The notes: generated from the letters alone by a model not told the origin. 64,000 bases of DNA from an uncultured Acidobacteriota bacterium (GCA_963725105.1 CAVRXZ010000023.1:63669-127668); one strand, 5' to 3'; counted from the first letter of the stretch, positions 1 to 64,000 are shown. Numbers and translations: made by a program.

Positions 1-648
1 CTCCTCGTTGCCGCGAAGAAAGACAAGATCGCCGATTACACGGGGGTCATCGCGCAGGCCGGCCGGACGCCTGTGGTCGTCGATGTCGACGTCTTCGCCT
101 TGCAGAACGCCTACGAGCTGAACTACGGCCTCGATCAGAACGCGGTCATCGTACTGCTCAATGCCGGAGCAAGCGCCATCAACGTCAATATCCTGAACGG
201 CAACCAGTCGCTGCTTACCAGAGACATCTCGATCGGCGGTAACGCGTTTACCGAGGCGGTGCAGAAGGAGCTCGGCCTGCCGTTCGAAAGCGCCGAGGCG
301 CTGAAGAAGAGGAAACCGGTGGAGGGCGCAACCTTCGAGGACGCCGCGCCCGTTCTGCACGCGATCACCGAGAACGTCCTCCTCGAGATTCAGAAGACCT
401 TTGACTTCTACAAGGCGACTGCCACGTCCGACCGGATCGATCGCGTGCTGTTGAGCGGCGGCGCGTCTCAGGTGGACGGTTTTGCGGAATCGCTGCAAGC
501 GAGATTCGGTGCACCCGTCGAGCCATTCGACCCGTTCAAGAAGATCTCCTTTGAGCCGGAAAAACTGGGAGTGACCGACACGCAGGGCGTCGTGCCAATG
601 GCCGCGGTGGCCGTCGGACTGGCGCTGCGGAGAGTGGGCGACCGGTGA
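1..648 (+). CDS. pilM: Type IV pilus assembly protein PilM (5' truncated by window edge)
   Basis: Actin-like motifs (VVDVDVFALQNAY, ISIGGNAFT, VLLSGGAS, AVAVGLALR); first gene of the pilMNOPQ order. Confidence 0.92.
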   Translation, partial: LLVAAKKDKIADYTGVIAQAGRTPVVVDVDVFALQNAYELNYGLDQNAVIVLLNAGASAINVNILNGNQSLLTRDISIGGNAFTEAVQKELGLPFESAEALKKRKPVEGATFEDAAPVLHAITENVLLEIQKTFDFYKATATSDRIDRVLLSGGASQVDGFAESLQARFGAPVEPFDPFKKISFEPEKLGVTDTQGVVPMAAVAVGLALRRVGDR

Positions 649-1259
649 TACGCATCAACCTGCTCGGGGGAGAACGCAAGGCCGCCAAGCGTGCCCCGAC
701 GGTTCAGGCGGGCCAGAAAATCACGATCATCTGTTGCGGCATTCTGCTGACGGCCGTGTGCGTGGTGGGATGGCGCTTCTGGACTCTGCGGGAGCAGTCG
801 GCCAACCTTGATGAGAACATCGCGGCCGCTCAACAGGAAACGGTGCGGCTCCACGCCATCATCCAGAATGTTCAGCAATTCGAGCAGCAGAAGGCCCAGC
901 TCCAGCAGCGCGTCGTGCTCATTGAGCAGCTTCGAAAGAGCCAGACGGGTCCAGTACACATGCTCGACGAGATCAGCCGCGCACTGCCGTCGATGCTCTG
1001 GTTGACGCAGCTCAAGGCCAGCGACGATAGCGTGGTCATTGACGGGCAGTGCCTGGCGCTGACCAACCTGACCGATTTCGTCGCCAACCTCGAGGCGTCC
1101 GGTTTCTTCAAACGATCCGTGGACATCGTGAGCAGCCAGACTGAGGTGTTGACGACGCCTCCGGGCGAGCTCGTCAAGTTCAGCGTGAGGGCGCAGTACG
1201 CACAGGTTGCGCCGAAGGCGCCGGGTGCCGCCGCAGCGGCGAAGAAGCAAGGCAGTTGA
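645..1259 (+). CDS. pilN: Type IV pilus assembly protein PilN
   Basis: N-terminal IRINLL PilM-binding motif, TM helix, coiled coil; GTGA overlap with pilM. Confidence 0.92.
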   Translation: MIRINLLGGERKAAKRAPTVQAGQKITIICCGILLTAVCVVGWRFWTLREQSANLDENIAAAQQETVRLHAIIQNVQQFEQQKAQLQQRVVLIEQLRKSQTGPVHMLDEISRALPSMLWLTQLKASDDSVVIDGQCLALTNLTDFVANLEASGFFKRSVDIVSSQTEVLTTPPGELVKFSVRAQYAQVAPKAPGAAAAAKKQGS

Positions 1260-1355
1260 TGGCAGACGCAGCAGGCGGCAAGCGCGTGTAACGCCGGGCA
1301 CGCCGCGTAAAGCCGTTGCGGGCAGTCCCCGATACGGCAGGGTAGGCGCAGGTCA

Positions 1356-1964
1356 ATGGATATCAGCCTTACAAAGTTGCCCTGGTGGGCGCAGGTTGGC
1401 GCGTTTGTCGTGCTCGCCATTGGCGGCATGGGCGGCTTCTTCTACTACTACGAGCAGCCAATGCAGGCCGACCTGACCAGCCGAGGGAGTCAGCTGTCGC
1501 TGCTCAAGGCGGACATGAACAAGGGTTATGAGACGGCGCGGCGCCTTCCGGCGTTCAAGCTACAGGTCACCGAACTCGAAGGGCGACTGGACAGCCTGAA
1601 GTCCGTACTGCCTGATGAGAAGGACGCAGCGGATCTTCTTCGCCGGCTCGAGACGGTTGCCACGCAGTCCCACCTGGTGATCAAAAGCTTCAAGCCGTCA
1701 CCCATCGTGACGCGGCAGCTGCACGCCGAATGGCCCATCTCGCTGGAGCTCGAGGGGAGCTATCACAACCTGGCGATCTTCTTCGACCGCGTCGGGAAGT
1801 TCACCCGAATCGTCAATATCAGCACCCTCGACGTGAAGAACAAGCCAAAGCCGGAACCGAACTCGACCATCACGGCTACATGTGTTGCCACGACCTTCGT
1901 ACTCCTCGACAAGGCAGCGATTGAGGCTCAGGCCGCCAAAGCCAAGGCTGCCAAGGGCGCGTGA
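1356..1964 (+). CDS. pilO: Type IV pilus assembly protein PilO
   Basis: N-terminal TM, coiled coil, LEGSYHNLAIFFDRVGKFTRIVNI PilO-type segment; synteny. Confidence 0.9.
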   Translation: MDISLTKLPWWAQVGAFVVLAIGGMGGFFYYYEQPMQADLTSRGSQLSLLKADMNKGYETARRLPAFKLQVTELEGRLDSLKSVLPDEKDAADLLRRLETVATQSHLVIKSFKPSPIVTRQLHAEWPISLELEGSYHNLAIFFDRVGKFTRIVNISTLDVKNKPKPEPNSTITATCVATTFVLLDKAAIEAQAAKAKAAKGA

Positions 1965-1965
1965 C

Positions 1966-2454
1966 GTGCGCGGCGTAGTCCTGACGTTCGTCGTGGCCGT
2001 GCTAGGGGCCCCCGCCGCGGCGCAGACGGCTGCCCCGCCAAAAGGCCCCGCGCCCGTGACGCCCGCGGGCGCATCCGCTTCTGTCGAGGCGGCCACTCCT
2101 GCCACCTACTCGTACGAGCCGGCAGGCCGGCGTGATCCCTTCACCAACCTGATTGGCCTTGGCGCAGAGACGCGCGGCCCCGGGCGACGGGGAGACGGGT
2201 CGGAGGGCTTGAGCGTTTCGGAGCTGTCGATTCGAGGTGTGCTGGAGGGACGAAGCGGCGTGATTGCGATGGTAGAAGGTCCGGACAAGAAAACGATCGT
2301 GGTCCATCCCGGTGACAAGCTCGCGGATGGTCGGATCAAGACTATTACGCCACAGGGGCTGGTTATCGTGCAGGACGTCAACGATCCTCTGTCGCTGGTC
2401 AAGCAGCGGGAAGTTCGAAAACTTCTTCGTTCACTCGAGGACGCCAAGCAGTGA
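1966..2454 (+). CDS. pilP: Type IV pilus assembly protein PilP-like
   Basis: In-frame GTG at 1966; signal peptide, GRRDPF motif, C-terminal beta domain (VHPGDKLADGRIKTIT); lies between pilO and pilQ. Confidence 0.8.
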   Translation: MRGVVLTFVVAVLGAPAAAQTAAPPKGPAPVTPAGASASVEAATPATYSYEPAGRRDPFTNLIGLGAETRGPGRRGDGSEGLSVSELSIRGVLEGRSGVIAMVEGPDKKTIVVHPGDKLADGRIKTITPQGLVIVQDVNDPLSLVKQREVRKLLRSLEDAKQ

Positions 2455-4310
2455 CTGTTGGCCGAAGCGTGACACTTCTTTGTGGGCTCCTCGCGAGCGG
2501 CGCAGTCATCGTCGGCGCAACCGGTCCGGCAGTCGTCGGCGGAGCCGTCCAGCTGACGGCTATCAGCGCGCGCGCCGACCGCACCGGCGCGACGGTCGTC
2601 ATCGAAGCGACCGGCCCGGCCCCCTACGTGGCCACGAGGCCCGATCCGCTCACGTTGTTCGTGGACTTCCGTGGCGTTGGTACAGACACCGTGGCCAACC
2701 GTTTCTCGGCGAACGCCAGCAGCCCCGTCGCGGCAGTGCGTGTGGAAGCCGCCGAGCTGCTGGGCGAGCCGGTTTCGCGTGTTCACATCAGCCTCGCGCA
2801 GGAGGTTGGGTACCGCGTCCGCAGCGAGCGCAACCGTGTCGTTGTCGAATTCGATCCAGTCAAGGTGAAGCCGCGCGCCGCTCAGTCGGCCGCCGCGCGT
2901 CCCGATCCCATGGCTGCACTGGAGCGAGGCTCGAAGCCAGTGGAGCCCACAGCGCTTCTGCAAGGTCGCGAACGTCCCGGTGCACAGGCGGCCCAGGCGG
3001 CGACAACCCAGGCGCCTCCGGTCGCGAGCGTCGGCTGCGTCAGACCGATGGGGGGGAAGAGCTTTACAGGGAATCCGGTGAGCCTCGACTTTCAGGGCGC
3101 CGATCTGCGCGCGGTGCTCAGGACCTTCGCGGAGATCAGCGGCCTGAACCTCGTCATTGATCCGGACGTCAAGGGTTCGGTCGACGTCACGCTTCGCGAA
3201 GTGCCCTGGGACCAGGCGCTCGATGTGATTCTGAGCGCCAACAAGCTGGGCTACTGCGTCGATGGCACGATCGTTCGAATCGCTTCCGTAGAGGTCTTCA
3301 CAGACGAGGACAAGAGGGTGGCTCAGGCAGCCGACGCGCGGGTCGCAGCCGCCCAGCTCGAAACGCTGCCGCAAAAACTGAGCTACGCCAAGGGCGAGGA
3401 CCTCGCCACGCTCCTCAAGACCGCGAAGATCCTGAGCGCCCGCGGCGACGCTTATGTCGATGCCCGCACCAATACCCTGATCGTCCGCGATCTGCCGGAA
3501 CAGATTCCGCAGATCAGCTCGCTCATCGCCACGCTCGATACCGCGCAGCCCCAGGTCGAAATCGAGGCGCGCATTGTCCAGACCAAGAAGACCTTTGCCC
3601 GCGCGATCGGCGTGCAGTGGGGATTCATGGGGAAAGTGGATCCCACGCTTGGAAATACGACGAATCTTGCGTTTCCCAACAACGGCAGTCTGGGCGGTCG
3701 GTCGGGGACGAGCCAGGGCGTGACCCCGCCCGCGAACGGCGTCGCCCCCGCCGTTAACCTTGGCGTGCCTGGCGCCGCGACTGCGCTTGGGCTGGCTCTC
3801 GGGTCGATCAACGGGGCGTTCAACCTCGACGTGGCCCTGACTGCGGCCGAGAAGAGCGGAAACGTCCGGCTCCTGTCGACGCCTCGCGTGTCGACGCAGA
3901 ACAACATGGAGGCGGAAATCGCCCAGGGTGTGCAGATTCCCTATCAGACCACTTCGAACAACACCGTCACGACGCAGTTCAAGGACGCCGCGCTGACCCT
4001 GAAGGTGACGCCCCAGATCACTGCGGCGAACACCGTCATCATGCGGATTGCCGTCGATAACGGCTCGGTCGGCGACATCGTGCCCGGCGGCGTGTCCATC
4101 AATACGCAGCGGGCGAGCACGACCGTTCAGGTGGACAACGGGCAAACGACGGTGATCGGCGGGATCTACTTCACCCAGCAGGTCAAAGCGAACGACAAGG
4201 TGCCGGGGATCGGCAATGTCCCGCTGCTCAAGTGGCTGTTCAATCGCGACGCCCTGGATGACCAGAGCACCGAGCTCCTGATCTTCCTGACACCGCACAT
4301 CATCAAATGA
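2451..4310 (+). CDS. pilQ: Type IV pilus secretin PilQ with N-terminal AMIN-like domain
   Basis: VSLDFQGADLRAVLR, VPWDQALD, QVEIEARIV, LKVTPQIT, VPGIGNVPLLKWLF, ELLIFLTPHII secretin motifs. Confidence 0.95.
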   Translation: MTVGRSVTLLCGLLASGAVIVGATGPAVVGGAVQLTAISARADRTGATVVIEATGPAPYVATRPDPLTLFVDFRGVGTDTVANRFSANASSPVAAVRVEAAELLGEPVSRVHISLAQEVGYRVRSERNRVVVEFDPVKVKPRAAQSAAARPDPMAALERGSKPVEPTALLQGRERPGAQAAQAATTQAPPVASVGCVRPMGGKSFTGNPVSLDFQGADLRAVLRTFAEISGLNLVIDPDVKGSVDVTLREVPWDQALDVILSANKLGYCVDGTIVRIASVEVFTDEDKRVAQAADARVAAAQLETLPQKLSYAKGEDLATLLKTAKILSARGDAYVDARTNTLIVRDLPEQIPQISSLIATLDTAQPQVEIEARIVQTKKTFARAIGVQWGFMGKVDPTLGNTTNLAFPNNGSLGGRSGTSQGVTPPANGVAPAVNLGVPGAATALGLALGSINGAFNLDVALTAAEKSGNVRLLSTPRVSTQNNMEAEIAQGVQIPYQTTSNNTVTTQFKDAALTLKVTPQITAANTVIMRIAVDNGSVGDIVPGGVSINTQRASTTVQVDNGQTTVIGGIYFTQQVKANDKVPGIGNVPLLKWLFNRDALDDQSTELLIFLTPHIIK

Positions 4311-4942
4311 AGGGGATTGAGATGCGGTCTGCCGTCCGTCGTGCCTGGCTCGCTCTCGGCTGCGTCGCGCTGCTCGGTGCGTCAGCATCGTGCGGAGACG
4401 TCGTGCGATCCGGCCGCTCGCCGATGCTGATGACGCTCAACTCCCTGCAGGCCGCGCCCGGCAGCAGGCCCGGGTCGTTCTCGGGGACACTCTCTTCGGA
4501 CGTCATCACCAACGTAACGAGTCCCGCACCCTGTTCGACCGACTCGCCGTGCCCGACGGTCTTTGCCGATACCGGTCAAGTCGTCCTCAGTCTGGCGGCC
4601 AAGGACATCAGTGTGGCGCCGACCACGAACAACCAGGTGACCGTAACCCGCTATCGCGTCACTTACCGCCGTTCCGACGGCCGCAACACACCTGGCCAGG
4701 ACGTGCCGTACGGGTTCGATGGCGCCGTCACTGGCCTCATCCCGCCGTCAGGGACCACCACGCTCACGTTCGAGATTGTGCGTCACGTGGCGAAGGAAGA
4801 ATCGCCACTCGTGCAACTAATCAGCAACCCGGCGATCATCAGCACGATTGCGGACGTCACGTTCTACGGGACCGATCAGGTAGGCAATGACATCAGCGTG
4901 ACCGGCACCATGCTGATCGATTTCGGAAACTTCGGGGATTAA
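4307..4942 (+). CDS. Hypothetical beta-rich probable lipoprotein (start may be 4322)
   Basis: Signal peptide ending ...LLGASAS-C; ATGA overlap with pilQ. Confidence 0.75.
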   Translation: MKGIEMRSAVRRAWLALGCVALLGASASCGDVVRSGRSPMLMTLNSLQAAPGSRPGSFSGTLSSDVITNVTSPAPCSTDSPCPTVFADTGQVVLSLAAKDISVAPTTNNQVTVTRYRVTYRRSDGRNTPGQDVPYGFDGAVTGLIPPSGTTTLTFEIVRHVAKEESPLVQLISNPAIISTIADVTFYGTDQVGNDISVTGTMLIDFGNFGD

Positions 4943-4948
4943 CAGGCC

Positions 4949-6232
4949 ATGCGCAACGGCATCACCCGGCTGTCCGTCCTGTGCGCACTCGTGGCGATGG
5001 CGGCGGCCTGTACCGTGCACCAAAGCGAGACGCCGTCGCTGACCGGGCCATCTGAGTTCGCCACCAGCATCCGCGTCACCGCGACGCCGGATACCATCAA
5101 CCAGGACGGCGCTTCGCAGTCGGCGATTCTGGTGACGGCTTTCGATGCCTCGGGCAAACCGGCGCAGGGCATCGTTCTGCGGATGGACATGATGGTGGCA
5201 GGGGCGATCCAGGACTTCGGAACACTGTCGGCACGCTCGCTTGTGACAGGTGCGGATGGGAAGGCGAGCGCGATGTATACCGCGCCCCCCGCGCCGCCAG
5301 CCGGATCTGGCGGGTCGGGAACACACGTGTCGATTCTGGCGATACCGAACGGATCGGACGCCCAGGTCTCGCAGAAGAACGGTGCTCTCGCGGACATTCG
5401 GCTCGTGCCGCCGGGCGTCATTCTCCCACCGGCCGGAACGCCGACCGCTGAGTTCTCCGTATCGCCCACGCCCGTCAACCTCAACGTGGAGGCAACGTTC
5501 GACGCTTCCGCCAGCACACCCGGCACCGGCGCGACGCGCATCACTAGCTACAGCTGGTCGTTTGGTGACGGCGACACTTCGAACCGCGGTCCGAGCACGA
5601 CGCATACGTTCGAAACGACCGGTACCTTCTCTGTCACGTTGACGGTTACCAACGATCGCGGGCTGAGCGCTTCGACGACCCAGACAGTCAGCGTGGGGGC
5701 GGTGACCGCGCCCACCGCCTCGTTCGTGGTTTCGCCCGAGTCGCCGATCGTCAATTCGGACGTCGTCTTCGATGCGAGCCCGTCGAGTGCGGCGCCAGGT
5801 CACACGATCACCGAGTACCGCTGGATTTTCGGAGACGGAGCAACGGCAACCGGTCCGAACGTCACGCATCGCTACACCACGGCGAACACGTACAACGTGA
5901 CGCTGACGATCACCGATGATTCGGGCCAGAAGACCACAGCCAGCAAGTCGGTGCCGGTCGGAACCGGAAGCCCGGTTGCATCCTTTACGTTCGTTGTCAC
6001 AAACCCGGGAACGCATACCATTCAGGTGAACGGCAATGGGTCCGCGCCGGCACCGGGCGCCAGTATCGTCTCCTACTCATGGAACTGGGGCGACGGCAGT
6101 CCGACGGATAACGGCGCGATTGTCTCGCATTCATTTTCGCAGAGCTCGGCGACGACCTGGAGCGTTAAACTAACCGTCACGGACAACCTCGGTCGGACGG
6201 GCGTTGTGACACAGCCCGTCACCGTGCCGTGA
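4949..6232 (+). CDS. PKD-domain lipoprotein (Ig-like N-domain plus 3 PKD repeats)
   Basis: Lipobox-like AMAAA-C; three W-x-(F/W)GDG PKD motifs followed by VTLTVT-type strands. Confidence 0.85.
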   Translation: MRNGITRLSVLCALVAMAAACTVHQSETPSLTGPSEFATSIRVTATPDTINQDGASQSAILVTAFDASGKPAQGIVLRMDMMVAGAIQDFGTLSARSLVTGADGKASAMYTAPPAPPAGSGGSGTHVSILAIPNGSDAQVSQKNGALADIRLVPPGVILPPAGTPTAEFSVSPTPVNLNVEATFDASASTPGTGATRITSYSWSFGDGDTSNRGPSTTHTFETTGTFSVTLTVTNDRGLSASTTQTVSVGAVTAPTASFVVSPESPIVNSDVVFDASPSSAAPGHTITEYRWIFGDGATATGPNVTHRYTTANTYNVTLTITDDSGQKTTASKSVPVGTGSPVASFTFVVTNPGTHTIQVNGNGSAPAPGASIVSYSWNWGDGSPTDNGAIVSHSFSQSSATTWSVKLTVTDNLGRTGVVTQPVTVP

Positions 6233-6238
6233 CACACG

Positions 6239-6700
6239 ATGCCCGACGACCCACAAATAGACGACCTCCGACGCCGGGTCGCTGACGACCCGGCGTCCAT
6301 CGCCTTCGCACAGCTCGGGGAAGAATTACGGCGTGCCGGCCGCTGCGACGAGGCCGTCGCGGTATGTCGATCGGGCCTCTCGCGGTACCCGGCGTACCTG
6401 TCGGCCCGGGTAACTCTGGGACGCGCTCTTCTGGAGCTGAACCGCCTCGACGAGGCCCAGCGGGCGATCGAAGAAGTTCTCGCGAACGCGCCGGAGCATC
6501 TGACCGCCGGTCGCACCCTGGCTGATATCGGGAGGCGGCGCGGTCACGACGCCCCCGCCTTCGCGGCGGGCACCGATCCTTCGCCGCAATCCAGACAGGT
6601 TTCCGATGAGACCGAATCCTTCCGGGCCCTCCGGATGATTGCCGCGCTCGAAGCCTGGGTCGCCGCCATCCATGTCGCACGCGCCCCGCGAAGCGCTTGA
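6239..6700 (+). CDS. Tetratricopeptide repeat protein
   Basis: TPR pattern FAQLGEELRRAGRCDEAVAVC...ARVTLGRALLELNRLDEA. Confidence 0.8.
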   Translation: MPDDPQIDDLRRRVADDPASIAFAQLGEELRRAGRCDEAVAVCRSGLSRYPAYLSARVTLGRALLELNRLDEAQRAIEEVLANAPEHLTAGRTLADIGRRRGHDAPAFAAGTDPSPQSRQVSDETESFRALRMIAALEAWVAAIHVARAPRSA

Positions 6701-7812
6701 ACGCCGACATCAGGAAGTTCGCGCAGCGTGCGCGGCGCGTACACTCGACGCGCTCGTCGTGACGGCGCTCCCGAACATCCTGTATCTGACGAATTTCACG
6801 GGGAGTGCGGCGATCGTGGTCGTCACGCCGGACCGTCTGCATTTCATTACCGACTCCCGGTACCTCACCGCGGTTCAGGCACTGCGCGACGGTCCGCACG
6901 GGTGCCAGAACCTGGAGATCGTGCCCGTCAGCGCCGCGTACGACTCCACGCTGGTGTCGCTGCTCGAAACGATGCCATCCGCCCAGATCGGCTTCGAGTC
7001 GGCGCACGTAACTGTGGCGCGCCACCGCCTGCTCACCCAGTCGCTCGCGCGCGGAGTGTCCGCTCCCTCCCTCGTAGGCTGCGAGGGCATCGTCGAGCGG
7101 GCCAGGCTGTTCAAGGACGATTACGAGCTGAAGACGTTGAGGGACGCGGCGGTGATGCTATCTGCAGTAGCTGCAGGCGTCATCGAAGAAGTCCGCCGCG
7201 GGAGGACCGAACGAGAGGTCGCTTTCGCGATCGACGTTCGCATGCGCAGGGCCGGCTTCGAGAAGCCGGCGTTCGACACAATTGTCGCGAGTGGCCCCAA
7301 CGCTGCGCTGCCCCACGCGCACCCGGGGGAGCGAACATTGACCGAAAGCGACCTCGTTGTGCTGGACTTCGGCGGCGTCTACGACTCATACTGCGTCGAC
7401 CTGACCCGGACGGTGTCCGTCGGTCCGGCGGGGTCCAGGGCTCGGGAAGTCTACGCGGCTGTGCTTTCGGCGCACGACGCCGCAGTCGAAGCCGTGCGGC
7501 CTGGTCAGTCGCGGTTTGCTATCGACGCCGCGGCCCGCGACGAGCTGGTCCGGCGGGGTCTGGGTGAAGCGTTCGGCCACGGGACGGGCCACGGGCTCGG
7601 TCTTGAGGTACACGAAGAGCCGCGGATCTTCTCGGCGTCGACCGGCGCTTGACCTCGACGACGATCCGGTGGGACCGCGCATGGTCTTCACGATCGAACC
7701 GGGCGCCTACCTCCCAGACTGGGGCGGTGTTCGAATCGAGGACGATGTCGCGGTGACCGAGGCGGGCGTCGAGGTCTTGACGACAACCCCGACGGAACTC
7801 GTTGAGATCTAA
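6672..7812 (+). CDS. Xaa-Pro aminopeptidase/M24 family peptidase (frameshift near 7630)
   Basis: Creatinase N-domain; [27 protein letters not shown], then in the second frame [16 protein letters not shown]. Confidence 0.88.
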
Positions 7813-7815
7813 GAG

Positions 7816-7884
7816 ACTTGGGAATTTGAGAATCTGAGGATTTGAGAATTTGGGATATCTGAGGATTTGAGGGTTTGAGAATCC
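7816..7884. repeat. Degenerate 8-mer tandem array (ATTTGAGA-like, about 8 units)
   Basis: ACTTGGGA ATTTGAGA ATCTGAGG ATTTGAGA ATTTGGGA t ATCTGAGG ATTTGAGG GTTTGAGA. Confidence 0.9.
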
Positions 7885-7887
7885 ATA

Positions 7888-8367
7888 GTGGGCATTGACC
7901 TCGGCCAGCTGAAGCAGATCCTCGACTTGGTACGTACGCACGGACTGTCTGAGCTCGAAGTCGAGTTCGACGGCGTGCGCGTGAAGGCCCGCACCAGCAC
8001 GGCCGCCAGCCCGATCGTGGTCTCGGCGGCCACGCCCGCTGTTTCCTCTGGGCCGCCCCGGGTCGCGGAAGTGTCCGAATCGGCACCCGCGCCAGTTTCG
8101 CTCGCCGCGTCCACCGAAGAAGTTGAACTGGCCGTCGTGAAGTCGCCGATCGTGGGAACCTTCTACCGGTCCGCGGAGCCGGAGGCCCCGGCATTTGTTG
8201 AAATCGGCACGACCGTGAAGAAGGGGCAGGTGCTCTGTATCATCGAGGCAATGAAGTTGATGAATGAAATCGACTCGGAGTACGAGGGCGAGGTCGTGAA
8301 CGTCTACGTCGAAAACGGGCAGCCGGTCCAGTACGGTGAGCGGCTCTTTGCGATCAAGACGGGTTAA
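7888..8367 (+). CDS. accB: Acetyl-CoA carboxylase biotin carboxyl carrier protein
   Basis: KSPIVGTFYR and EAMKLMNEI biotinylation motif. Confidence 0.96.
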   Translation: MGIDLGQLKQILDLVRTHGLSELEVEFDGVRVKARTSTAASPIVVSAATPAVSSGPPRVAEVSESAPAPVSLAASTEEVELAVVKSPIVGTFYRSAEPEAPAFVEIGTTVKKGQVLCIIEAMKLMNEIDSEYEGEVVNVYVENGQPVQYGERLFAIKTG

Positions 8368-8369
8368 GA

Positions 8370-8399
8370 GGCCAGGTAGGGCAGGTGGGCCAGGTAGGG
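8370..8399. repeat. G-rich 9-mer tandem array (GGGCAGGTA family)
   Basis: GGCCAGGTA GGGCAGGTG GGCCAGGTA GGG. Confidence 0.8.
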
Positions 8400-8433
8400 T
8401 GGCCGCGCTAAGCGGACAGTCGTCGCACGAAAG

Positions 8434-8483
8434 GCCGAGCCGCGAGGGCGGCGAAGGCACAGGCGCTGGTGGGGCCCCAGCGC
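8434..8483 (+). repeat. Structured dispersed element copy 1 (GAG/CGAA internal loop plus GTGGGG hairpin)
   Basis: GCC-GAG-CCGC-gagg-GCGG-CGAA-GGC then GCGCTG-GTGGGG-CCC-CAGCGC; similar copies at 14071 and 55174. Confidence 0.7.
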
Positions 8484-8495
8484 AACAAGGAGAAG

Positions 8496-9866
8496 ATGTT
8501 TAAGAAGATCCTGATTGCGAACCGTGGGGAAGTGGCGCTGCGCGTCATCTTCGCATGCCGTGAGCTGGGCATCAAGACCGTCGCTGTCTACTCGCAGGCC
8601 GATGAAAATTCGCTCCACGTGCGCTTCGCTGACGAAGACTTTTGCATCGGTCCGGCGCGGAGCGCCGACAGCTATCTGAACGTCCCGGCCATTATTACGA
8701 CCGCCGAAATCTTCGGCGCCGACGCTATTCATCCCGGATACGGCTTCCTGTCCGAGAGCGCGTACCTTGCGGAGGTGTGCGAAGCCTGCCACATCAAGTT
8801 CATCGGCCCGAGCCCGCAAGTGATCCGGTTGATGGGCGACAAAGCGCGCGCCAGGCGGGTCATGAAGAAGGTTGGCGTGCCCGTGCTCCCAGGGAGCGAC
8901 AGTCCCATCGAGCAGGAAGACAAGACTCTCAAGGTCGCCAAGGAGATCGGGTTTCCCGTCATCGTCAAGGCGACGGCGGGTGGCGGCGGGCGTGGCATGC
9001 GTGTGGTTCGTACGGCCGCCGAGCTTCCCCACGCGGTGCAGACCGCGCAGCGCGAAGCGGAGGCAGCGTTTGGCGTGGCGGACGTGTACATCGAAAAGTA
9101 CGTGGAATCGCCGCGGCACGTCGAATTCCAGGTGCTCGGGGATCATCACGGCAACGTGGTGCACCTCGGGGAGCGCGAATGTTCAATCCAGCGCCGGCAT
9201 CAGAAGCTGCTCGAGGAATCGCCGTCGCCCGCGCTCAGTGAGAAGATGCGCCGGAAGATGGGAAACATCGTGATCGATGCCGCGAGGGCCGTGCAGTACA
9301 CCAACGCCGGGACCTTCGAGTTCCTGATGGACGCCGACGGCCACTTCTACTTCATGGAGGCGAATACGCGCCTGCAGGTGGAGCACGCGGTCACCGAGAT
9401 GGTGACAGGCGTCGACATTGTCAAAGAGCAGATTCGGATTGCGGCGGGGGAGCGTCTTTCGTACAAGCAGAGCGAGATTACGTTTACTGGCCACTCGATC
9501 GAATGTCGGATCAACGCCGAAGACCCGGAGACCTTCGTGCCCTCGCCGGGAGTGATTCACGTGTTCAGTGCGCCCGGCGGCCCCGGGGTGCGAGTCGAGA
9601 CATACGCGCACTCGGATTGCGTAATCCCGCCCCACTACGACTCACTGATTGCGAAGATCATCGTGCACGGACGGGACCGGCAGGAAGCGATCGCGCGCAT
9701 GAAGCGCACGCTCGAAATGACCGTGATCGAAGGCATCAAGACGACGATCCCGCTCCATCTCCGGATCCTGAACGACCCCGATTTCCTCGCGGGAAAGGTC
9801 ACGACGTCGTTCATGGAGCGATTCCTCAGTCGCCCGGGTTCGGGGCGTCTCGCCGAAGCCGTTTGA
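8496..9866 (+). CDS. accC: Biotin carboxylase
   Basis: [58 protein letters not shown]. Confidence 0.97.
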
Positions 9867-9884
9867 GCACGTTCGTCCCGCGCC

Positions 9885-10550
9885 ATGACGACGAATCTCA
9901 GCCGGGAGGCGATGCGCCTTCATGCGATTATCGATGTCTCGGTTACGGTCGCCGCAGGCTGGACTCCCACTGATCTCGCCGCGGCTTGTCTGAGTGGCGG
10001 CGCGCGTCTGATTCAGGTCCGCGCCAAGACATCCTCCAGTTCGGCGTTCCTGGACCTGGCGTCGCGCATTCACGAACTCGCAAGCGGGGCTGGAGCGATC
10101 GTCATTGTCAACGACCGTGCGGACATCGCGAGGCTGTCCGGGGCGGAGGGCGTGCATCTCGGACAGGAGGATCTGACGCCGGCCGCGGCGCGTCGTGTAA
10201 TTGGACCCGAAGCGCTCGTGGGACTGTCAACGCACACAGACGAACAAGTAGAGCGGGCAGTCGTCGAATCCGTTTCGTACTTTGCGATCGGGCCGGTGTT
10301 CAAGACCTCCACGAAGCCGAGCGGGTACGCGACGGTGGGACTTGACGGCGTCCGCCGAGCGGCGGCTGCAGGGCGAGCGCGCGGCCTGAAACTGGTGGCC
10401 ATCGGCGGGATCACATTGGACAAAGTGGTTGACGTCGTGAACGCGGGCGCGGCGGGCGTTGCGGTGATCGCGGATCTGCTCGAAGGCGGCGATCCTGAGG
10501 CGCGCACACGCGCCTACCTGGCGCGGCTCGACGAGTCCGGCGGAGTATAA
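9885..10550 (+). CDS. thiE: Thiamine-phosphate synthase
   Basis: IQVRAK, IVNDRADIA, GVHLGQED, GLSTH, GPVFKTSTK, VAIGGIT. Confidence 0.92.
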   Translation: MTTNLSREAMRLHAIIDVSVTVAAGWTPTDLAAACLSGGARLIQVRAKTSSSSAFLDLASRIHELASGAGAIVIVNDRADIARLSGAEGVHLGQEDLTPAAARRVIGPEALVGLSTHTDEQVERAVVESVSYFAIGPVFKTSTKPSGYATVGLDGVRRAAAAGRARGLKLVAIGGITLDKVVDVVNAGAAGVAVIADLLEGGDPEARTRAYLARLDESGGV

Positions 10551-10569
10551 TCCGCGCGGAACGCCATCT

Positions 10570-12106
10570 ATGGCCAGTCACTGGTTCACAAAGAAGCCTT
10601 TGGATGTCCTGCTCCAGGAAATGGCAGGCGAGAACCGACTGCGCCGCGTGCTCGGTCCCGTCCAACTGACGTCACTGGGGGTCGGCGCGATCATCGGAAC
10701 CGGCATCTTCATCCTCACCGGGGTCGCGGCGCACGATCGGACCGGGCCCGCGCTGATGCTGTCGTTCGTGCTGGCCGGGCTGGCGTGCGTCTTTGCGGCG
10801 CTCTGTTACGCCGAGTTCGCCTCGATGGTTCCGGTTGCGGGCTCGGCGTACACGTACGCGTATGCCACGCTGGGTGAGCTGTTCGCCTGGATCATCGGGT
10901 GGGATCTGATTCTCGAATATGCGGTTGGGGCGGCGACGGTCGCGCACGGCTGGTCCGCACATTTTCAGGAGTTCACGCCGCTGTTCGGGTTCCACGTGCC
11001 CGAAGTCGATTCGCAGCGCTCCGCTGAACTATTGCCTGAGCGTGGGCGCGGGTTGTCCGACGACCGGCTTGGTGTCGAGCGGTTCATATTTCGACCTCCC
11101 GGCGGTCCTGATCACCTTCATCCTGACCGCCGTTCTCGTGAAAGGCATCCAGGAAAGCGCGACATTCAACGCGATCATGGTGGGAGTGAAACTCATCATC
11201 GTGTTGATGGTGATCGCCATCGGCGCGTTCTATGTCAACCCGGACAACTGGCACCCGTTTGCACCGTTCGGGTACACGGGCGTCAGCTTCTTCGGCCACA
11301 CCCTTTTCGGCCAGACCGCTGCCGGAGGCGAGCCGCTCGGCATGATCGCAGGCGCGGCGATCATTTTCTTTGCCTACATCGGCTTCGACTCCGTCTCCGT
11401 TCACTCGGAGGAGGCGCACAATCCGGCGCGTGATGTTCCGATTGGCATCATCGTCTCTCTGATCGTCTGTACGATTCTGTACATCGCCGTTGCCGCAGTG
11501 CTGACGGGGATGGTGCCCTCCCATGAGATCAACATCGATGCGCCGGTGGTGGATGCCTTCAAGCGCGCGGGGCTGACGTGGATGCAATATCTCGTGGCCG
11601 CCGGGGCGATGACCGGCATCACGTCAGTTCTGCTCGTGATGATGCTGAGCCAGCCCCGGGTGATGCTGGCGCTAGCGCGCGACGGCCTCGTGCCGACCGC
11701 GTTCTTCGGCGACATCCATCCGAAGTTCCGCACGCCGTGGAAATCCACGATTCTGACAGGTGTCTTCGTCGCGGCGATGGCGGGGTTGATTCCGTTGAGC
11801 ATCCTCGCGGAGATGACGAGCATAGGTACGCTCTTCGCGTTTGTGATCGTCTGCGGCGCGGTGATCGTGATGCGCCGGATCAACCCAGGCGCGAATCGAC
11901 CCTTCCGCGCGCCTTTCGTTCCGCTGGTGCCGATTCTCGGCGTCCTGACGTGCCTGGTGCTGATGTTCTCGTTGCCGGTTGAGAACTGGTATCGGCTGAT
12001 CATCTGGATGGCCATCGGGTTCGTTGTGTATTTCACCTACGGGCACAGGCACAGTCTGCTGCGACGGCGGGCTGGGGAGGCAGCGGCGCGGGCGATGCGT
12101 CCGTGA
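10570..12106 (+). CDS. APC-family (CAT/YhdG-like) amino acid permease (frameshift near 11005)
   Basis: LGVGAIIGTGIF, CYAEFASMVPVAGSAYTY, FFAYIGFD; two consecutive ORFs make one protein. Confidence 0.9.
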
Positions 12107-13096
12107 CCCGTACCGCCGCGTTCGCCGTCGTCCTGCTGGTCTCGGTGATCGTCGGCGGCACCCTCGGCTACATGACGATCGAGGGGTGGGGACTCTGGGA
12201 TTCGTTCTACATGACGGTCATCACCGTGACGACCGTCGGCTACAGGGAAGTCCACGACCTCAGCCGCTTCGGTCAGGCCTTCACGGTCATCCTGCTTCTG
12301 GGCGGGGTGGGCGCGGCGCTATATACGTTCACGCTTCTGGCCACGGTCGTCGTCGAAGGCGGCCTTCCCCGGCGGCTGCAGCGGAGACGGCAGACCCGTA
12401 TGCTCGAGTCGGTCAAGGATCACTTCATCATCTGCGGGTACGGTCGCATCGGGAGCACCGTGGCCCGGCAATTGGCCCGGCAGAACGTGCCGCTGGTCGT
12501 AATCGAGCGCGACCCTGAGCGCCTGCAGGCGGCGATCGAGGAAGGCCTGCTGGCCGTCGAAGCTGATGCCAGCCGCGAAGAAGTGCTGAAGCGCGTCGGT
12601 ATCGACGCGCGCGCGTGGCCTGATCGCCGCAGTGGGAACGGATGCGGAAAACGTCTACGCCGTGCTGACAGCCCGTGTCCTGCGGCCGGATCTCTTTATC
12701 GTTGGTCGCGCGGAGAGCGAGGACGCGACGATCAAGCTGAAGCGGGCAGGCGCCAACCGGGTGGTGTCGCCGTACCAGATCGGTGCGCTTCAGATTGCGC
12801 AGACTGCGCTGCGCCCGACGGTCGTCGATTTCGTGGAGCTGGCCACGAGCTCGGAGAACATGGACCTGGGAATGGAGGAGATAACGATCGCTCCCGGTTC
12901 AAAGCTCGCCGAGCAGACAGTGGTCGAAGCCAACCTGCGCCAGCGGTTTGGCATTATCGTCGTCGGTATCCAGCGGCGCGACAGCCGCATGGAATTCAAC
13001 CCTGAACCGAGTCTGGCGATTCGGGCAGGCGATACGCTCGTGGTGCTCGGCAGGCCAGCGTCGCTCAAGCAGCTCGAGGCGGAGGCAGGAGTCTAG
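12103..13096 (+). CDS. Potassium channel with TrkA-N/TrkA-C (RCK) domains (frameshift near 12610)
   Basis: TVTTVGY filter, IICGYGRIG Rossmann motif, C-terminal TrkA_C segment. Confidence 0.88.
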
Positions 13097-14032
13097 ATGG
13101 GTGCGAAGGTTCTCGACGGTACGGCCGTAGCGAATCAGATCCGGGCAGAGCTTCGGCCGGCCGTGGAGGTATTCACGGCCCGTGCCGGCCGGCCGCCGTG
13201 TCTTGGCATTGTGCTCGTCGGGGACGATCCCGCCTCGCACATCTACGTCGGGGCGAAGCTGAAATCGGCCGCCGAAACCGGCCTGCGAGCGGAGCGTGAA
13301 CTGCTTCCGGCGACGGCCTCGCTGGCGGAACTGCTCGCGGTCGTTGATCGACTCAACAGGAGCGACGGCATCGACGGCATCCTCGTGCAGTCGCCGCTGC
13401 CGGCTGCGATGGGCGAAGATGCCGAGCGGCAGGTTTTCGACGTGATTCGGCCGGAAAAGGACGTGGACGGCTTCCATCCCGTCAATGTCGGTAAGCTCGT
13501 TCAGAACCGGGCGACGTTTGCCGCGTGCACGCCGTCCGGCGTGATCGAGCTGCTGCAGCGTTCAGGCGTTGGCATCGCCGGGGCGCGGGCAGCGGTCGTC
13601 GGACGGAGTGACATTGTCGGCAAGCCGATGGCGCTCCTGCTCCTGCATCAACATGCAACGGTCACGATTTGTCATTCGCGGACGCCGAACCTGGCGAAGG
13701 TGACGTCGGAGGCGGATATCGTAGTCTCGGCGATAGGGCGTCCCGGATTCCTGACGGCCGAATTCGTCAAGCCGGGCGCCGCGGTCGTGGATGTTGGAAC
13801 GACACAGGTCACCGATCGGGCGGTGGTCGAACGTCTGTTCGCGGCCGGCTCCAAACGCCGCGAGGCCTTCGAGAAGCGTGGATCCCTGGTCGTCGGCGAT
13901 GTGCACCCAGAAGTGGCCGACGTGGCGGGCGCACTTTCACCCGTTCCGGGTGGTGTCGGGCCGCTGACGATTGCGATGCTCCTGAAGAATACGCTTCGCG
14001 CCGCGGAGGAACGAATCTCACAGGGCAGGTAG
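13097..14032 (+). CDS. folD: Methylenetetrahydrofolate dehydrogenase/cyclohydrolase
   Basis: EKDVDGFHP, CTPSG, GRSDIVGKP, PVPGGVGPLT. Confidence 0.96.
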   Translation: MGAKVLDGTAVANQIRAELRPAVEVFTARAGRPPCLGIVLVGDDPASHIYVGAKLKSAAETGLRAERELLPATASLAELLAVVDRLNRSDGIDGILVQSPLPAAMGEDAERQVFDVIRPEKDVDGFHPVNVGKLVQNRATFAACTPSGVIELLQRSGVGIAGARAAVVGRSDIVGKPMALLLLHQHATVTICHSRTPNLAKVTSEADIVVSAIGRPGFLTAEFVKPGAAVVDVGTTQVTDRAVVERLFAAGSKRREAFEKRGSLVVGDVHPEVADVAGALSPVPGGVGPLTIAMLLKNTLRAAEERISQGR

Positions 14033-14051
14033 GGCGGGTGGGGCAGGTGGG
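14022..14051. repeat. G-rich 9-mer array overlapping the folD stop
   Basis: AGGGCAGGTAGGGCGGGTGGGGCAGGTGGG; one mismatch to 49856..49885. Confidence 0.85.
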
Positions 14052-14070
14052 AGCGCCCGCGGCCATGCCA

Positions 14071-14130
14071 GCACGCGAGCCGCTAGGCGAAGCGTGCGAC
14101 GGCATCAGCGAGCGGGGGTGGGGCCCCGCG
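14071..14130 (+). repeat. Structured dispersed element copy 2
   Basis: GCACGC-GAG-CC-gcta-GG-CGAA-GCGTGC then GCGGGG-GTGGGG-CCCCGC. Confidence 0.75.
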
Positions 14131-14150
14131 AGAAAGAAAGAGATGCCGTG

Positions 14151-14751
14151 ATGCTAAGGGTGGCCCTGACCGGGGGGCATTGCGACCGGGAAAAGCTACG
14201 TCCTCGATCAGTTCCGTCGTCGCGGCATTCCGTGTCTCGATGCGGACACCCTGGCGCGCGGCGTGACCGCGCCGGGCACCGAAGCGGCGGCCGCGATCGC
14301 CGCTCGATTTGGTCCGGACGCGATGGACGCTGACGGCGCCATCAATCGCAAAGCCCTGGGCGCGATTGTCTTTCGCGACACGGCAGAGCGTCGGGCTCTC
14401 GAAGCGATCGTCCATCCTGCCGTCTATCGGGCCATTCTCGCTGGGTTGCGGGCATTCGAACTGACCGAGGACCCGCCGCTTGCCGTTGTGGACGTTCCGT
14501 TGCTGTACGAGACAGGCCACGAGGGGGAGTTTGCGCGCGTGATCGTGACCATCTGTTCGGCCGAGCGGCAGATCGAACGACTCGTGCAGCGCGGGCTCTC
14601 GCGAGAGGAAGCCAGACGACGGATCGAGGCACAGATGCCAACCGAGGACAAGGCATCGCGCGCGGACTTCGTCATCCGCACCGACGGGAGCTTCGGAGAT
14701 ACCGACCGGCAGGTCGAGGAGATATTGCGAAAATTCAAAACTCAGAATTAG
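14151..14751 (+). CDS. coaE: Dephospho-CoA kinase (extra G in run at about 14172-14177)
   Basis: MLRVALTGG/IATGKS P-loop, DAD, LEAIVHPAV, VDVPLLYE. Confidence 0.92.
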
Positions 14752-14811
14752 GAACTCAAAAGGACTCTAACTCATTGGCGTTTGCGAGGTCAGAGCCTTC
14801 TGAGTCCTAGT
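14732..14811. repeat. 7-mer array with inverted partner between convergent coaE and lapB
   Basis: AATTCAA AACTCAG AATTAGG AACTCAA ... TTCTGAGTCCTAGT; AGGACTC/GAGTCCT inverted pair. Confidence 0.6.
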
Positions 14812-14816
14812 CAGTT

Positions 14817-16040
14817 TCAGACTTCGACCTCTGCCGTGTCCTGCGCGGGGGCGATGCGCTCCTCGACGAACGTGTTCCAATCGTGGCAGTGCGGGCACTG
14901 CCAGAGGAGCTCGGTGCTCCGATAACGACAGCGCATGCAGACGTGCGGGTCCAGATAGAACACGGCGTGCTGAGTCAGCTCGCCGTACCGGTCGACGAGA
15001 GCCGGCTCGTGTCGGAGCTGACCCAGAGCGCGCCAGATGGCCTGGTGAATCCCGAGGGCGTGCGGATTCTGCACGAGAGCTGCGAAGAGCAGATCGAGCG
15101 CCTCCCGCGGGCGACCACTGGCCGCAAGATGACGCGAGAACGCCAGCCGGGCCCGCCAGTCCTGGGGGTTTTCGTCGATCAGCCGGCGACAGAGCCGTGT
15201 GAAGCGCTCCGGTGATCCGATCCGGCGGGCCATGGCTTCGAGTCGATCGAAGGCCAGGTACGCGCGGTCGGGCGCGATATCGACCAGGCGCTCCCAGATC
15301 TCGGCGGCATCCCCATCCTTGCCTTGCAGCACGCGCACGTCGCCAAGATTCAGGTACGCGGGAATCGCGCGCGCGTCGAGGTCGATCGCCGCCTCGAAGC
15401 GCCTGATGGCCTCGAAGTAGTCCCTTCGCCGGACCGCCTCCTGCCCGATCTCGTTCTCGAGAAAAGCCAGAATGGCCTGATTCTGCGGCCGCGAGCCGAT
15501 GTCAGCCAGCTTCAGGAGCCGCTGGCGTGTGTCGTAGGCATCGGACCACTGATGCTGCTCCTCCTGCAGCTTCTGAAGATTGAGCAGGGCGTACTCGTTC
15601 TTGGCGTCGAGCTGCAGGACCTCGTTGAAGGCCTCGGTGGCCCGATCGACAAAGCCTCCCTTTCTGTAGTCGAGCCCGAGGCACAAGAGCACGTAAGCAT
15701 GCTCCAGGCGATTCAGCCGCGGCCGCTGCAACAACGACTGGTGCACGGTGATGGCCTTGCCGACCTGTCCCTTCTCGCGATACAGATTCCCGAGGATCAT
15801 GTGGACCTCGAGTGTGTCCGCATTGAGCTCGGCGGCCCTGGTCAGTTCGTCGATCGCGAGATCAATCTGGTTGGAAACAAGGAAGTTCAGGCCCAGGAGG
15901 TAGTGCGGAGACTCGCGGGCCCTGCGACGGTCGAACAACTTCCCATCACGAAGCTTGTACCGTTCCCACGCCTTTCCGACGGCAAGGCCGCAGAGCAGCG
16001 CGACAAGCGCAGACAGGAACGCTGCGTATTGATTCGTCAT
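14817..16040 (-). CDS. lapB: LPS assembly protein B (YciM/LapB-like TPR plus rubredoxin)
   Basis: N-terminal TM, TPRs (LGNLYREKGQVGKAITVHQSLL), C-terminal CMRC..WQCPHCHDWNT. Confidence 0.9.
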   Translation of the reverse strand: MTNQYAAFLSALVALLCGLAVGKAWERYKLRDGKLFDRRRARESPHYLLGLNFLVSNQIDLAIDELTRAAELNADTLEVHMILGNLYREKGQVGKAITVHQSLLQRPRLNRLEHAYVLLCLGLDYRKGGFVDRATEAFNEVLQLDAKNEYALLNLQKLQEEQHQWSDAYDTRQRLLKLADIGSRPQNQAILAFLENEIGQEAVRRRDYFEAIRRFEAAIDLDARAIPAYLNLGDVRVLQGKDGDAAEIWERLVDIAPDRAYLAFDRLEAMARRIGSPERFTRLCRRLIDENPQDWRARLAFSRHLAASGRPREALDLLFAALVQNPHALGIHQAIWRALGQLRHEPALVDRYGELTQHAVFYLDPHVCMRCRYRSTELLWQCPHCHDWNTFVEERIAPAQDTAEVEV

Positions 16041-16043
16041 CGG

Positions 16044-16604
16044 TCAGGTATTTCGACCTTTGGGCCGTCCGGCCGATCGCGGCAAGTAGCCTGTGAGCAG
16101 CGCGGTCCAGCGCCCTTGCGCCTTCAGGATGACCTCAACCAGCTCACGAGCAGCACCCTGGCCGCCCTTGGCGCGGCACACGTAATCGACTCGGGCGCGG
16201 ACCTCCCGGACTGCGTCGGCTGGGCAGGCCGAAAACCCGACGCGTTCAACTAGGGGCAGATCCAGCAAATCATCACCCAGATACGCGACGTCTGCGTCTG
16301 CCAGCCCCTGCTGCCGGCAAATCTCATCGTATCCCTGAAGCTTGCTCGAGTCGCCCTGGCGGACGAGCGGGATTCCCAGCTGTTTCGCTCGATGCGTGGT
16401 GGAGGCCGATGTGCGGGCCGAGAGAATGCCGACGCCCAGCCCTGCGCGTTGCGCCCAGACCAGGCCGGTCCCATCGCGAATGTCGAACTGCTTGCTTTCA
16501 CTCCCGTCCGAATGGATCAGGACTTTGCCGTCGGTGAGGACGCCGTCGACATCCAGCAACAGAAGCTTGATCCGTGAAGCCTTCTTGAACAGGGGCACGG
16601 TCAC
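16044..16604 (-). CDS. kdsC: KDO 8-phosphate phosphatase
   Basis: LLLLDVDGVLTDG, FDIRDG, YLGDDLLDLP, GGQGAARE. Confidence 0.94.
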   Translation of the reverse strand: MTVPLFKKASRIKLLLLDVDGVLTDGKVLIHSDGSESKQFDIRDGTGLVWAQRAGLGVGILSARTSASTTHRAKQLGIPLVRQGDSSKLQGYDEICRQQGLADADVAYLGDDLLDLPLVERVGFSACPADAVREVRARVDYVCRAKGGQGAARELVEVILKAQGRWTALLTGYLPRSAGRPKGRNT

Positions 16605-16618
16605 CGTTCGCGGTCAGA

Positions 16619-17572
16619 TCATCCGCGCTTCCACAGATCGTGCAGGTGAACCACACCGGCAACCTGTTTCGCTCCTCCGCCTACGACGACGACGGACGTG
16701 ATCTTGCGCTGCTCCATGATGTTCAGGGCTTCCGCAGCCAGGGTATCGGGCGGAATGACAACAGGTTCCCGCGTCATGATGTCGGCGGCCGTCAGTTCGA
16801 GAAGCCCCGATCGATTCAGGTGCCTTCTCAAGTCGCCATCCGTAATGACACCGACAAGCTGCGCGCTGGCGTCAACCACGCAGGTCATGCCGAGGGTTTT
16901 GCTCGTCATTTCGATGATGACGTCGCGGACCCGGGTATTCGCCTGGACAACGGGACAGCGCGAACCGGAGCGCATGACCGTGTCAGCACGAACAAAGGGC
17001 TTTCCGAGCTCACCCCCTTGGTGCAGGACGACAAAATCCTCCTGACGAAATCCTTTTTCAACGTGCAATGTCATCGCAAGGGCGTCCCCGATTGCCAATG
17101 CCGCAGTCGTGCTCGCGGTGGGCGCCAGGTTCAGTGGGCAGGCCTCCGCGGTAACACTGCAATCGAGTGCAACATCGGCGGCGTGGGCGAGCGTCGATTC
17201 CGGTGCGCCGGTGATCGCGATCAGCTTTGTGCCCAGCCGTTTGATTGCCCCCAGCAACTGAAGGATCTCGTGAGTTTCCCCACTGTAGGAGAGAGCCATG
17301 ACGAGGTCGTCGCGCTGGACAACGCCAAGGTCGCCGTGAATCGCCTCGGTTGGATGGAGAAAGTGCGCCGGGGTTCCCGTACTCGCCAGTGTGGCGGCGA
17401 TCTTCTGACAGATGATGCCCGACTTCCCGATGCCAGTCAGGATGACGCGTCCCCGACAATTGCGAAGCAGTTCCACGGCATGCTCGAACTTCCCGTCGAG
17501 CCGGTCGACGAGAGCGAGTATCGCCGCAGCCTCGGTTTCGAGCACCTTACGAGCCAGCGCGAGATCAGCCAT
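16619..17572 (-). CDS. kdsD: Arabinose-5-phosphate isomerase (KpsF/GutQ)
   Basis: GIGKSG, HPTEAIHGDLG, APTASTT, CBS pair. Confidence 0.94.
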   Translation of the reverse strand: MADLALARKVLETEAAAILALVDRLDGKFEHAVELLRNCRGRVILTGIGKSGIICQKIAATLASTGTPAHFLHPTEAIHGDLGVVQRDDLVMALSYSGETHEILQLLGAIKRLGTKLIAITGAPESTLAHAADVALDCSVTAEACPLNLAPTASTTAALAIGDALAMTLHVEKGFRQEDFVVLHQGGELGKPFVRADTVMRSGSRCPVVQANTRVRDVIIEMTSKTLGMTCVVDASAQLVGVITDGDLRRHLNRSGLLELTAADIMTREPVVIPPDTLAAEALNIMEQRKITSVVVVGGGAKQVAGVVHLHDLWKRG

Positions 17573-18399
17573 GAACCTCGCCATTCTTCACGATTGCATC
17601 GATAGCCATCAAGCGGCGCAGAAGCGGCTCGAGGCGTCCGAGCGGGAGGGCGTTCTGTGCATCGCTCCTGGCCTTGGACGGTTCGTCATGCGTCTCCAGG
17701 AAGACGCCGTCAACGCCCGCGGCGACCCCGGCTGAGGCGAGCGGCTCGATGTACTGCGCCAGCCCCGCACTAACGCCGTCGCCGGCGCCGGGAAGCTGCA
17801 GGCTGTGTGTGACATCGAACACCACCGGGATGTCCCGTTTGCGCAACATGGGAAACGCCCGCATGTCGACAACCAGATCGTGGTAGCCGAAGCGTGGTGC
17901 CACGCTCGGTCACCATCACCCGATCGTTGCCGGCGTCACGAACCTTTGAAACAGCATGACGTATGTCGTCAGGGGCGAGGAACTGGCCCTTCTTGATGTT
18001 GATGACCTTGCCAGTCTTCGCCGCCGCGACGAGCAGATCGGTCTGGCGGCAGAGAAAGGCCGGAATCTGCAGGACGTCGGCGACCTCGGCGACCGCAGCC
18101 GCCTGATTGGGTTCGTGAATATCCGTGAGAATTGGCACGTGCACGCCGTGTTTGATGGCGGCGAGGATCCGCATGCCTTCGGTCAGTCCTGGCCCACGGA
18201 AGGAGCGACCCGACGTCCGGTTCGCCTTGTCGAAAGACGCCTTGAAGATGAACGGCACGCCAAGGCGCGTGGTCAGCGCGGCTAGGGATTGGGCAAGCTC
18301 TGTCGCGTGACGCTCTCCTTCGATGACGCAAGGGCCGGCGATGAGGACGAACGGGAGACCGTCACCGAGCCGAATCTCTCCAATAGAAAATCGAGGCAC
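17565..18399 (-). CDS. kdsA: KDO 8-phosphate synthase (frameshift near 17895)
   Basis: IAGPCVIE, KASFDKANRTS, QIPAFLCRQTDL, ERG../FGYHDLVVD, DVTHSLQLPG. Confidence 0.94.
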
Positions 18400-18400
18400 A

Positions 18401-20053
<1,653 letters not shown>

Positions 20054-20057
<4 letters not shown>

Positions 20058-20852
20058 AAGCGTGGTCCTGGATCCGGACGTGGGCGCCGCCAGCAGGCGG
20101 CGCACGTGATCGAGATCCTCGGGCGTGTCGACACCGAACGAGTCGTACGCCGTTTCAACGGCTTTGATGCGAATTCCGTGCTCGAGCGCGCGAAGTTGTT
20201 CGAGTGATTCGGATCGTTCGAGCGGTGTGGGATCGAGCGACGCCAGCACGAGAAGGGCGCTCCGCCGGTAGGCATAAAGACCGACGTGGCGATACAGAGG
20301 GGGCCATCCTCCGCGCGGATCCCGCATATACGGAATCGGTGCGCGCGAGAAGTAGAGCGCGTACCCGGCGCGATCCAGGACCACTTTGACGACGTTCGGA
20401 TTTGTCAGTTCGTCGGGATTGACAATCCGCTGGTATAACGTCGTCACCAGAACTTCGGGATCCGCCGCAAACGGAGCAACCGCCTCGCCAATGGCTCCCG
20501 GGTCGATCAACGGTTCGTCGCCCTGGACGTTGACGACGACGTCGCAGTCGAGCGCCGACACGACTTCCGCGAGTCGGTCGGTGCCGCTTTGATGATCGGC
20601 CCTCGTCAGGCGGACCTCTCCTCCGAACCGGATAACCGCCGACGCGATTCGCAAATCATCCGTGGCGACAATGACACGGGAGAGCACAGGCGACAGAGCA
20701 GCCCGGCGGTAGACATGTTCGATCATCGGGCGACCGTCGATGTCGGCCAGTGCCTTTCCGGGGAATCTTGAGGAAGCGTATCGAGCGGGAATGACAGCGA
20801 CGATGTGAAGAGGCCGCTTATCGACCGCGGTGTCGGTCGACGCAGGGTGCAC
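20054..20852 (-). CDS. kdsB: CMP-KDO synthetase (3' end uncertain; reads in frame into the pyrG start)
   Basis: [46 protein letters not shown]; likely GTG start at 20852. Confidence 0.93.
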
Positions 20853-20906
20853 GGCGAATAATAGCACAGTCCTGAAGTTGACGTGCTACGATCGAGAGCG
20901 ACGTTC

Positions 20907-21437
20907 ATGCAGGTCAAGCGAATAGCGCAGTTCGTGGCGATTGGCGGTGCGGTGGCTGTCTGGCTGGCTGCGGCAGCCGACCTCTGGTGACCGGGCGCGT
21001 CGTCCCGCCGAGTCAAACGGCGCCACTCCCGCGGATCGCTCGTGCTGCCGCTCTTGCCGCCGAAATCGCGAAGCTGCACGAACGGCCGAAGGCCGTCGCC
21101 TCTCCGCGTCAGCCGGCTCGCAATCCGTTCGTATTCGTGTCCACCGCGCGGCGCACCGAAGCGCCGTATCCGAGTCCGATTCGCGACACGCCAACACCCG
21201 AATCCTCGCACGCCAACCGTGGCCCCGCCGCTCGCATTGAAGCTTGCGGGGATCGGCGAGGACGTGACGCCCGCAGGCACCACGCGAACGGCGATCATTT
21301 CTGGAGCGGGCGATCTTGTTCTTGCCAAAGAAGGCGACACGGTCGCTGAGCGCTACCGGGTCGTGAGGATTTCCTCCGAGGTCGTCGAGCTTGCGGATGT
21401 GATCGACGGCTCGACTCGACGGCTCGTTCTCAAATAG
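20907..21437 (+). CDS. Hypothetical membrane-anchored PilP/GspC-like protein (frameshifted)
   Basis: MQVKRIAQFVAIGGAVAVWLAAAA TM; RNPFVF in a second frame; LKLAGI..TAII..KEGDTVAERYRVVRI in a third frame. Confidence 0.55.
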
Positions 21438-21498
21438 ACAAGTCGGTCGGACCGACTCGGCGGACTCCCTTCTCGAGTCCGCTCTGCCGCGCCGCATC

Positions 21499-22387
21499 AT
21501 GTCGATTGCCGTCATTATCAATCCAGTCGCCGGTCGGTCTCGCCCAGGCGATGCCCGCGCTCGGGCTGAGCTGGCGGCGAGTGTCATCGAGCAGCACGGC
21601 GAAATCGCCGACGTCCTGGTCACCGAGCGCGCCGGCCATGCCCGCCTGCTGGCGCGATGCGGCTGTTCGGCGGGGAGCTCGCCTGGTCGTGGTCGTGGGG
21701 CGGCGACGGCACAATCAACGAAGTCGCGTCGACGCTGGCCTTCCGCGACATTCCCATTGGCGATCATTCCGGCTGGCTCGGGGAACGGCCTGGCTCGCGA
21801 ACTTGGTGTCGACGAACCGTCCGGAGCAAGCGCTTGTCGAGGCCATGCGTGCCACCCCGCGGTCGATCGACCTGGGCGAACTCGGCGGCAGGCTGTTCGT
21901 CAATCTGGCCGGACTCGGAATCGACGCTCACGTCGCCTGGCGTTTCAATCAGCCGGACAACGGGCGCCGCGGATTTTCCGGCTACCTGCGAATCGGTGCG
22001 CGGGCACTGCTGAGCTATAGACCGGCTCGCTACACCATTTCCTCGCCGGACTTTCACCGCAGCGTCCGGGCCGTACTAGTGGTGGTCGCCAACTCGGCTC
22101 AGTACGGGAACGGTGCGCGGATTGCGCCAGGTGCAAGGGTCGACGACGGCCAGTTGGACCTTGTCGTCGTTGAGGAGCGTTCCCGCCTGGTCACGTGCTG
22201 CCAGACGCCGCGACTGTTCAACGGATCAGTGGGGCGGATGCCGGGGTGCTCGAGTCGCCGCGTCACGGACGTTCGGGTTGAGTGCGATGAGCCGATGATC
22301 TTCCACGTCGATGGAGAACCGGTCGAAGGGGGAACGCTGATTACAGGCCGCGTTCACCCGGGAGCTCTCCGCATCTCAGTCGTCTAG
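21499..22387 (+). CDS. Diacylglycerol/lipid kinase family protein (YegS/DgkB-like; multiple frameshifts)
   Basis: IINPVAG, WGGDGTINEV, IIPAGSGNGLA, ANSAQYG, HVDGE spread over three frames. Confidence 0.85.
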
Positions 22388-23993
22388 TCCGTTCCGGGCA
22401 GGCGAATGACGAAGGCTTCGCGCATCGCAGGTACCCGGCGAATCTCCTCGACCGCGGCGTCGAGAACTTGCGGGGCATGGGGGTCTTCGTCCACGTTCAC
22501 GACGCCGATCGCCCCCTGCGTCGCCCCGACCGAGCGCGAAGTTGGCGATGTTGACGCCGTGGCGGCCCAGGATCGTGCCGACTTCGCCGATCACGCCTGG
22601 CTGATCGTCGTTCGCGATCAGGACAGCATCGTGCCCGCCAGCGGCGCCTCGACGCTGACGCCGCTGACCGACACCAGCCGCAGGCCGTCGGCTCGAAGAC
22701 CGTTCCCTCGACCCAGCGCTCGCCGTCGCTCGTCTCGCAGCTTGACCGACAGCAGGCTGGTGTAGTCGCGCCGCCGCGAGCTGCGCGACTCGACGATCGT
22801 CGATGGCACGCTCCCGGGCCGCGGCTCGTGCGTTGACGATCGACACTCCGTTCGACAGGATCGGCCGCAGGACGCCGGCGGTGGCGCTGGCCGCCAGGAC
22901 GTCGAGCGCCCGGCTTTCGGCGAGCGCGCCGTAATAGCGGACGCCGATCGACTCGACGCGCGCATGCCCCATCTGAGCCGCAATCGCCCCGAGATCGTCG
23001 GCCAGGCGGATCCACGGCTGGAGCCGCTGCAGTTCGTCGGCCGGCATCGACGGAAAGTTGACGGCGTTCCGCACCGTGCCGTCGCGCAGGAAGTCGCGGA
23101 CGGTCAGGGCCGTCTCGAGGCCGACCAGTTCCTGCGCTTCTTCGGTCGACGCCGCGATGTGCGGAGTGCCGATCACTTGCGGAAGTTTGGCAAGTGACCA
23201 ATCGGTCGGCGGTTCTTTCTCGAACACGTCCAGGCCGGCGCCTGCGACGATTCCGCGTTCGATCGCGCGCCGCGAGCGCCTCTCGTCGATCAGATCTCCG
23301 CGAGCCGTGTTGATGAGCCGAAGCCCTGGCTTGCAGCGCGCAGAAGCGCTCGTCGTTGAAAAGATGTCGCGTTTGCGGTGTCGACGGCAGGTGCAGCGTC
23401 AGGTAGTCGGCTGCCGCACAGAGCTCGTCGAGCGTCAGCAGGCGCACGCCAAAGCTTCGGCAATTTCGGTGGAGATGTAGGGATCGTGGGCCACGACGCT
23501 GCATGCCGAACGCTCGCGCACGATGCGCGACTTCCTGACCGATTCGTCCCAGTCCCACGACTCCGAGCGTCTTGCCGCGGAGCTCCGTCCCAACGAAGCG
23601 GCGCTTTTCCCAGCGCTCGTCCTTCATCGCGTGATCGGCGGCCGGCACCGAGCGCGCCAGGGCCAGCATCAGCGCGCACGCGTGCTCGGCGACGCTGATG
23701 CTGTTCGCGCCGGGGGAGTTGACGACGAGGATGCCGCGCGCGCTGGCGGCCGCCACGTCGACGTTGTCGACGCCGGTGCCGGCCCGGGCGACAATCCGGA
23801 GCCGCGGGGCGGCCGCCAGCAGTTCGGCGTCGACCTTCGTCGCGCTCCGCACGAACAGCGCATCGGCGTCGGCAAGATCCGCCGCAAGTTGGGCGCGGCT
23901 TCGGTCGGGTCGCGCGTCGACCGTCCAGCCTGCTTCGTCGCGCAGCAGGTCCAGGGCGGACGCGGGCAAATCATCGGCAACAACGATTTTCAT
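22384..23993 (-). CDS. serA: D-3-phosphoglycerate dehydrogenase, long form with ACT domain (many frameshifts)
   Basis: VRSATKV, RAGTGVDNVD, NSISVAEHA, GLGRIG, TPHIAASTEEAQ, NDDQPGVIGEVGTILG..VNIANF. Confidence 0.92.
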
Positions 23994-24125
23994 TGTGAGA
24001 TGCAGTGTCAGTATAATCCCCGCGTTTTCGACGGCGACTGGCCGCGAGACGTCGCTCGCCCTGCTGTGGTGCAAATCGCTAAAACATTCCAGATGCAGTG
24101 TAACACGTGCAGTAACTGCGAACCC

Positions 24126-24160
24126 TTTTCCACAGACTTTTCCACAGAAACTGTGAGAAT
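24126..24160. promoter_or_regulatory. DnaA-box-like cluster in the divergent serA/mdh intergenic region
   Basis: TTTTCCACA at 24126 and 24138 (match TTWTNCACA); degenerate inverted TGTGAGAAT at 24152. Confidence 0.5.
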
Positions 24161-24235
24161 CGTCGGGAAGGCAATCGGGGGAGCTGACCTAAAGATTGGC
24201 GGCTCTCGGCGAGATCAGATCTGAGGAGCGCGAGT

Positions 24236-25166
<931 letters not shown>

Positions 25167-25175
25167 GCCGGACGA

Positions 25176-25926
25176 CTACTTCCCGGTCAACCAGATCGCT
25201 CTGACGTATTCGCGGGTCATCCGAGCGATGTTCGGCGATGGGGATCTCTTTGGGGCACACCGCTTCGCATTCGCCTTCGTTCGAACAGCTTCCAAAGCCT
25301 TCGGCGTCCGCCTGTTCGATCATCGCGACCACGCGTTGAGGGCGTTCGACCTGCCCCTGTGGCAGGGTGGCGAGGTGGGAAATCTTCGCGCTGACAAACA
25401 AGTGGGCCGAAGCGTTCTTGCAGGCGGCCACACAAGCTCCGCAGCCGATGCAGGCTGCCGAGTCCATCGCCACCTCAGCCATGTCCTTGGAGATGAGTAA
25501 GGAGTTCCCATCGGGCGCGCCTCCGCAATTAACGGACACGTAACCACCCGCCGCGATGATGCGGTCGAAGGCACTTCGATCGACAACGAGATCTTTCACG
25601 ATTGGAAACGCCTTGGCCCGCCAAGGCTCGACGGTGATCGTGTCGCCGTCCTTGAACCGACGCATGTGCAACTGGCAGACGGTGGTGCCTCGGTCCGGTC
25701 CATGGGGAACGCCGTTCACGACAAGACTGCACATGCCGCAGATCCCTTCCCGGCAGTCGGAGTCGAAGGCGATTGAGTCCTTCCCCTGTTTGACCAGCGT
25801 TTCGTTGATGACGTCGAGCATTTCGAGAAACGACATGTCTTCGGAGACGTCGCTCGCGGGAAAGTCCTCCAGCCGCCCGGGCTGATCGGGACCCGCCTGC
25901 CGCCAGATTCGAAGATTCAGCTTCAT
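25176..25926 (-). CDS. sdhB: Succinate dehydrogenase/fumarate reductase Fe-S subunit (probable frameshift near 3' end)
   Basis: [32 protein letters not shown]. Confidence 0.94.
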
Positions 25927-25935
25927 AGAACTGAT

Positions 25936-27849
25936 CTATTTGTAGCTTCTCTGCGTCGGATGCACTTCCTCGAAGCGGAGCGGTTCCTTGTAAAGTTCGG
26001 GTGCTCGACCTACGCCAGTGAACTGCCATGCCGCAACGTAGGTGAAGTTGTCATCGTCACGCAGCGCTTCGCCCTCCGGCGTCTGGCTCTCTTCCCGGAA
26101 GTGTCCACCGCACGACTCCCTGCGGTGAAGCGCATCGAGTGTGAGCAGTTCGGCGAATTCGAGATAGTCGGCCACTCGCCCGGCGTATTCGAGGCTTTGA
26201 TTCAGGTTGTTCGGAGTCCCAGGCACCGAAACGCTGTGCCAGAACTCCTCGCGCAACTTGGGAATCGCCTCGAGTGCACGGTGCAGACTGGTGTCGGTCC
26301 GTGCCATCCCCACGTCGTCCCACATGATCCGGCCAAGTTCGCGGTGGATTTCCCGGATCCCGCGGTTTCCTCTTATCGAAAGCAGTCGATCAATCCCCTT
26401 CTGAACGCTGTCAGCCGCTTCGCGAAACGCGTCGTGGTCTGTCGTGACTTTGGGCAGTTTCGTACCGGCGAGGTAGTCGCCAATCGTGTAGGGAATGATG
26501 AAATACCCGTCCGCCAGGCCCTGCATCAACGCGCTGGCGCCCAGCCGGTTCGCGCCGTGGTCAGAGAAGTTGGCTTCGCCCAGGACGTGCAGCCCGGGCA
26601 CCGTGCTCATCAGGTTGTAATCGACCCAGAGGCCACCCATCGTGTAGTGGATGGCAGGGTAGATGCGCATCGGCACGGTGTAGGGATCCTCATCCGTGAT
26701 CTTCTGATACATGTGGAAGAGGTTCCCGTATTTTTCCTTGATCGTTTCGCGGCCGAGACGTTCGATGGCTTCACGGAAGTCGAGGTACACCGCCAAGCCG
26801 CTGTCGCCCACTCCGCGACCGTCATCGCAGACCTGCTTCGCATTCCGAGACGCCACATCGCGGGGCACAAGGTTCCCAAAGCTGGGGTATTTGCGCTCGA
26901 GGTAGTAGTCGCGCTCGCCTTCGGGAATCTGTTCAGGCTTGCGCGTGTCGCCCTGCTTCTTGGGCACCCAAACCCTGCCATCATTCCTGAGACTTTCGCT
27001 CATGAGCGTCAGCTTCGACTGATGATCGCCCGTGACGGGGATGCAAGTCGGATGGATCTGCGTGAAGCACGGGTTCGCGAAGAGGGCGCCACGCTTATGG
27101 GCGCGCCATGCGGCGGTAACGTTGGAGTTCACCGCATTCGTCGAAAGGTAGTACGCCGTTCCGTATCCGCCGGTCGCAAGAATCACGGCGTCGGCGGCGT
27201 AGCGCTCGATTTCGCCGGTTACGAGGTTTCTCGTGATGATGCCTCGCGCCTGGCCATCGATAACCACAAGGTCCAGCATTTCCCTGCGGGCCAACACGCG
27301 GACTGCTCCGCTGTGGACCTGCCGCATCAGGGACTGGTAGGCGCCGAGCAGCAGTTGCTGGCCCGTTTGCCCGCGCGCGTAGAAGGTTCGGGATACTTGA
27401 GCCCCGCCGAAGGACCGATTGTCCAGAAGGCCGCCGTACTCGCGCGCGAACGGTACACCCTGGGCGACACACTGATCGATGATGTCGACGCTCAGCTGTG
27501 CCAGCCGATACACATTGGATTCCCGGGAGCGGTAATCGCCGCCCTTGACCGTGTCGTAGAAGAGGCGGTAGATGCTGTCGCCGTCGTTCTGATAGTTCTT
27601 GGCCGCATTGATTCCGCCCTGTGCTGCAATGCTGTGCGCCCGCCGGGGACTGTCCTGGATACAGAAGTTCAGGACCTTGTAGCCAAGCTCGCCAAGTGAC
27701 GCCGCCGCAGACGCGCCGGCAAGCCCCGTCCCGACGACGATCAGGGTGAACTTCCGCTTGTTCGCCGGGTTCACCAGCTTCATCTCGAACTTGTGGCGCT
27801 CCCACTTGGCCGCGATTGGGCCGCCCGGCTCCCGCGCATCCAGCTTCAT
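25936..27849 (-). CDS. sdhA: Succinate dehydrogenase/fumarate reductase flavoprotein
   Basis: [23 protein letters not shown]-His motif, HYTMGG, HGANRLG. Confidence 0.96.
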
Positions 27850-28523
27850 GACCGCGCTCCCACGAAATGGGCCCAGACGGCAATCACGATAAAGCCGCCA
27901 GCGATGAGCACCGCGAGGACCTTGCCTGCCACGAGCACGCGCGGCGTCCAGCGCGGCGCCGAAACACCCAGCGACTGAACCGCGCTGGCCACACCATGCC
28001 ACAAGTGAGATCCGACGATGAGCATGCTGAGGACGTAGAAAACCACGAGCAACGGGTTGCTGAAGTTCTCCATTTCGACGCGATAAAGATCGTTGACCCC
28101 TTCGGTGCCGGGCGCCGGGTACTCAGGGCCGAACTTGAAGGCCTTCACGTGGATAACCACAAAAGCCAGAAGCCAGAGGCCCGAGACGATCATGGTGGAA
28201 GAGGCCAGGGTCTTTCGGCTGGGCGGACCGGCTGGCCGTTTCTTCGCGTAACGGACCGGGCGCGCCCTCTGGTTCGCCAGGTACATCGCCACCGTCCGCA
28301 AGATATGGAGAACGAACGCGATAAGGAGGACAACTTCGATCAGCTTGATGATCGGATTGCCGCCCAGCGCCTGCGAATAGCGGTTGAACGTGTTCGGCCC
28401 GAGGAACACGACCAGATTGCCCGCGATATGAATGACGAGATAGACGACGAGGAAAAGCCCCGTTGTTCCTATCAAAAGCTTCGTGCCGATGGAGGAACCG
28501 AGCGCACGCAAGCGTGGGGGCAT
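27846..28523 (-). CDS. sdhC: Succinate dehydrogenase cytochrome b subunit (single 5-TM anchor)
   Basis: [13 protein letters not shown], conserved His in TM helices, HLWHG. Confidence 0.9.
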
Positions 28524-28603
28524 GTGGCTGAGATTCTATATTAGCGCACGCTTGCACATTGACGACTTCATCGGGAGCCGAGTACCATCAGTTGTTTGTA
28601 GCC

Positions 28604-29761
28604 ATGAAGATTCACGAGTACCAAGCGAAGAGCATTCTCGCGCGTCACGGAGTGCCGGTACCGAGGGGTGAAGTTGCGTTCAATGCCTCGGAAGCGGGGG
28701 CAATCGCACGTCGTCTTGGTGGTGTGGTTGTCGTCAAGGCACAGATTCATGCCGGCGGCCGTGGCAAAGGCGGCGGCGTGAAGCTTGCGAAGTCGGCGGA
28801 AGAGGCAGAGAAGATTGCGTCCGACATGATTGGCATGACGCTCGTAACGCATCAGACGGGTCCGGCAGGGCGAGTCGTGTCGCGTGTCCTGGTGGAAGAA
28901 GGCCTGCAGATGACGCGCGAGCTGTATGTGGGCATCGTGCTCGACCGTGCCATCGGGAAGCCGGTCGTGATGGCGAGTGCCGCCGGTGGAATGGACATTG
29001 AAGAAGTAGCCGCCAAGACACCTGAGAAGATCACGAAGGTGTCGGTGGAACCTGGAGTTGGCCTGGTTCCTTTCGAGGGCCGGCAGTTGGGGTTTGCGAT
29101 GGGGCTGGACGGTCCCCAGGTTAACAAGGTGGTGCCGTTGCTGACGGCGCTCTACGAGGCCTACGTCTCGAGCGATGCGACGCTCGTCGAGATCAATCCG
29201 CTGGTCGTGACCGCAGCGGGCGACCTCCTCGCGCTCGATGCCAAGATGAGTTTCGACGACAACGCCCTCTATCGGCACGCCGATATCCGGGAGTTTCGGG
29301 ATTTGGGTGAAGAAGACCCCCTGGAAATCGAGGCCTCCAAGTTCTCACTGAATTACATCCACCTCGACGGCAACATCGGATGCATGGTCAATGGCGCTGG
29401 CCTCGCAATGGCGACGATGGACATCATCAAGCTTGCGGGTGGCGAGCCGGCCAACTTCCTCGATGTTGGCGGCGGAGCGAACGCCGATCAGATACGGAAC
29501 GCATTCAAGATCCTGATGTCCGACAAGAACGTCAAGGCGGTGTTGATCAATATTTTCGGCGGGATTCTGCGATGCGATGTCCTGGCCCAGGGGGTGATCG
29601 CCGCCGTGAAGGAGCTGGGTGTGCCTGTTCCGATTGTCATCCGCATGGAAGGGACCAACGTCGAAGAAGGCAAGCGCCTGCTGGCGCAGAGCGGCATGAA
29701 CTTCGCGACGGCCGACAGCATGGGAGAAGCAGCGGCGAAAGTTGTTCAGCTGACACGCTGA
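28604..29761 (+). CDS. sucC: Succinyl-CoA ligase beta subunit
   Basis: [43 protein letters not shown]. Confidence 0.97.
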
Positions 29762-29780
29762 ACGACCATTTTCATGATCT

Positions 29781-30650
29781 ATGTCCGTACTTATTGACAA
29801 GTCGACTCGGTTAATCGTGCAGGGATTGACGGGCCGTGAAGGCACGTTCCACGCAAAGCAGGCGGCTGCTTATGGAACGACGGTCGTCGGAGGGGTCACG
29901 CCGGGGAAGGGCGGAATGACCCACGAAGGGTGGCCTATTTTCGACACCGTGCACGACGCGGTCAAGAACACGGGCGCCAATGCGTCGGTCATCTTCGTTC
30001 CGCCCGCGTTTGCCGCTGACGCTGTAATGGAGGCCGCCGACGCCGGGCTGGCGCTCGCGGTCTGCATCACGGAGGGGATTCCGACGCTCGACATGATGCG
30101 GGCGTTCACCTTCCTGAAGGCCCGGTCGATGCGCCTGGTTGGGCCAAACTGCCCCGGTCTCATTTCGCCGGGCAAGGCGAAGGCGGGGATCATCCCCGGC
30201 CACATTTGCATGGAAGGCCGTGTCGGCATCGTGTCAAAGAGCGGCACGTTGACCTACGAAGCGATCCATCAACTGACGCGGCTAGGGCTTGGTCAAACAA
30301 CTTGTATCGGTATTGGCGGCGATCCCCTGATCGGCACTTCCTTTATTGATGCGTTCAAGTTGTTTGCGGGCGATGGCGATACCGAGGCCGTTGTGATGAT
30401 TGGCGAGATTGGCGGGACCGCCGAGGAGGAGGCCGCCACCTACATCAAGCGAAACTTCAAGAAGCCGGTCGTCGGCTTTATTGCGGGGCAGACCGCGCCC
30501 CCCGGTCGACGGATGGGCCACGCCGGTGCCATCATTTCCGGAGGGACTGGAACGGCTGCCGAGAAGATGGCCGCGCTGGCTGACGCCGGCGTCAAGGTAG
30601 TGAAGAGTCCCGCAGATATGGGAAAGGCGATTCACGACCTGCTCACCTAA
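29781..30650 (+). CDS. sucD: Succinyl-CoA ligase alpha subunit
   Basis: [27 protein letters not shown]. Confidence 0.97.
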
Positions 30651-30753
30651 CCCGGGTAATTCGTAGCGCGTGTTATACTTGCCTAGATCCCCTACCTCGG
30701 AATATCCGTTCGGGGACCTCCTCATATAAGTCAAATGTTCTAGGGAATCGCGA

Positions 30754-32643
30754 ATGTCACCGACCGACTCTGCCGTACAGGAACAACAAACCTCAGCCAG
30801 TCGCCAGCGTGTCGTCAACGACTTCAGCATTCAGGTGGCCACCGTCAACGGCTCCGGCAGCCAGACCGCCAACCTGGTGCTCCTCAGGTCGATCCTCCTC
30901 ATGGGCGTGCCCGTTTCCGGCAAGAACATGTTTCCCTCCAATATTGCTGGCCTTCCTACCTGGTACACCATTCGGGCCAGCAAGCGCGGCTATGTCGCCC
31001 GAAAGAAGGAAGTCGATTTTCTCGTGGCCATGAACGCCGAGACGGCCAAGGAAGACGTGCTCACACTGGACCCGGGCGCAGCGGTCGTGTACGACGAACC
31101 ACTCAAGCTCAGCAACCTGCGTTCGGACCTGGTGTTCTATCCGGTTCCGTTCGACAAGCTCGTGGCTCCCGTCTGTCCGGATGCCAAGTTGCGCCGACTT
31201 GTGCGCAACATGATTTACGACGGCATTCTGGCGAAGCTGCTCGGTATCGACCTGGACCTGATGGAACAGGCGCTTGCGAAACAGCTCGGCAAGAAGGCCA
31301 AGGCGGTGATCCTGAACCAGGGCGCGCTCAAAGCTGGCTGGGACTACGCCGAAGCGAACCTCCCAAAGAAGGACCCGTTCACGATCGCGCGGATGAACGC
31401 CACGGCCGGGAAGATTCTCATCGAAGGTAATTCCGCCGCTGCCATCGGCTGCCTGATGGCCGGCGTGACCGTTGTCGCCTGGTATCCGATTACGCCGTCG
31501 TCATCGCTTTGCGAGTCGCTCATCACGTACATGAAGAAGTACCGGGTGGACAAGGCGACGGGGAAAGCGACGTTCGCCATCGTTCAGGCGGAAGACGAGA
31601 TCGCTTCACTCGGAATGGTAATTGGAGCCAGCTGGGCCGGCGCCCGTTCCATGACTGCCACTGCGGGCCCCGGCATTTCGCTGATGTCCGAATTCGCCGG
31701 CCTCGCGTACTACGCGGAGGCACCGGCCGTGATATTCGATGTTCAACGGGTTGGGCCGTCGACCGGACTTCCGACCCGGACCGCGCAGGGCGACCTCCTC
31801 TCAGCGGCATTCCTGTCGCATGGCGACACCAAACACATCATGCTGATGCCCTCGTCGGTCGAAGAGGCGTACTCGATGGCCCAGGAGGCCTTCGACCTGG
31901 CCGAGCACTTCCAGACGCCGGTGTTTGTGATGATGGACCTCGACCTTGGCATGAACAACTGGATGTCGGACGGTTTCAAGTATCCGGACAAGCCGATTCG
32001 CCGTGGCAAGCTGTTGACTGCGGAGAAGCTCAAGCAACTGGGCGAGTGGGGACGTTACAAGGACGTAGACGGCGATGGCATCCCGTATCGGACGATTCCC
32101 GGTGACGGCCTGCCGGTGTATTTCGCACGCGGGTCCGGCCACAACGCACGCGGCCAGTACAGCGAGCGCCCAGACGACTACGTGGAGAACATGGACCGGC
32201 TTGCACGGAAGTTCGAGACGGCCCGCAAGTGGGTACCGAAACCGGAAATCCACGCTGTCGCCGGCGCGCGGATGGGCTTCATCGGATTCGGCACGTCGCA
32301 TTGGGCCATCGAGGAGAGCCGCGATCAGCTTCGCGAGGAGACGGACCTCAACGTGTCGTATTTCCGGCTGCGTGCCTACCCGTTCACGCCGGAACTGGCC
32401 GCGTTTCTTGATGGCCACGACCGCGTCTACGTCATCGAGCAGAATCGCGACGGGCAGCTCCTGCAGTTGATGAAGCTGGAGCTCACGCCTGAACGGCAGA
32501 CGAAGTTGCGCAGTGTGCGGCACTACAACGGTCTGCCGATCGATGCCCGCAGCATCAGCGACGAGGTGTTGTCGCAGGAAGGCTTTGAAGTGGCGAAGAA
32601 GGCGAACCATGTTCCCGGCGCTGGAATGACCGGGGGAGAATAG
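30754..32643 (+). CDS. korA: 2-oxoacid:ferredoxin oxidoreductase alpha (gamma-alpha fusion)
   Basis: YPITPSS, QAEDEIA, GPGISLM, RVGPSTGLPT. Confidence 0.9.
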   Translation: MSPTDSAVQEQQTSASRQRVVNDFSIQVATVNGSGSQTANLVLLRSILLMGVPVSGKNMFPSNIAGLPTWYTIRASKRGYVARKKEVDFLVAMNAETAKEDVLTLDPGAAVVYDEPLKLSNLRSDLVFYPVPFDKLVAPVCPDAKLRRLVRNMIYDGILAKLLGIDLDLMEQALAKQLGKKAKAVILNQGALKAGWDYAEANLPKKDPFTIARMNATAGKILIEGNSAAAIGCLMAGVTVVAWYPITPSSSLCESLITYMKKYRVDKATGKATFAIVQAEDEIASLGMVIGASWAGARSMTATAGPGISLMSEFAGLAYYAEAPAVIFDVQRVGPSTGLPTRTAQGDLLSAAFLSHGDTKHIMLMPSSVEEAYSMAQEAFDLAEHFQTPVFVMMDLDLGMNNWMSDGFKYPDKPIRRGKLLTAEKLKQLGEWGRYKDVDGDGIPYRTIPGDGLPVYFARGSGHNARGQYSERPDDYVENMDRLARKFETARKWVPKPEIHAVAGARMGFIGFGTSHWAIEESRDQLREETDLNVSYFRLRAYPFTPELAAFLDGHDRVYVIEQNRDGQLLQLMKLELTPERQTKLRSVRHYNGLPIDARSISDEVLSQEGFEVAKKANHVPGAGMTGGE

Positions 32644-32652
32644 CCTTCGACG

Positions 32653-32700
32653 TTGGCGAATTGGCGGGTTGGTGATTTGGCGAGTTTGTGAATTGGGAGA
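32653..32700. repeat. 8-mer tandem array (TTGGYGNN x6)
   Basis: TTGGCGAA TTGGCGGG TTGGTGAT TTGGCGAG TTTGTGAA TTGGGAGA. Confidence 0.9.
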
Positions 32701-32718
32701 GCGAGAGCTGAAACGACT

Positions 32719-33744
32719 ATGGCTGCAATGAAGGTGAATCGGATCGGGTTGGAACCGCAGGTTTACAAAGGCGGCAAGACGACTCTGTGTGCCGGTTGCG
32801 GACACAATGCTATTTCAGAGCGCATCATCGATGCGTTTTTTGAGATGGGCGTGGATCCGAAGCACGTCATCAAACTCTCCGGCATCGGCTGCTCGAGCAA
32901 GAGCCCGGCGTACTTTCTCGGTGGTTCGCACGGGTTCAACGCCGTGCACGGTCGCATGCCGTCCGTCGGCACCGGAGCCATGCTGGCGAACCAGAAGCTC
33001 ATCGCCATTGGCATCAGCGGCGACGGCGACACGGGCGCGATCGGGATCGGTCAATTCGCCCATTTGATGCGTCGCAACCTGCCGATCATCTACATCATCG
33101 AAGACAACGGCTGCTACGGTCTGACCAAGGGCCAATTCTCTCCGACCGCCGACCTCGGCTCCAAGCTCAAGACCGGTGTCGTCAACGATCTGCCACCGCT
33201 CGATACGTGCGCACTGGCGATTGAGCTCGGTGCAACGTTCGTCGCCCGCTCGTTTTCCGGGGACAAGAAACAGCTCCTCGCCCTGCTGAAAGCGGCGCTG
33301 GCACATCGCGGTACGGTCATGCTCGACGTCCTGTCGCCGTGCGTGACGTTCAACGACCACGAGGGCTCGACAAAGAGCTATTCCTATGTCAAGGACCACG
33401 ATGAGCCTCTGGAGGAAGTGAGCTTCGTCCCCTACTTCGAAGACATTACGGTCGAGTACGATCCCGGCTCGACTCAGCAAGTGACGATGCACGATGGGTC
33501 GAAGCTGCTGTTGCGGAAGCTGGAAGAGGCCTACGATCCCACCGACAAGATCGCGGCGCTGCGTCGGCTGCACGAAACCGCCCGCCGGGGCGAGTTTGCC
33601 ACCGGCCTGATCTACATCGAGCCCGATCGCGACGATTTCCTGACACTGCTGAACGTCGTCGACGAACCGCTCGCGACGTTGCCGCTGGACAGGGTCCGCC
33701 CGGGACCAGAGGCGCTCGAGGAGATCATGGAAGGCCTTCGGTAG
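32719..33744 (+). CDS. korB: 2-oxoacid:ferredoxin oxidoreductase beta
   Basis: LCAGCGH, SGIGCSS, HGR, GDGD TPP motif, YGLTKGQFSPT, SPCVTFN. Confidence 0.92.
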   Translation: MAAMKVNRIGLEPQVYKGGKTTLCAGCGHNAISERIIDAFFEMGVDPKHVIKLSGIGCSSKSPAYFLGGSHGFNAVHGRMPSVGTGAMLANQKLIAIGISGDGDTGAIGIGQFAHLMRRNLPIIYIIEDNGCYGLTKGQFSPTADLGSKLKTGVVNDLPPLDTCALAIELGATFVARSFSGDKKQLLALLKAALAHRGTVMLDVLSPCVTFNDHEGSTKSYSYVKDHDEPLEEVSFVPYFEDITVEYDPGSTQQVTMHDGSKLLLRKLEEAYDPTDKIAALRRLHETARRGEFATGLIYIEPDRDDFLTLLNVVDEPLATLPLDRVRPGPEALEEIMEGLR

Positions 33745-33748
33745 GAAA

Positions 33749-33804
33749 TTGGTGAGTTGGCGAATTGGCGGGTTGGTGAATTGGCGTGTTGGTGACCTAG
33801 CGAT
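33749..33804. repeat. 8-mer tandem array, left arm of the four-helix-bundle cassette
   Basis: TTGGTGAG TTGGCGAA TTGGCGGG TTGGTGAA TTGGCGTG TTGGTGAC CTAGCGAT. Confidence 0.92.
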
Positions 33805-33807
33805 TGT

Positions 33808-34184
33808 TCATACGGCGGCGGATTTTCCCGCGCAGTCCGGTGAGACTTCGAGAGGATGGCCAGGATCGCTCGGGCCTCCTCGTCAGCGTTGCATCAGCGT
33901 GGTCAGCCTTCCGTCGTCTGCCGAGGTTGCCCTTCGTCGGATTAGCAGCAGCCAGAACAACGTTTCGTCGGCCTCCTCTACAGCGACCCCAAGTTTCGCG
34001 ACGAACTCTCGGTGTGAACGGGCCCGACAGGCTGCGCGGTAATTGGCGGCCACGCCGGTGCCTGCGCGAAGGAGTTGGCGGCCGAGCTGCGTGAACCCCA
34101 GACGTCGGGCAGATCTCTGGAAAAGGTCACGATCGCGAGCGCCAATCGGAACGTGCGATCACGAAGCTCTTCGGCGATCGTCAC
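33808..34184 (-). CDS. Four-helix-bundle protein (23S rRNA IVS-protein/TIGR02436-like; frameshifted, end approximate)
   Basis: Manual translation across frames: MTIAEELRDRTFRLALAIVTFSRDLP / LGRQLLRAGTGVAANYRAACRARSHREFVAKLGVAVEEADETLFWLLLI / EEARAILAILSKSHRTAREN. Confidence 0.88.
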
Positions 34185-34195
34185 GCCGTCGATTT

Positions 34196-34211
34196 TGCAC
34201 GCAACGTGCCG
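34196..34211 (-). promoter_or_regulatory. Putative sigma54 -24/-12 promoter
   Basis: Minus strand CGGCACGTTGCGTGCA = GG-N10-GC with GGCACG; about 12 nt before the GTG at 34184. Confidence 0.55.
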
Positions 34212-34232
34212 AGGCCGCTGCCACCGGAACCG

Positions 34233-34272
34233 TATACGAAATCACGAACTGACCAAGCCGCCAAGTCACCAA
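34233..34272. repeat. 8-mer tandem array, right arm (inverted relative to 33749)
   Basis: TATACGAA ATCACGAA CTGACCAA GCCGCCAA GTCACCAA; reverse complement begins TTGGTGAC TTGGCGGC TTGGTCAG. Confidence 0.85.
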
Positions 34273-34324
34273 CGGCAGATTCTTCAACCGTCATTGGGTC
34301 CTCGGTTGGTATAATTCGCGTCTC

Positions 34325-34741
34325 ATGGCAGAACGCACGCTCGCGATCATCAAGCCGGACGCCGTCGCAGGTCGCCTGACGGGTCGGATCATTCAGCGAA
34401 TTGAAGAGGGCGGCTTCGAGATTCGTGCCATGCGGCTGATGCGCATGACGAAGCGAGAAGCGGAAGGCTTTTACGCCGTTCATCGGGCTCGCCCCTTTTT
34501 TGGCAGCCTGACAGAATTCATGTCATCGGGTCCCGCCGTGGCGATGGTGCTCGAGGCGCCGGACGCCATCAAGGCGTGGCGGACGCTGATGGGGGCGACG
34601 GACCCGGCGAAAGCGGACGCCGGGACGCTGCGGCGCGAGTTTGCGGAGTCGATCGAGCGGAACGCGACGCACGGCTCTGACGGACCCGACACGGCGGCCT
34701 ACGAGATCGGGTATTTCTTTGCCGGGGTCGACCTGGCGTGA
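34325..34741 (+). CDS. ndk: Nucleoside diphosphate kinase
   Basis: ERTLAIIKPDAV, MGATDP, NATHGSD. Confidence 0.97.
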   Translation: MAERTLAIIKPDAVAGRLTGRIIQRIEEGGFEIRAMRLMRMTKREAEGFYAVHRARPFFGSLTEFMSSGPAVAMVLEAPDAIKAWRTLMGATDPAKADAGTLRREFAESIERNATHGSDGPDTAAYEIGYFFAGVDLA

Positions 34742-34771
34742 CGCGCTCGCGGTAAGCGGCGCCTGAAGGGG

Positions 34772-34966
34772 ATGGGCAAGCTGCTCGTCGTCGTCGGCTT
34801 GGGCATCACGGCCATCGGGCTGCTGGTGATGTTCGGGGTGCCGGTGGGTCGCCTGCCCGGCGACTTCTACGTGCGCCGCGGCAATTTCAGCTTCTACTTT
34901 CCACTGGCCACCTCGATTATCTTGAGTATTCTCCTCACACTCGTTCTCACGCTGTTTCGACGCTGA
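34772..34966 (+). CDS. DUF2905-like small membrane protein
   Basis: GRLPGDF..NFSFYFPLATSIILS motif. Confidence 0.85.
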   Translation: MGKLLVVVGLGITAIGLLVMFGVPVGRLPGDFYVRRGNFSFYFPLATSIILSILLTLVLTLFRR

Positions 34967-34969
34967 CCT

Positions 34970-35524
34970 ATGGCTATCAAATCCGACAAGTGGATTGCAC
35001 GCATGGCGCTGGAGCACCGGATGATCGACCCGTTCGTCCAGAACCAGGTGCGCGCCGGTGTCATTTCGTACGGACTGTCATCCTACGGGTACGACATCCG
35101 CGTGGCCGACGAGTTCAAGGTTTTCACGAACATCAACAACACCGTCATCGACCCGAAGTCGTTCGATCCGCGTTCGTTTGTGGATCTGAAGACTGACGTG
35201 TGCATCGTGCCGCCAAATTCGTTTGCGCTCGCGCGGACGGTGGAGTATTTCCGGATCCCGAGGGACGTGCTGACGGTCTGCCTGGGCAAGTCGACCTATG
35301 CCCGCTGCGGCATCATCGTGAATGTGACGCCGTTTGAGCCCGAGTGGGAAGGCACAGCCACGCTCGAGATATCGAACACGACCCCGTTGCCGGCCAAGAT
35401 CTACGCCAACGAAGGGATCGCCCAGGTGCTGTTCTTCCAGAGCGACGAGCCGTGCCTCACGTCGTATCGTGACAAGAAGGGCAAGTACCAGGCGCAGCTC
35501 GAGGTGACGCTTCCAAAGATCTGA
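34970..35524 (+). CDS. dcd: dCTP deaminase
   Basis: [35 protein letters not shown]. Confidence 0.96.
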
Positions 35525-35533
35525 GGGCGAGCA

Positions 35534-36860
35534 ATGATCCGGTGGCTCCTCCTGCTCCTGGCTCTGGTCACGCCGGTCACCCTTCACGGCGAGGACTGGG
35601 CGGAGATTCGCGGCAAAGGGCGTCTCGGCGTCTGGACCGAAACGGGAATTCTCGAACAGTTTCCAGCGAGCGGCCTGAAAGTCCTCTGGCGTACGCCCCT
35701 CAGGACTGGCTTTTCCGGGCCGTCTGTCGCGAACGGTCGTGTGTTCGTGATGGACTTCAGCCAGTCCGGGACCCTGCGTGGAACCGAGCGGGCAGTGGCG
35801 CTCGATGAGAAGACCGGGAAGGTCCTGTGGACTCAGGAATGGCCCGTCGACTACCGCGGGATGATGTACGCGTACGGCCCGCGCGCGACGCCGACTGCGG
35901 ACGGCGATCGGGTGTACTTCGCCGGCGCCGACGGAAAACTGTTCTGTCTGAGTGCTGCGACCGGCGCCGTCATCTGGAAGAAAGACTACGTCGTCGACTA
36001 CGGCGCGGATCGGTCGAAATGGAAATGGGACTGGGGATTCGCGAGCTCGCCGCTGGTTGATGGCAGCCGGCTGATTGCGCTTGTAGGCGGCCAGCCGGAT
36101 GCCAAGGTCGTGGCGTTCGACAAGGCGACCGGGAAGGAACTCTGGCGGGCCCTGTCATCGGACGATGATTTGGGCGTGGCACAGCCGATCATCATTACGG
36201 CAGGCGGCGCGCGACAGCTGATCGTGTGGTACCCGGGAGCGGTGGTCTCACTTGATCCGGTGACCGGCAAGAAAGTACTGGGATCAGCCGTCCAAGGTCC
36301 ACGCGTCGATGACGGTGCCCACACCCGTGCTCAGCGGATCGATGCTCTTCTTCACCAGCTTCTATAACGGGGGGCTGATGCTGGAGCTGGATCAGCAGAA
36401 GCCCGCGGCGACGCTCCTCTGGAAAGGGAAGAGCGAGAGCGAAATCGAAACCGACGGGCTGCACGGGGTCATCACCACGCCAGTCATCATCGGAGGTCAC
36501 ATCTACGGTCTCTGCAGTTATGGACAGTTCCGCTGCCTCGTCGCCAAAACGGGGCAGCGCGTCTGGGAATCGCAGGCGGTGACGAAGGAGCGCGCTCGCT
36601 GGGCCTCCGGGTTGATCGTGACGCACGGCGACAATCTCTTCGTCAACAACGATCGCGGCGAGTTGATCATCGTCCACCCGAGTCCGAACGGCTACGAGGA
36701 GGTCAGCCGCACGGCTCTGCTGAAGCCGACCTCTTCGTCAGGCAACCGCCGCGAGCTCGGCGCCGTGAACTGGTCGTACCCCGCCTACGCCAACCGCCAT
36801 ATCTACGCCCGCAACGACGAAGAGATCATCGCCGCGTCGCTGGCCGCGGATGGGCGCTAA
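35534..36860 (+). CDS. Secreted PQQ-binding-like (BamB-type) beta-propeller protein (frameshift near 36270-36300)
   Basis: Signal peptide, EDWAEIRG, repeated xxTGKxxW blades, WSYPAYAN..IYARND C-terminus. Confidence 0.85.
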
Positions 36861-36862
36861 GG

Positions 36863-36988
36863 GGTTCGGATCGTTCGGTCGTTCGGGTGGTTCGGTCGTT
36901 CAAGACCGTTCGGATCGTTCCGAACGCCGCTGAACGGTCCGAACGCTGCTGAACGGTCCGAACGTGCCCAACGATTTGAACCCCGAAC
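36863..36988. repeat. Inverted pair of 8/9-mer arrays (CGTTCGG... / ...CCGAACG)
   Basis: About 7 GTTC-core units at 36863-36920, then about 8 GAAC-like units at 36921-36988. Confidence 0.9.
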
Positions 36989-37033
36989 AGCTATCCTATT
37001 GACCACGCTTATAATGATGTAAAGATTATCAAT

Positions 37034-37062
37034 TTGACTTCTAGCCAGCCGGACGGTGTAAT
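37034..37062 (+). promoter_or_regulatory. Sigma70-like promoter of the leader-pheA-ilv operon
   Basis: TTGACT-17 bp-TGTAAT, 11 bp before the leader ATG. Confidence 0.6.
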
Positions 37063-37073
37063 AGGGCACACTG

Positions 37074-37196
37074 ATGCCGTTCCTGACCCTCTCCGCGTCG
37101 TCCACTGTCGACGGGATTCGTGTGAACCGTGGTGTCGGTGTTCGGGTCGTGGTTTTTGGCTCCCCGGTCACCGTGAGGCCGCGAGCCAACGGATGA
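37074..37196 (+). CDS. Attenuator leader peptide (Val-rich, 40 aa)
   Basis: MPFLTLSASSTVDGIRVNRGVGVRVVVFGSPVTVRPRANG*; 9 Val including VRVVV; precedes a terminator and the ilv genes. Confidence 0.78.
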   Translation: MPFLTLSASSTVDGIRVNRGVGVRVVVFGSPVTVRPRANG

Positions 37197-37231
37197 TGTA
37201 AGCACCGAGACCTGAAGGCGCAGCAAACGGG

Positions 37232-37264
37232 GCCATCATCCGACAACGGGTGATGGCTTTTTTT
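37232..37264 (+). terminator. Attenuator intrinsic terminator
   Basis: GCCATCATCCG-acaa-CGGGTGATGGC plus T7; CGGATGATG (37190-37198) is complementary to its 5' arm (antiterminator). Confidence 0.85.
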
Positions 37265-37305
37265 ATGGCTGATGGCTCAGGGCTGATGCCAGGTGGAGTA
37301 GATCG

Positions 37306-38160
37306 ATGCGAATCGCGTATCAAGGAGAGGCCGGCGCGTTCAGCGAGGCCGCGGCTCGCCTGATCGCGCCAGATGCTCAGCTCGTCGCCTGCCGATCCTT
37401 CGAAGAAGTGTTCGAATCGGTCGAGGGCGGCCCTGCGGGCTACGGTATTGTGCCGATCGAGAACTCGATTGGCGGCAGCATCCACCGCAATTACGACCTG
37501 CTGCTGACGCACCATCTTTCGATCGTGGCAGAAGTCGAGCTGCCGGTCGTTCATCAATTGCTGGCGCTCCCGGGAACTACCATGGCCGGCCTTCGCCGGG
37601 TCTATTCGCATCCGCAGGCGTTGGCGCAGTGCGAGCGGTTCCTGCGCACGTTGACAGGGGTCGAGATCATCGCGACCTACGACACGGCCGGCAGCGCGAA
37701 GCTGGTGGCCGACGAGCGTCTGACGGATGCGGCCGCGATTGCGTCCGCCCGAGCGGGCGAAGTGTTCGGTCTCGTGGCGATCGCCTCATCGATTCAGGAT
37801 TTCAGCGATAACGTCACGCGGTTCCTGGTCATCGGCCGGCGCCCGATCAGCGATACCGTGCCCGATAAGACGTCCATCGTGTTTTCTCTTCCCAACGAGC
37901 CCGGCGCGCTGTTCAAGGCTCTGAGCGCGTTTGCGCTGCGGGGCATTGACTTGACCAAGCTCGAGTCGCGGCCGATTCAGGGCCGGCCGTGGGAGTACCT
38001 CTTCTACGTCGATCTGGCAGCCGCACGCGACGAGCTGCCCTGTCAGCGCGCGCTCGCGCATCTTGCCGAGTTCGCGCCTACGCTTCGCACGCTCGGCTCG
38101 TACGCTGCCTGGAAAACGCGTGAGAGCGGTTCGCCCGATCCCTTCGAGGTTGCGTCATGA
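37306..38160 (+). CDS. pheA: Prephenate dehydratase
   Basis: [45 protein letters not shown]. Confidence 0.95.
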
Positions 38161-39818
38161 CGTTTGGTTCGAATCCTCTGACGACCGGTCCCAGCCGCGC
38201 ACCGGCACGGGCCATGCTAAAGGCGGTCGGCTTCTCGGACGCCGACCTCAAGAAGCCGCTCATCGGTGTGGCGAACACGTGGATAGAAATCGGTCCATGC
38301 AACTATCACCTCCGCGAGCTGGCCGTTCACGTCAAGAACGGCATTCGGGCGGCCGGCGGGACGCCGATGGAGTTCAACACGGTGTCGATTTCCGACGGCA
38401 TCACGATGAACACGGAGGGCATGAAGGCCTCGCTCGTGAGCCGAGAAATCATCGCCGATTCGATCGAACTCGTGACGCGCGGTAATGGCTTCGATGGAGT
38501 CATCGTACTGGTCGGATGTGACAAGACGATTCCCGGCGGGGTGATGGCCCTGGCGCGGTTGAACGTGCCCGGACTCATCCTGTACGGGGGCTCGATTGCG
38601 GCCGGGCAGTGGCACGGCCAGGCGGTGACGATCCAGGAGGTCTTCGAAGCAGTCGGCGCTCACGGCGCCGGCCGTATGAGCGACGCCGATCTGGCCAGCC
38701 TAGAGGCAGCGGCCTGTCCGGGCGCTGGTGCGTGCGGCGGTCAGTTCACGGCGAACACGATGGCGCTGGTCTGCGAGTTCCTGGGCATTGCCACGGTCGG
38801 AAGCGGCAACGTGCCCGCGAACGATCCGAAAAAGGCTGATGTCGCCCGGGCTGCCGGCGAGCGCCTGATGGGGCTGGTCCGGGACGGCGTCCGGCCGCGC
38901 GACATCCTGACGCGAGCGGCGTTCGAGAATGCGATTGCTTCGGTGGCGACGACGGGCGGATCGACCAATGCCGTGTTGCATCTGATGGCGATTGCGCACG
39001 AAGCAGGCGTGACGCTGGCGCTGGACGATTTCGACCAGATCAGTGCGCGAGTACCCCTGCTGGCCGATCTGAAACCGTCCGGCCGTTTCGTCGCGACCGA
39101 CTTGTATGCCGCCGGCGGAACGGCGCTCGTGGCTCGGCGGTTGAGCGAGGCGGGGGTGCTGAAGGGTGACGCGATGACGGTCAGCGGTCGTACCATCAGC
39201 TCAGAAGCGGCTCTCGCCGTCGAAGCGGCTGGTCAGGAGGTTGTGCGCCCGGTCGATCGTCCGATAAAGAAGACCGGCGGATTGGTGATTCTGCGCGGCA
39301 ATCTGGCGCCCGAAGGCTCAGTCATCAAGGTGTCCGGAGCCAACCGAACCACACATCGGGGCCCGGCACGTGTCTTTGATAGCGAAGATGCGGCGTTCGC
39401 GGCTGTGCAGGCCCAGGCCATTCAGGCGGGCGACGTCGTCGTCATTCGCTATGAGGGGCCGAATGGGGGGCCCGGCATGCGGGAAATGCTCGGCGTAACG
39501 AGCGCACTTATGGGAGCCGGGCTGGGTGACTCGGTGGCGCTGGTGACGGACGGCCGCTTCTCGGGCGCGACGCGTGGGTTCATGGTCGGGCATGTCGCAC
39601 CCGAAGCTTCGCGGGGCGGTGCAATCGCTGCGGTGCAGGACGGCGATTCCATCCTGATTGACGTTGAGAATCGACGCCTCGACCTTGAAGTCGCCGATGG
39701 AGTGCTGCAGCGGCGGCTGGCGACCTGGAAGCCGCCGCAGCCCCGCTACGCGAGCGGAGTCTTCGACAAGTACGCGCGCCTGGTTTCTTCGGCCTCAATC
39801 GGCGCGGTAACAGGGTAA
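38157..39818 (+). CDS. ilvD: Dihydroxy-acid dehydratase
   Basis: [48 protein letters not shown]. Confidence 0.96.
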
Positions 39819-39839
39819 CGGGGGCAGGTAGGAGCTGAA

Positions 39840-41553
39840 ATGAGAACTGGCGCACAGATCTTGTGGGAATGTCTGGTTCGCGAAGGGGTGACCGACGTCT
39901 TCGGCTACCCGGGCGGCGCGATTCTCCCGGCCTATGACGCGATGCTCGCGTATCCGATCCGGCACATCCTTGTCCGTCATGAGCAGGGCGCGACGCACAT
40001 GGCTGACGGCTACGCGCGCGCCAGCGGGCGGGTCGGCGTGGCGGTTGCCACCTCGGGTCCCGGCGCCACGAATATGGTGACGGGGATTGCCACCGCGATG
40101 ATGGACTCGTCGCCAATCGTCTGCATCACCGGTCAGGTGGGTAGCAAACTGATCGGGTCCGACGCCTTCCAGGAAACCGATATCACAGGCATCACGCTGC
40201 CGATTACGAAGCACAACTACCTTGTCACCTCCGCGGCCGACGTCGCACCGGCGGTCCGAGAAGCGTTCGCAGTCGCGCGTTCGGGTCGCCCCGGTCCAGT
40301 GCTCGTGGACATCACGAAAGATGCTCAACAGAGCAGCTGTGAAGTCGACTGGGACGCCGCCGAACCTCACCTCATCGAGGCGCGCGATGATGCGCTGCCA
40401 GGCGGTGACGATCATCGGGAGGCGCTCGCGCTGATCCGGGCCGCAGAGCGCCCGCTCATTCTTGCGGGCCACGGCGTGATGCTCTCGGGCGCGGAGCGCG
40501 AGGTCCTGGCGTTGGCCGAGCGAGCTCAGATTCCCATGGCCGTCACGCTGCTGGGCCTTGGGGGCATTCCGGCTTCCCATCCGCTCAATCTGGGCATGAT
40601 GGGTATGCACGGCGAGGCATGGGTCAACAGCGCGATCCAGGAAGCCGATCTGCTGCTTGCGTTCGGGATGCGGTTCGACGATCGGGTCACCGGCAACCTG
40701 AAAACGTACACGCTCGGTGCGAAGAAGATTCACGTCGATATCGACCGCGCCGAGTTGAACAAGAACGTGCGGGTCGATGTGGCCATTGCCGGGGATCTGG
40801 GCGCCACGTTACGGGAATGGCTGCCGAACCTTCCGCAGGGCGACCGGTCGAAGTGGCTGGCGCACATCGACGAGCTGAAGGGCGACTCGGCCGTGCGCGA
40901 CATCCAGAATCTTCCCGACGACGGGCATCTGTACGCGGCGCATGTCATCAATGATTTGTGGCACGTCACTGGCGGTAACGCTCTGGTCGTGACCGACGTG
41001 GGACAGCACCAGATGTGGGAGGCGCAGTATTACAAGCATGACCGTTCCCGATCGCTCATCACCTCCGGCGGCCTCGGTACCATGGGCTTCGCGCTCCCGG
41101 CCGCCATCGGCGCGAAGATCGCCCGGCCCGATGCGGAAGTCTGGGTCGTGGCGGGTGACGGTGGTTTCCAGATGACGATGCCCGAGCTGGCGACCGCTGC
41201 TCAGGAGCAGCTCGACATCAACGTCGCCATCATCAACAACGGGTACTTCGGTATGGTCCGGCAGTGGCAGGAGTTCTTCTACGACAAGCGCTACGCGGCC
41301 ACACCGATCACGCGGGCCGGACTTCGTCAAACTGGCCGAGGCCTTCGGGTTGTGGGCGACCGCAGTGACGAAGCGCTCAGAGGTGGTCGATGCGGTGACG
41401 ACGGCGCGGCGTCAGAAACGGACGGCCGTGATCGATTTCAGGGTCGAGCAGGAGGATTCGGTGTATCCGATGGTGCCGGCCGGCGCCGACTTGCACAAGA
41501 TGATTCGCAGGCCGTCGCCGCTCGTGGAAAGAGCGGGAGCGGATTGGGCATTA
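39840..41553 (+). CDS. ilvB: Acetolactate synthase large subunit (frameshift near 41315; end approximate)
   Basis: FGYPGGA, RHEQGA, SGPGATN, DVGQHQMW, GDGGFQM, MVRQWQ; VYPMVPAG in the second frame. Confidence 0.95.
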
Positions 41554-41563
41554 GGGTTCAACT

Positions 41564-42112
41564 ATGTTGCATACCTTTGTCGTGTACGTGGACAACAAGC
41601 CGGGCGTGCTCAACCGCGTCGCCTCGCTCTTCCGGCGGCGGGCGTTCAACATCGAGTCGCTGACGGTCGGGCATACCGAGCAGGCGGGTGTGTCCCGAAT
41701 GACCGTCGTGGTGGACACGGACAGTTACGGCGCCCGGCGTCTTGAGGCCAATCTCTACAAGCTGGTGCCCGTCAAGCGGGTCGACGATATCTCGACTGCG
41801 CCGTCAATTGTGCGCGATCTGGCATTGATCAAAGTGACGGCCACTGGTGATGCCCGGACCCACGTGATGCAGCTCGTGGATGTGTATCGGGCGCGCGTCG
41901 TTGACGTCAGCCCGGAGTCGCTGGTCATCGAAACCACCGGGACTGAGGATAAGATCGACAGCCTTCTCGAAGTCCTTCGGCCGTACGGGGTCATCGAGAT
42001 GGTCAGGACGGGCCGTGTCGCCATGGCTCGTGGGACCAGCCGTCCCGTTCGCGCTGTAGAGACTGCGGCGGGCGACATGGCGGCGGAAGACGTCAGCAAC
42101 TATTCCGTTTAA
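41564..42112 (+). CDS. ilvN: Acetolactate synthase small subunit
   Basis: NKPGVLNRVASLFRRRAFNIESL, EMVRTG. Confidence 0.94.
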   Translation: MLHTFVVYVDNKPGVLNRVASLFRRRAFNIESLTVGHTEQAGVSRMTVVVDTDSYGARRLEANLYKLVPVKRVDDISTAPSIVRDLALIKVTATGDARTHVMQLVDVYRARVVDVSPESLVIETTGTEDKIDSLLEVLRPYGVIEMVRTGRVAMARGTSRPVRAVETAAGDMAAEDVSNYSV

Positions 42113-42120
42113 TACGCGAA

Positions 42121-43218
<1,098 letters not shown>

Positions 43219-43315
43219 TTCCAGCCCGTCGCCGGGCGCTTGACCGTTAAAGGCCCGGCATAGTACAAATTACAGGCCTCGGGCGTCTCCGGGGCCAGCA
43301 CTCGTTTCCCGCTAA

Positions 43316-44266
43316 ATGGACAAGCTCATCGAGCGCGAACACGCGGCTCGAAACCCGCTCACCGCCGGACCGGCTCTCGCTGTTCAGTTTTTCCTGATCC
43401 CGCTGGTCGTTGTAGCCGTCACTGTCGGTCTGTACGTCGGCTTTCGGTCATTGGTTGCCGACCCCCGGACCTCGCAGGACTATCTGAACGAGATTCGCTT
43501 CGGGGGAGTCGACCGCCAGTGGCCGGCCGTGTACGAACTGTCCCGGCTCATGGACGACCCGAAAGTCCGTGCCGATCGATCGCTTGGTCCGGCACTGGTT
43601 GAGGCGTTCGAGGGGACCAAAGATGGCGATCCACGCGTGCGCCGATATCTCGCTCTGGCGATAGGGCGTCTGGAACCGCCGCTGCCGGCCAATGCCGTTG
43701 ATGTGCTGATGAGGTCGCTGGAGGATCCCGAGCGGAAGTGGAACCCGGACTGGGTGTCGCGTTTCAACGGCGGGGCGGACAGCAGTCTTAATGAAGCGCA
43801 CATCAGCACCATCTGGGCACTCGGCTCGTCGGGCGATCCGAATGTTGTCGCCCGTCTCGTGCCGCTGTACAACTCGCCAGACGCTGGCATCCGGAAGATT
43901 GTCGTGTACGCCCTTGGCGCGCTGCCGGGCGAGAGTCAAATCGTCACCCTGCGTACCGCCCTCGAGGACTCGGCCGCTGATGTCAAATGGAATGCCGCCG
44001 TCGCCCTCGCCCGACACGGGCGGTCAGACGGCATGCCGGTGCTCCGCCAGATGCTCGATCGAAGCTATGTCGAGCAGGTGGTCAAACGCGAGGTCCACGA
44101 AGATGCGGACCAGGATCCGATCGCTGACGTGATGATCAGCGGCCTTCGTGCGATTGCGTCACTGAAGGATTCGTCAGTCAAGGGGCCGGTGGAGGCGCTC
44201 AGTCAGCAGGACAGGAGTCTCAAGGTTCGTCAGGCTGCACTCGAGGCGCTCAAGGTGATCGGCTAA
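43316..44266 (+). CDS. Membrane-anchored HEAT-repeat protein
   Basis: N-terminal TM; repeats such as RVRRYLALAIG, IRKIVVYALG, VKWNAAVALA, VRQAALEAL. Confidence 0.8.
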   Translation: MDKLIEREHAARNPLTAGPALAVQFFLIPLVVVAVTVGLYVGFRSLVADPRTSQDYLNEIRFGGVDRQWPAVYELSRLMDDPKVRADRSLGPALVEAFEGTKDGDPRVRRYLALAIGRLEPPLPANAVDVLMRSLEDPERKWNPDWVSRFNGGADSSLNEAHISTIWALGSSGDPNVVARLVPLYNSPDAGIRKIVVYALGALPGESQIVTLRTALEDSAADVKWNAAVALARHGRSDGMPVLRQMLDRSYVEQVVKREVHEDADQDPIADVMISGLRAIASLKDSSVKGPVEALSQQDRSLKVRQAALEALKVIG

Positions 44267-44271
44267 TAGAT

Positions 44272-44322
44272 GGGCAGGTAGGTCTGGTAGGGCAGGTAGG
44301 GCGGGCAAGGCAGGGCGGGTAG
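44272..44322. repeat. G-rich 9-mer array
   Basis: GGGCAGGTA GGTCTGGTA GGGCAGGTA GGGCGGGCA AGGCAGGGC. Confidence 0.85.
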
Positions 44323-44337
44323 CTGAGAGACACGACT

Positions 44338-45075
44338 ATGGCAGACGAGCACGAAGAAGGTTCGCAACCGACAGCACCGGCGCCAGCCGCCACCACCGCG
44401 ACGCCCGCTGCTGCGCCCGCCCGTCCGGCCGCTCCACCGAGACCGCCGGCGACGCCAATACCGGATCTTGCCGGGAAGACGACGACCGTCGCATCAGTCG
44501 GGGGAGCTGCAGCAAAGGCGGCGCCAACGGCGGCCAGGACCGCAGCAGTCGCTGGTCGTGATCCCGATGACACCTCACCACTGCTGACGCGCCGTGCCTG
44601 GATCGGGCTGGCGTGGGGTGCTTTCTCGGCGGCGTCGGCCGCGGCGCTGGCCGCGTCCGGCCGGTTCATGTTCCCAAACGTGCTCAACGAACCGCCGCAG
44701 CAGTTCAAGGCCGGCTTTCCCAATGAGTACGGCATCGGCGTCGATGAACGTTGGAAAGACAAGTACGGCGTCTGGGTCGTCCGCACGGCGGAAGACGTCG
44801 TACAGAATGCCAGCGGCTTCTACGCGTTGATCAGCACCTGCACGCACCTTGGCTGTACACCGAACTACCTGTCGGCAGAAAACAAGTTCAAGTGTCCTTG
44901 TCACGGCAGTGGCTTCCGGATATCGGGGATCAACTTCGAAGGCCCGGCGCCGCGTCCCTTGGAGCGCGCGCGCGTGGTCCTGGCTGAAGACGGACAGATC
45001 CTCGTGGACAAGAGCCGCCACTTCCAGCAGGAGCTGGGACAATGGGCGGATCCTGAGGCCTTTTTGAAAGTCTGA
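44338..45075 (+). CDS. Rieske 2Fe-2S protein of a cytochrome bc complex
   Basis: Pro/Ala-rich N-terminus, LTRR Tat-like TM, CTHLGC and CPCHGS. Confidence 0.93.
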
Positions 45076-45095
45076 ATGATTACGTTGAGAGAGAT

Positions 45096-45911
45096 ATGGC
45101 AGACACAAAGACGGTAGCTCCCCAAGAAGCGGCGCTTGTCAGATTCTGGAACTGGCTGACCGAAACACAGGCCTGGACGTCGATCTTCCGCCACGGACGG
45201 CCCAACAGCGACCGCAACCGTGTACTGGTCATGCTGTCGAACGTGTTCCTCCACCTGCACCCGGTTCGTATCCGGAAGTCGGGCGTGAAGCTGCGCTATA
45301 CGTGGTGCATGGGCGGCTTGAGTTTCTTCTTGTTCCTGTCGCTGACGCTGACGGGATTGCTGTTGATGTTCTATTACCGTCCAACGCTCGAGTACGCCTA
45401 CACGGACATCGTCGGGCTTCGCGAGCACGTGCCGCTCGGCATCATGCGCGAGATGCATCGGTGGGGTGCGCACGCGATGGTGATCACAGTGTGGCTCCAC
45501 ATGTTTCGCGTGTTCATGACCGGTTCGTACAAGCCGCCCCGCGAGTTCAACTGGTCGGTCGGCGTGGTCATGCTGGTGCTGACGCTGCTCCTGTCGTTCA
45601 CCGGCTATCTGCTCCCTTGGGATCAGCTGGCCATCTGGGCGATCACTGTCGGGTCGAACATGGCTCGCGCGACGCCCTTCCTGGGCCACGAGGGGCCGGG
45701 GGCCTCGCTGCTGCGCCTGGGCGACGTGCCGCTGATTCACGCCCAGGACGATGCGCGGTTCGCTCTGCTTGGCGGCACGTTCGTCGGGGAAGGCGCCCTG
45801 CTGCGGTTTTACGTGCTGCACTGCGTCGGTCTTCCTCTGGGCATTGCCGTGCTGATGGCCGTGCACTTCTGGCGCGTCCGGAAAGACGGCGGTATTTCGG
45901 GGCCGATGTAG
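45096..45911 (+). CDS. Cytochrome b N-terminal (b6-like) subunit
   Basis: [39 protein letters not shown]. Confidence 0.93.
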
Positions 45912-45920
45912 GAGGGGCGT

Positions 45921-46997
45921 GTGGGTTTTATTAAGGGCATCTTCAACCTCGTCGCCGACCCGCGCCTGTTCTTCGTCCTCGCGGTGGCAGCGCTCGTCGT
46001 GCTGTTGTGGAAGCGGGAGCGTATCGCGTCGAATACCTTCGCGTACAGCCTGTTCGCCGTGATGATCGTGTTCTTTGGCTTCGGAGCGCTCGATCCGAAC
46101 TTCCGGCTCATTGTCACGAAGCCGGATAACGTGCCGATCGTCGGCTTGATCTTCCTGCTGGTCTTCTTCGTCTGGTACTCAATCAGGGAAGCCGTACTGA
46201 ACGATCGGCGGATTACGGCGGGCGACGGACCGATTGAGAAGGCGGAGTCGGATCGCGTCTGGGTATGGCCCGATCTGGTCTATACCGAACTGATCTCGCT
46301 GATTGTGTGTTCGGTGGTTTTGATTGTGTGGTCGATCTTTCTCAAGGCGCCGCTCGAGCAGCCGGCCAACCCGGCCAACACCCCGAACCCGTCGAAAGCA
46401 CCCTGGTATTTTCTTGGCCTGCAGGAAATGCTCGTCTACTTCGATCCCTGGCTGGCTGGCGTCGTCCTGCCCGGCTTGATCATCGTCGGGCTGATCTGCA
46501 TTCCGTATATCGACAAGAATCCCCGGGGCAACGGGTACTACACCTTTAAGGAGCGGAAGCCCGAAATCGTTCTCTTTCTGTTCGGGTTTGCTGTGCTGTG
46601 GGTGTCGTTGATCGTGCTCGGCACGTTCCTGCGCGGGCCGAACTGGAACTTCTTCGGACCGTTCGAATACTGGGACATCCACAAGCTCGAAGCGCTGACC
46701 AACGTCAACTTGTCCGAATACATCTGGGTGCGCCTGCTCCGGAGGGGCCTGCCGTCGCAGTGGTACGTGCGCGAGATTTTCGGCATTCTCCTCGTGCTGT
46801 TCTATGTGTTCGTGCTCCCCGTTGTGCTCGCGAAGACGGCATTCAAGGCCTTCTACGAGAAGATGGGGGGCGCACGGTACTATGTTGGTGCGTTTCTGTT
46901 TTTGACGATGATGGCGCTGCCGTTCAAGATGCTGGCCCGTTGGCTGTTCAACCTGAAGTACATCGTGGCGATCGGGGAATTCTTCTTCAATATCTGA
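45921..46997 (+). CDS. Cytochrome b C-terminal/subunit IV-like protein with extra TM helices
   Basis: WPDLVY, APLEQPANPANTPNPSKAPWYF (PEWY-equivalent), IPYID. Confidence 0.85.
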   Translation: MGFIKGIFNLVADPRLFFVLAVAALVVLLWKRERIASNTFAYSLFAVMIVFFGFGALDPNFRLIVTKPDNVPIVGLIFLLVFFVWYSIREAVLNDRRITAGDGPIEKAESDRVWVWPDLVYTELISLIVCSVVLIVWSIFLKAPLEQPANPANTPNPSKAPWYFLGLQEMLVYFDPWLAGVVLPGLIIVGLICIPYIDKNPRGNGYYTFKERKPEIVLFLFGFAVLWVSLIVLGTFLRGPNWNFFGPFEYWDIHKLEALTNVNLSEYIWVRLLRRGLPSQWYVREIFGILLVLFYVFVLPVVLAKTAFKAFYEKMGGARYYVGAFLFLTMMALPFKMLARWLFNLKYIVAIGEFFFNI

Positions 46998-47001
46998 CGT
47001 T

Positions 47002-49857
47002 ATGGCTGAAAAGAAGGGTGTCGGTCACGCCTACAACATCGACTTCCTGAACGTCGTCTTTGCGGCGTCGAGTCTGTTCCTGTTTCTGTCGGTCGTCTGG
47101 ATGGTCTGGGACGATTTCGACCGCGACTGGAAGAATACACAGCGACGCTTCGCACAGCTTCAGTATCAGGTGACGCAGGCGCAGTACCGGCAGGCGTCCC
47201 AGGCTGTCGATCGAGGGAAGCTGCAGCAGCTCCAGGGGCAGCTCGCCTCGTCACAAAAGGCGGCGGTTGCGAACCAGCAGAAGATCGACGAGGTGCAGGC
47301 GAAACTCGACGACGTCAATATTCGGCTGTACCGGGCAACGCAGGCCTACCAGTTCGCCAAGGCCACCTACGACCACGACCGGTACGATTTCGAGTCGGCC
47401 CGTGCGAACGGCCTGGGCAATCTGGCAAAGAAGGAACAGGCGGTTCAGGCGGAAGCGAAGACGCTTAGCGAGCTCAACCTGCAGATGGAGGCGAGGACCG
47501 CGGAGCGGGCGGCGGTGCAGAAGGAGCTGGGCCAGTACACCGGCCAGATCGGCTCGCTCGGTAAGCAGATCGAGGACATGCACGCCGAGCAGCTGCGTAT
47601 CCAGAAGCTGCTGGACGTGCAGGCACCAAGCCTGACGAAGGACTATTTCCGGAACGCGCCGCTACTGGACTTCATGGCGCCCACGCTCAAGGTTCAGCAG
47701 ATCATCCTGCCGAACGTCATGGACGACGTGAATTTCATTCGCGTGCCGAAGATGGATCGGTGCCAGACCTGTCACCTGGCCATCGAAAAGAAGGGGTTCG
47801 AAAAATATCCGCAGCCATTCACGACCCACCCCAATCTGTCGGCCTATATCGGCAGCGACTCGCCTCACCCGATCGATCGGGTCGGCTGTACCGTCTGCCA
47901 TGAGGGCATGGGCCAGTCGGTCAGCTTCCGGGACGCGGCCCACACACCGACCGGCGAGAAGCAGAAGGAAGAGTGGGAGAAGAAATACCACTGGGAAGAA
48001 CCCCACCTCTGGGACTACCCGATGCTGCCCGCGAAGTTGACGGAAGCTTCCTGCGCAAAGTGTCACAAGCAGCAGGTCTATGTTCCGAAGGCGGACAACC
48101 TGAACGTGGCGTATGCAACGTACGAGCGGGCCGGATGCTACGCGTGCCACAAGACCCGAGGCTTCGAAGATGTTCGGAAACCCGGCCCGATCCTGACCAA
48201 GATCGATTCGAAGTTGACGCCGGATTGGGTAAAGACCTGGATTCGGAACCCGCGTGCGGTCAAGGGCACAACCTGGATGCCGCGTATCTGGTACAACTCG
48301 AACTCCAGCGCCACCCAGGATGCGGTGCGAAACGAAATCGAAATCAACGCGGCGGTCGCGTACCTCTTCGCCAACACCGAGAAATACGAGTTCCCCGTCA
48401 AGAATCCACCGCGCGGCGATTCGAAAAGCGGGGAGAAGATTGTGAAGTCGATCGGCTGTCAGGGCTGTCACGTGGTCGGGGAGGGCGCGCGAACAGAGGT
48501 CGGGCCGCATAGAACGTTCGGTCAGCCGCTCGAGAACATCGGCAACAAGACGACCTACGAATGGGTCTTCAACTGGGTCCGTGACCCGAAGCACTACAAC
48601 CCGGCGACCTACATGCCCAACCTGCGTCTGACGGATCAGCAGGCGGCGGACGTTGCGGCCTATCTGATGACGCTGAAGCAGACCTCGGAGGGGGATGCTG
48701 CGAAAGCAACGTTCACGGACAAGGACGTCGACGCGGTGCTGCTCGACTACTACAAAGCGGCCATGCCGGTGGAAGACGCAAAGGCTCAGGTTGCCAAGCT
48801 CGACGCCAAAGCCAAGGAAGTAGCCCTCGGGCAGCGCGTCATCAGCCGGTACGGCTGCTTCGGCTGCCACGACATCAAAGGATTCGAGAAGGCGCAGTCG
48901 ATCGGCACGGATTTGTCTGAAGAAGGCAGCAAGCTCGTCACCCGGCTCGACTTTGCGTTCATCACTGAGGTGCCGCACACGTCCAAGATCGGCTGGTTCC
49001 GCACGAAGCTCCACGACCCGCGGATCTTCGACAAGGGTCGCGTGCTGGAGCCACTCGACAAGCTGCGCATGCCGAACTTCGACTTCACCGACGTCGAGGT
49101 TGAGCGCCTCGTGACTGCAATCATGAGTTTCCAGCGCGAGATTCAGCCGGTGGCGGCCTGGGCGCCGCGCTCGGCAAGGGCGGATGCCGTTGGCCTCGGC
49201 CGGACGCTCGTGCATCGCAGGAACTGTGTGGGCTGTCACATCATCGAGGGTGATGGCGGTGACTTCCTCAAACTGGTCGCGGATCCTTCGCTCGGTCCGC
49301 CGATGCTCACGCCGGAAGGGGCGCGTGTGCAGCCAGACTGGCTGTACGCGTTCCTGCGCGGTCCCATCACGATTCGACCCTGGCTCGACGTCCGCATGCC
49401 GACGTTCGGGCTCGACGATCCGAATTTGAACGGCGTGATCAGGTACTTTGGGGCCGTATCGAATACGGTCGGTCCCTTCCAGACGCACGAAATCGTTCGA
49501 GCATCGACCGCTGATGCTTCGGGCAAGCAGTTGTTCGAGACGTTGAAGTGCCAGCAGTGTCACGTGCTGGGAGCGGTCCCGAAGGATCAGCCGACGGCCA
49601 ACCTTGCACCGGATCTTCGAATGGCGTCGGACCGGCTGCAGCCGGAATGGATCCTTCAGTGGCTGAAGAAGCCGTCCGAGATTCTGCCGGGTACCCGGAT
49701 GCCTGCGTTCTGGCCGGATTACCCGAAGTCCTTCTATCCGGCATTCAACGCCGATGCGGAGGCGCAGATTCGGGCGATTCGGGATCATCTGCTGACGTTC
49801 AAGGGGGGGCCGACACCGCGGCGCAGCGCGTCGGCGGCCGCTGTCAGCGCCAATTAG
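47002..49857 (+). CDS. Membrane-anchored multiheme cytochrome c (8 CxxCH)
   Basis: TM, long coiled coil, then CQTCH CTVCH CAKCH CYACH CQGCH CFGCH CVGCH CQQCH. Confidence 0.92.
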   Translation: MAEKKGVGHAYNIDFLNVVFAASSLFLFLSVVWMVWDDFDRDWKNTQRRFAQLQYQVTQAQYRQASQAVDRGKLQQLQGQLASSQKAAVANQQKIDEVQAKLDDVNIRLYRATQAYQFAKATYDHDRYDFESARANGLGNLAKKEQAVQAEAKTLSELNLQMEARTAERAAVQKELGQYTGQIGSLGKQIEDMHAEQLRIQKLLDVQAPSLTKDYFRNAPLLDFMAPTLKVQQIILPNVMDDVNFIRVPKMDRCQTCHLAIEKKGFEKYPQPFTTHPNLSAYIGSDSPHPIDRVGCTVCHEGMGQSVSFRDAAHTPTGEKQKEEWEKKYHWEEPHLWDYPMLPAKLTEASCAKCHKQQVYVPKADNLNVAYATYERAGCYACHKTRGFEDVRKPGPILTKIDSKLTPDWVKTWIRNPRAVKGTTWMPRIWYNSNSSATQDAVRNEIEINAAVAYLFANTEKYEFPVKNPPRGDSKSGEKIVKSIGCQGCHVVGEGARTEVGPHRTFGQPLENIGNKTTYEWVFNWVRDPKHYNPATYMPNLRLTDQQAADVAAYLMTLKQTSEGDAAKATFTDKDVDAVLLDYYKAAMPVEDAKAQVAKLDAKAKEVALGQRVISRYGCFGCHDIKGFEKAQSIGTDLSEEGSKLVTRLDFAFITEVPHTSKIGWFRTKLHDPRIFDKGRVLEPLDKLRMPNFDFTDVEVERLVTAIMSFQREIQPVAAWAPRSARADAVGLGRTLVHRRNCVGCHIIEGDGGDFLKLVADPSLGPPMLTPEGARVQPDWLYAFLRGPITIRPWLDVRMPTFGLDDPNLNGVIRYFGAVSNTVGPFQTHEIVRASTADASGKQLFETLKCQQCHVLGAVPKDQPTANLAPDLRMASDRLQPEWILQWLKKPSEILPGTRMPAFWPDYPKSFYPAFNADAEAQIRAIRDHLLTFKGGPTPRRSASAAAVSAN

Positions 49858-49951
49858 GGCAGGTCGGGCGGGTGGGGCAGGTGGGGTGATCGGCCCGGCG
49901 CCCTACCCGGCGCCTACCAGGCCCACCCGCCCTTCCTGCCTCACCTGCCCC
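49856..49951. repeat. Inverted pair of 9-mer arrays (GGGCAGGTN / NACCTGCCC)
   Basis: G-rich arm at 49856-49886; C-rich arm CCTACCAGG CCCACCCGC CCTTCCTGC CTCACCTGC CCC. Confidence 0.88.
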
Positions 49952-49963
49952 CTATAATCTCAA

Positions 49964-50482
49964 ATGCTCCGTCCGTATCGCGGCGTGCTTCCGCGCGTCC
50001 ATCCAACCGCCTTTATCGATGACAGCGCCCAGATCATTGGCGATGTCGAAATCGGAGAAGAGAGCAGTGTCTGGATGTCCGTCGTCATGCGTGGCGACGT
50101 CCATAGCATTCGTATGGGTCGCCGTTCCAACGTGCAGGACGGGACCATCGTGCACGTGATGAACCGGACGCATCCGACAACGATTGGCGATAACGTGACC
50201 GTCGGACATCGGGCGCTGCTGCACGGATGCACCATCGAGGATCGGTGCCTGATCGGGATGGGCGCGATCATCCTGAATGGCGCCCACATCGGGTTGGGCT
50301 CGATCGTCGCAGCGGGATCGCTCGTGCTCGAAGAGATGAAGGTGCCTGGCCGCTCGCTTGTCATGGGAAGCCCGGCCAAGGTAAAGCGCCTGCTGACCGA
50401 TGCCGAGGTGGAGGATATCCAGGCGTACGCCGATCGGTACGTGGGTTACCGCCTGGACTACATGGGCGGGACAGGCAGGTAG
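49964..50482 (+). CDS. Gamma carbonic anhydrase family protein (YrdA-like)
   Basis: IIGDVEIG, RGDV, NVQD, VGH..LHGC hexapeptide repeats. Confidence 0.93.
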   Translation: MLRPYRGVLPRVHPTAFIDDSAQIIGDVEIGEESSVWMSVVMRGDVHSIRMGRRSNVQDGTIVHVMNRTHPTTIGDNVTVGHRALLHGCTIEDRCLIGMGAIILNGAHIGLGSIVAAGSLVLEEMKVPGRSLVMGSPAKVKRLLTDAEVEDIQAYADRYVGYRLDYMGGTGR

Positions 50483-50508
50483 GGCCGGTGAGGCGGGAAG
50501 GGTAAGGA
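50464..50508. repeat. G-rich 9-mer array overlapping the stop codon
   Basis: GGGCGGGAC AGGCAGGTA GGGCCGGTG AGGCGGGAA GGG. Confidence 0.7.
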
Positions 50509-50509
50509 A

Positions 50510-51839
50510 TTGTCAACGAAGCCACCGGGAGGCACGCGAGACTTCTTGCCGGCCGACATCCGCCGCCGGGAGCACGTCATTGGTGTCGTCCGCGAGGTGT
50601 ACGAGAGCTACGGCTTCGAGCCACTCGAGACGCCGGCGTTCGAGAACATCGAGACGCTGCTGGGCAAGTACGGCGACGAAGGCAACAAGCTGATCTTCAA
50701 GATTCTGCGGCGCGGCGAGCACGAGGGCAGGGGGGAGGCCGATCTGGCCCTCCGGTACGACCTGACTGTTCCGCTGGCGCGCGTAGTTGCGCAGTATCAG
50801 CACGAGCTGCCGCGCTTTTTCAAGCGATACCAGATACAACCGGTCTGGCGTGCGGACCGTCCGGCGCGCGGGCGGTTCCGCGAGTTCTATCAGTGCGATA
50901 TCGACGCCATTGGCACGACGTCGCTCACGGTGGAGGTTGAGCTGCTGACGGCGGTGAACGAAGTGCTGGAGCGGCTCGGATTCAACGATTTCGTCATACG
51001 TCTCAATCATCGTCAGCTGCTCGCCAGCCTTCTTCGAGCTTCCGGGATTCCCGCTGCGCTCCATGACGATGCGCTCGTGGCGATCGACAAGCTGGACAGG
51101 ATCGGGCGGACCGGAGTGCAGGCAGAGCTCATCGCCCGGAACGTGGGAAGCGAGGCCGCGTCAGCGTGTCTCGAGATGTTTCAGGCGGAGTTTCCGACGG
51201 ACGTGCAGCGATGTCTCGGCGGCGATGAGCAGGGTCTTCAGGCTCTCGAGCAGCTGCAGGCGCTTCTCGGAGTTGGCAGGGAGCGGCACAGCCAGCCGGA
51301 TACGCGTCGACCCAAGTCTCGCGCGCGGCTTGTCGTATTACACGGGAACGATCATGGAGATTGCGGTACCCGACCTGGCGGGCAGTCTCGGCGGCGGCGG
51401 CCGTTACGACCATCTCATCGGGATGTTTCTGGGCCGCGACGTGCCGGCCTGTGGGTTTTCGCTCGGTCTCGAGCGCATCATCGTTGTCATGAACGAGCGC
51501 GGCATGTTTCCTGCGAGCGTGGTCGATGGCGGCGTGGACGTGATGGTGACCGTCTGGAGCCAGGAAACGTCCGGTGAGTCGCTTGCGCTTGCATCCGATC
51601 TGCGCCGCAGCGGGCTCCGCGTCGATGTCTATCCTGAACCGGATAAGCTCGGGAAGCAGTTCAAATACGCCTCATCGCGTCAGGTCCCATTCGTCGCAAT
51701 TCTTGGCGACGATGAGCGTGCGCGCAGTGAAGTGTCGATCAAGGACCTGCGAAGCGGTGATCAGACCACGATGACCAACGCCGAGGCAGGGCGCTTCATC
51801 CTGTCGCGGCTCGGACCGAGTCCCTCAGCGGAACCCTGA
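50510..51839 (+). CDS. hisS: Histidine--tRNA ligase (frameshift near 51270)
   Basis: GTRDFLP, LRYDLTVP, RADRPARGRFREFYQCD, LARGLSYYTG, GGGRYD, GLERI. Confidence 0.95.
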
Positions 51840-51870
51840 ACCTTGAACGATTGAACCTGGAACCTGAATC
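51831..51870. repeat. 7-mer array (GAACCYT-like) overlapping the hisS stop
   Basis: GAACCCT GAACCTT GAACGATT GAACCTG GAACCT GAATC. Confidence 0.75.
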
Positions 51871-51876
51871 ATCGAC

Positions 51877-53644
51877 ATGCCTGAGCCTCTTGGCGATTTG
51901 ACCCGGACGCATACCTGCGGCGACCTTCGGCCGGCCGATGTCGGTGGCAGCGCGACACTGCTTGGCTGGGTTCACCGGATCCGCGACCTGGGCGGCGTGA
52001 CGTTTCTTGACATCCGCGACCGAAGCGGCATTTCGCAGGTCGTCGTGCGTGATGATGAGGCCTTGTCGGCGGTCGCGAAGCGGCTGCGGGCCGAATACGT
52101 CGTAGCCATCGAGGGCGCGGTGCAGCGACGGGCCGACGAGACCGTCAACCCCAAGCTGCCGACGGGGCAGGTGGAGGTGCTGGCGCGCCGGATCCATGTG
52201 TTGAATGAGGCCAAAACGCCGCCATTTCCAATCGCGGACGAATCCCACGTCTCAGAAGAGATGCGACTACGTGCGCGGTATCTCGATCTCCGCCGGACGC
52301 GAATGCAACACAACGTGGGACTTCGCCATCGTGTCACGATGGCGGTACGGAACTATCTCGACTCGCAGGGCTTCTGGGAGATCGAGACGCCAATGCTCAC
52401 CAAATCGACCCCGGAAGGTGCCCGCGACTATCTGGTGCCGAGTCGGGTGCATCCGGGTGAGTTCTACGCGCTGCCGCAGTCACCGCAGACTCTTCAAGCA
52501 GATTCTGATGATTGCCGGCATGGATCGGTACTTTCAGATCGCGAGATGCTTCCGCGACGAGGATCTGCGCGCAGATCGCCAGCCGGAATTTACGCAGATC
52601 GACATCGAGATGTCGTTTGCGCGGCCCGAGACCATCATCAACCTGATCGAATCGCTTCTGGGGCGGGTGTTCCGCGAAATTGGCGTCGACGTGTCGGTTC
52701 CGTTCCGTCGCATCCCGTACAAGGACGCGATCGCGCGGTACGGCTCTGATAAACCGGATCTGCGCTGCGCTCTGGAAATCCAGGATCTGTCAGAGGTGTT
52801 TCGCCAGTCGGTCTTCCGCGTCTTCAGTCAGATCATTGCGCAAGGTGGCGCGGTCCGGGGCTTCTGCGTGCCCGGCGGCAATCGGTTCACGCGGAGCCAG
52901 CTCGACGCGCTGGTCGATCGCGCCAAGGAGATGGGCTTCAGCGGCCTGATCTGGGTCAGGCCGGGCGAGCCGCCGAGTAGCGCGGTGAAGGCGCTCGAGG
53001 AGGGCGCGCTGCGACAGGCGCTCGCCAGTGTGGGTGCGACGGCGGATGATCTGCTGCTGCTGGCGGCAGGCCCCGGAGGCGCGACGTCCATCCTGCTTGG
53101 CCAGCTTCGCCTGGACATCGCGAGGCGGGAGAACCTGATACGAACCGACGCCTGGGAGTTTGCGTGGGTCGTGGAGTTTCCACTGGTAGAGTGGCACGCA
53201 GAGGACGCCAGGTGGTACTCCGTCAATCATCCGTTCACGGCGCCCATGGACGAGGATCTCGTCTGGCTCGATACCGAACCCGGTCGTGTGCGGGCGAAAG
53301 CATATGACGTCGTGCTGAATGGGTGGGAGGTTGGCGGGGGCAGCATCCGAATCCATGACATGGCGCTGCAGCACAAGGTCTTTACGAAGGTGCTGGGCAT
53401 TGCGGAGGAGGACGCGCGTCATCGATTCGGGTTCTTCATGGACGCGTTGGAATATGGGACGCCGCCTCACGGTGGCATCGCGCTCGGGCTCGACCGTCTC
53501 ATTGCGCTTCTGGCCGGCGAATCCTCTATCCGGGACGTGATGGCCTTCCCGAAGACCGCCGCCGCTGAGGATCTGATGGCAGGGGCCCCGTCAACTGTCG
53601 ACATCAAGCAGGTCAGGGAGCTGCACCTCAAGGTTCAGCCGTAG
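51877..53644 (+). CDS. aspS: Aspartate--tRNA ligase (frameshift near 52490)
   Basis: RTHTCG, TPEGARDY, LPQSPQ/LFKQ, CFRDEDLRADRQPEFTQ, PPHGGIALGLDR. Confidence 0.96.
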
Positions 53645-53687
53645 GGGCAGCTTTGTAGCACAATAAGATAGACATGATTAAGCCTTG

Positions 53688-54678
53688 ATGAAGCGCATCA
53701 ACGTCCCGCAAGCGGGGATCGAAACCCTGTTTGGCGCGTACGACGAGAATCTCAAACACCTCGAATCGCTGTTCAACGTTCGGATCCGAACGCACGGTCA
53801 TGAGCTCCTGGTCGATGGCGACTCCCCGGACCTGGAGAGGGTCGATCGTGTTGTCGGGCAGCTCTCGTCGCTGATGCAGGCTGGCTACAAGCTGTCGAAC
53901 TCGGACGTGCGGACGGCGTCGGATCTGTTCGCGCAGGACGAGTCTGTCGACTTGCATGACCACTTTCTCAAGGGGAGCCTGACGTCCGCCGGACGCCGCC
54001 GGGTGGCCCCCAAGACCGTGACGCAACGCCGGTACCTGGAGGCGATCGAGCAGCACGACATCGTTTTCGGAATCGGCCCCGCCGGGACGGGAAAGACCTA
54101 TCTGGCGATGGCACAGGCGGTGGCGTTCCTGACCGCCAAGAAGGTGAGCCGAATCATTCTGGCGCGCCCGGCCGTCGAAGCAGGCGAGAAACTCGGGTTT
54201 CTGCCGGGGGACCTGCAGGAGAAGGTGAATCCCTACCTGCGACCGCTTTACGACGCCCTGTACGACATGCTGGACGTGGACCGAGTGGCCCGGTATCTCG
54301 AGCGTGGCACGATTGAGATTGCCCCTATCGCGTTCATGCGGGGCCTGTACGCTCAACGATTCGTTCGTCATTCTCGATGAGGCCCAGAACACCACGTCCG
54401 AGCAGATGAAAATGTTCCTGACGCGGCTTGGCTTTGGCGCAAAAGCGGTGATCACCGGAGACATCACCCAGATCGACCTGCCGTTCGGCCGCACGTCGGG
54501 GCTGGTCGAGGCGATGAAAGTCGTTGGCAACGTCGAGGGCATTGCCTTTGTGCGCTTCGACGAGCGCGACGTGGTTCGCCACAAGCTTGTCCAGCATATC
54601 GTGAAGGCGTACGAGGAGTACTCCAACGGAGCCCGCGACAGCCGGCCCACGGCGAGCGCTGGGCGCGACTCTTCGTAA
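53688..54678 (+). CDS. phoH: PhoH-family ATPase (frameshift near 54345)
   Basis: [44 protein letters not shown]. Confidence 0.94.
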
Positions 54679-54683
54679 GAACC

Positions 54684-55238
54684 ATGTCTCCTGATGGGCA
54701 ACGAACCGCGCTTGAGTCCACGAGGTTGCGTGTGCTGGTGGGCGACGAGGACGGACGCCCGACCGGATTGGGGCTCGCCCGATGGCTGGTCCGCGTCGCG
54801 CCGGTTCGCGCGCGCGGCACGGTCAGTGTTGCGCTGGTCAGCGATACCAGAATCCGACGGTTGAACCGCCGTTACCGGGGCCGAGACTCGGCGACCGACG
54901 TGTTGAGCTTCCCCGGCGATGGGAACGCGGTGCGCGGCGCGTGGCTGGGAGATATCGTCATCGCCGTCGGCGTGGCCGGCCGCCACGCCCGCGAGGCCGG
55001 GCACACGCGGGAGACCGAGCTCCGCGTTCTGGCTTTGCACGGACTGTTGCACCTCCTTGGGTACGATCATGCTCATCCGCGTGACGGAGGGCGGATGCTC
55101 CGCGTGGAGAGAAGACTGCGCCGGAAGGGTGGCCTCCGCGAAGGCCTCATCGAGCGCGCGTGCGGTTCTGGCTACGCCGAGGGCGTCGGCCCGAAGGCGT
55201 CGGGCGCGGGGGTGGGGCCCCGCGCAACTAGGAAATGA
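54684..55238 (+). CDS. ybeY: rRNA maturation endoribonuclease YbeY with repeat-derived C-terminal extension
   Basis: LNRRYRG..ATDVLSF, LGDIVI, HGLLHLLGYDH. Confidence 0.92.
   Translation: MSPDGQRTALESTRLRVLVGDEDGRPTGLGLARWLVRVAPVRARGTVSVALVSDTRIRRLNRRYRGRDSATDVLSFPGDGNAVRGAWLGDIVIAVGVAGRHAREAGHTRETELRVLALHGLLHLLGYDHAHPRDGGRMLRVERRLRRKGGLREGLIERACGSGYAEGVGPKASGAGVGPRATRK
55174..55225 (+). repeat. Structured dispersed element copy 3 (inside the ybeY 3' end)
   Basis: ACGCC-GAG-GGC-gtcg-GCC-CGAA-GGCGT then GCGCGGGG-GTGGGG-CCCCGCGC. Confidence 0.78.
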
Positions 55239-56497
55239 CTCCGCTTCTGATCTTCCTTCTGGCGTGCCTGGCCGTCTACCTTGGCACGATTGAGGCGGCG
55301 TTCAGCGCCTTGATGCGCCTGTCGCTTCGCTTGAATGCCGAGCGGAGCGATCGACCCGGGCGGCTTGGCAGGTATCTGGACAATCCGCTCCTGCTGCTGG
55401 TTCCGATTCGGTTCCTGCTCGGAGTCGTTACCGCGACAGCCACCGCTCTACTCGCCCGGGCGATCGGAGTGAGCGGAGCCCATACGATCACTCTCGTGGT
55501 TCTGAGCATCGCCGCCTTCGTGGTGGTTTGCGAGCTGCTTCTGCCGGTAGCCATTGTGGTTCGCGGTCCCGAGCGCGTGCTTGAGTTGCTGCTGCCGTCG
55601 TTTGCACCTGTCGCCGCGGCGCTGGGGCCCATGGCGAGATGGATCGGGCGATCGATGAATCGGGCGAAGCGCGAGCAGCCTCTTGCCACTTCGGACTCCG
55701 ACGAGGCGCCCGAGGCAGTGGCCAAGGCGCCCACCGAAGAATTCGGCCAGGAATCGGAGCCTGAAAGTGCCGCGGACGGTGAAGAGCGGCGGCTCTTGCA
55801 GAGCATCGTTGATTTCGGCGACACACTGGTGCGCGAAGTGATGACGCCGCGTCCTGACATTGTGGCGATTCGAGAAGAAGCGACAATCGGCATACTGCGT
55901 GAGCTCTTCCGCGAGCAGGAATACTCGCGGTTTCCGGTCTACAAAGGGAGTCTCGATAACATCGCCGGGTTCGTATACATCAAGGATCTTGTGCTGCTCA
56001 ACGCGGGGGAGGATGACCGGCCGATTCGCGGGCTCATCCGGCCAGCCGTTGTGGTGCCGGAGACCAAACGCGTTCCCGAACTGTTGAAGCAGTTTCAGCG
56101 TCAGCAGATCCAGTGCGCGATTGTCGTTGACGAATATGGCGGCACCGCCGGTCTTGTCACCATCGAGGATCTTCTTGAGGAGATCGTGGGGGAGATCCGG
56201 GACGAGTACGACGTGGAATCGGAACAGATTGTCGACGAGGGTAACGGGCGTTTCGTGTTCAGCGGCAAGATCGATATCGACGAAGTGGCCAGGCGGCTCA
56301 ATGTTCAGATCGAGCGTGCCGGCTTTGAAACGCTGGGCGGATACCTGATGTCGCAGCTGGGTCGCGTTCCCACCGTCGGGGAGCGGTTCGACGTCGATGG
56401 GCTGTCGGTGGAGGTCCTGGACGCCGAGCGCCGCAGGGTGACGAAGGTCCGGATGTTCCGGGGCGAGGAGACGGCCAACGAGCCGTCGCCGGCATAG
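55235..56497 (+). CDS. HlyC/CorC (CNNM-CBS-CorC) family transporter
   Basis: TM region, [40 protein letters not shown], CorC domain. Confidence 0.92.
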
Positions 56498-56499
56498 CG

Positions 56500-57411
56500 A
56501 TGAAGTTTGGCAATGTCTGCCTGATCGGCCGGCCGAATGCAGGAAAGTCGACCCTGCTCAACCGGCTTGTGGGTGCCAAGATCGCAATCGTCTCGGACAA
56601 ACCGCAAACCACCCGGACCAGGATTCTGGGCGTGCGGAACTACGAGGATGCTCAGGTGGTCTTTCTCGACACACCGGGCATCCATCGCCCGCTTCATCGG
56701 CTGAACGTCCGCATGGTCGATTCGGCGGTCGAGGCAATGTCCGCAGTGGACGTGGTCGGATTGGTGGTCGACGTCGGCGAGCCACGGGGAAAAGGCGACC
56801 GGTACGTGTTGGAGCTCGTGAAGAGGGTCAAGGTGCCCGTCTTCCTGATCTTGAACAAGGTCGATCTCATCCGGAAGTCGAAGCTGTTGCCGGTCATCGA
56901 GGAATTCTCACGGGCCGGTCAGTTTGCCGAAATCGTACCTGTGTCGGCGGCGACAGGTGAAAACGTCGATCGGCTTGAGAAGGCGCTGATTGCTCAGCTG
57001 CCTGAGGGCGAGCCGATGTATCCGGCTGATTATCTGACCGACCAGCCGGAGCGGGTTCTTGTCGCAGAAATCGTCCGGGAAAAGCTGCTGCAGTTCACGC
57101 GGGATGAAATCCCGTTTGCGAGCGCGGTCACGGTCGAGCGGTGGGAGGAACCTGAAAGAGAGGCTGACGGCCCGGCGGCCATTCTCCGGGTCTACTGCAG
57201 CATTCTGGTGGATCGTGAATCCCAGAAGCCGATTGTAATTGGCAGGAGCGGCGAGATGATCAAGCGCATCGGCACCGCCGCCAGACTGGAGCTGGAGGAG
57301 TTCTTCGGCGTCCGCGTGTTTCTTGATCTGCACGTCCGCGTCCGCGCCGAGTGGCGGGAAGACGAGCGACTGCTGAACGAGATCGGCGTTGGTCGAAGCG
57401 GCGGAGGCTGA
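56500..57411 (+). CDS. era: GTPase Era
   Basis: GRPNAGKST, QTTR, DTPG, NKVD, KH domain VIGRSGEMIKRIG. Confidence 0.97.
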   Translation: MKFGNVCLIGRPNAGKSTLLNRLVGAKIAIVSDKPQTTRTRILGVRNYEDAQVVFLDTPGIHRPLHRLNVRMVDSAVEAMSAVDVVGLVVDVGEPRGKGDRYVLELVKRVKVPVFLILNKVDLIRKSKLLPVIEEFSRAGQFAEIVPVSAATGENVDRLEKALIAQLPEGEPMYPADYLTDQPERVLVAEIVREKLLQFTRDEIPFASAVTVERWEEPEREADGPAAILRVYCSILVDRESQKPIVIGRSGEMIKRIGTAARLELEEFFGVRVFLDLHVRVRAEWREDERLLNEIGVGRSGGG

Positions 57412-57461
57412 TTTCGGGCGGCCGTCAGATGTGATAGGGTGAAGTGCCTCGTCTTGTCGGC

Positions 57462-58103
57462 ATGCCGCTGTTCACCACCGAAGCGTTGATTCTCCGGTCC
57501 TACAAACTCGGTGAGTCGGATCGGATCGTCGTGTTTTTGACCCGCGATCGGGGCAAGAAGCGCGGCGTGGCCCTCAATGCGCGTCAGAGTCGGCGTCGTT
57601 TCGGGGGCGCGCTCGAACCGATGACCTGCGGGCGCGTCTCGTACCTGGAACGCGAGCGTCGCGAGCTCGTGAGGATCGATTACGTGGACCCCTCCCGGTC
57701 GCCGATGGCCGCCGTTGATGGCGAGGCGCTCGGATACGCGGGATACTTTGCCGAGCTCATTGACGAGTGGGCGCAGGAGGCCGATCCGAACGAGCCCTTG
57801 TTTCGGCTTGGTGCCTCGATCGTTGAAGCCATGGCCCGGGGCGTCCCGATCGAGCCGCTGGCGCGCTACTTCGAGTTCTGGCTGCTGCGGCTCCAGGGCG
57901 TCTATGACCCGGACGACAGGCTGTCCGCAGAGGCGAAAGCATTTCTCGCTGCGGCCCGGACCAGCAGCCCGTTCACTCTGGGCGAGCTGACGGTCTCCGC
58001 CCGGGCGCTGCATGAGATCGAGACGATGCATCGAGGACTCATCACGCTGCACCTGGAGAAGGATCTGAAGTCCGCGCGAGTGCTGCGAGAAATGCGGAGA
58101 TGA
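57462..58103 (+). CDS. recO: DNA repair protein RecO
   Basis: [26 protein letters not shown]; era-recO synteny. Confidence 0.9.
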
Positions 58104-58131
58104 CCGAGCGCGTGCCGGAACCGACCTCATC

Positions 58132-59007
58132 GTGACCTTTCAAGATCTGATTCTCAAGCTGTCGGAGTTCTGGGCGTCGCGCGGGTGCGTCCTCCAGCAG
58201 CCGCTCGACGTCGAAGTTGGTGCCGGCACCATGCACCCCGAGACCTTTCTTCGTGTGCTCGGCCCGGCTCACTGGAGTGTGGCCTATGTCCAGCCATCGA
58301 GGCGGCCGGCCGACAGCCGCTTCGGGGAGAATCCGAACCGCTTGTTCAAGCACCATCAGTTTCAGGTTGTGCTGAAGCCTGCTCCGGATGAAGTGCAGCA
58401 GTTCTATCTGGAGAGCCTCGAAGCCTGCGGAATCAATCCGCGGCAGCACGATATCCGGTTCGAGGAGGACAACTGGGAGTCGCCCACACTGGGCGCGTGG
58501 GGCATCGGCTGGCAGGTCATGTTCGACGGCCTCGAGATTTCCCAGTTCACCTATTTCCAGCAGGCAGGTGGCCTCGAGTTGTCGCCGATCTCCGCCGAGC
58601 TGACCTACGGTCTGGAACGCATCGCCATGGCGCTTCAGCGCGTGGACAGCACGTACGACCTCGAGTGGGGCGGCGGCATTCGGTATCGCGACGTCCGCTT
58701 CCGGGAGGAAGTCGAGCAATCGAAATACGTTTTCGGACAGGTCGACATGGCGGCCGGCGAGTTTGCGGCCCTGCACCGAGAGGGCTTTGAGCGGCACTAC
58801 CGGCTCGCCGAGGCCCTTCTTGCTTCGGGACTCATCTGGCCTGCTCTGGAACAGTGCTTGAAGTGCTCGCACTTGTTCAACATTCTGGACGCGAGCAACA
58901 GCATCGGTGTCACCGAGCGGACTGCCTACATCCTCCGAGTTCGTCAGCTGGCTGTTGGCATTGCCAGGAGCTACGTGCAGGAAGCCGAACCGAAGGTGCT
59001 GGCGTGA
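58132..59007 (+). CDS. glyQ: Glycine--tRNA ligase alpha subunit
   Basis: [40 protein letters not shown]. Confidence 0.97.
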
Positions 59008-61226
59008 TTGCGGACCGCGAGCTTCTTCTCGAAATTGGTTGCGAGGAGTTGCCGGCCGGCTGGCTCCCCGGGCTGACCCAGCAGATCGGCGAGGTCTATG
59101 CGCGGCAACTGCAGGAGCATCGGATCCCGCCAGAAGAACCGGCCGAAACCTTCAGTACTCCCCGTCGTCTTACGGTCCGGGTCGCGCGCGTCCCCGAAAG
59201 GCAGACCGATCTCGAGGAGCTCGTCACCGGTCCACCGGTATCGGCAGGCTTCAGGGCGGACGGTACACCGACTCCGGCAGCGGCTGGATTTGCGGCAAAG
59301 CAGGGCGTGAATGTCGACGCGCTTGAGCGCGTCTCGACACCAAAGGGCGAATACCTCGCCTATCGGAAGCGCCAACGCGGCAAGACCACGGTCGATGTAC
59401 TGCCGGACGTGCTGGCGGCCACTCTCCGCGGCTTGAGCTTTCCCAAAGCCATGCGCTGGGACGCGGCGCTCGGCGACAACGGCGGGGAGCTCGTGTTCGG
59501 CAGGCCGATTCGCTGGATTCTGTACCTATACGGTGGGCGCGTCGTCCCATTTACGATAAGCCGGACGGCGGCCGCACAAAGCGGCCAGGTACAAGATGTC
59601 GTGTCGGGCGCAGTGACGTACGGCCATCGCTTTCTGACGACGAGCGGCCGGGCAGGGCGGGCGATCAAAGTTCGCAGCTTCGACGAATACCGGTCGCGGC
59701 TGCTGGAGCACTTTGTCATCCTCGAACGTGGCGAGCGCCATGACAAGATCGCGCGCGAGCTCGACGCCAAGGCGGTTCGCCTCAAGAGCCGGGTCAGTCA
59801 CATCGTCCACAGCGAATCCAGCCTGTTGGGCGAAGTGCCGGATCTCGTCGAATACCCGTCGGTGATTGCCGGAACATTTGCGTCGGAGTTCACCGAGGCG
59901 CTGCCGGAGGAAGTCCTTACCACTACCCTGATTCATCATCAGCACTACTTCCCGGTCGAAGGGGAGGATGGACGGTTGAGGCCGGCGTTTCTGGCCGTCC
60001 TCAACACCGAGCCGGACGACGAACGGACGATTGCCCGCAATGCGGAGCGCGTGGTGACAGCCAGGCTGCGTGACGCGAAGTTCTTCTGGGATGCCGACCG
60101 CCGCACCACCCTCGAGTCCCGATTCGACCGCCTGGCGACTTTGGAGTTTCACAAGAAGCTCGGATCGTACAAACAGAAGGCGGAACGGATCGAACGCCTC
60201 GCTGAATGGATCGCGCGCCAGGTGTTCGGAGCTGAGGACGAGGCGGCACGGCTTGCAGGGCAGGCGGCCAGGCTCGCCAAGGCGGACCTGACCACCGATA
60301 TGGTTCGCGAGTTCACCGAACTGCAAGGCACGATGGGCGGAATCTACGCTCGCGGAGAAGGCCTGCCGGAACAGGTATGGAAAGCCATTTACTTTCACTA
60401 CCTGCCGATCAGCGTGGATGCGTCGGCGAAGCCAACCGCCGCGGATCTGGGTCGCGCCGGCGAGTCCTGGGCAGCTGTGTCGCTGGCCGACAAGCTCGAT
60501 ACGGTGGTCGGCCTGTTTGCGGCGGGGGAGCGGCCGACAGGTTCACGTGATCCGTTTGGTTTGCGCCGCTCCGCGCAGGGTGTGGTCAAGATTCTGATCG
60601 ACATTCCGACGCCATCGTCTGTCAATCCGGCGGCCGGTTTGACGGCCATGATCGAGCAGGCACGGCGAGAGTACGGGGATCGATTGATCGAGTCGGCGTC
60701 GTGGAACACCGTGCTTTCGGAATTCATGGCGGAACGCGAGTCCCACGTTTTCGAGCGGCGCGGCTTTCAGGTCGACGAGGTTCGCGCGGTGGTTCCGCAG
60801 TGGTGGTCATCACCAGGGGGTGCCTTTCGGCGCCTCGAGGCGCTCGCGCAGGCGCGGAAATCCGCTGAATTCGAGGCGCTTGCTGCGCTCTTCAAGCGTG
60901 TAAAGAACATTACTCGGGACTTTGACGGAACGCTGGACGCCGAGGCGCGTTCAAAGCTCGTGCTGCCGGCTGAGAAGGCATTGCTGCAGGAACTCGATGC
61001 CCGCTGGCCGGCTATCCGTGGCGCGGTCGCGGAGGAGCGTTTCGAAAAGGCCGTGCACGAGCTTGGCGCTTTCAGTGGTCCTGTCGATCGCTTCTTTGTG
61101 GACGTTCTGGTGATGTCGGAGGATCAGGCGTTGCGGAAGGCTCGTCTTGCCCTTCTGACGGCACTCCGCTCGACGATTTTGACGATTGCGGATATTTCAG
61201 AGATCGCACCAACTACGGAGTCCTAG
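59004..61226 (+). CDS. glyS: Glycine--tRNA ligase beta subunit
   Basis: [50 protein letters not shown] overlap. Confidence 0.96.
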
Positions 61227-61231
61227 CATCC

Positions 61232-63979
<2,748 letters not shown>

Positions 63980-64000
63980 AGGCTGATGTCGTCAGAACCC

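Follow-up and report, generated by a model that had tools for sequence, protein, structure and literature searches.

Three similar structured elements lie directly upstream of the start codons of accC, coaE and corC in the window, a stretch of 64,000 nucleotides from an uncultured soil acidobacterium of the order Vicinamibacterales. The bacteria of this order are abundant in soil and rarely cultured, and their noncoding DNA is essentially uncharted. The initial annotation left two readings open: an undescribed cis-regulatory RNA, or a REP/MITE-like element that brings its own ribosome-binding site. Which of them fits these elements?

Three elements upstream of start codons

The three elements (c1, c2 and c3) carry the stem-loop that had been described, a GC hairpin of the GTGGGG-loop type, a purine tail and an ATG 9 to 18 nt further on. 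Their parts and the adjacent repeats are as follows.

8370..8402, + strand: G-rich 9-mer array GGCCAGGTAGGGCAGGTGGGCCAGGTAGGGTGG, directly after the accB stop codon TAA (8365-8367); it accompanies the hairpin repeat and lies outside the hairpin model
8409..8433, + strand: c1 5' module, sub-family F4, TAAGCGGACAGTCGTCGCACGAAAG; from alignments and F4 copies in relatives
8434..8458, + strand: c1 stem-loop 1, P1 GCC (8434-8436) with GGC (8456-8458)
8437-8439 and 8452-8455, + strand: interior of c1 stem-loop 1, GAG and CGAA; P2 CCGC with GCGG, loop GAGG
8463..8483, + strand: c1 hairpin 2, GCGCTGG with CCAGCGC, 7-nt loop
8484..8498, + strand: c1 purine tail AACAAGGAGAAG (8484-8495), then the accC ATG (8496-8498)
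14023..14051, + strand: G-rich array of 9-mers; the folD stop codon TAG (14030-14032) comes from its first GGTAGGG unit
14052..14106, + strand: c2 5' part, sub-family F5, GAGCGCCCGCGGCC module followed by the outer stem ATGCC (14065-14069) with GGCAT (14101-14105)
14071-14076 and 14092-14097, + strand: c2 stem-loop 1, inside the outer stem, P1 GCACGC with GCGTGC; GAG/CGAA, P2 CC with GG, loop GCTA
14109..14132, + strand: c2 hairpin 2, CGAG-CGGGG with CCCCG-CGAG, tandem G.A/A.G, loop GTGGGG
14133..14153, + strand: c2 purine tail, then the coaE ATG (14151-14153); Pfam CoaE match, start codon by our own reading
55160..55173, + strand: c3 5' module, sub-family F3, GTGCGGTTCTGGCT, within the ybeY reading frame
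55174..55200, + strand: c3 stem-loop 1, P1 ACGCC (55174-55178) with GGCGT (55196-55200); GAG/CGAA; P2 GGC with GCC; loop GTCG
55204..55225, + strand: c3 hairpin 2, GCGCGGGG with CCCCGCGC, loop GTGGGG
55226..55238, + strand: c3 tail AACTAGGAA, then ATGA; the corC ATG (55235) overlaps the TGA of the extended ybeY ORF (54684-55238)

Hairpin 2 of c1 corresponds to the canonical GGGGGTGGGG minus 3 G, and c2 gave only a weak match (37.5 bits against 60 to 84) to a two-hairpin model derived from the other types. Among sequencing runs, the only matches were DNA contigs from soil metagenomes, with small shares, and none came from RNA. These contigs differ from the window at several places; the repeated nature of the element and the limited similarity of the contigs (88% or more) make the differences hints only. 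Some contigs have GGG at position 8467 of c1, paired insertions of G and C at 14080 and 14086 would extend the P2 stem of c2, and a single contig has 140 other letters in place of the folD-coaE spacer. An out-of-frame ATG is present at 14143, within the c2 tail.

A mosaic repeat family with a covarying hairpin

The window contains the core sequence GGTGGGGCCCC three times; shuffled sequences give an expectation of 0.02, and none of 100 shuffles reached 3. The initial annotation of a three-copy element is accurate for the window and not for the genome, where we found 47 exact cores, in one common context throughout, and 63 (E ≤ 1e−3) to 71 (E ≤ 0.1) matches to a covariance model. The counts of polarity, position and sub-families given here use the 63 copies, and the invariance of GGTGGGGCCCC in the 47 copies is a consequence of choosing copies by it. 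The part common to all copies is the hairpin, an imperfect palindrome of 21 to 25 nt in the 63 to 71 copies, together with the tail. On the 5' side the modules form a mosaic, and the stem-loop noticed in the window (P1, GAG..CGAA, P2) is present in only about one-fourth of the copies. Using ad hoc signatures of our own, we split the 63 copies into sub-families F1 (14), F2 (14), F4 (9), F3 (6), F5 (5) and others (15), with c1, c2 and c3 falling into three different ones (F4, F5 and F3, respectively). Median pairwise identities inside sub-families range from 0.71 to 0.84. There are no identical copies in the genome (maximum identity of 0.94), so that recent movement is not evident.

The sense strand of the copies is composed of 44% G, 17% A and 10% T, the tails are purine-rich, and degenerate hairpin copies show shortened loops. 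The repeat contains 47 of the 80 genomic occurrences of GGGGCCCC, which forms a perfect palindrome at the DNA level. Companion G-rich 9-mer arrays (type GGGCAGGTA), which the hairpin model does not include, are frequently attached to the hairpin repeat. The tetranucleotide CTAG was found within about 120 nt of only 11 of the 63 copies, at varying places, which does not fit the family with CTAG as a target. Searching Rfam 15 at gathering thresholds, we obtained no match in the window, and ten copies searched at E ≤ 10 gave chance-level matches only (E of about 4 to 7). No description of the family was found in the literature on acidobacterial REPs, on Vicinamibacter intergenic repeats or on intercistronic repetitive elements in general that is available outside subscription journals.

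The compensatory changes first seen in three copies persist in larger alignments. In the hairpin of the 47 copies, 80.9% of the cells are paired (71.4% in shuffles), and the pair 13-28 is CG in 20 copies, UA in 18 and UG in 5. Pairing reaches 90.4% in the two-hairpin form (11 copies). An alignment of 41 copies taken from 7 genomes shows pairing of 99% in P2, where 3 of 3 pairs have changed on both sides, and of 94.8% in the hairpin (25 to 54% in slid controls). RNAfold gives the described fold in all of c1, c2 and c3. Nevertheless, their folding energies are no better than those of shuffles (z = −0.5, −1.4 and −0.3), with no significance on either strand, and the structural evidence is therefore the covariation and not the energy. 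A tandem G.A is seen only on the sense strand, in 27 of the 47 hairpins. Counts of G.U versus A.C, used to identify the folding strand, were 11 versus 4 in the hairpin and 8 versus 31 in the wider model. Two resemblances were considered and rejected: that of the F4 5' module (GG..TTGCA) to a sigma-54-type sequence, by eye, since the GG-to-GC spacing is 1 to 2 bases short, and that of the GAG/CGAA loop to a K-turn, on paper, since its strands have 3 and 4 nt instead of 5 and 2.

Polarity, position and turnover of the copies

The copies are polarized relative to transcription. In 53 of the 63 cases the upstream coding strand is that of the copy; it is the other strand in 4, and 6 cases are unclear. 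When both flanks are clear, co-directional junctions include 37 sense and 0 antisense copies, next to 3 convergent and 3 divergent junctions, a strong strand bias. In relatives, 15 sense and 2 antisense copies were found at 24 loci. The bias in position is also strong: a start codon in frame lies −1 to 42 nt past the hairpin (median of 12) in 33 of the 63 copies. The stop codon of the upstream gene has its mode at 52 to 56 nt 5' of the hairpin, and 44 of the 63 copies show a stop codon starting 2 to 4 nt past it (+2 in 11, +3 in 23 and +4 in 10). Since this position changes by copy, no single reading frame is conserved through the hairpin. The first stop past the hairpin, in the 55 copies with one within 14 nt, is TAA (18), TAG (18) or TGA (19), and the open stretch 5' of the tail stop spans 8 to 148 codons. 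The adjoining genes are unrelated (ribosomal proteins, accC, coaE and corC), and the S10-spc ribosomal-protein operon has five copies within it, all in sense.

A strong GC hairpin following a co-directional upstream gene in 53 of 63 copies, plus 3 to 4 copies between convergent genes, could suggest transcription terminators or attenuators of the upstream genes. We regard this as very unlikely, since the hairpin is followed by a purine-rich tail and, on both strands, lacks a U-run, and since copies are found within open reading frames and in the tightly coupled S10-spc and accBC operons, where termination would be harmful.

Some copies are inside genes. The ybeY ORF remains open through c3, which adds 24 codons in frame: it ends in LIER-(24 aa)-RK before the stop, versus LIERERKR in one relative (G001). 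Four copies are contained in dnaE2, two of them within continuous in-frame alignments, and in dnaE2 of another relative (G019) two copies, one sense and one antisense, make up an inverted pair. This pair, together with the perfect palindrome GGGGCCCC, is compatible with an element acting purely at the DNA level, such as a site for binding or recombination or a single-stranded, REP-like DNA hairpin recognized by some nuclease, with its orientation set by the direction of replication. Compensatory changes are likewise known from the REP hairpins of REP/RAYT systems. However, the ratio of 37 sense to 0 antisense copies far exceeds the usual co-orientation of genes and replication, the fixed start-codon spacing and the stop 2 to 4 nt past the hairpin point to mRNA, and no link to RAYT was found, making a purely DNA-level element distinctly improbable.

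The comparison of orthologous junctions revealed that copies come and go. At accB-accC, G019 is empty (TAGTG overlap), G005 has a plain spacer of 30 nt, G001 carries only the hairpin and tail, G013 carries another sub-family of the repeat and G002 a different tandem repeat. The ybeY-corC junction is empty in G001 and G013. In the ribosomal-protein operon, the L6-L18 junction is empty in G001 (TAATG overlap) and has a 23-nt spacer in G002, while L23-L2 has a 20-nt spacer in G001. The empty sites are overlapping stop/start junctions (TAATG, TAGTG, ATGA and GTGA), and they occur in relatives of the same genus. These results bear directly on the proposal of a cis-regulatory RNA specific to accC, coaE and corC, whether a riboswitch, a leader or a protein-binding operator. 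The covarying stems, the fixed place just 5' of start codons and the sense orientation of all copies agree with such a regulator, which would be a new one given the lack of Rfam matches. Yet only 3 of 80 related loci have the hairpin 5' of accC, the 5' module varies among copies at one and the same junction, some copies are translated within genes, and 63 to 71 copies adjoin unrelated genes or lie inside dnaE2. Together with the empty sites, this makes a gene-specific regulator extremely unlikely.

The repeat is patchily distributed within Vicinamibacterales. We found matches in 20 of 41 relatives, with 0 to 80 copies per genome, and the core GGTGGGGCCCC recurs in 19 other genomes, while 11 of 24 relatives of the same family lack any copy. 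In a phylum-wide sample of 151 genomes, only 3 had matches, all from this same order; the family was not found in the other orders sampled. The conservation of core and loop across genera beyond the needs of pairing could reflect a posttranscriptional regulon, in which the hairpin (GTGGGG loop and tandem G.A) would be the docking site of a single trans-acting factor (RNA-binding protein or RNase) coordinating the processing, stability or translation of many operons, the repeat having spread through that benefit. The strict polarity, the sense-strand restriction of the tandem G.A and the five copies in the ribosomal-protein operon are in line with this idea, which we nevertheless consider improbable: presence at a given junction varies even inside the genus, degenerate copies have shortened loops, nearly half of the same-family genomes are devoid of the repeat, and no candidate partner was identified.

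A REP/MITE-like dispersed element, the other reading of the initial annotation, is supported by the many copies next to unrelated genes, their presence or absence at orthologous junctions, the in-frame insertions and the patchy distribution. The RAYT/HUH partner suggested with it did not appear. Y1_Tnp/RAYT (PF01797) was not found in this genome (74% complete). Of 41 genomes, 9 of the 16 rich in the repeat have it, as do 15 of the 25 poor in it, so that its presence is unrelated to the repeat, and none of 6 Y1_Tnp loci had the hairpin within about 1.5 kb. Four comparisons of filled and empty sites, between genomes that are only 70 to 80% identical, revealed no evident target-site duplication. 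We saw no terminal inverted repeats at the element ends, the sole inverted repeat being the 7- to 10-bp hairpin. No long autonomous element bounded by hairpin arms was found in this genome, only three short composite copies. The idea that the element brings its own ribosome-binding site is favored by the F4 tail, kept across genomes up to ..AGTAA, and disfavored by the empty ybeY-corC site of a relative, which already has a similar tail.

Interpretation and comparison with known repeats

Copy number, modularity, covariation, polarity, start-codon position, presence or absence at junctions, in-frame copies in ybeY and dnaE2 and, in the genomes covered, restriction to one order are direct observations. 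They leave little doubt that the repeat is a dispersed, insertion-polymorphic family. Since its copies come and go between relatives, always in sense between genes of the same direction, it is likely a mobile element and not a gene-specific RNA switch. We therefore favor, with a probability of about 0.7, the reading of c1, c2 and c3 as copies of a dispersed mosaic hairpin repeat of Vicinamibacterales, found in sense only between co-directional genes and likely corresponding to a small nonautonomous mobile element. Mobility, present or past, is likely, and the family is probably an undescribed, mobile one of the REP/BIME/RPE type.

Such an element would spread, or have spread formerly, without autonomy. 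If transcribed as part of an operon mRNA, it would form a stable GC hairpin immediately ahead of the next gene, on the 5' side of its purine-rich ribosome-binding tract and start codon. Its polarity may result from selection at the RNA level, antisense copies being purged and sense copies tolerated. In the latter, the stop and start would be kept and the RBS-like tract left free, making them harmless or useful spacers in tight operons, where the hairpin might serve as an intercistronic stabilizer or as an insulator of the downstream RBS. A specific RNA role of this kind is possible, though doubtful. If insertion were random and selection acted afterwards, some antisense copies would be expected to persist where they do no harm, and none was found in this genome; their lack could alternatively reflect an oriented insertion mechanism or a genuine function of the sense strand. 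A more speculative and rather unlikely version is a self-spreading "intercistronic cassette," an RNA-structured spacer bounded by a stop and a purine tract/ATG. It would enter the overlapping stop/start junctions (TAATG, ATGA and TAGTG) of essential operons, including ribosomal-protein and accBC ones, uncouple their genes, and resupply termination, an insulated RBS and a start. The host may have recruited it for translational coupling or mRNA stability, and its polarity would then be a function.

The repeat has practical consequences for annotation. Being frequent, it distorts gene calls: ORFs run through it, ybeY is extended and dnaE2 is decorated. Because it covaries and lies at 5' ends, it mimics a regulatory RNA in motif searches, and recognizing it prevents false riboswitch calls. 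To our knowledge, a polarity this complete (37 copies in sense and none in antisense), within operons of the tightest coupling, has no parallel among REP-type families, and the repeat therefore offers a natural test of the effect of structured spacers on translational coupling and mRNA decay. The lack of a RAYT partner implies that the repeat may point to an unknown mobilizing enzyme.

Several known systems resemble this family. Rickettsia palindromic elements (RPEs) can sit in frame inside the ORFs of apparently functional genes. PMC3733652 also mentions them. The in-frame inserts that keep the ORF open (24 additional codons in ybeY and linkers in dnaE2) are similar here, whereas most of our copies are intergenic and strictly polarized relative to transcription, and taxon and sequence are unrelated.

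The GTAG-/CGTC-tagged REPs and BIMEs are short (20 to 40 bp), GC-rich imperfect palindromes with high extragenic copy numbers and mosaic modules. The tag is at one end of the palindrome, copies commonly form inverted pairs (BIME/REPIN), and the repeats flank an associated RAYT gene. The same work (Di Nocera et al. 2013, PMC3733652) places them mostly after coding regions and between unidirectional genes, with ends that can provide stop codons and some copies inside genes, DnaE2 being named. The family studied here shares with that description the palindromes, the many copies, the mosaic of modules, the location between unidirectional genes, the stop-supplying ends and the intragenic copies, including the four in dnaE2 (PMC3733652). 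In contrast, the GTAG/CGTC tag is absent from its hairpin, flanked by GCGAG/CGAG or fully paired stems, and GTAG is confined to the separate 9-mer arrays. Moreover, copies in this genome are single or tandem in one direction instead of inverted pairs, a purine tail and then a start codon follow the hairpin, and RAYT is not associated.

Bacterial MITEs (ERIC, Correia/NEMIS and RUP) have terminal inverted repeats of 15 to 30 bp, target-site duplications and related autonomous ISs. They are summarized in PMC3733652. The present repeat is like them in being noncoding, about 70 to 130 nt long, predicted to be cotranscribed with its neighbors and to fold stably, and variably present between relatives. 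It differs in that no such terminal repeats exist, the 5' modules and 3' tail not being mutual inverted repeats, and in its single orientation. No target-site duplication was evident in the four comparisons (genomes only 70 to 80% identical).

The companion arrays recall the G-quadruplex-forming G-rich heptamer repeats that Rehm et al. (2015, PMC4692102) describe in Xanthomonas and Nostoc. Ours, compared by sequence, are 9-mers (GGGCAGGTA) often joined to the hairpin repeat.

Finally, mycobacterial interspersed repetitive units (MIRUs) are described, in PMC12548453, as short, apparently mobile repeats between operon genes that insert at start codons and keep downstream translation via a −4-nt (ATGA) overlap. 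Our copies likewise lie between operon genes in the direction of translation, as at accB-accC and five ribosomal-protein junctions; the ATGA that closes c3 is an overlap of precisely this type, and the empty sites are stop/start overlaps. MIRUs work through an internal ORF (PMC12548453). A conserved ORF of that type was rejected here because the tail stop is at +2 (11), +3 (23) or +4 (10): no frame is kept through the hairpin, and the conserved feature is the hairpin itself. If the cassette reading were true, the repeat would be a hairpin-based counterpart of MIRUs, and its one-way polarity would reflect function rather than tolerance.

Window copies and the genome-wide family

The three copies of the repeat in the window share one architecture, as read from the sequence of each site. 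Stem-loop 1 consists of an outer helix (P1), which surrounds a GAG...CGAA internal loop and a small helix (P2) capped by a four-base loop. A GC hairpin follows 4 to 11 bases further on, with a stem that varies by copy around the invariant centre GGTGGGGCCCC, and 3' of it a purine-rich tail leads to the start codon. This arrangement, proposed in the initial annotation, is present at all three sites, and the window has 3 occurrences of the shared core versus 0.02 expected by chance.

Repeat copies in the window (neighbouring genes by Pfam)
c1: between accB (7888-8367) and accC; P1 GCC/GGC; tail of 12 nt before the accC ATG at 8496; sub-family F4
c2: between folD (13097-14032) and coaE; P1 GCACGC/GCGTGC; tail of 18 nt before the coaE ATG at 14151; sub-family F5
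c3: 3' of ybeY and 5' of the CBS/CorC gene; P1 ACGCC/GGCGT; tail of 9 nt before the CorC/HlyC ATG at 55235; sub-family F3

The coaE gene looks frameshifted in our own reading of 14151-14262. The frame of the ATG at 14151 gives MLRVALTGG, the P-loop (GGIATGKS) is readable only with one G dropped from the six-G run at 14172-14177, and the Pfam match, in an ORF beginning at 14263, covers the profile only from position 38. The frame change is either a homopolymer assembly error or a real pseudogene.

The description as a three-copy element holds within the window only. The genome (42 contigs, 4.4 Mb, 63.6% G+C, 74% complete by marker genes) carries 47 exact cores, each in the context of a hairpin and purine tail, and a covariance model of hairpin plus tail (R1) matched 63 sites at E ≤ 1e-3 and 71 at E ≤ 0.1, the copies beyond the exact cores having shortened or altered loops. 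The GGGGCCCC octamer is found 80 times, and its rarity outside the repeat context (only 33 sites), together with the roughly ten-fold under-representation of CTAG in this genome (1369 observed versus ~14,700 expected from base composition), may reflect restriction-modification pressure. On their sense strand, the copies are made up of 44% G, 29% C, 17% A, and 10% T.

The 5' halves of the copies are mosaic. Ad hoc signatures of the 5' module divide the 63 copies into sub-families F1 (14), F2 (14), F4 (9), F3 (6), and F5 (5), with 15 others. The GAG/CGAA stem-loop, common to the window copies, is not a family-wide part, a strict search finding it in only 11 of the 47 copies with an exact core; the two-hairpin model (R2) matched 14 copies in the genome and scored c2 weakly (37.5 bits). 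Identity within sub-families has medians of 71 to 84% and reaches 94% at most, so that no recent burst is seen. In a few composite copies, a second module lies inside the hairpin loop. Two of these (C30:86733-86830 and C31:58721-58911, loci L040 and L043) hold, between the arms of another hairpin, an insert of ~50 nt that starts with CAGCCTTGAGC and includes a hairpin and tail of its own. Another type of loop insert (..GCGGAGGC GGGGGCCCC) is found at C12:196281, C24:100448, and C3:95263. Hairpin loops may be preferred entry points.

Arrays of G-rich 9-mers (GGGCAGGTA type) lie 5' of many F1, F4, and F5 copies, and 19 of the 63 copies have one within 100 nt. By our own pattern, the genome has 59 arrays of at least three units. 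Tandem GGGCAGGTA/GGGCGGGTG arrays occupy many spacers, beginning directly after stop codons. In appearance they are candidate G-quadruplex formers, and they resemble the heptamer repeats of Rehm et al. 2015 (PMC4692102).

G-rich 9-mer arrays in the window
8370-8402: array
14023-14051: array
44272-44325: array
49857-49886: array, with a C-rich inverted counterpart at ~49895-49950

Pairing, polarity, and placement

RNAfold returns the drawn fold for c1, c2, and c3, with folding energies no better than those of shuffles (z from -0.3 to -1.4), so that covariation is what supports a structure. Of the cells in the 47 hairpins, 80.9% are paired versus 71.4% in shuffles (0 of 500 reached the observed value). 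One of their pairs alternates between C-G (20 copies), U-A (18), and U-G (5), and tandem G.A/A.G replaces pairing at two positions in 27 copies. The 11 two-hairpin copies have 90.4% of cells paired versus 32 to 49% with partners slid, and among 41 copies from seven genomes P2 is 99% paired, with all three pairs altered on both sides, and the hairpin 94.8%. The earlier observation that pairing is kept despite changes in stem sequence thus extends to all three sets, with the caveats that the copies are paralogues and that one alignment (A8) had been fitted to its model. Since REP-type DNA hairpins covary too, covariation alone does not establish RNA function.

The coding strand of the flanks was called by a codon log-odds score trained on long ORFs of the same genome. 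The upstream flank shares the element's coding strand in 53 of the 63 copies and codes on the other strand in 4, with no clear call for 6. Among copies with two clear flanks, co-directional junctions hold 37 sense and 0 antisense copies, in agreement with the sense orientation reported for the window, and 3 copies lie between convergent and 3 between divergent genes. Among relatives, 15 of 24 loci are sense with respect to both flanks and 2 are antisense. The 9-mer arrays show a weaker polarity than the hairpin (20 sense versus 8 antisense in co-directional junctions).

The element typically starts at the stop codon of the upstream gene, or just past it, and extends to within a few bases of the next start. 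Stop codons of upstream genes cluster 52 to 56 nt 5' of the hairpin, where the element has its 5' edge, and an in-frame start codon lies -1 to 42 nt (median 12) 3' of the hairpin in 33 of the 63 copies. A stop codon also begins 2 to 4 nt past the hairpin in 44 of the 63; the first stop within 14 nt (n = 55) is TAA, TAG, or TGA in about equal use (18, 18, and 19), in a frame relative to the hairpin that varies among copies.

Turnover at junctions and copies inside genes

Orthologous junctions differ widely in what they hold. Between accB and accC, G001, of the same genus, has hairpin and tail only. The hairpin of G013 is preceded by an array and an F5 module; a plain spacer of 30 nt with GGAGG separates the two genes in G005, and in G019 they overlap without any spacer (TAGTG). 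G002, also of the same genus, has another hairpin there, preceded by five tandem copies of a different 60-nt unit. This tandem repeat is a different family at the same junction: its unit (L063, 1100-1500) contains GCAGTAGCCGGCGGTAGTAGCGG and its own hairpin (GTGGGG..TCCCCAC), and 3' of the repeats lie a CCGGGGG..CCCCCGG hairpin and then AGTAAAAATG. Of 80 loci with accC relatives, only 3 carry the hairpin directly 5' of accC; one of them, L130, has the F4 module in common with the window's genome, with compensated stems.

The ybeY-corC junction of G001 and G013 is an overlapping stop/start (ATGA and GTGA) without the element. The empty site of G001 already has a tail-like AACGTAAGAGATGA, so that the tail may be target or remnant and not cargo. 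Of the suggestion that the element brings its own ribosome-binding site, the purine tail 3' of the hairpin stands, and its origin with the element is called into question by this site.

The S10-spc ribosomal-protein operon of the window's genome has five copies (at the L4-L23, L23-L2, L5-S14, and L6-L18 junctions and between S5-L30 and L15). In relatives, the L6-L18 junction lacks the element (TAATG overlap in G001, 23-nt spacer in G002), and L23-L2 is a 20-nt spacer in G001. Just 5' of the copy at 8618-8673 of locus L187 (contig C17), a single ORF (7894-8655) combines the S5 domains with the first half of an L30 domain, either an rpsE-rpmD fusion or a frame error.

Some copies lie within coding sequence. 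Copy c3 is in frame within the end of ybeY, giving 30 C-terminal protein letters versus LIERERKR* in G001. A dnaE2 gene next to an imuB-like ORF (L186, C7:33000-40000) holds four copies, all on the gene's strand. This gene (minus strand, ~1620-5258, downstream of the imuB-like ORF) is read in three frames, and its variable linkers hold the four copies and G-rich array sequence. Aligned with the intact DnaE2 of G008, the copies at 2583-2638 and 2058-2113 are inside continuous in-frame segments, in species-variable linkers, and those at 3479-3531 and 2383-2437 fall where the frame changes; a further frame change has no copy. Because coaE also seems shifted in its six-G run, some of the frame changes in dnaE2 and coaE may be assembly errors. 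In the dnaE2 gene of G019, two F2 copies, one sense and one antisense, form an inverted pair, and more antisense pieces are present; antisense copies are therefore possible where they are translated or tolerated.

The element sits at junctions where relatives have overlapping stop and start codons, among them junctions of essential operons with tight coupling. At such junctions sense copies alone would survive, because the sense transcript keeps the stop, a stable hairpin that spares the purine tract, and the start. The hairpin could then serve as a spacer, neutral or useful, that stabilises or insulates the ribosome-binding region of the next gene. The G-rich strand is probably favoured as the folding strand, since the tandem G.A of most hairpins becomes a C.U/U.C mismatch on the other. 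Alternatively, insertion may be oriented by its mechanism, or a partner acting in trans may be involved.

Distribution and relation to known repeats

R1 matched 20 of 41 genomes in a sample of relatives that includes the window's genome (13 of 24 from the same family and 6 of 16 from other families of the order), with 0 to 80 copies per genome. In an even sample of the phylum searched with stricter filters, 3 of 151 genomes matched at E ≤ 1e-6, all from the same order. Comparison with Rfam, as proposed in the initial annotation, gave no meaningful match to a described family, and no published description was found in the literature searched.

The RAYT transposase suggested as a nearby partner found no support. 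Y1_Tnp was not found in the window's genome (74% complete), its presence is unrelated to copy number (9 of 16 genomes with at least four copies versus 15 of 25 with at most two), and the six best Y1_Tnp loci all lack a nearby hairpin. The copies have no terminal inverted repeats, four comparisons of filled with empty junctions, between genomes only 70 to 80% identical, give no evident target duplication, and no long element bounded by hairpin arms was seen in the window's genome.

The repeat fits a lineage-restricted, mosaic, insertion-polymorphic family of the REP/BIME/RPE kind. Di Nocera et al. (PMC3733652) report that REPs occur within DnaE2 genes, can supply TAG stops by their ends, and prefer unidirectional and convergent spacers. 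What distinguishes the present repeat from the REP/BIME/RPE kind is its complete polarity and its placement.
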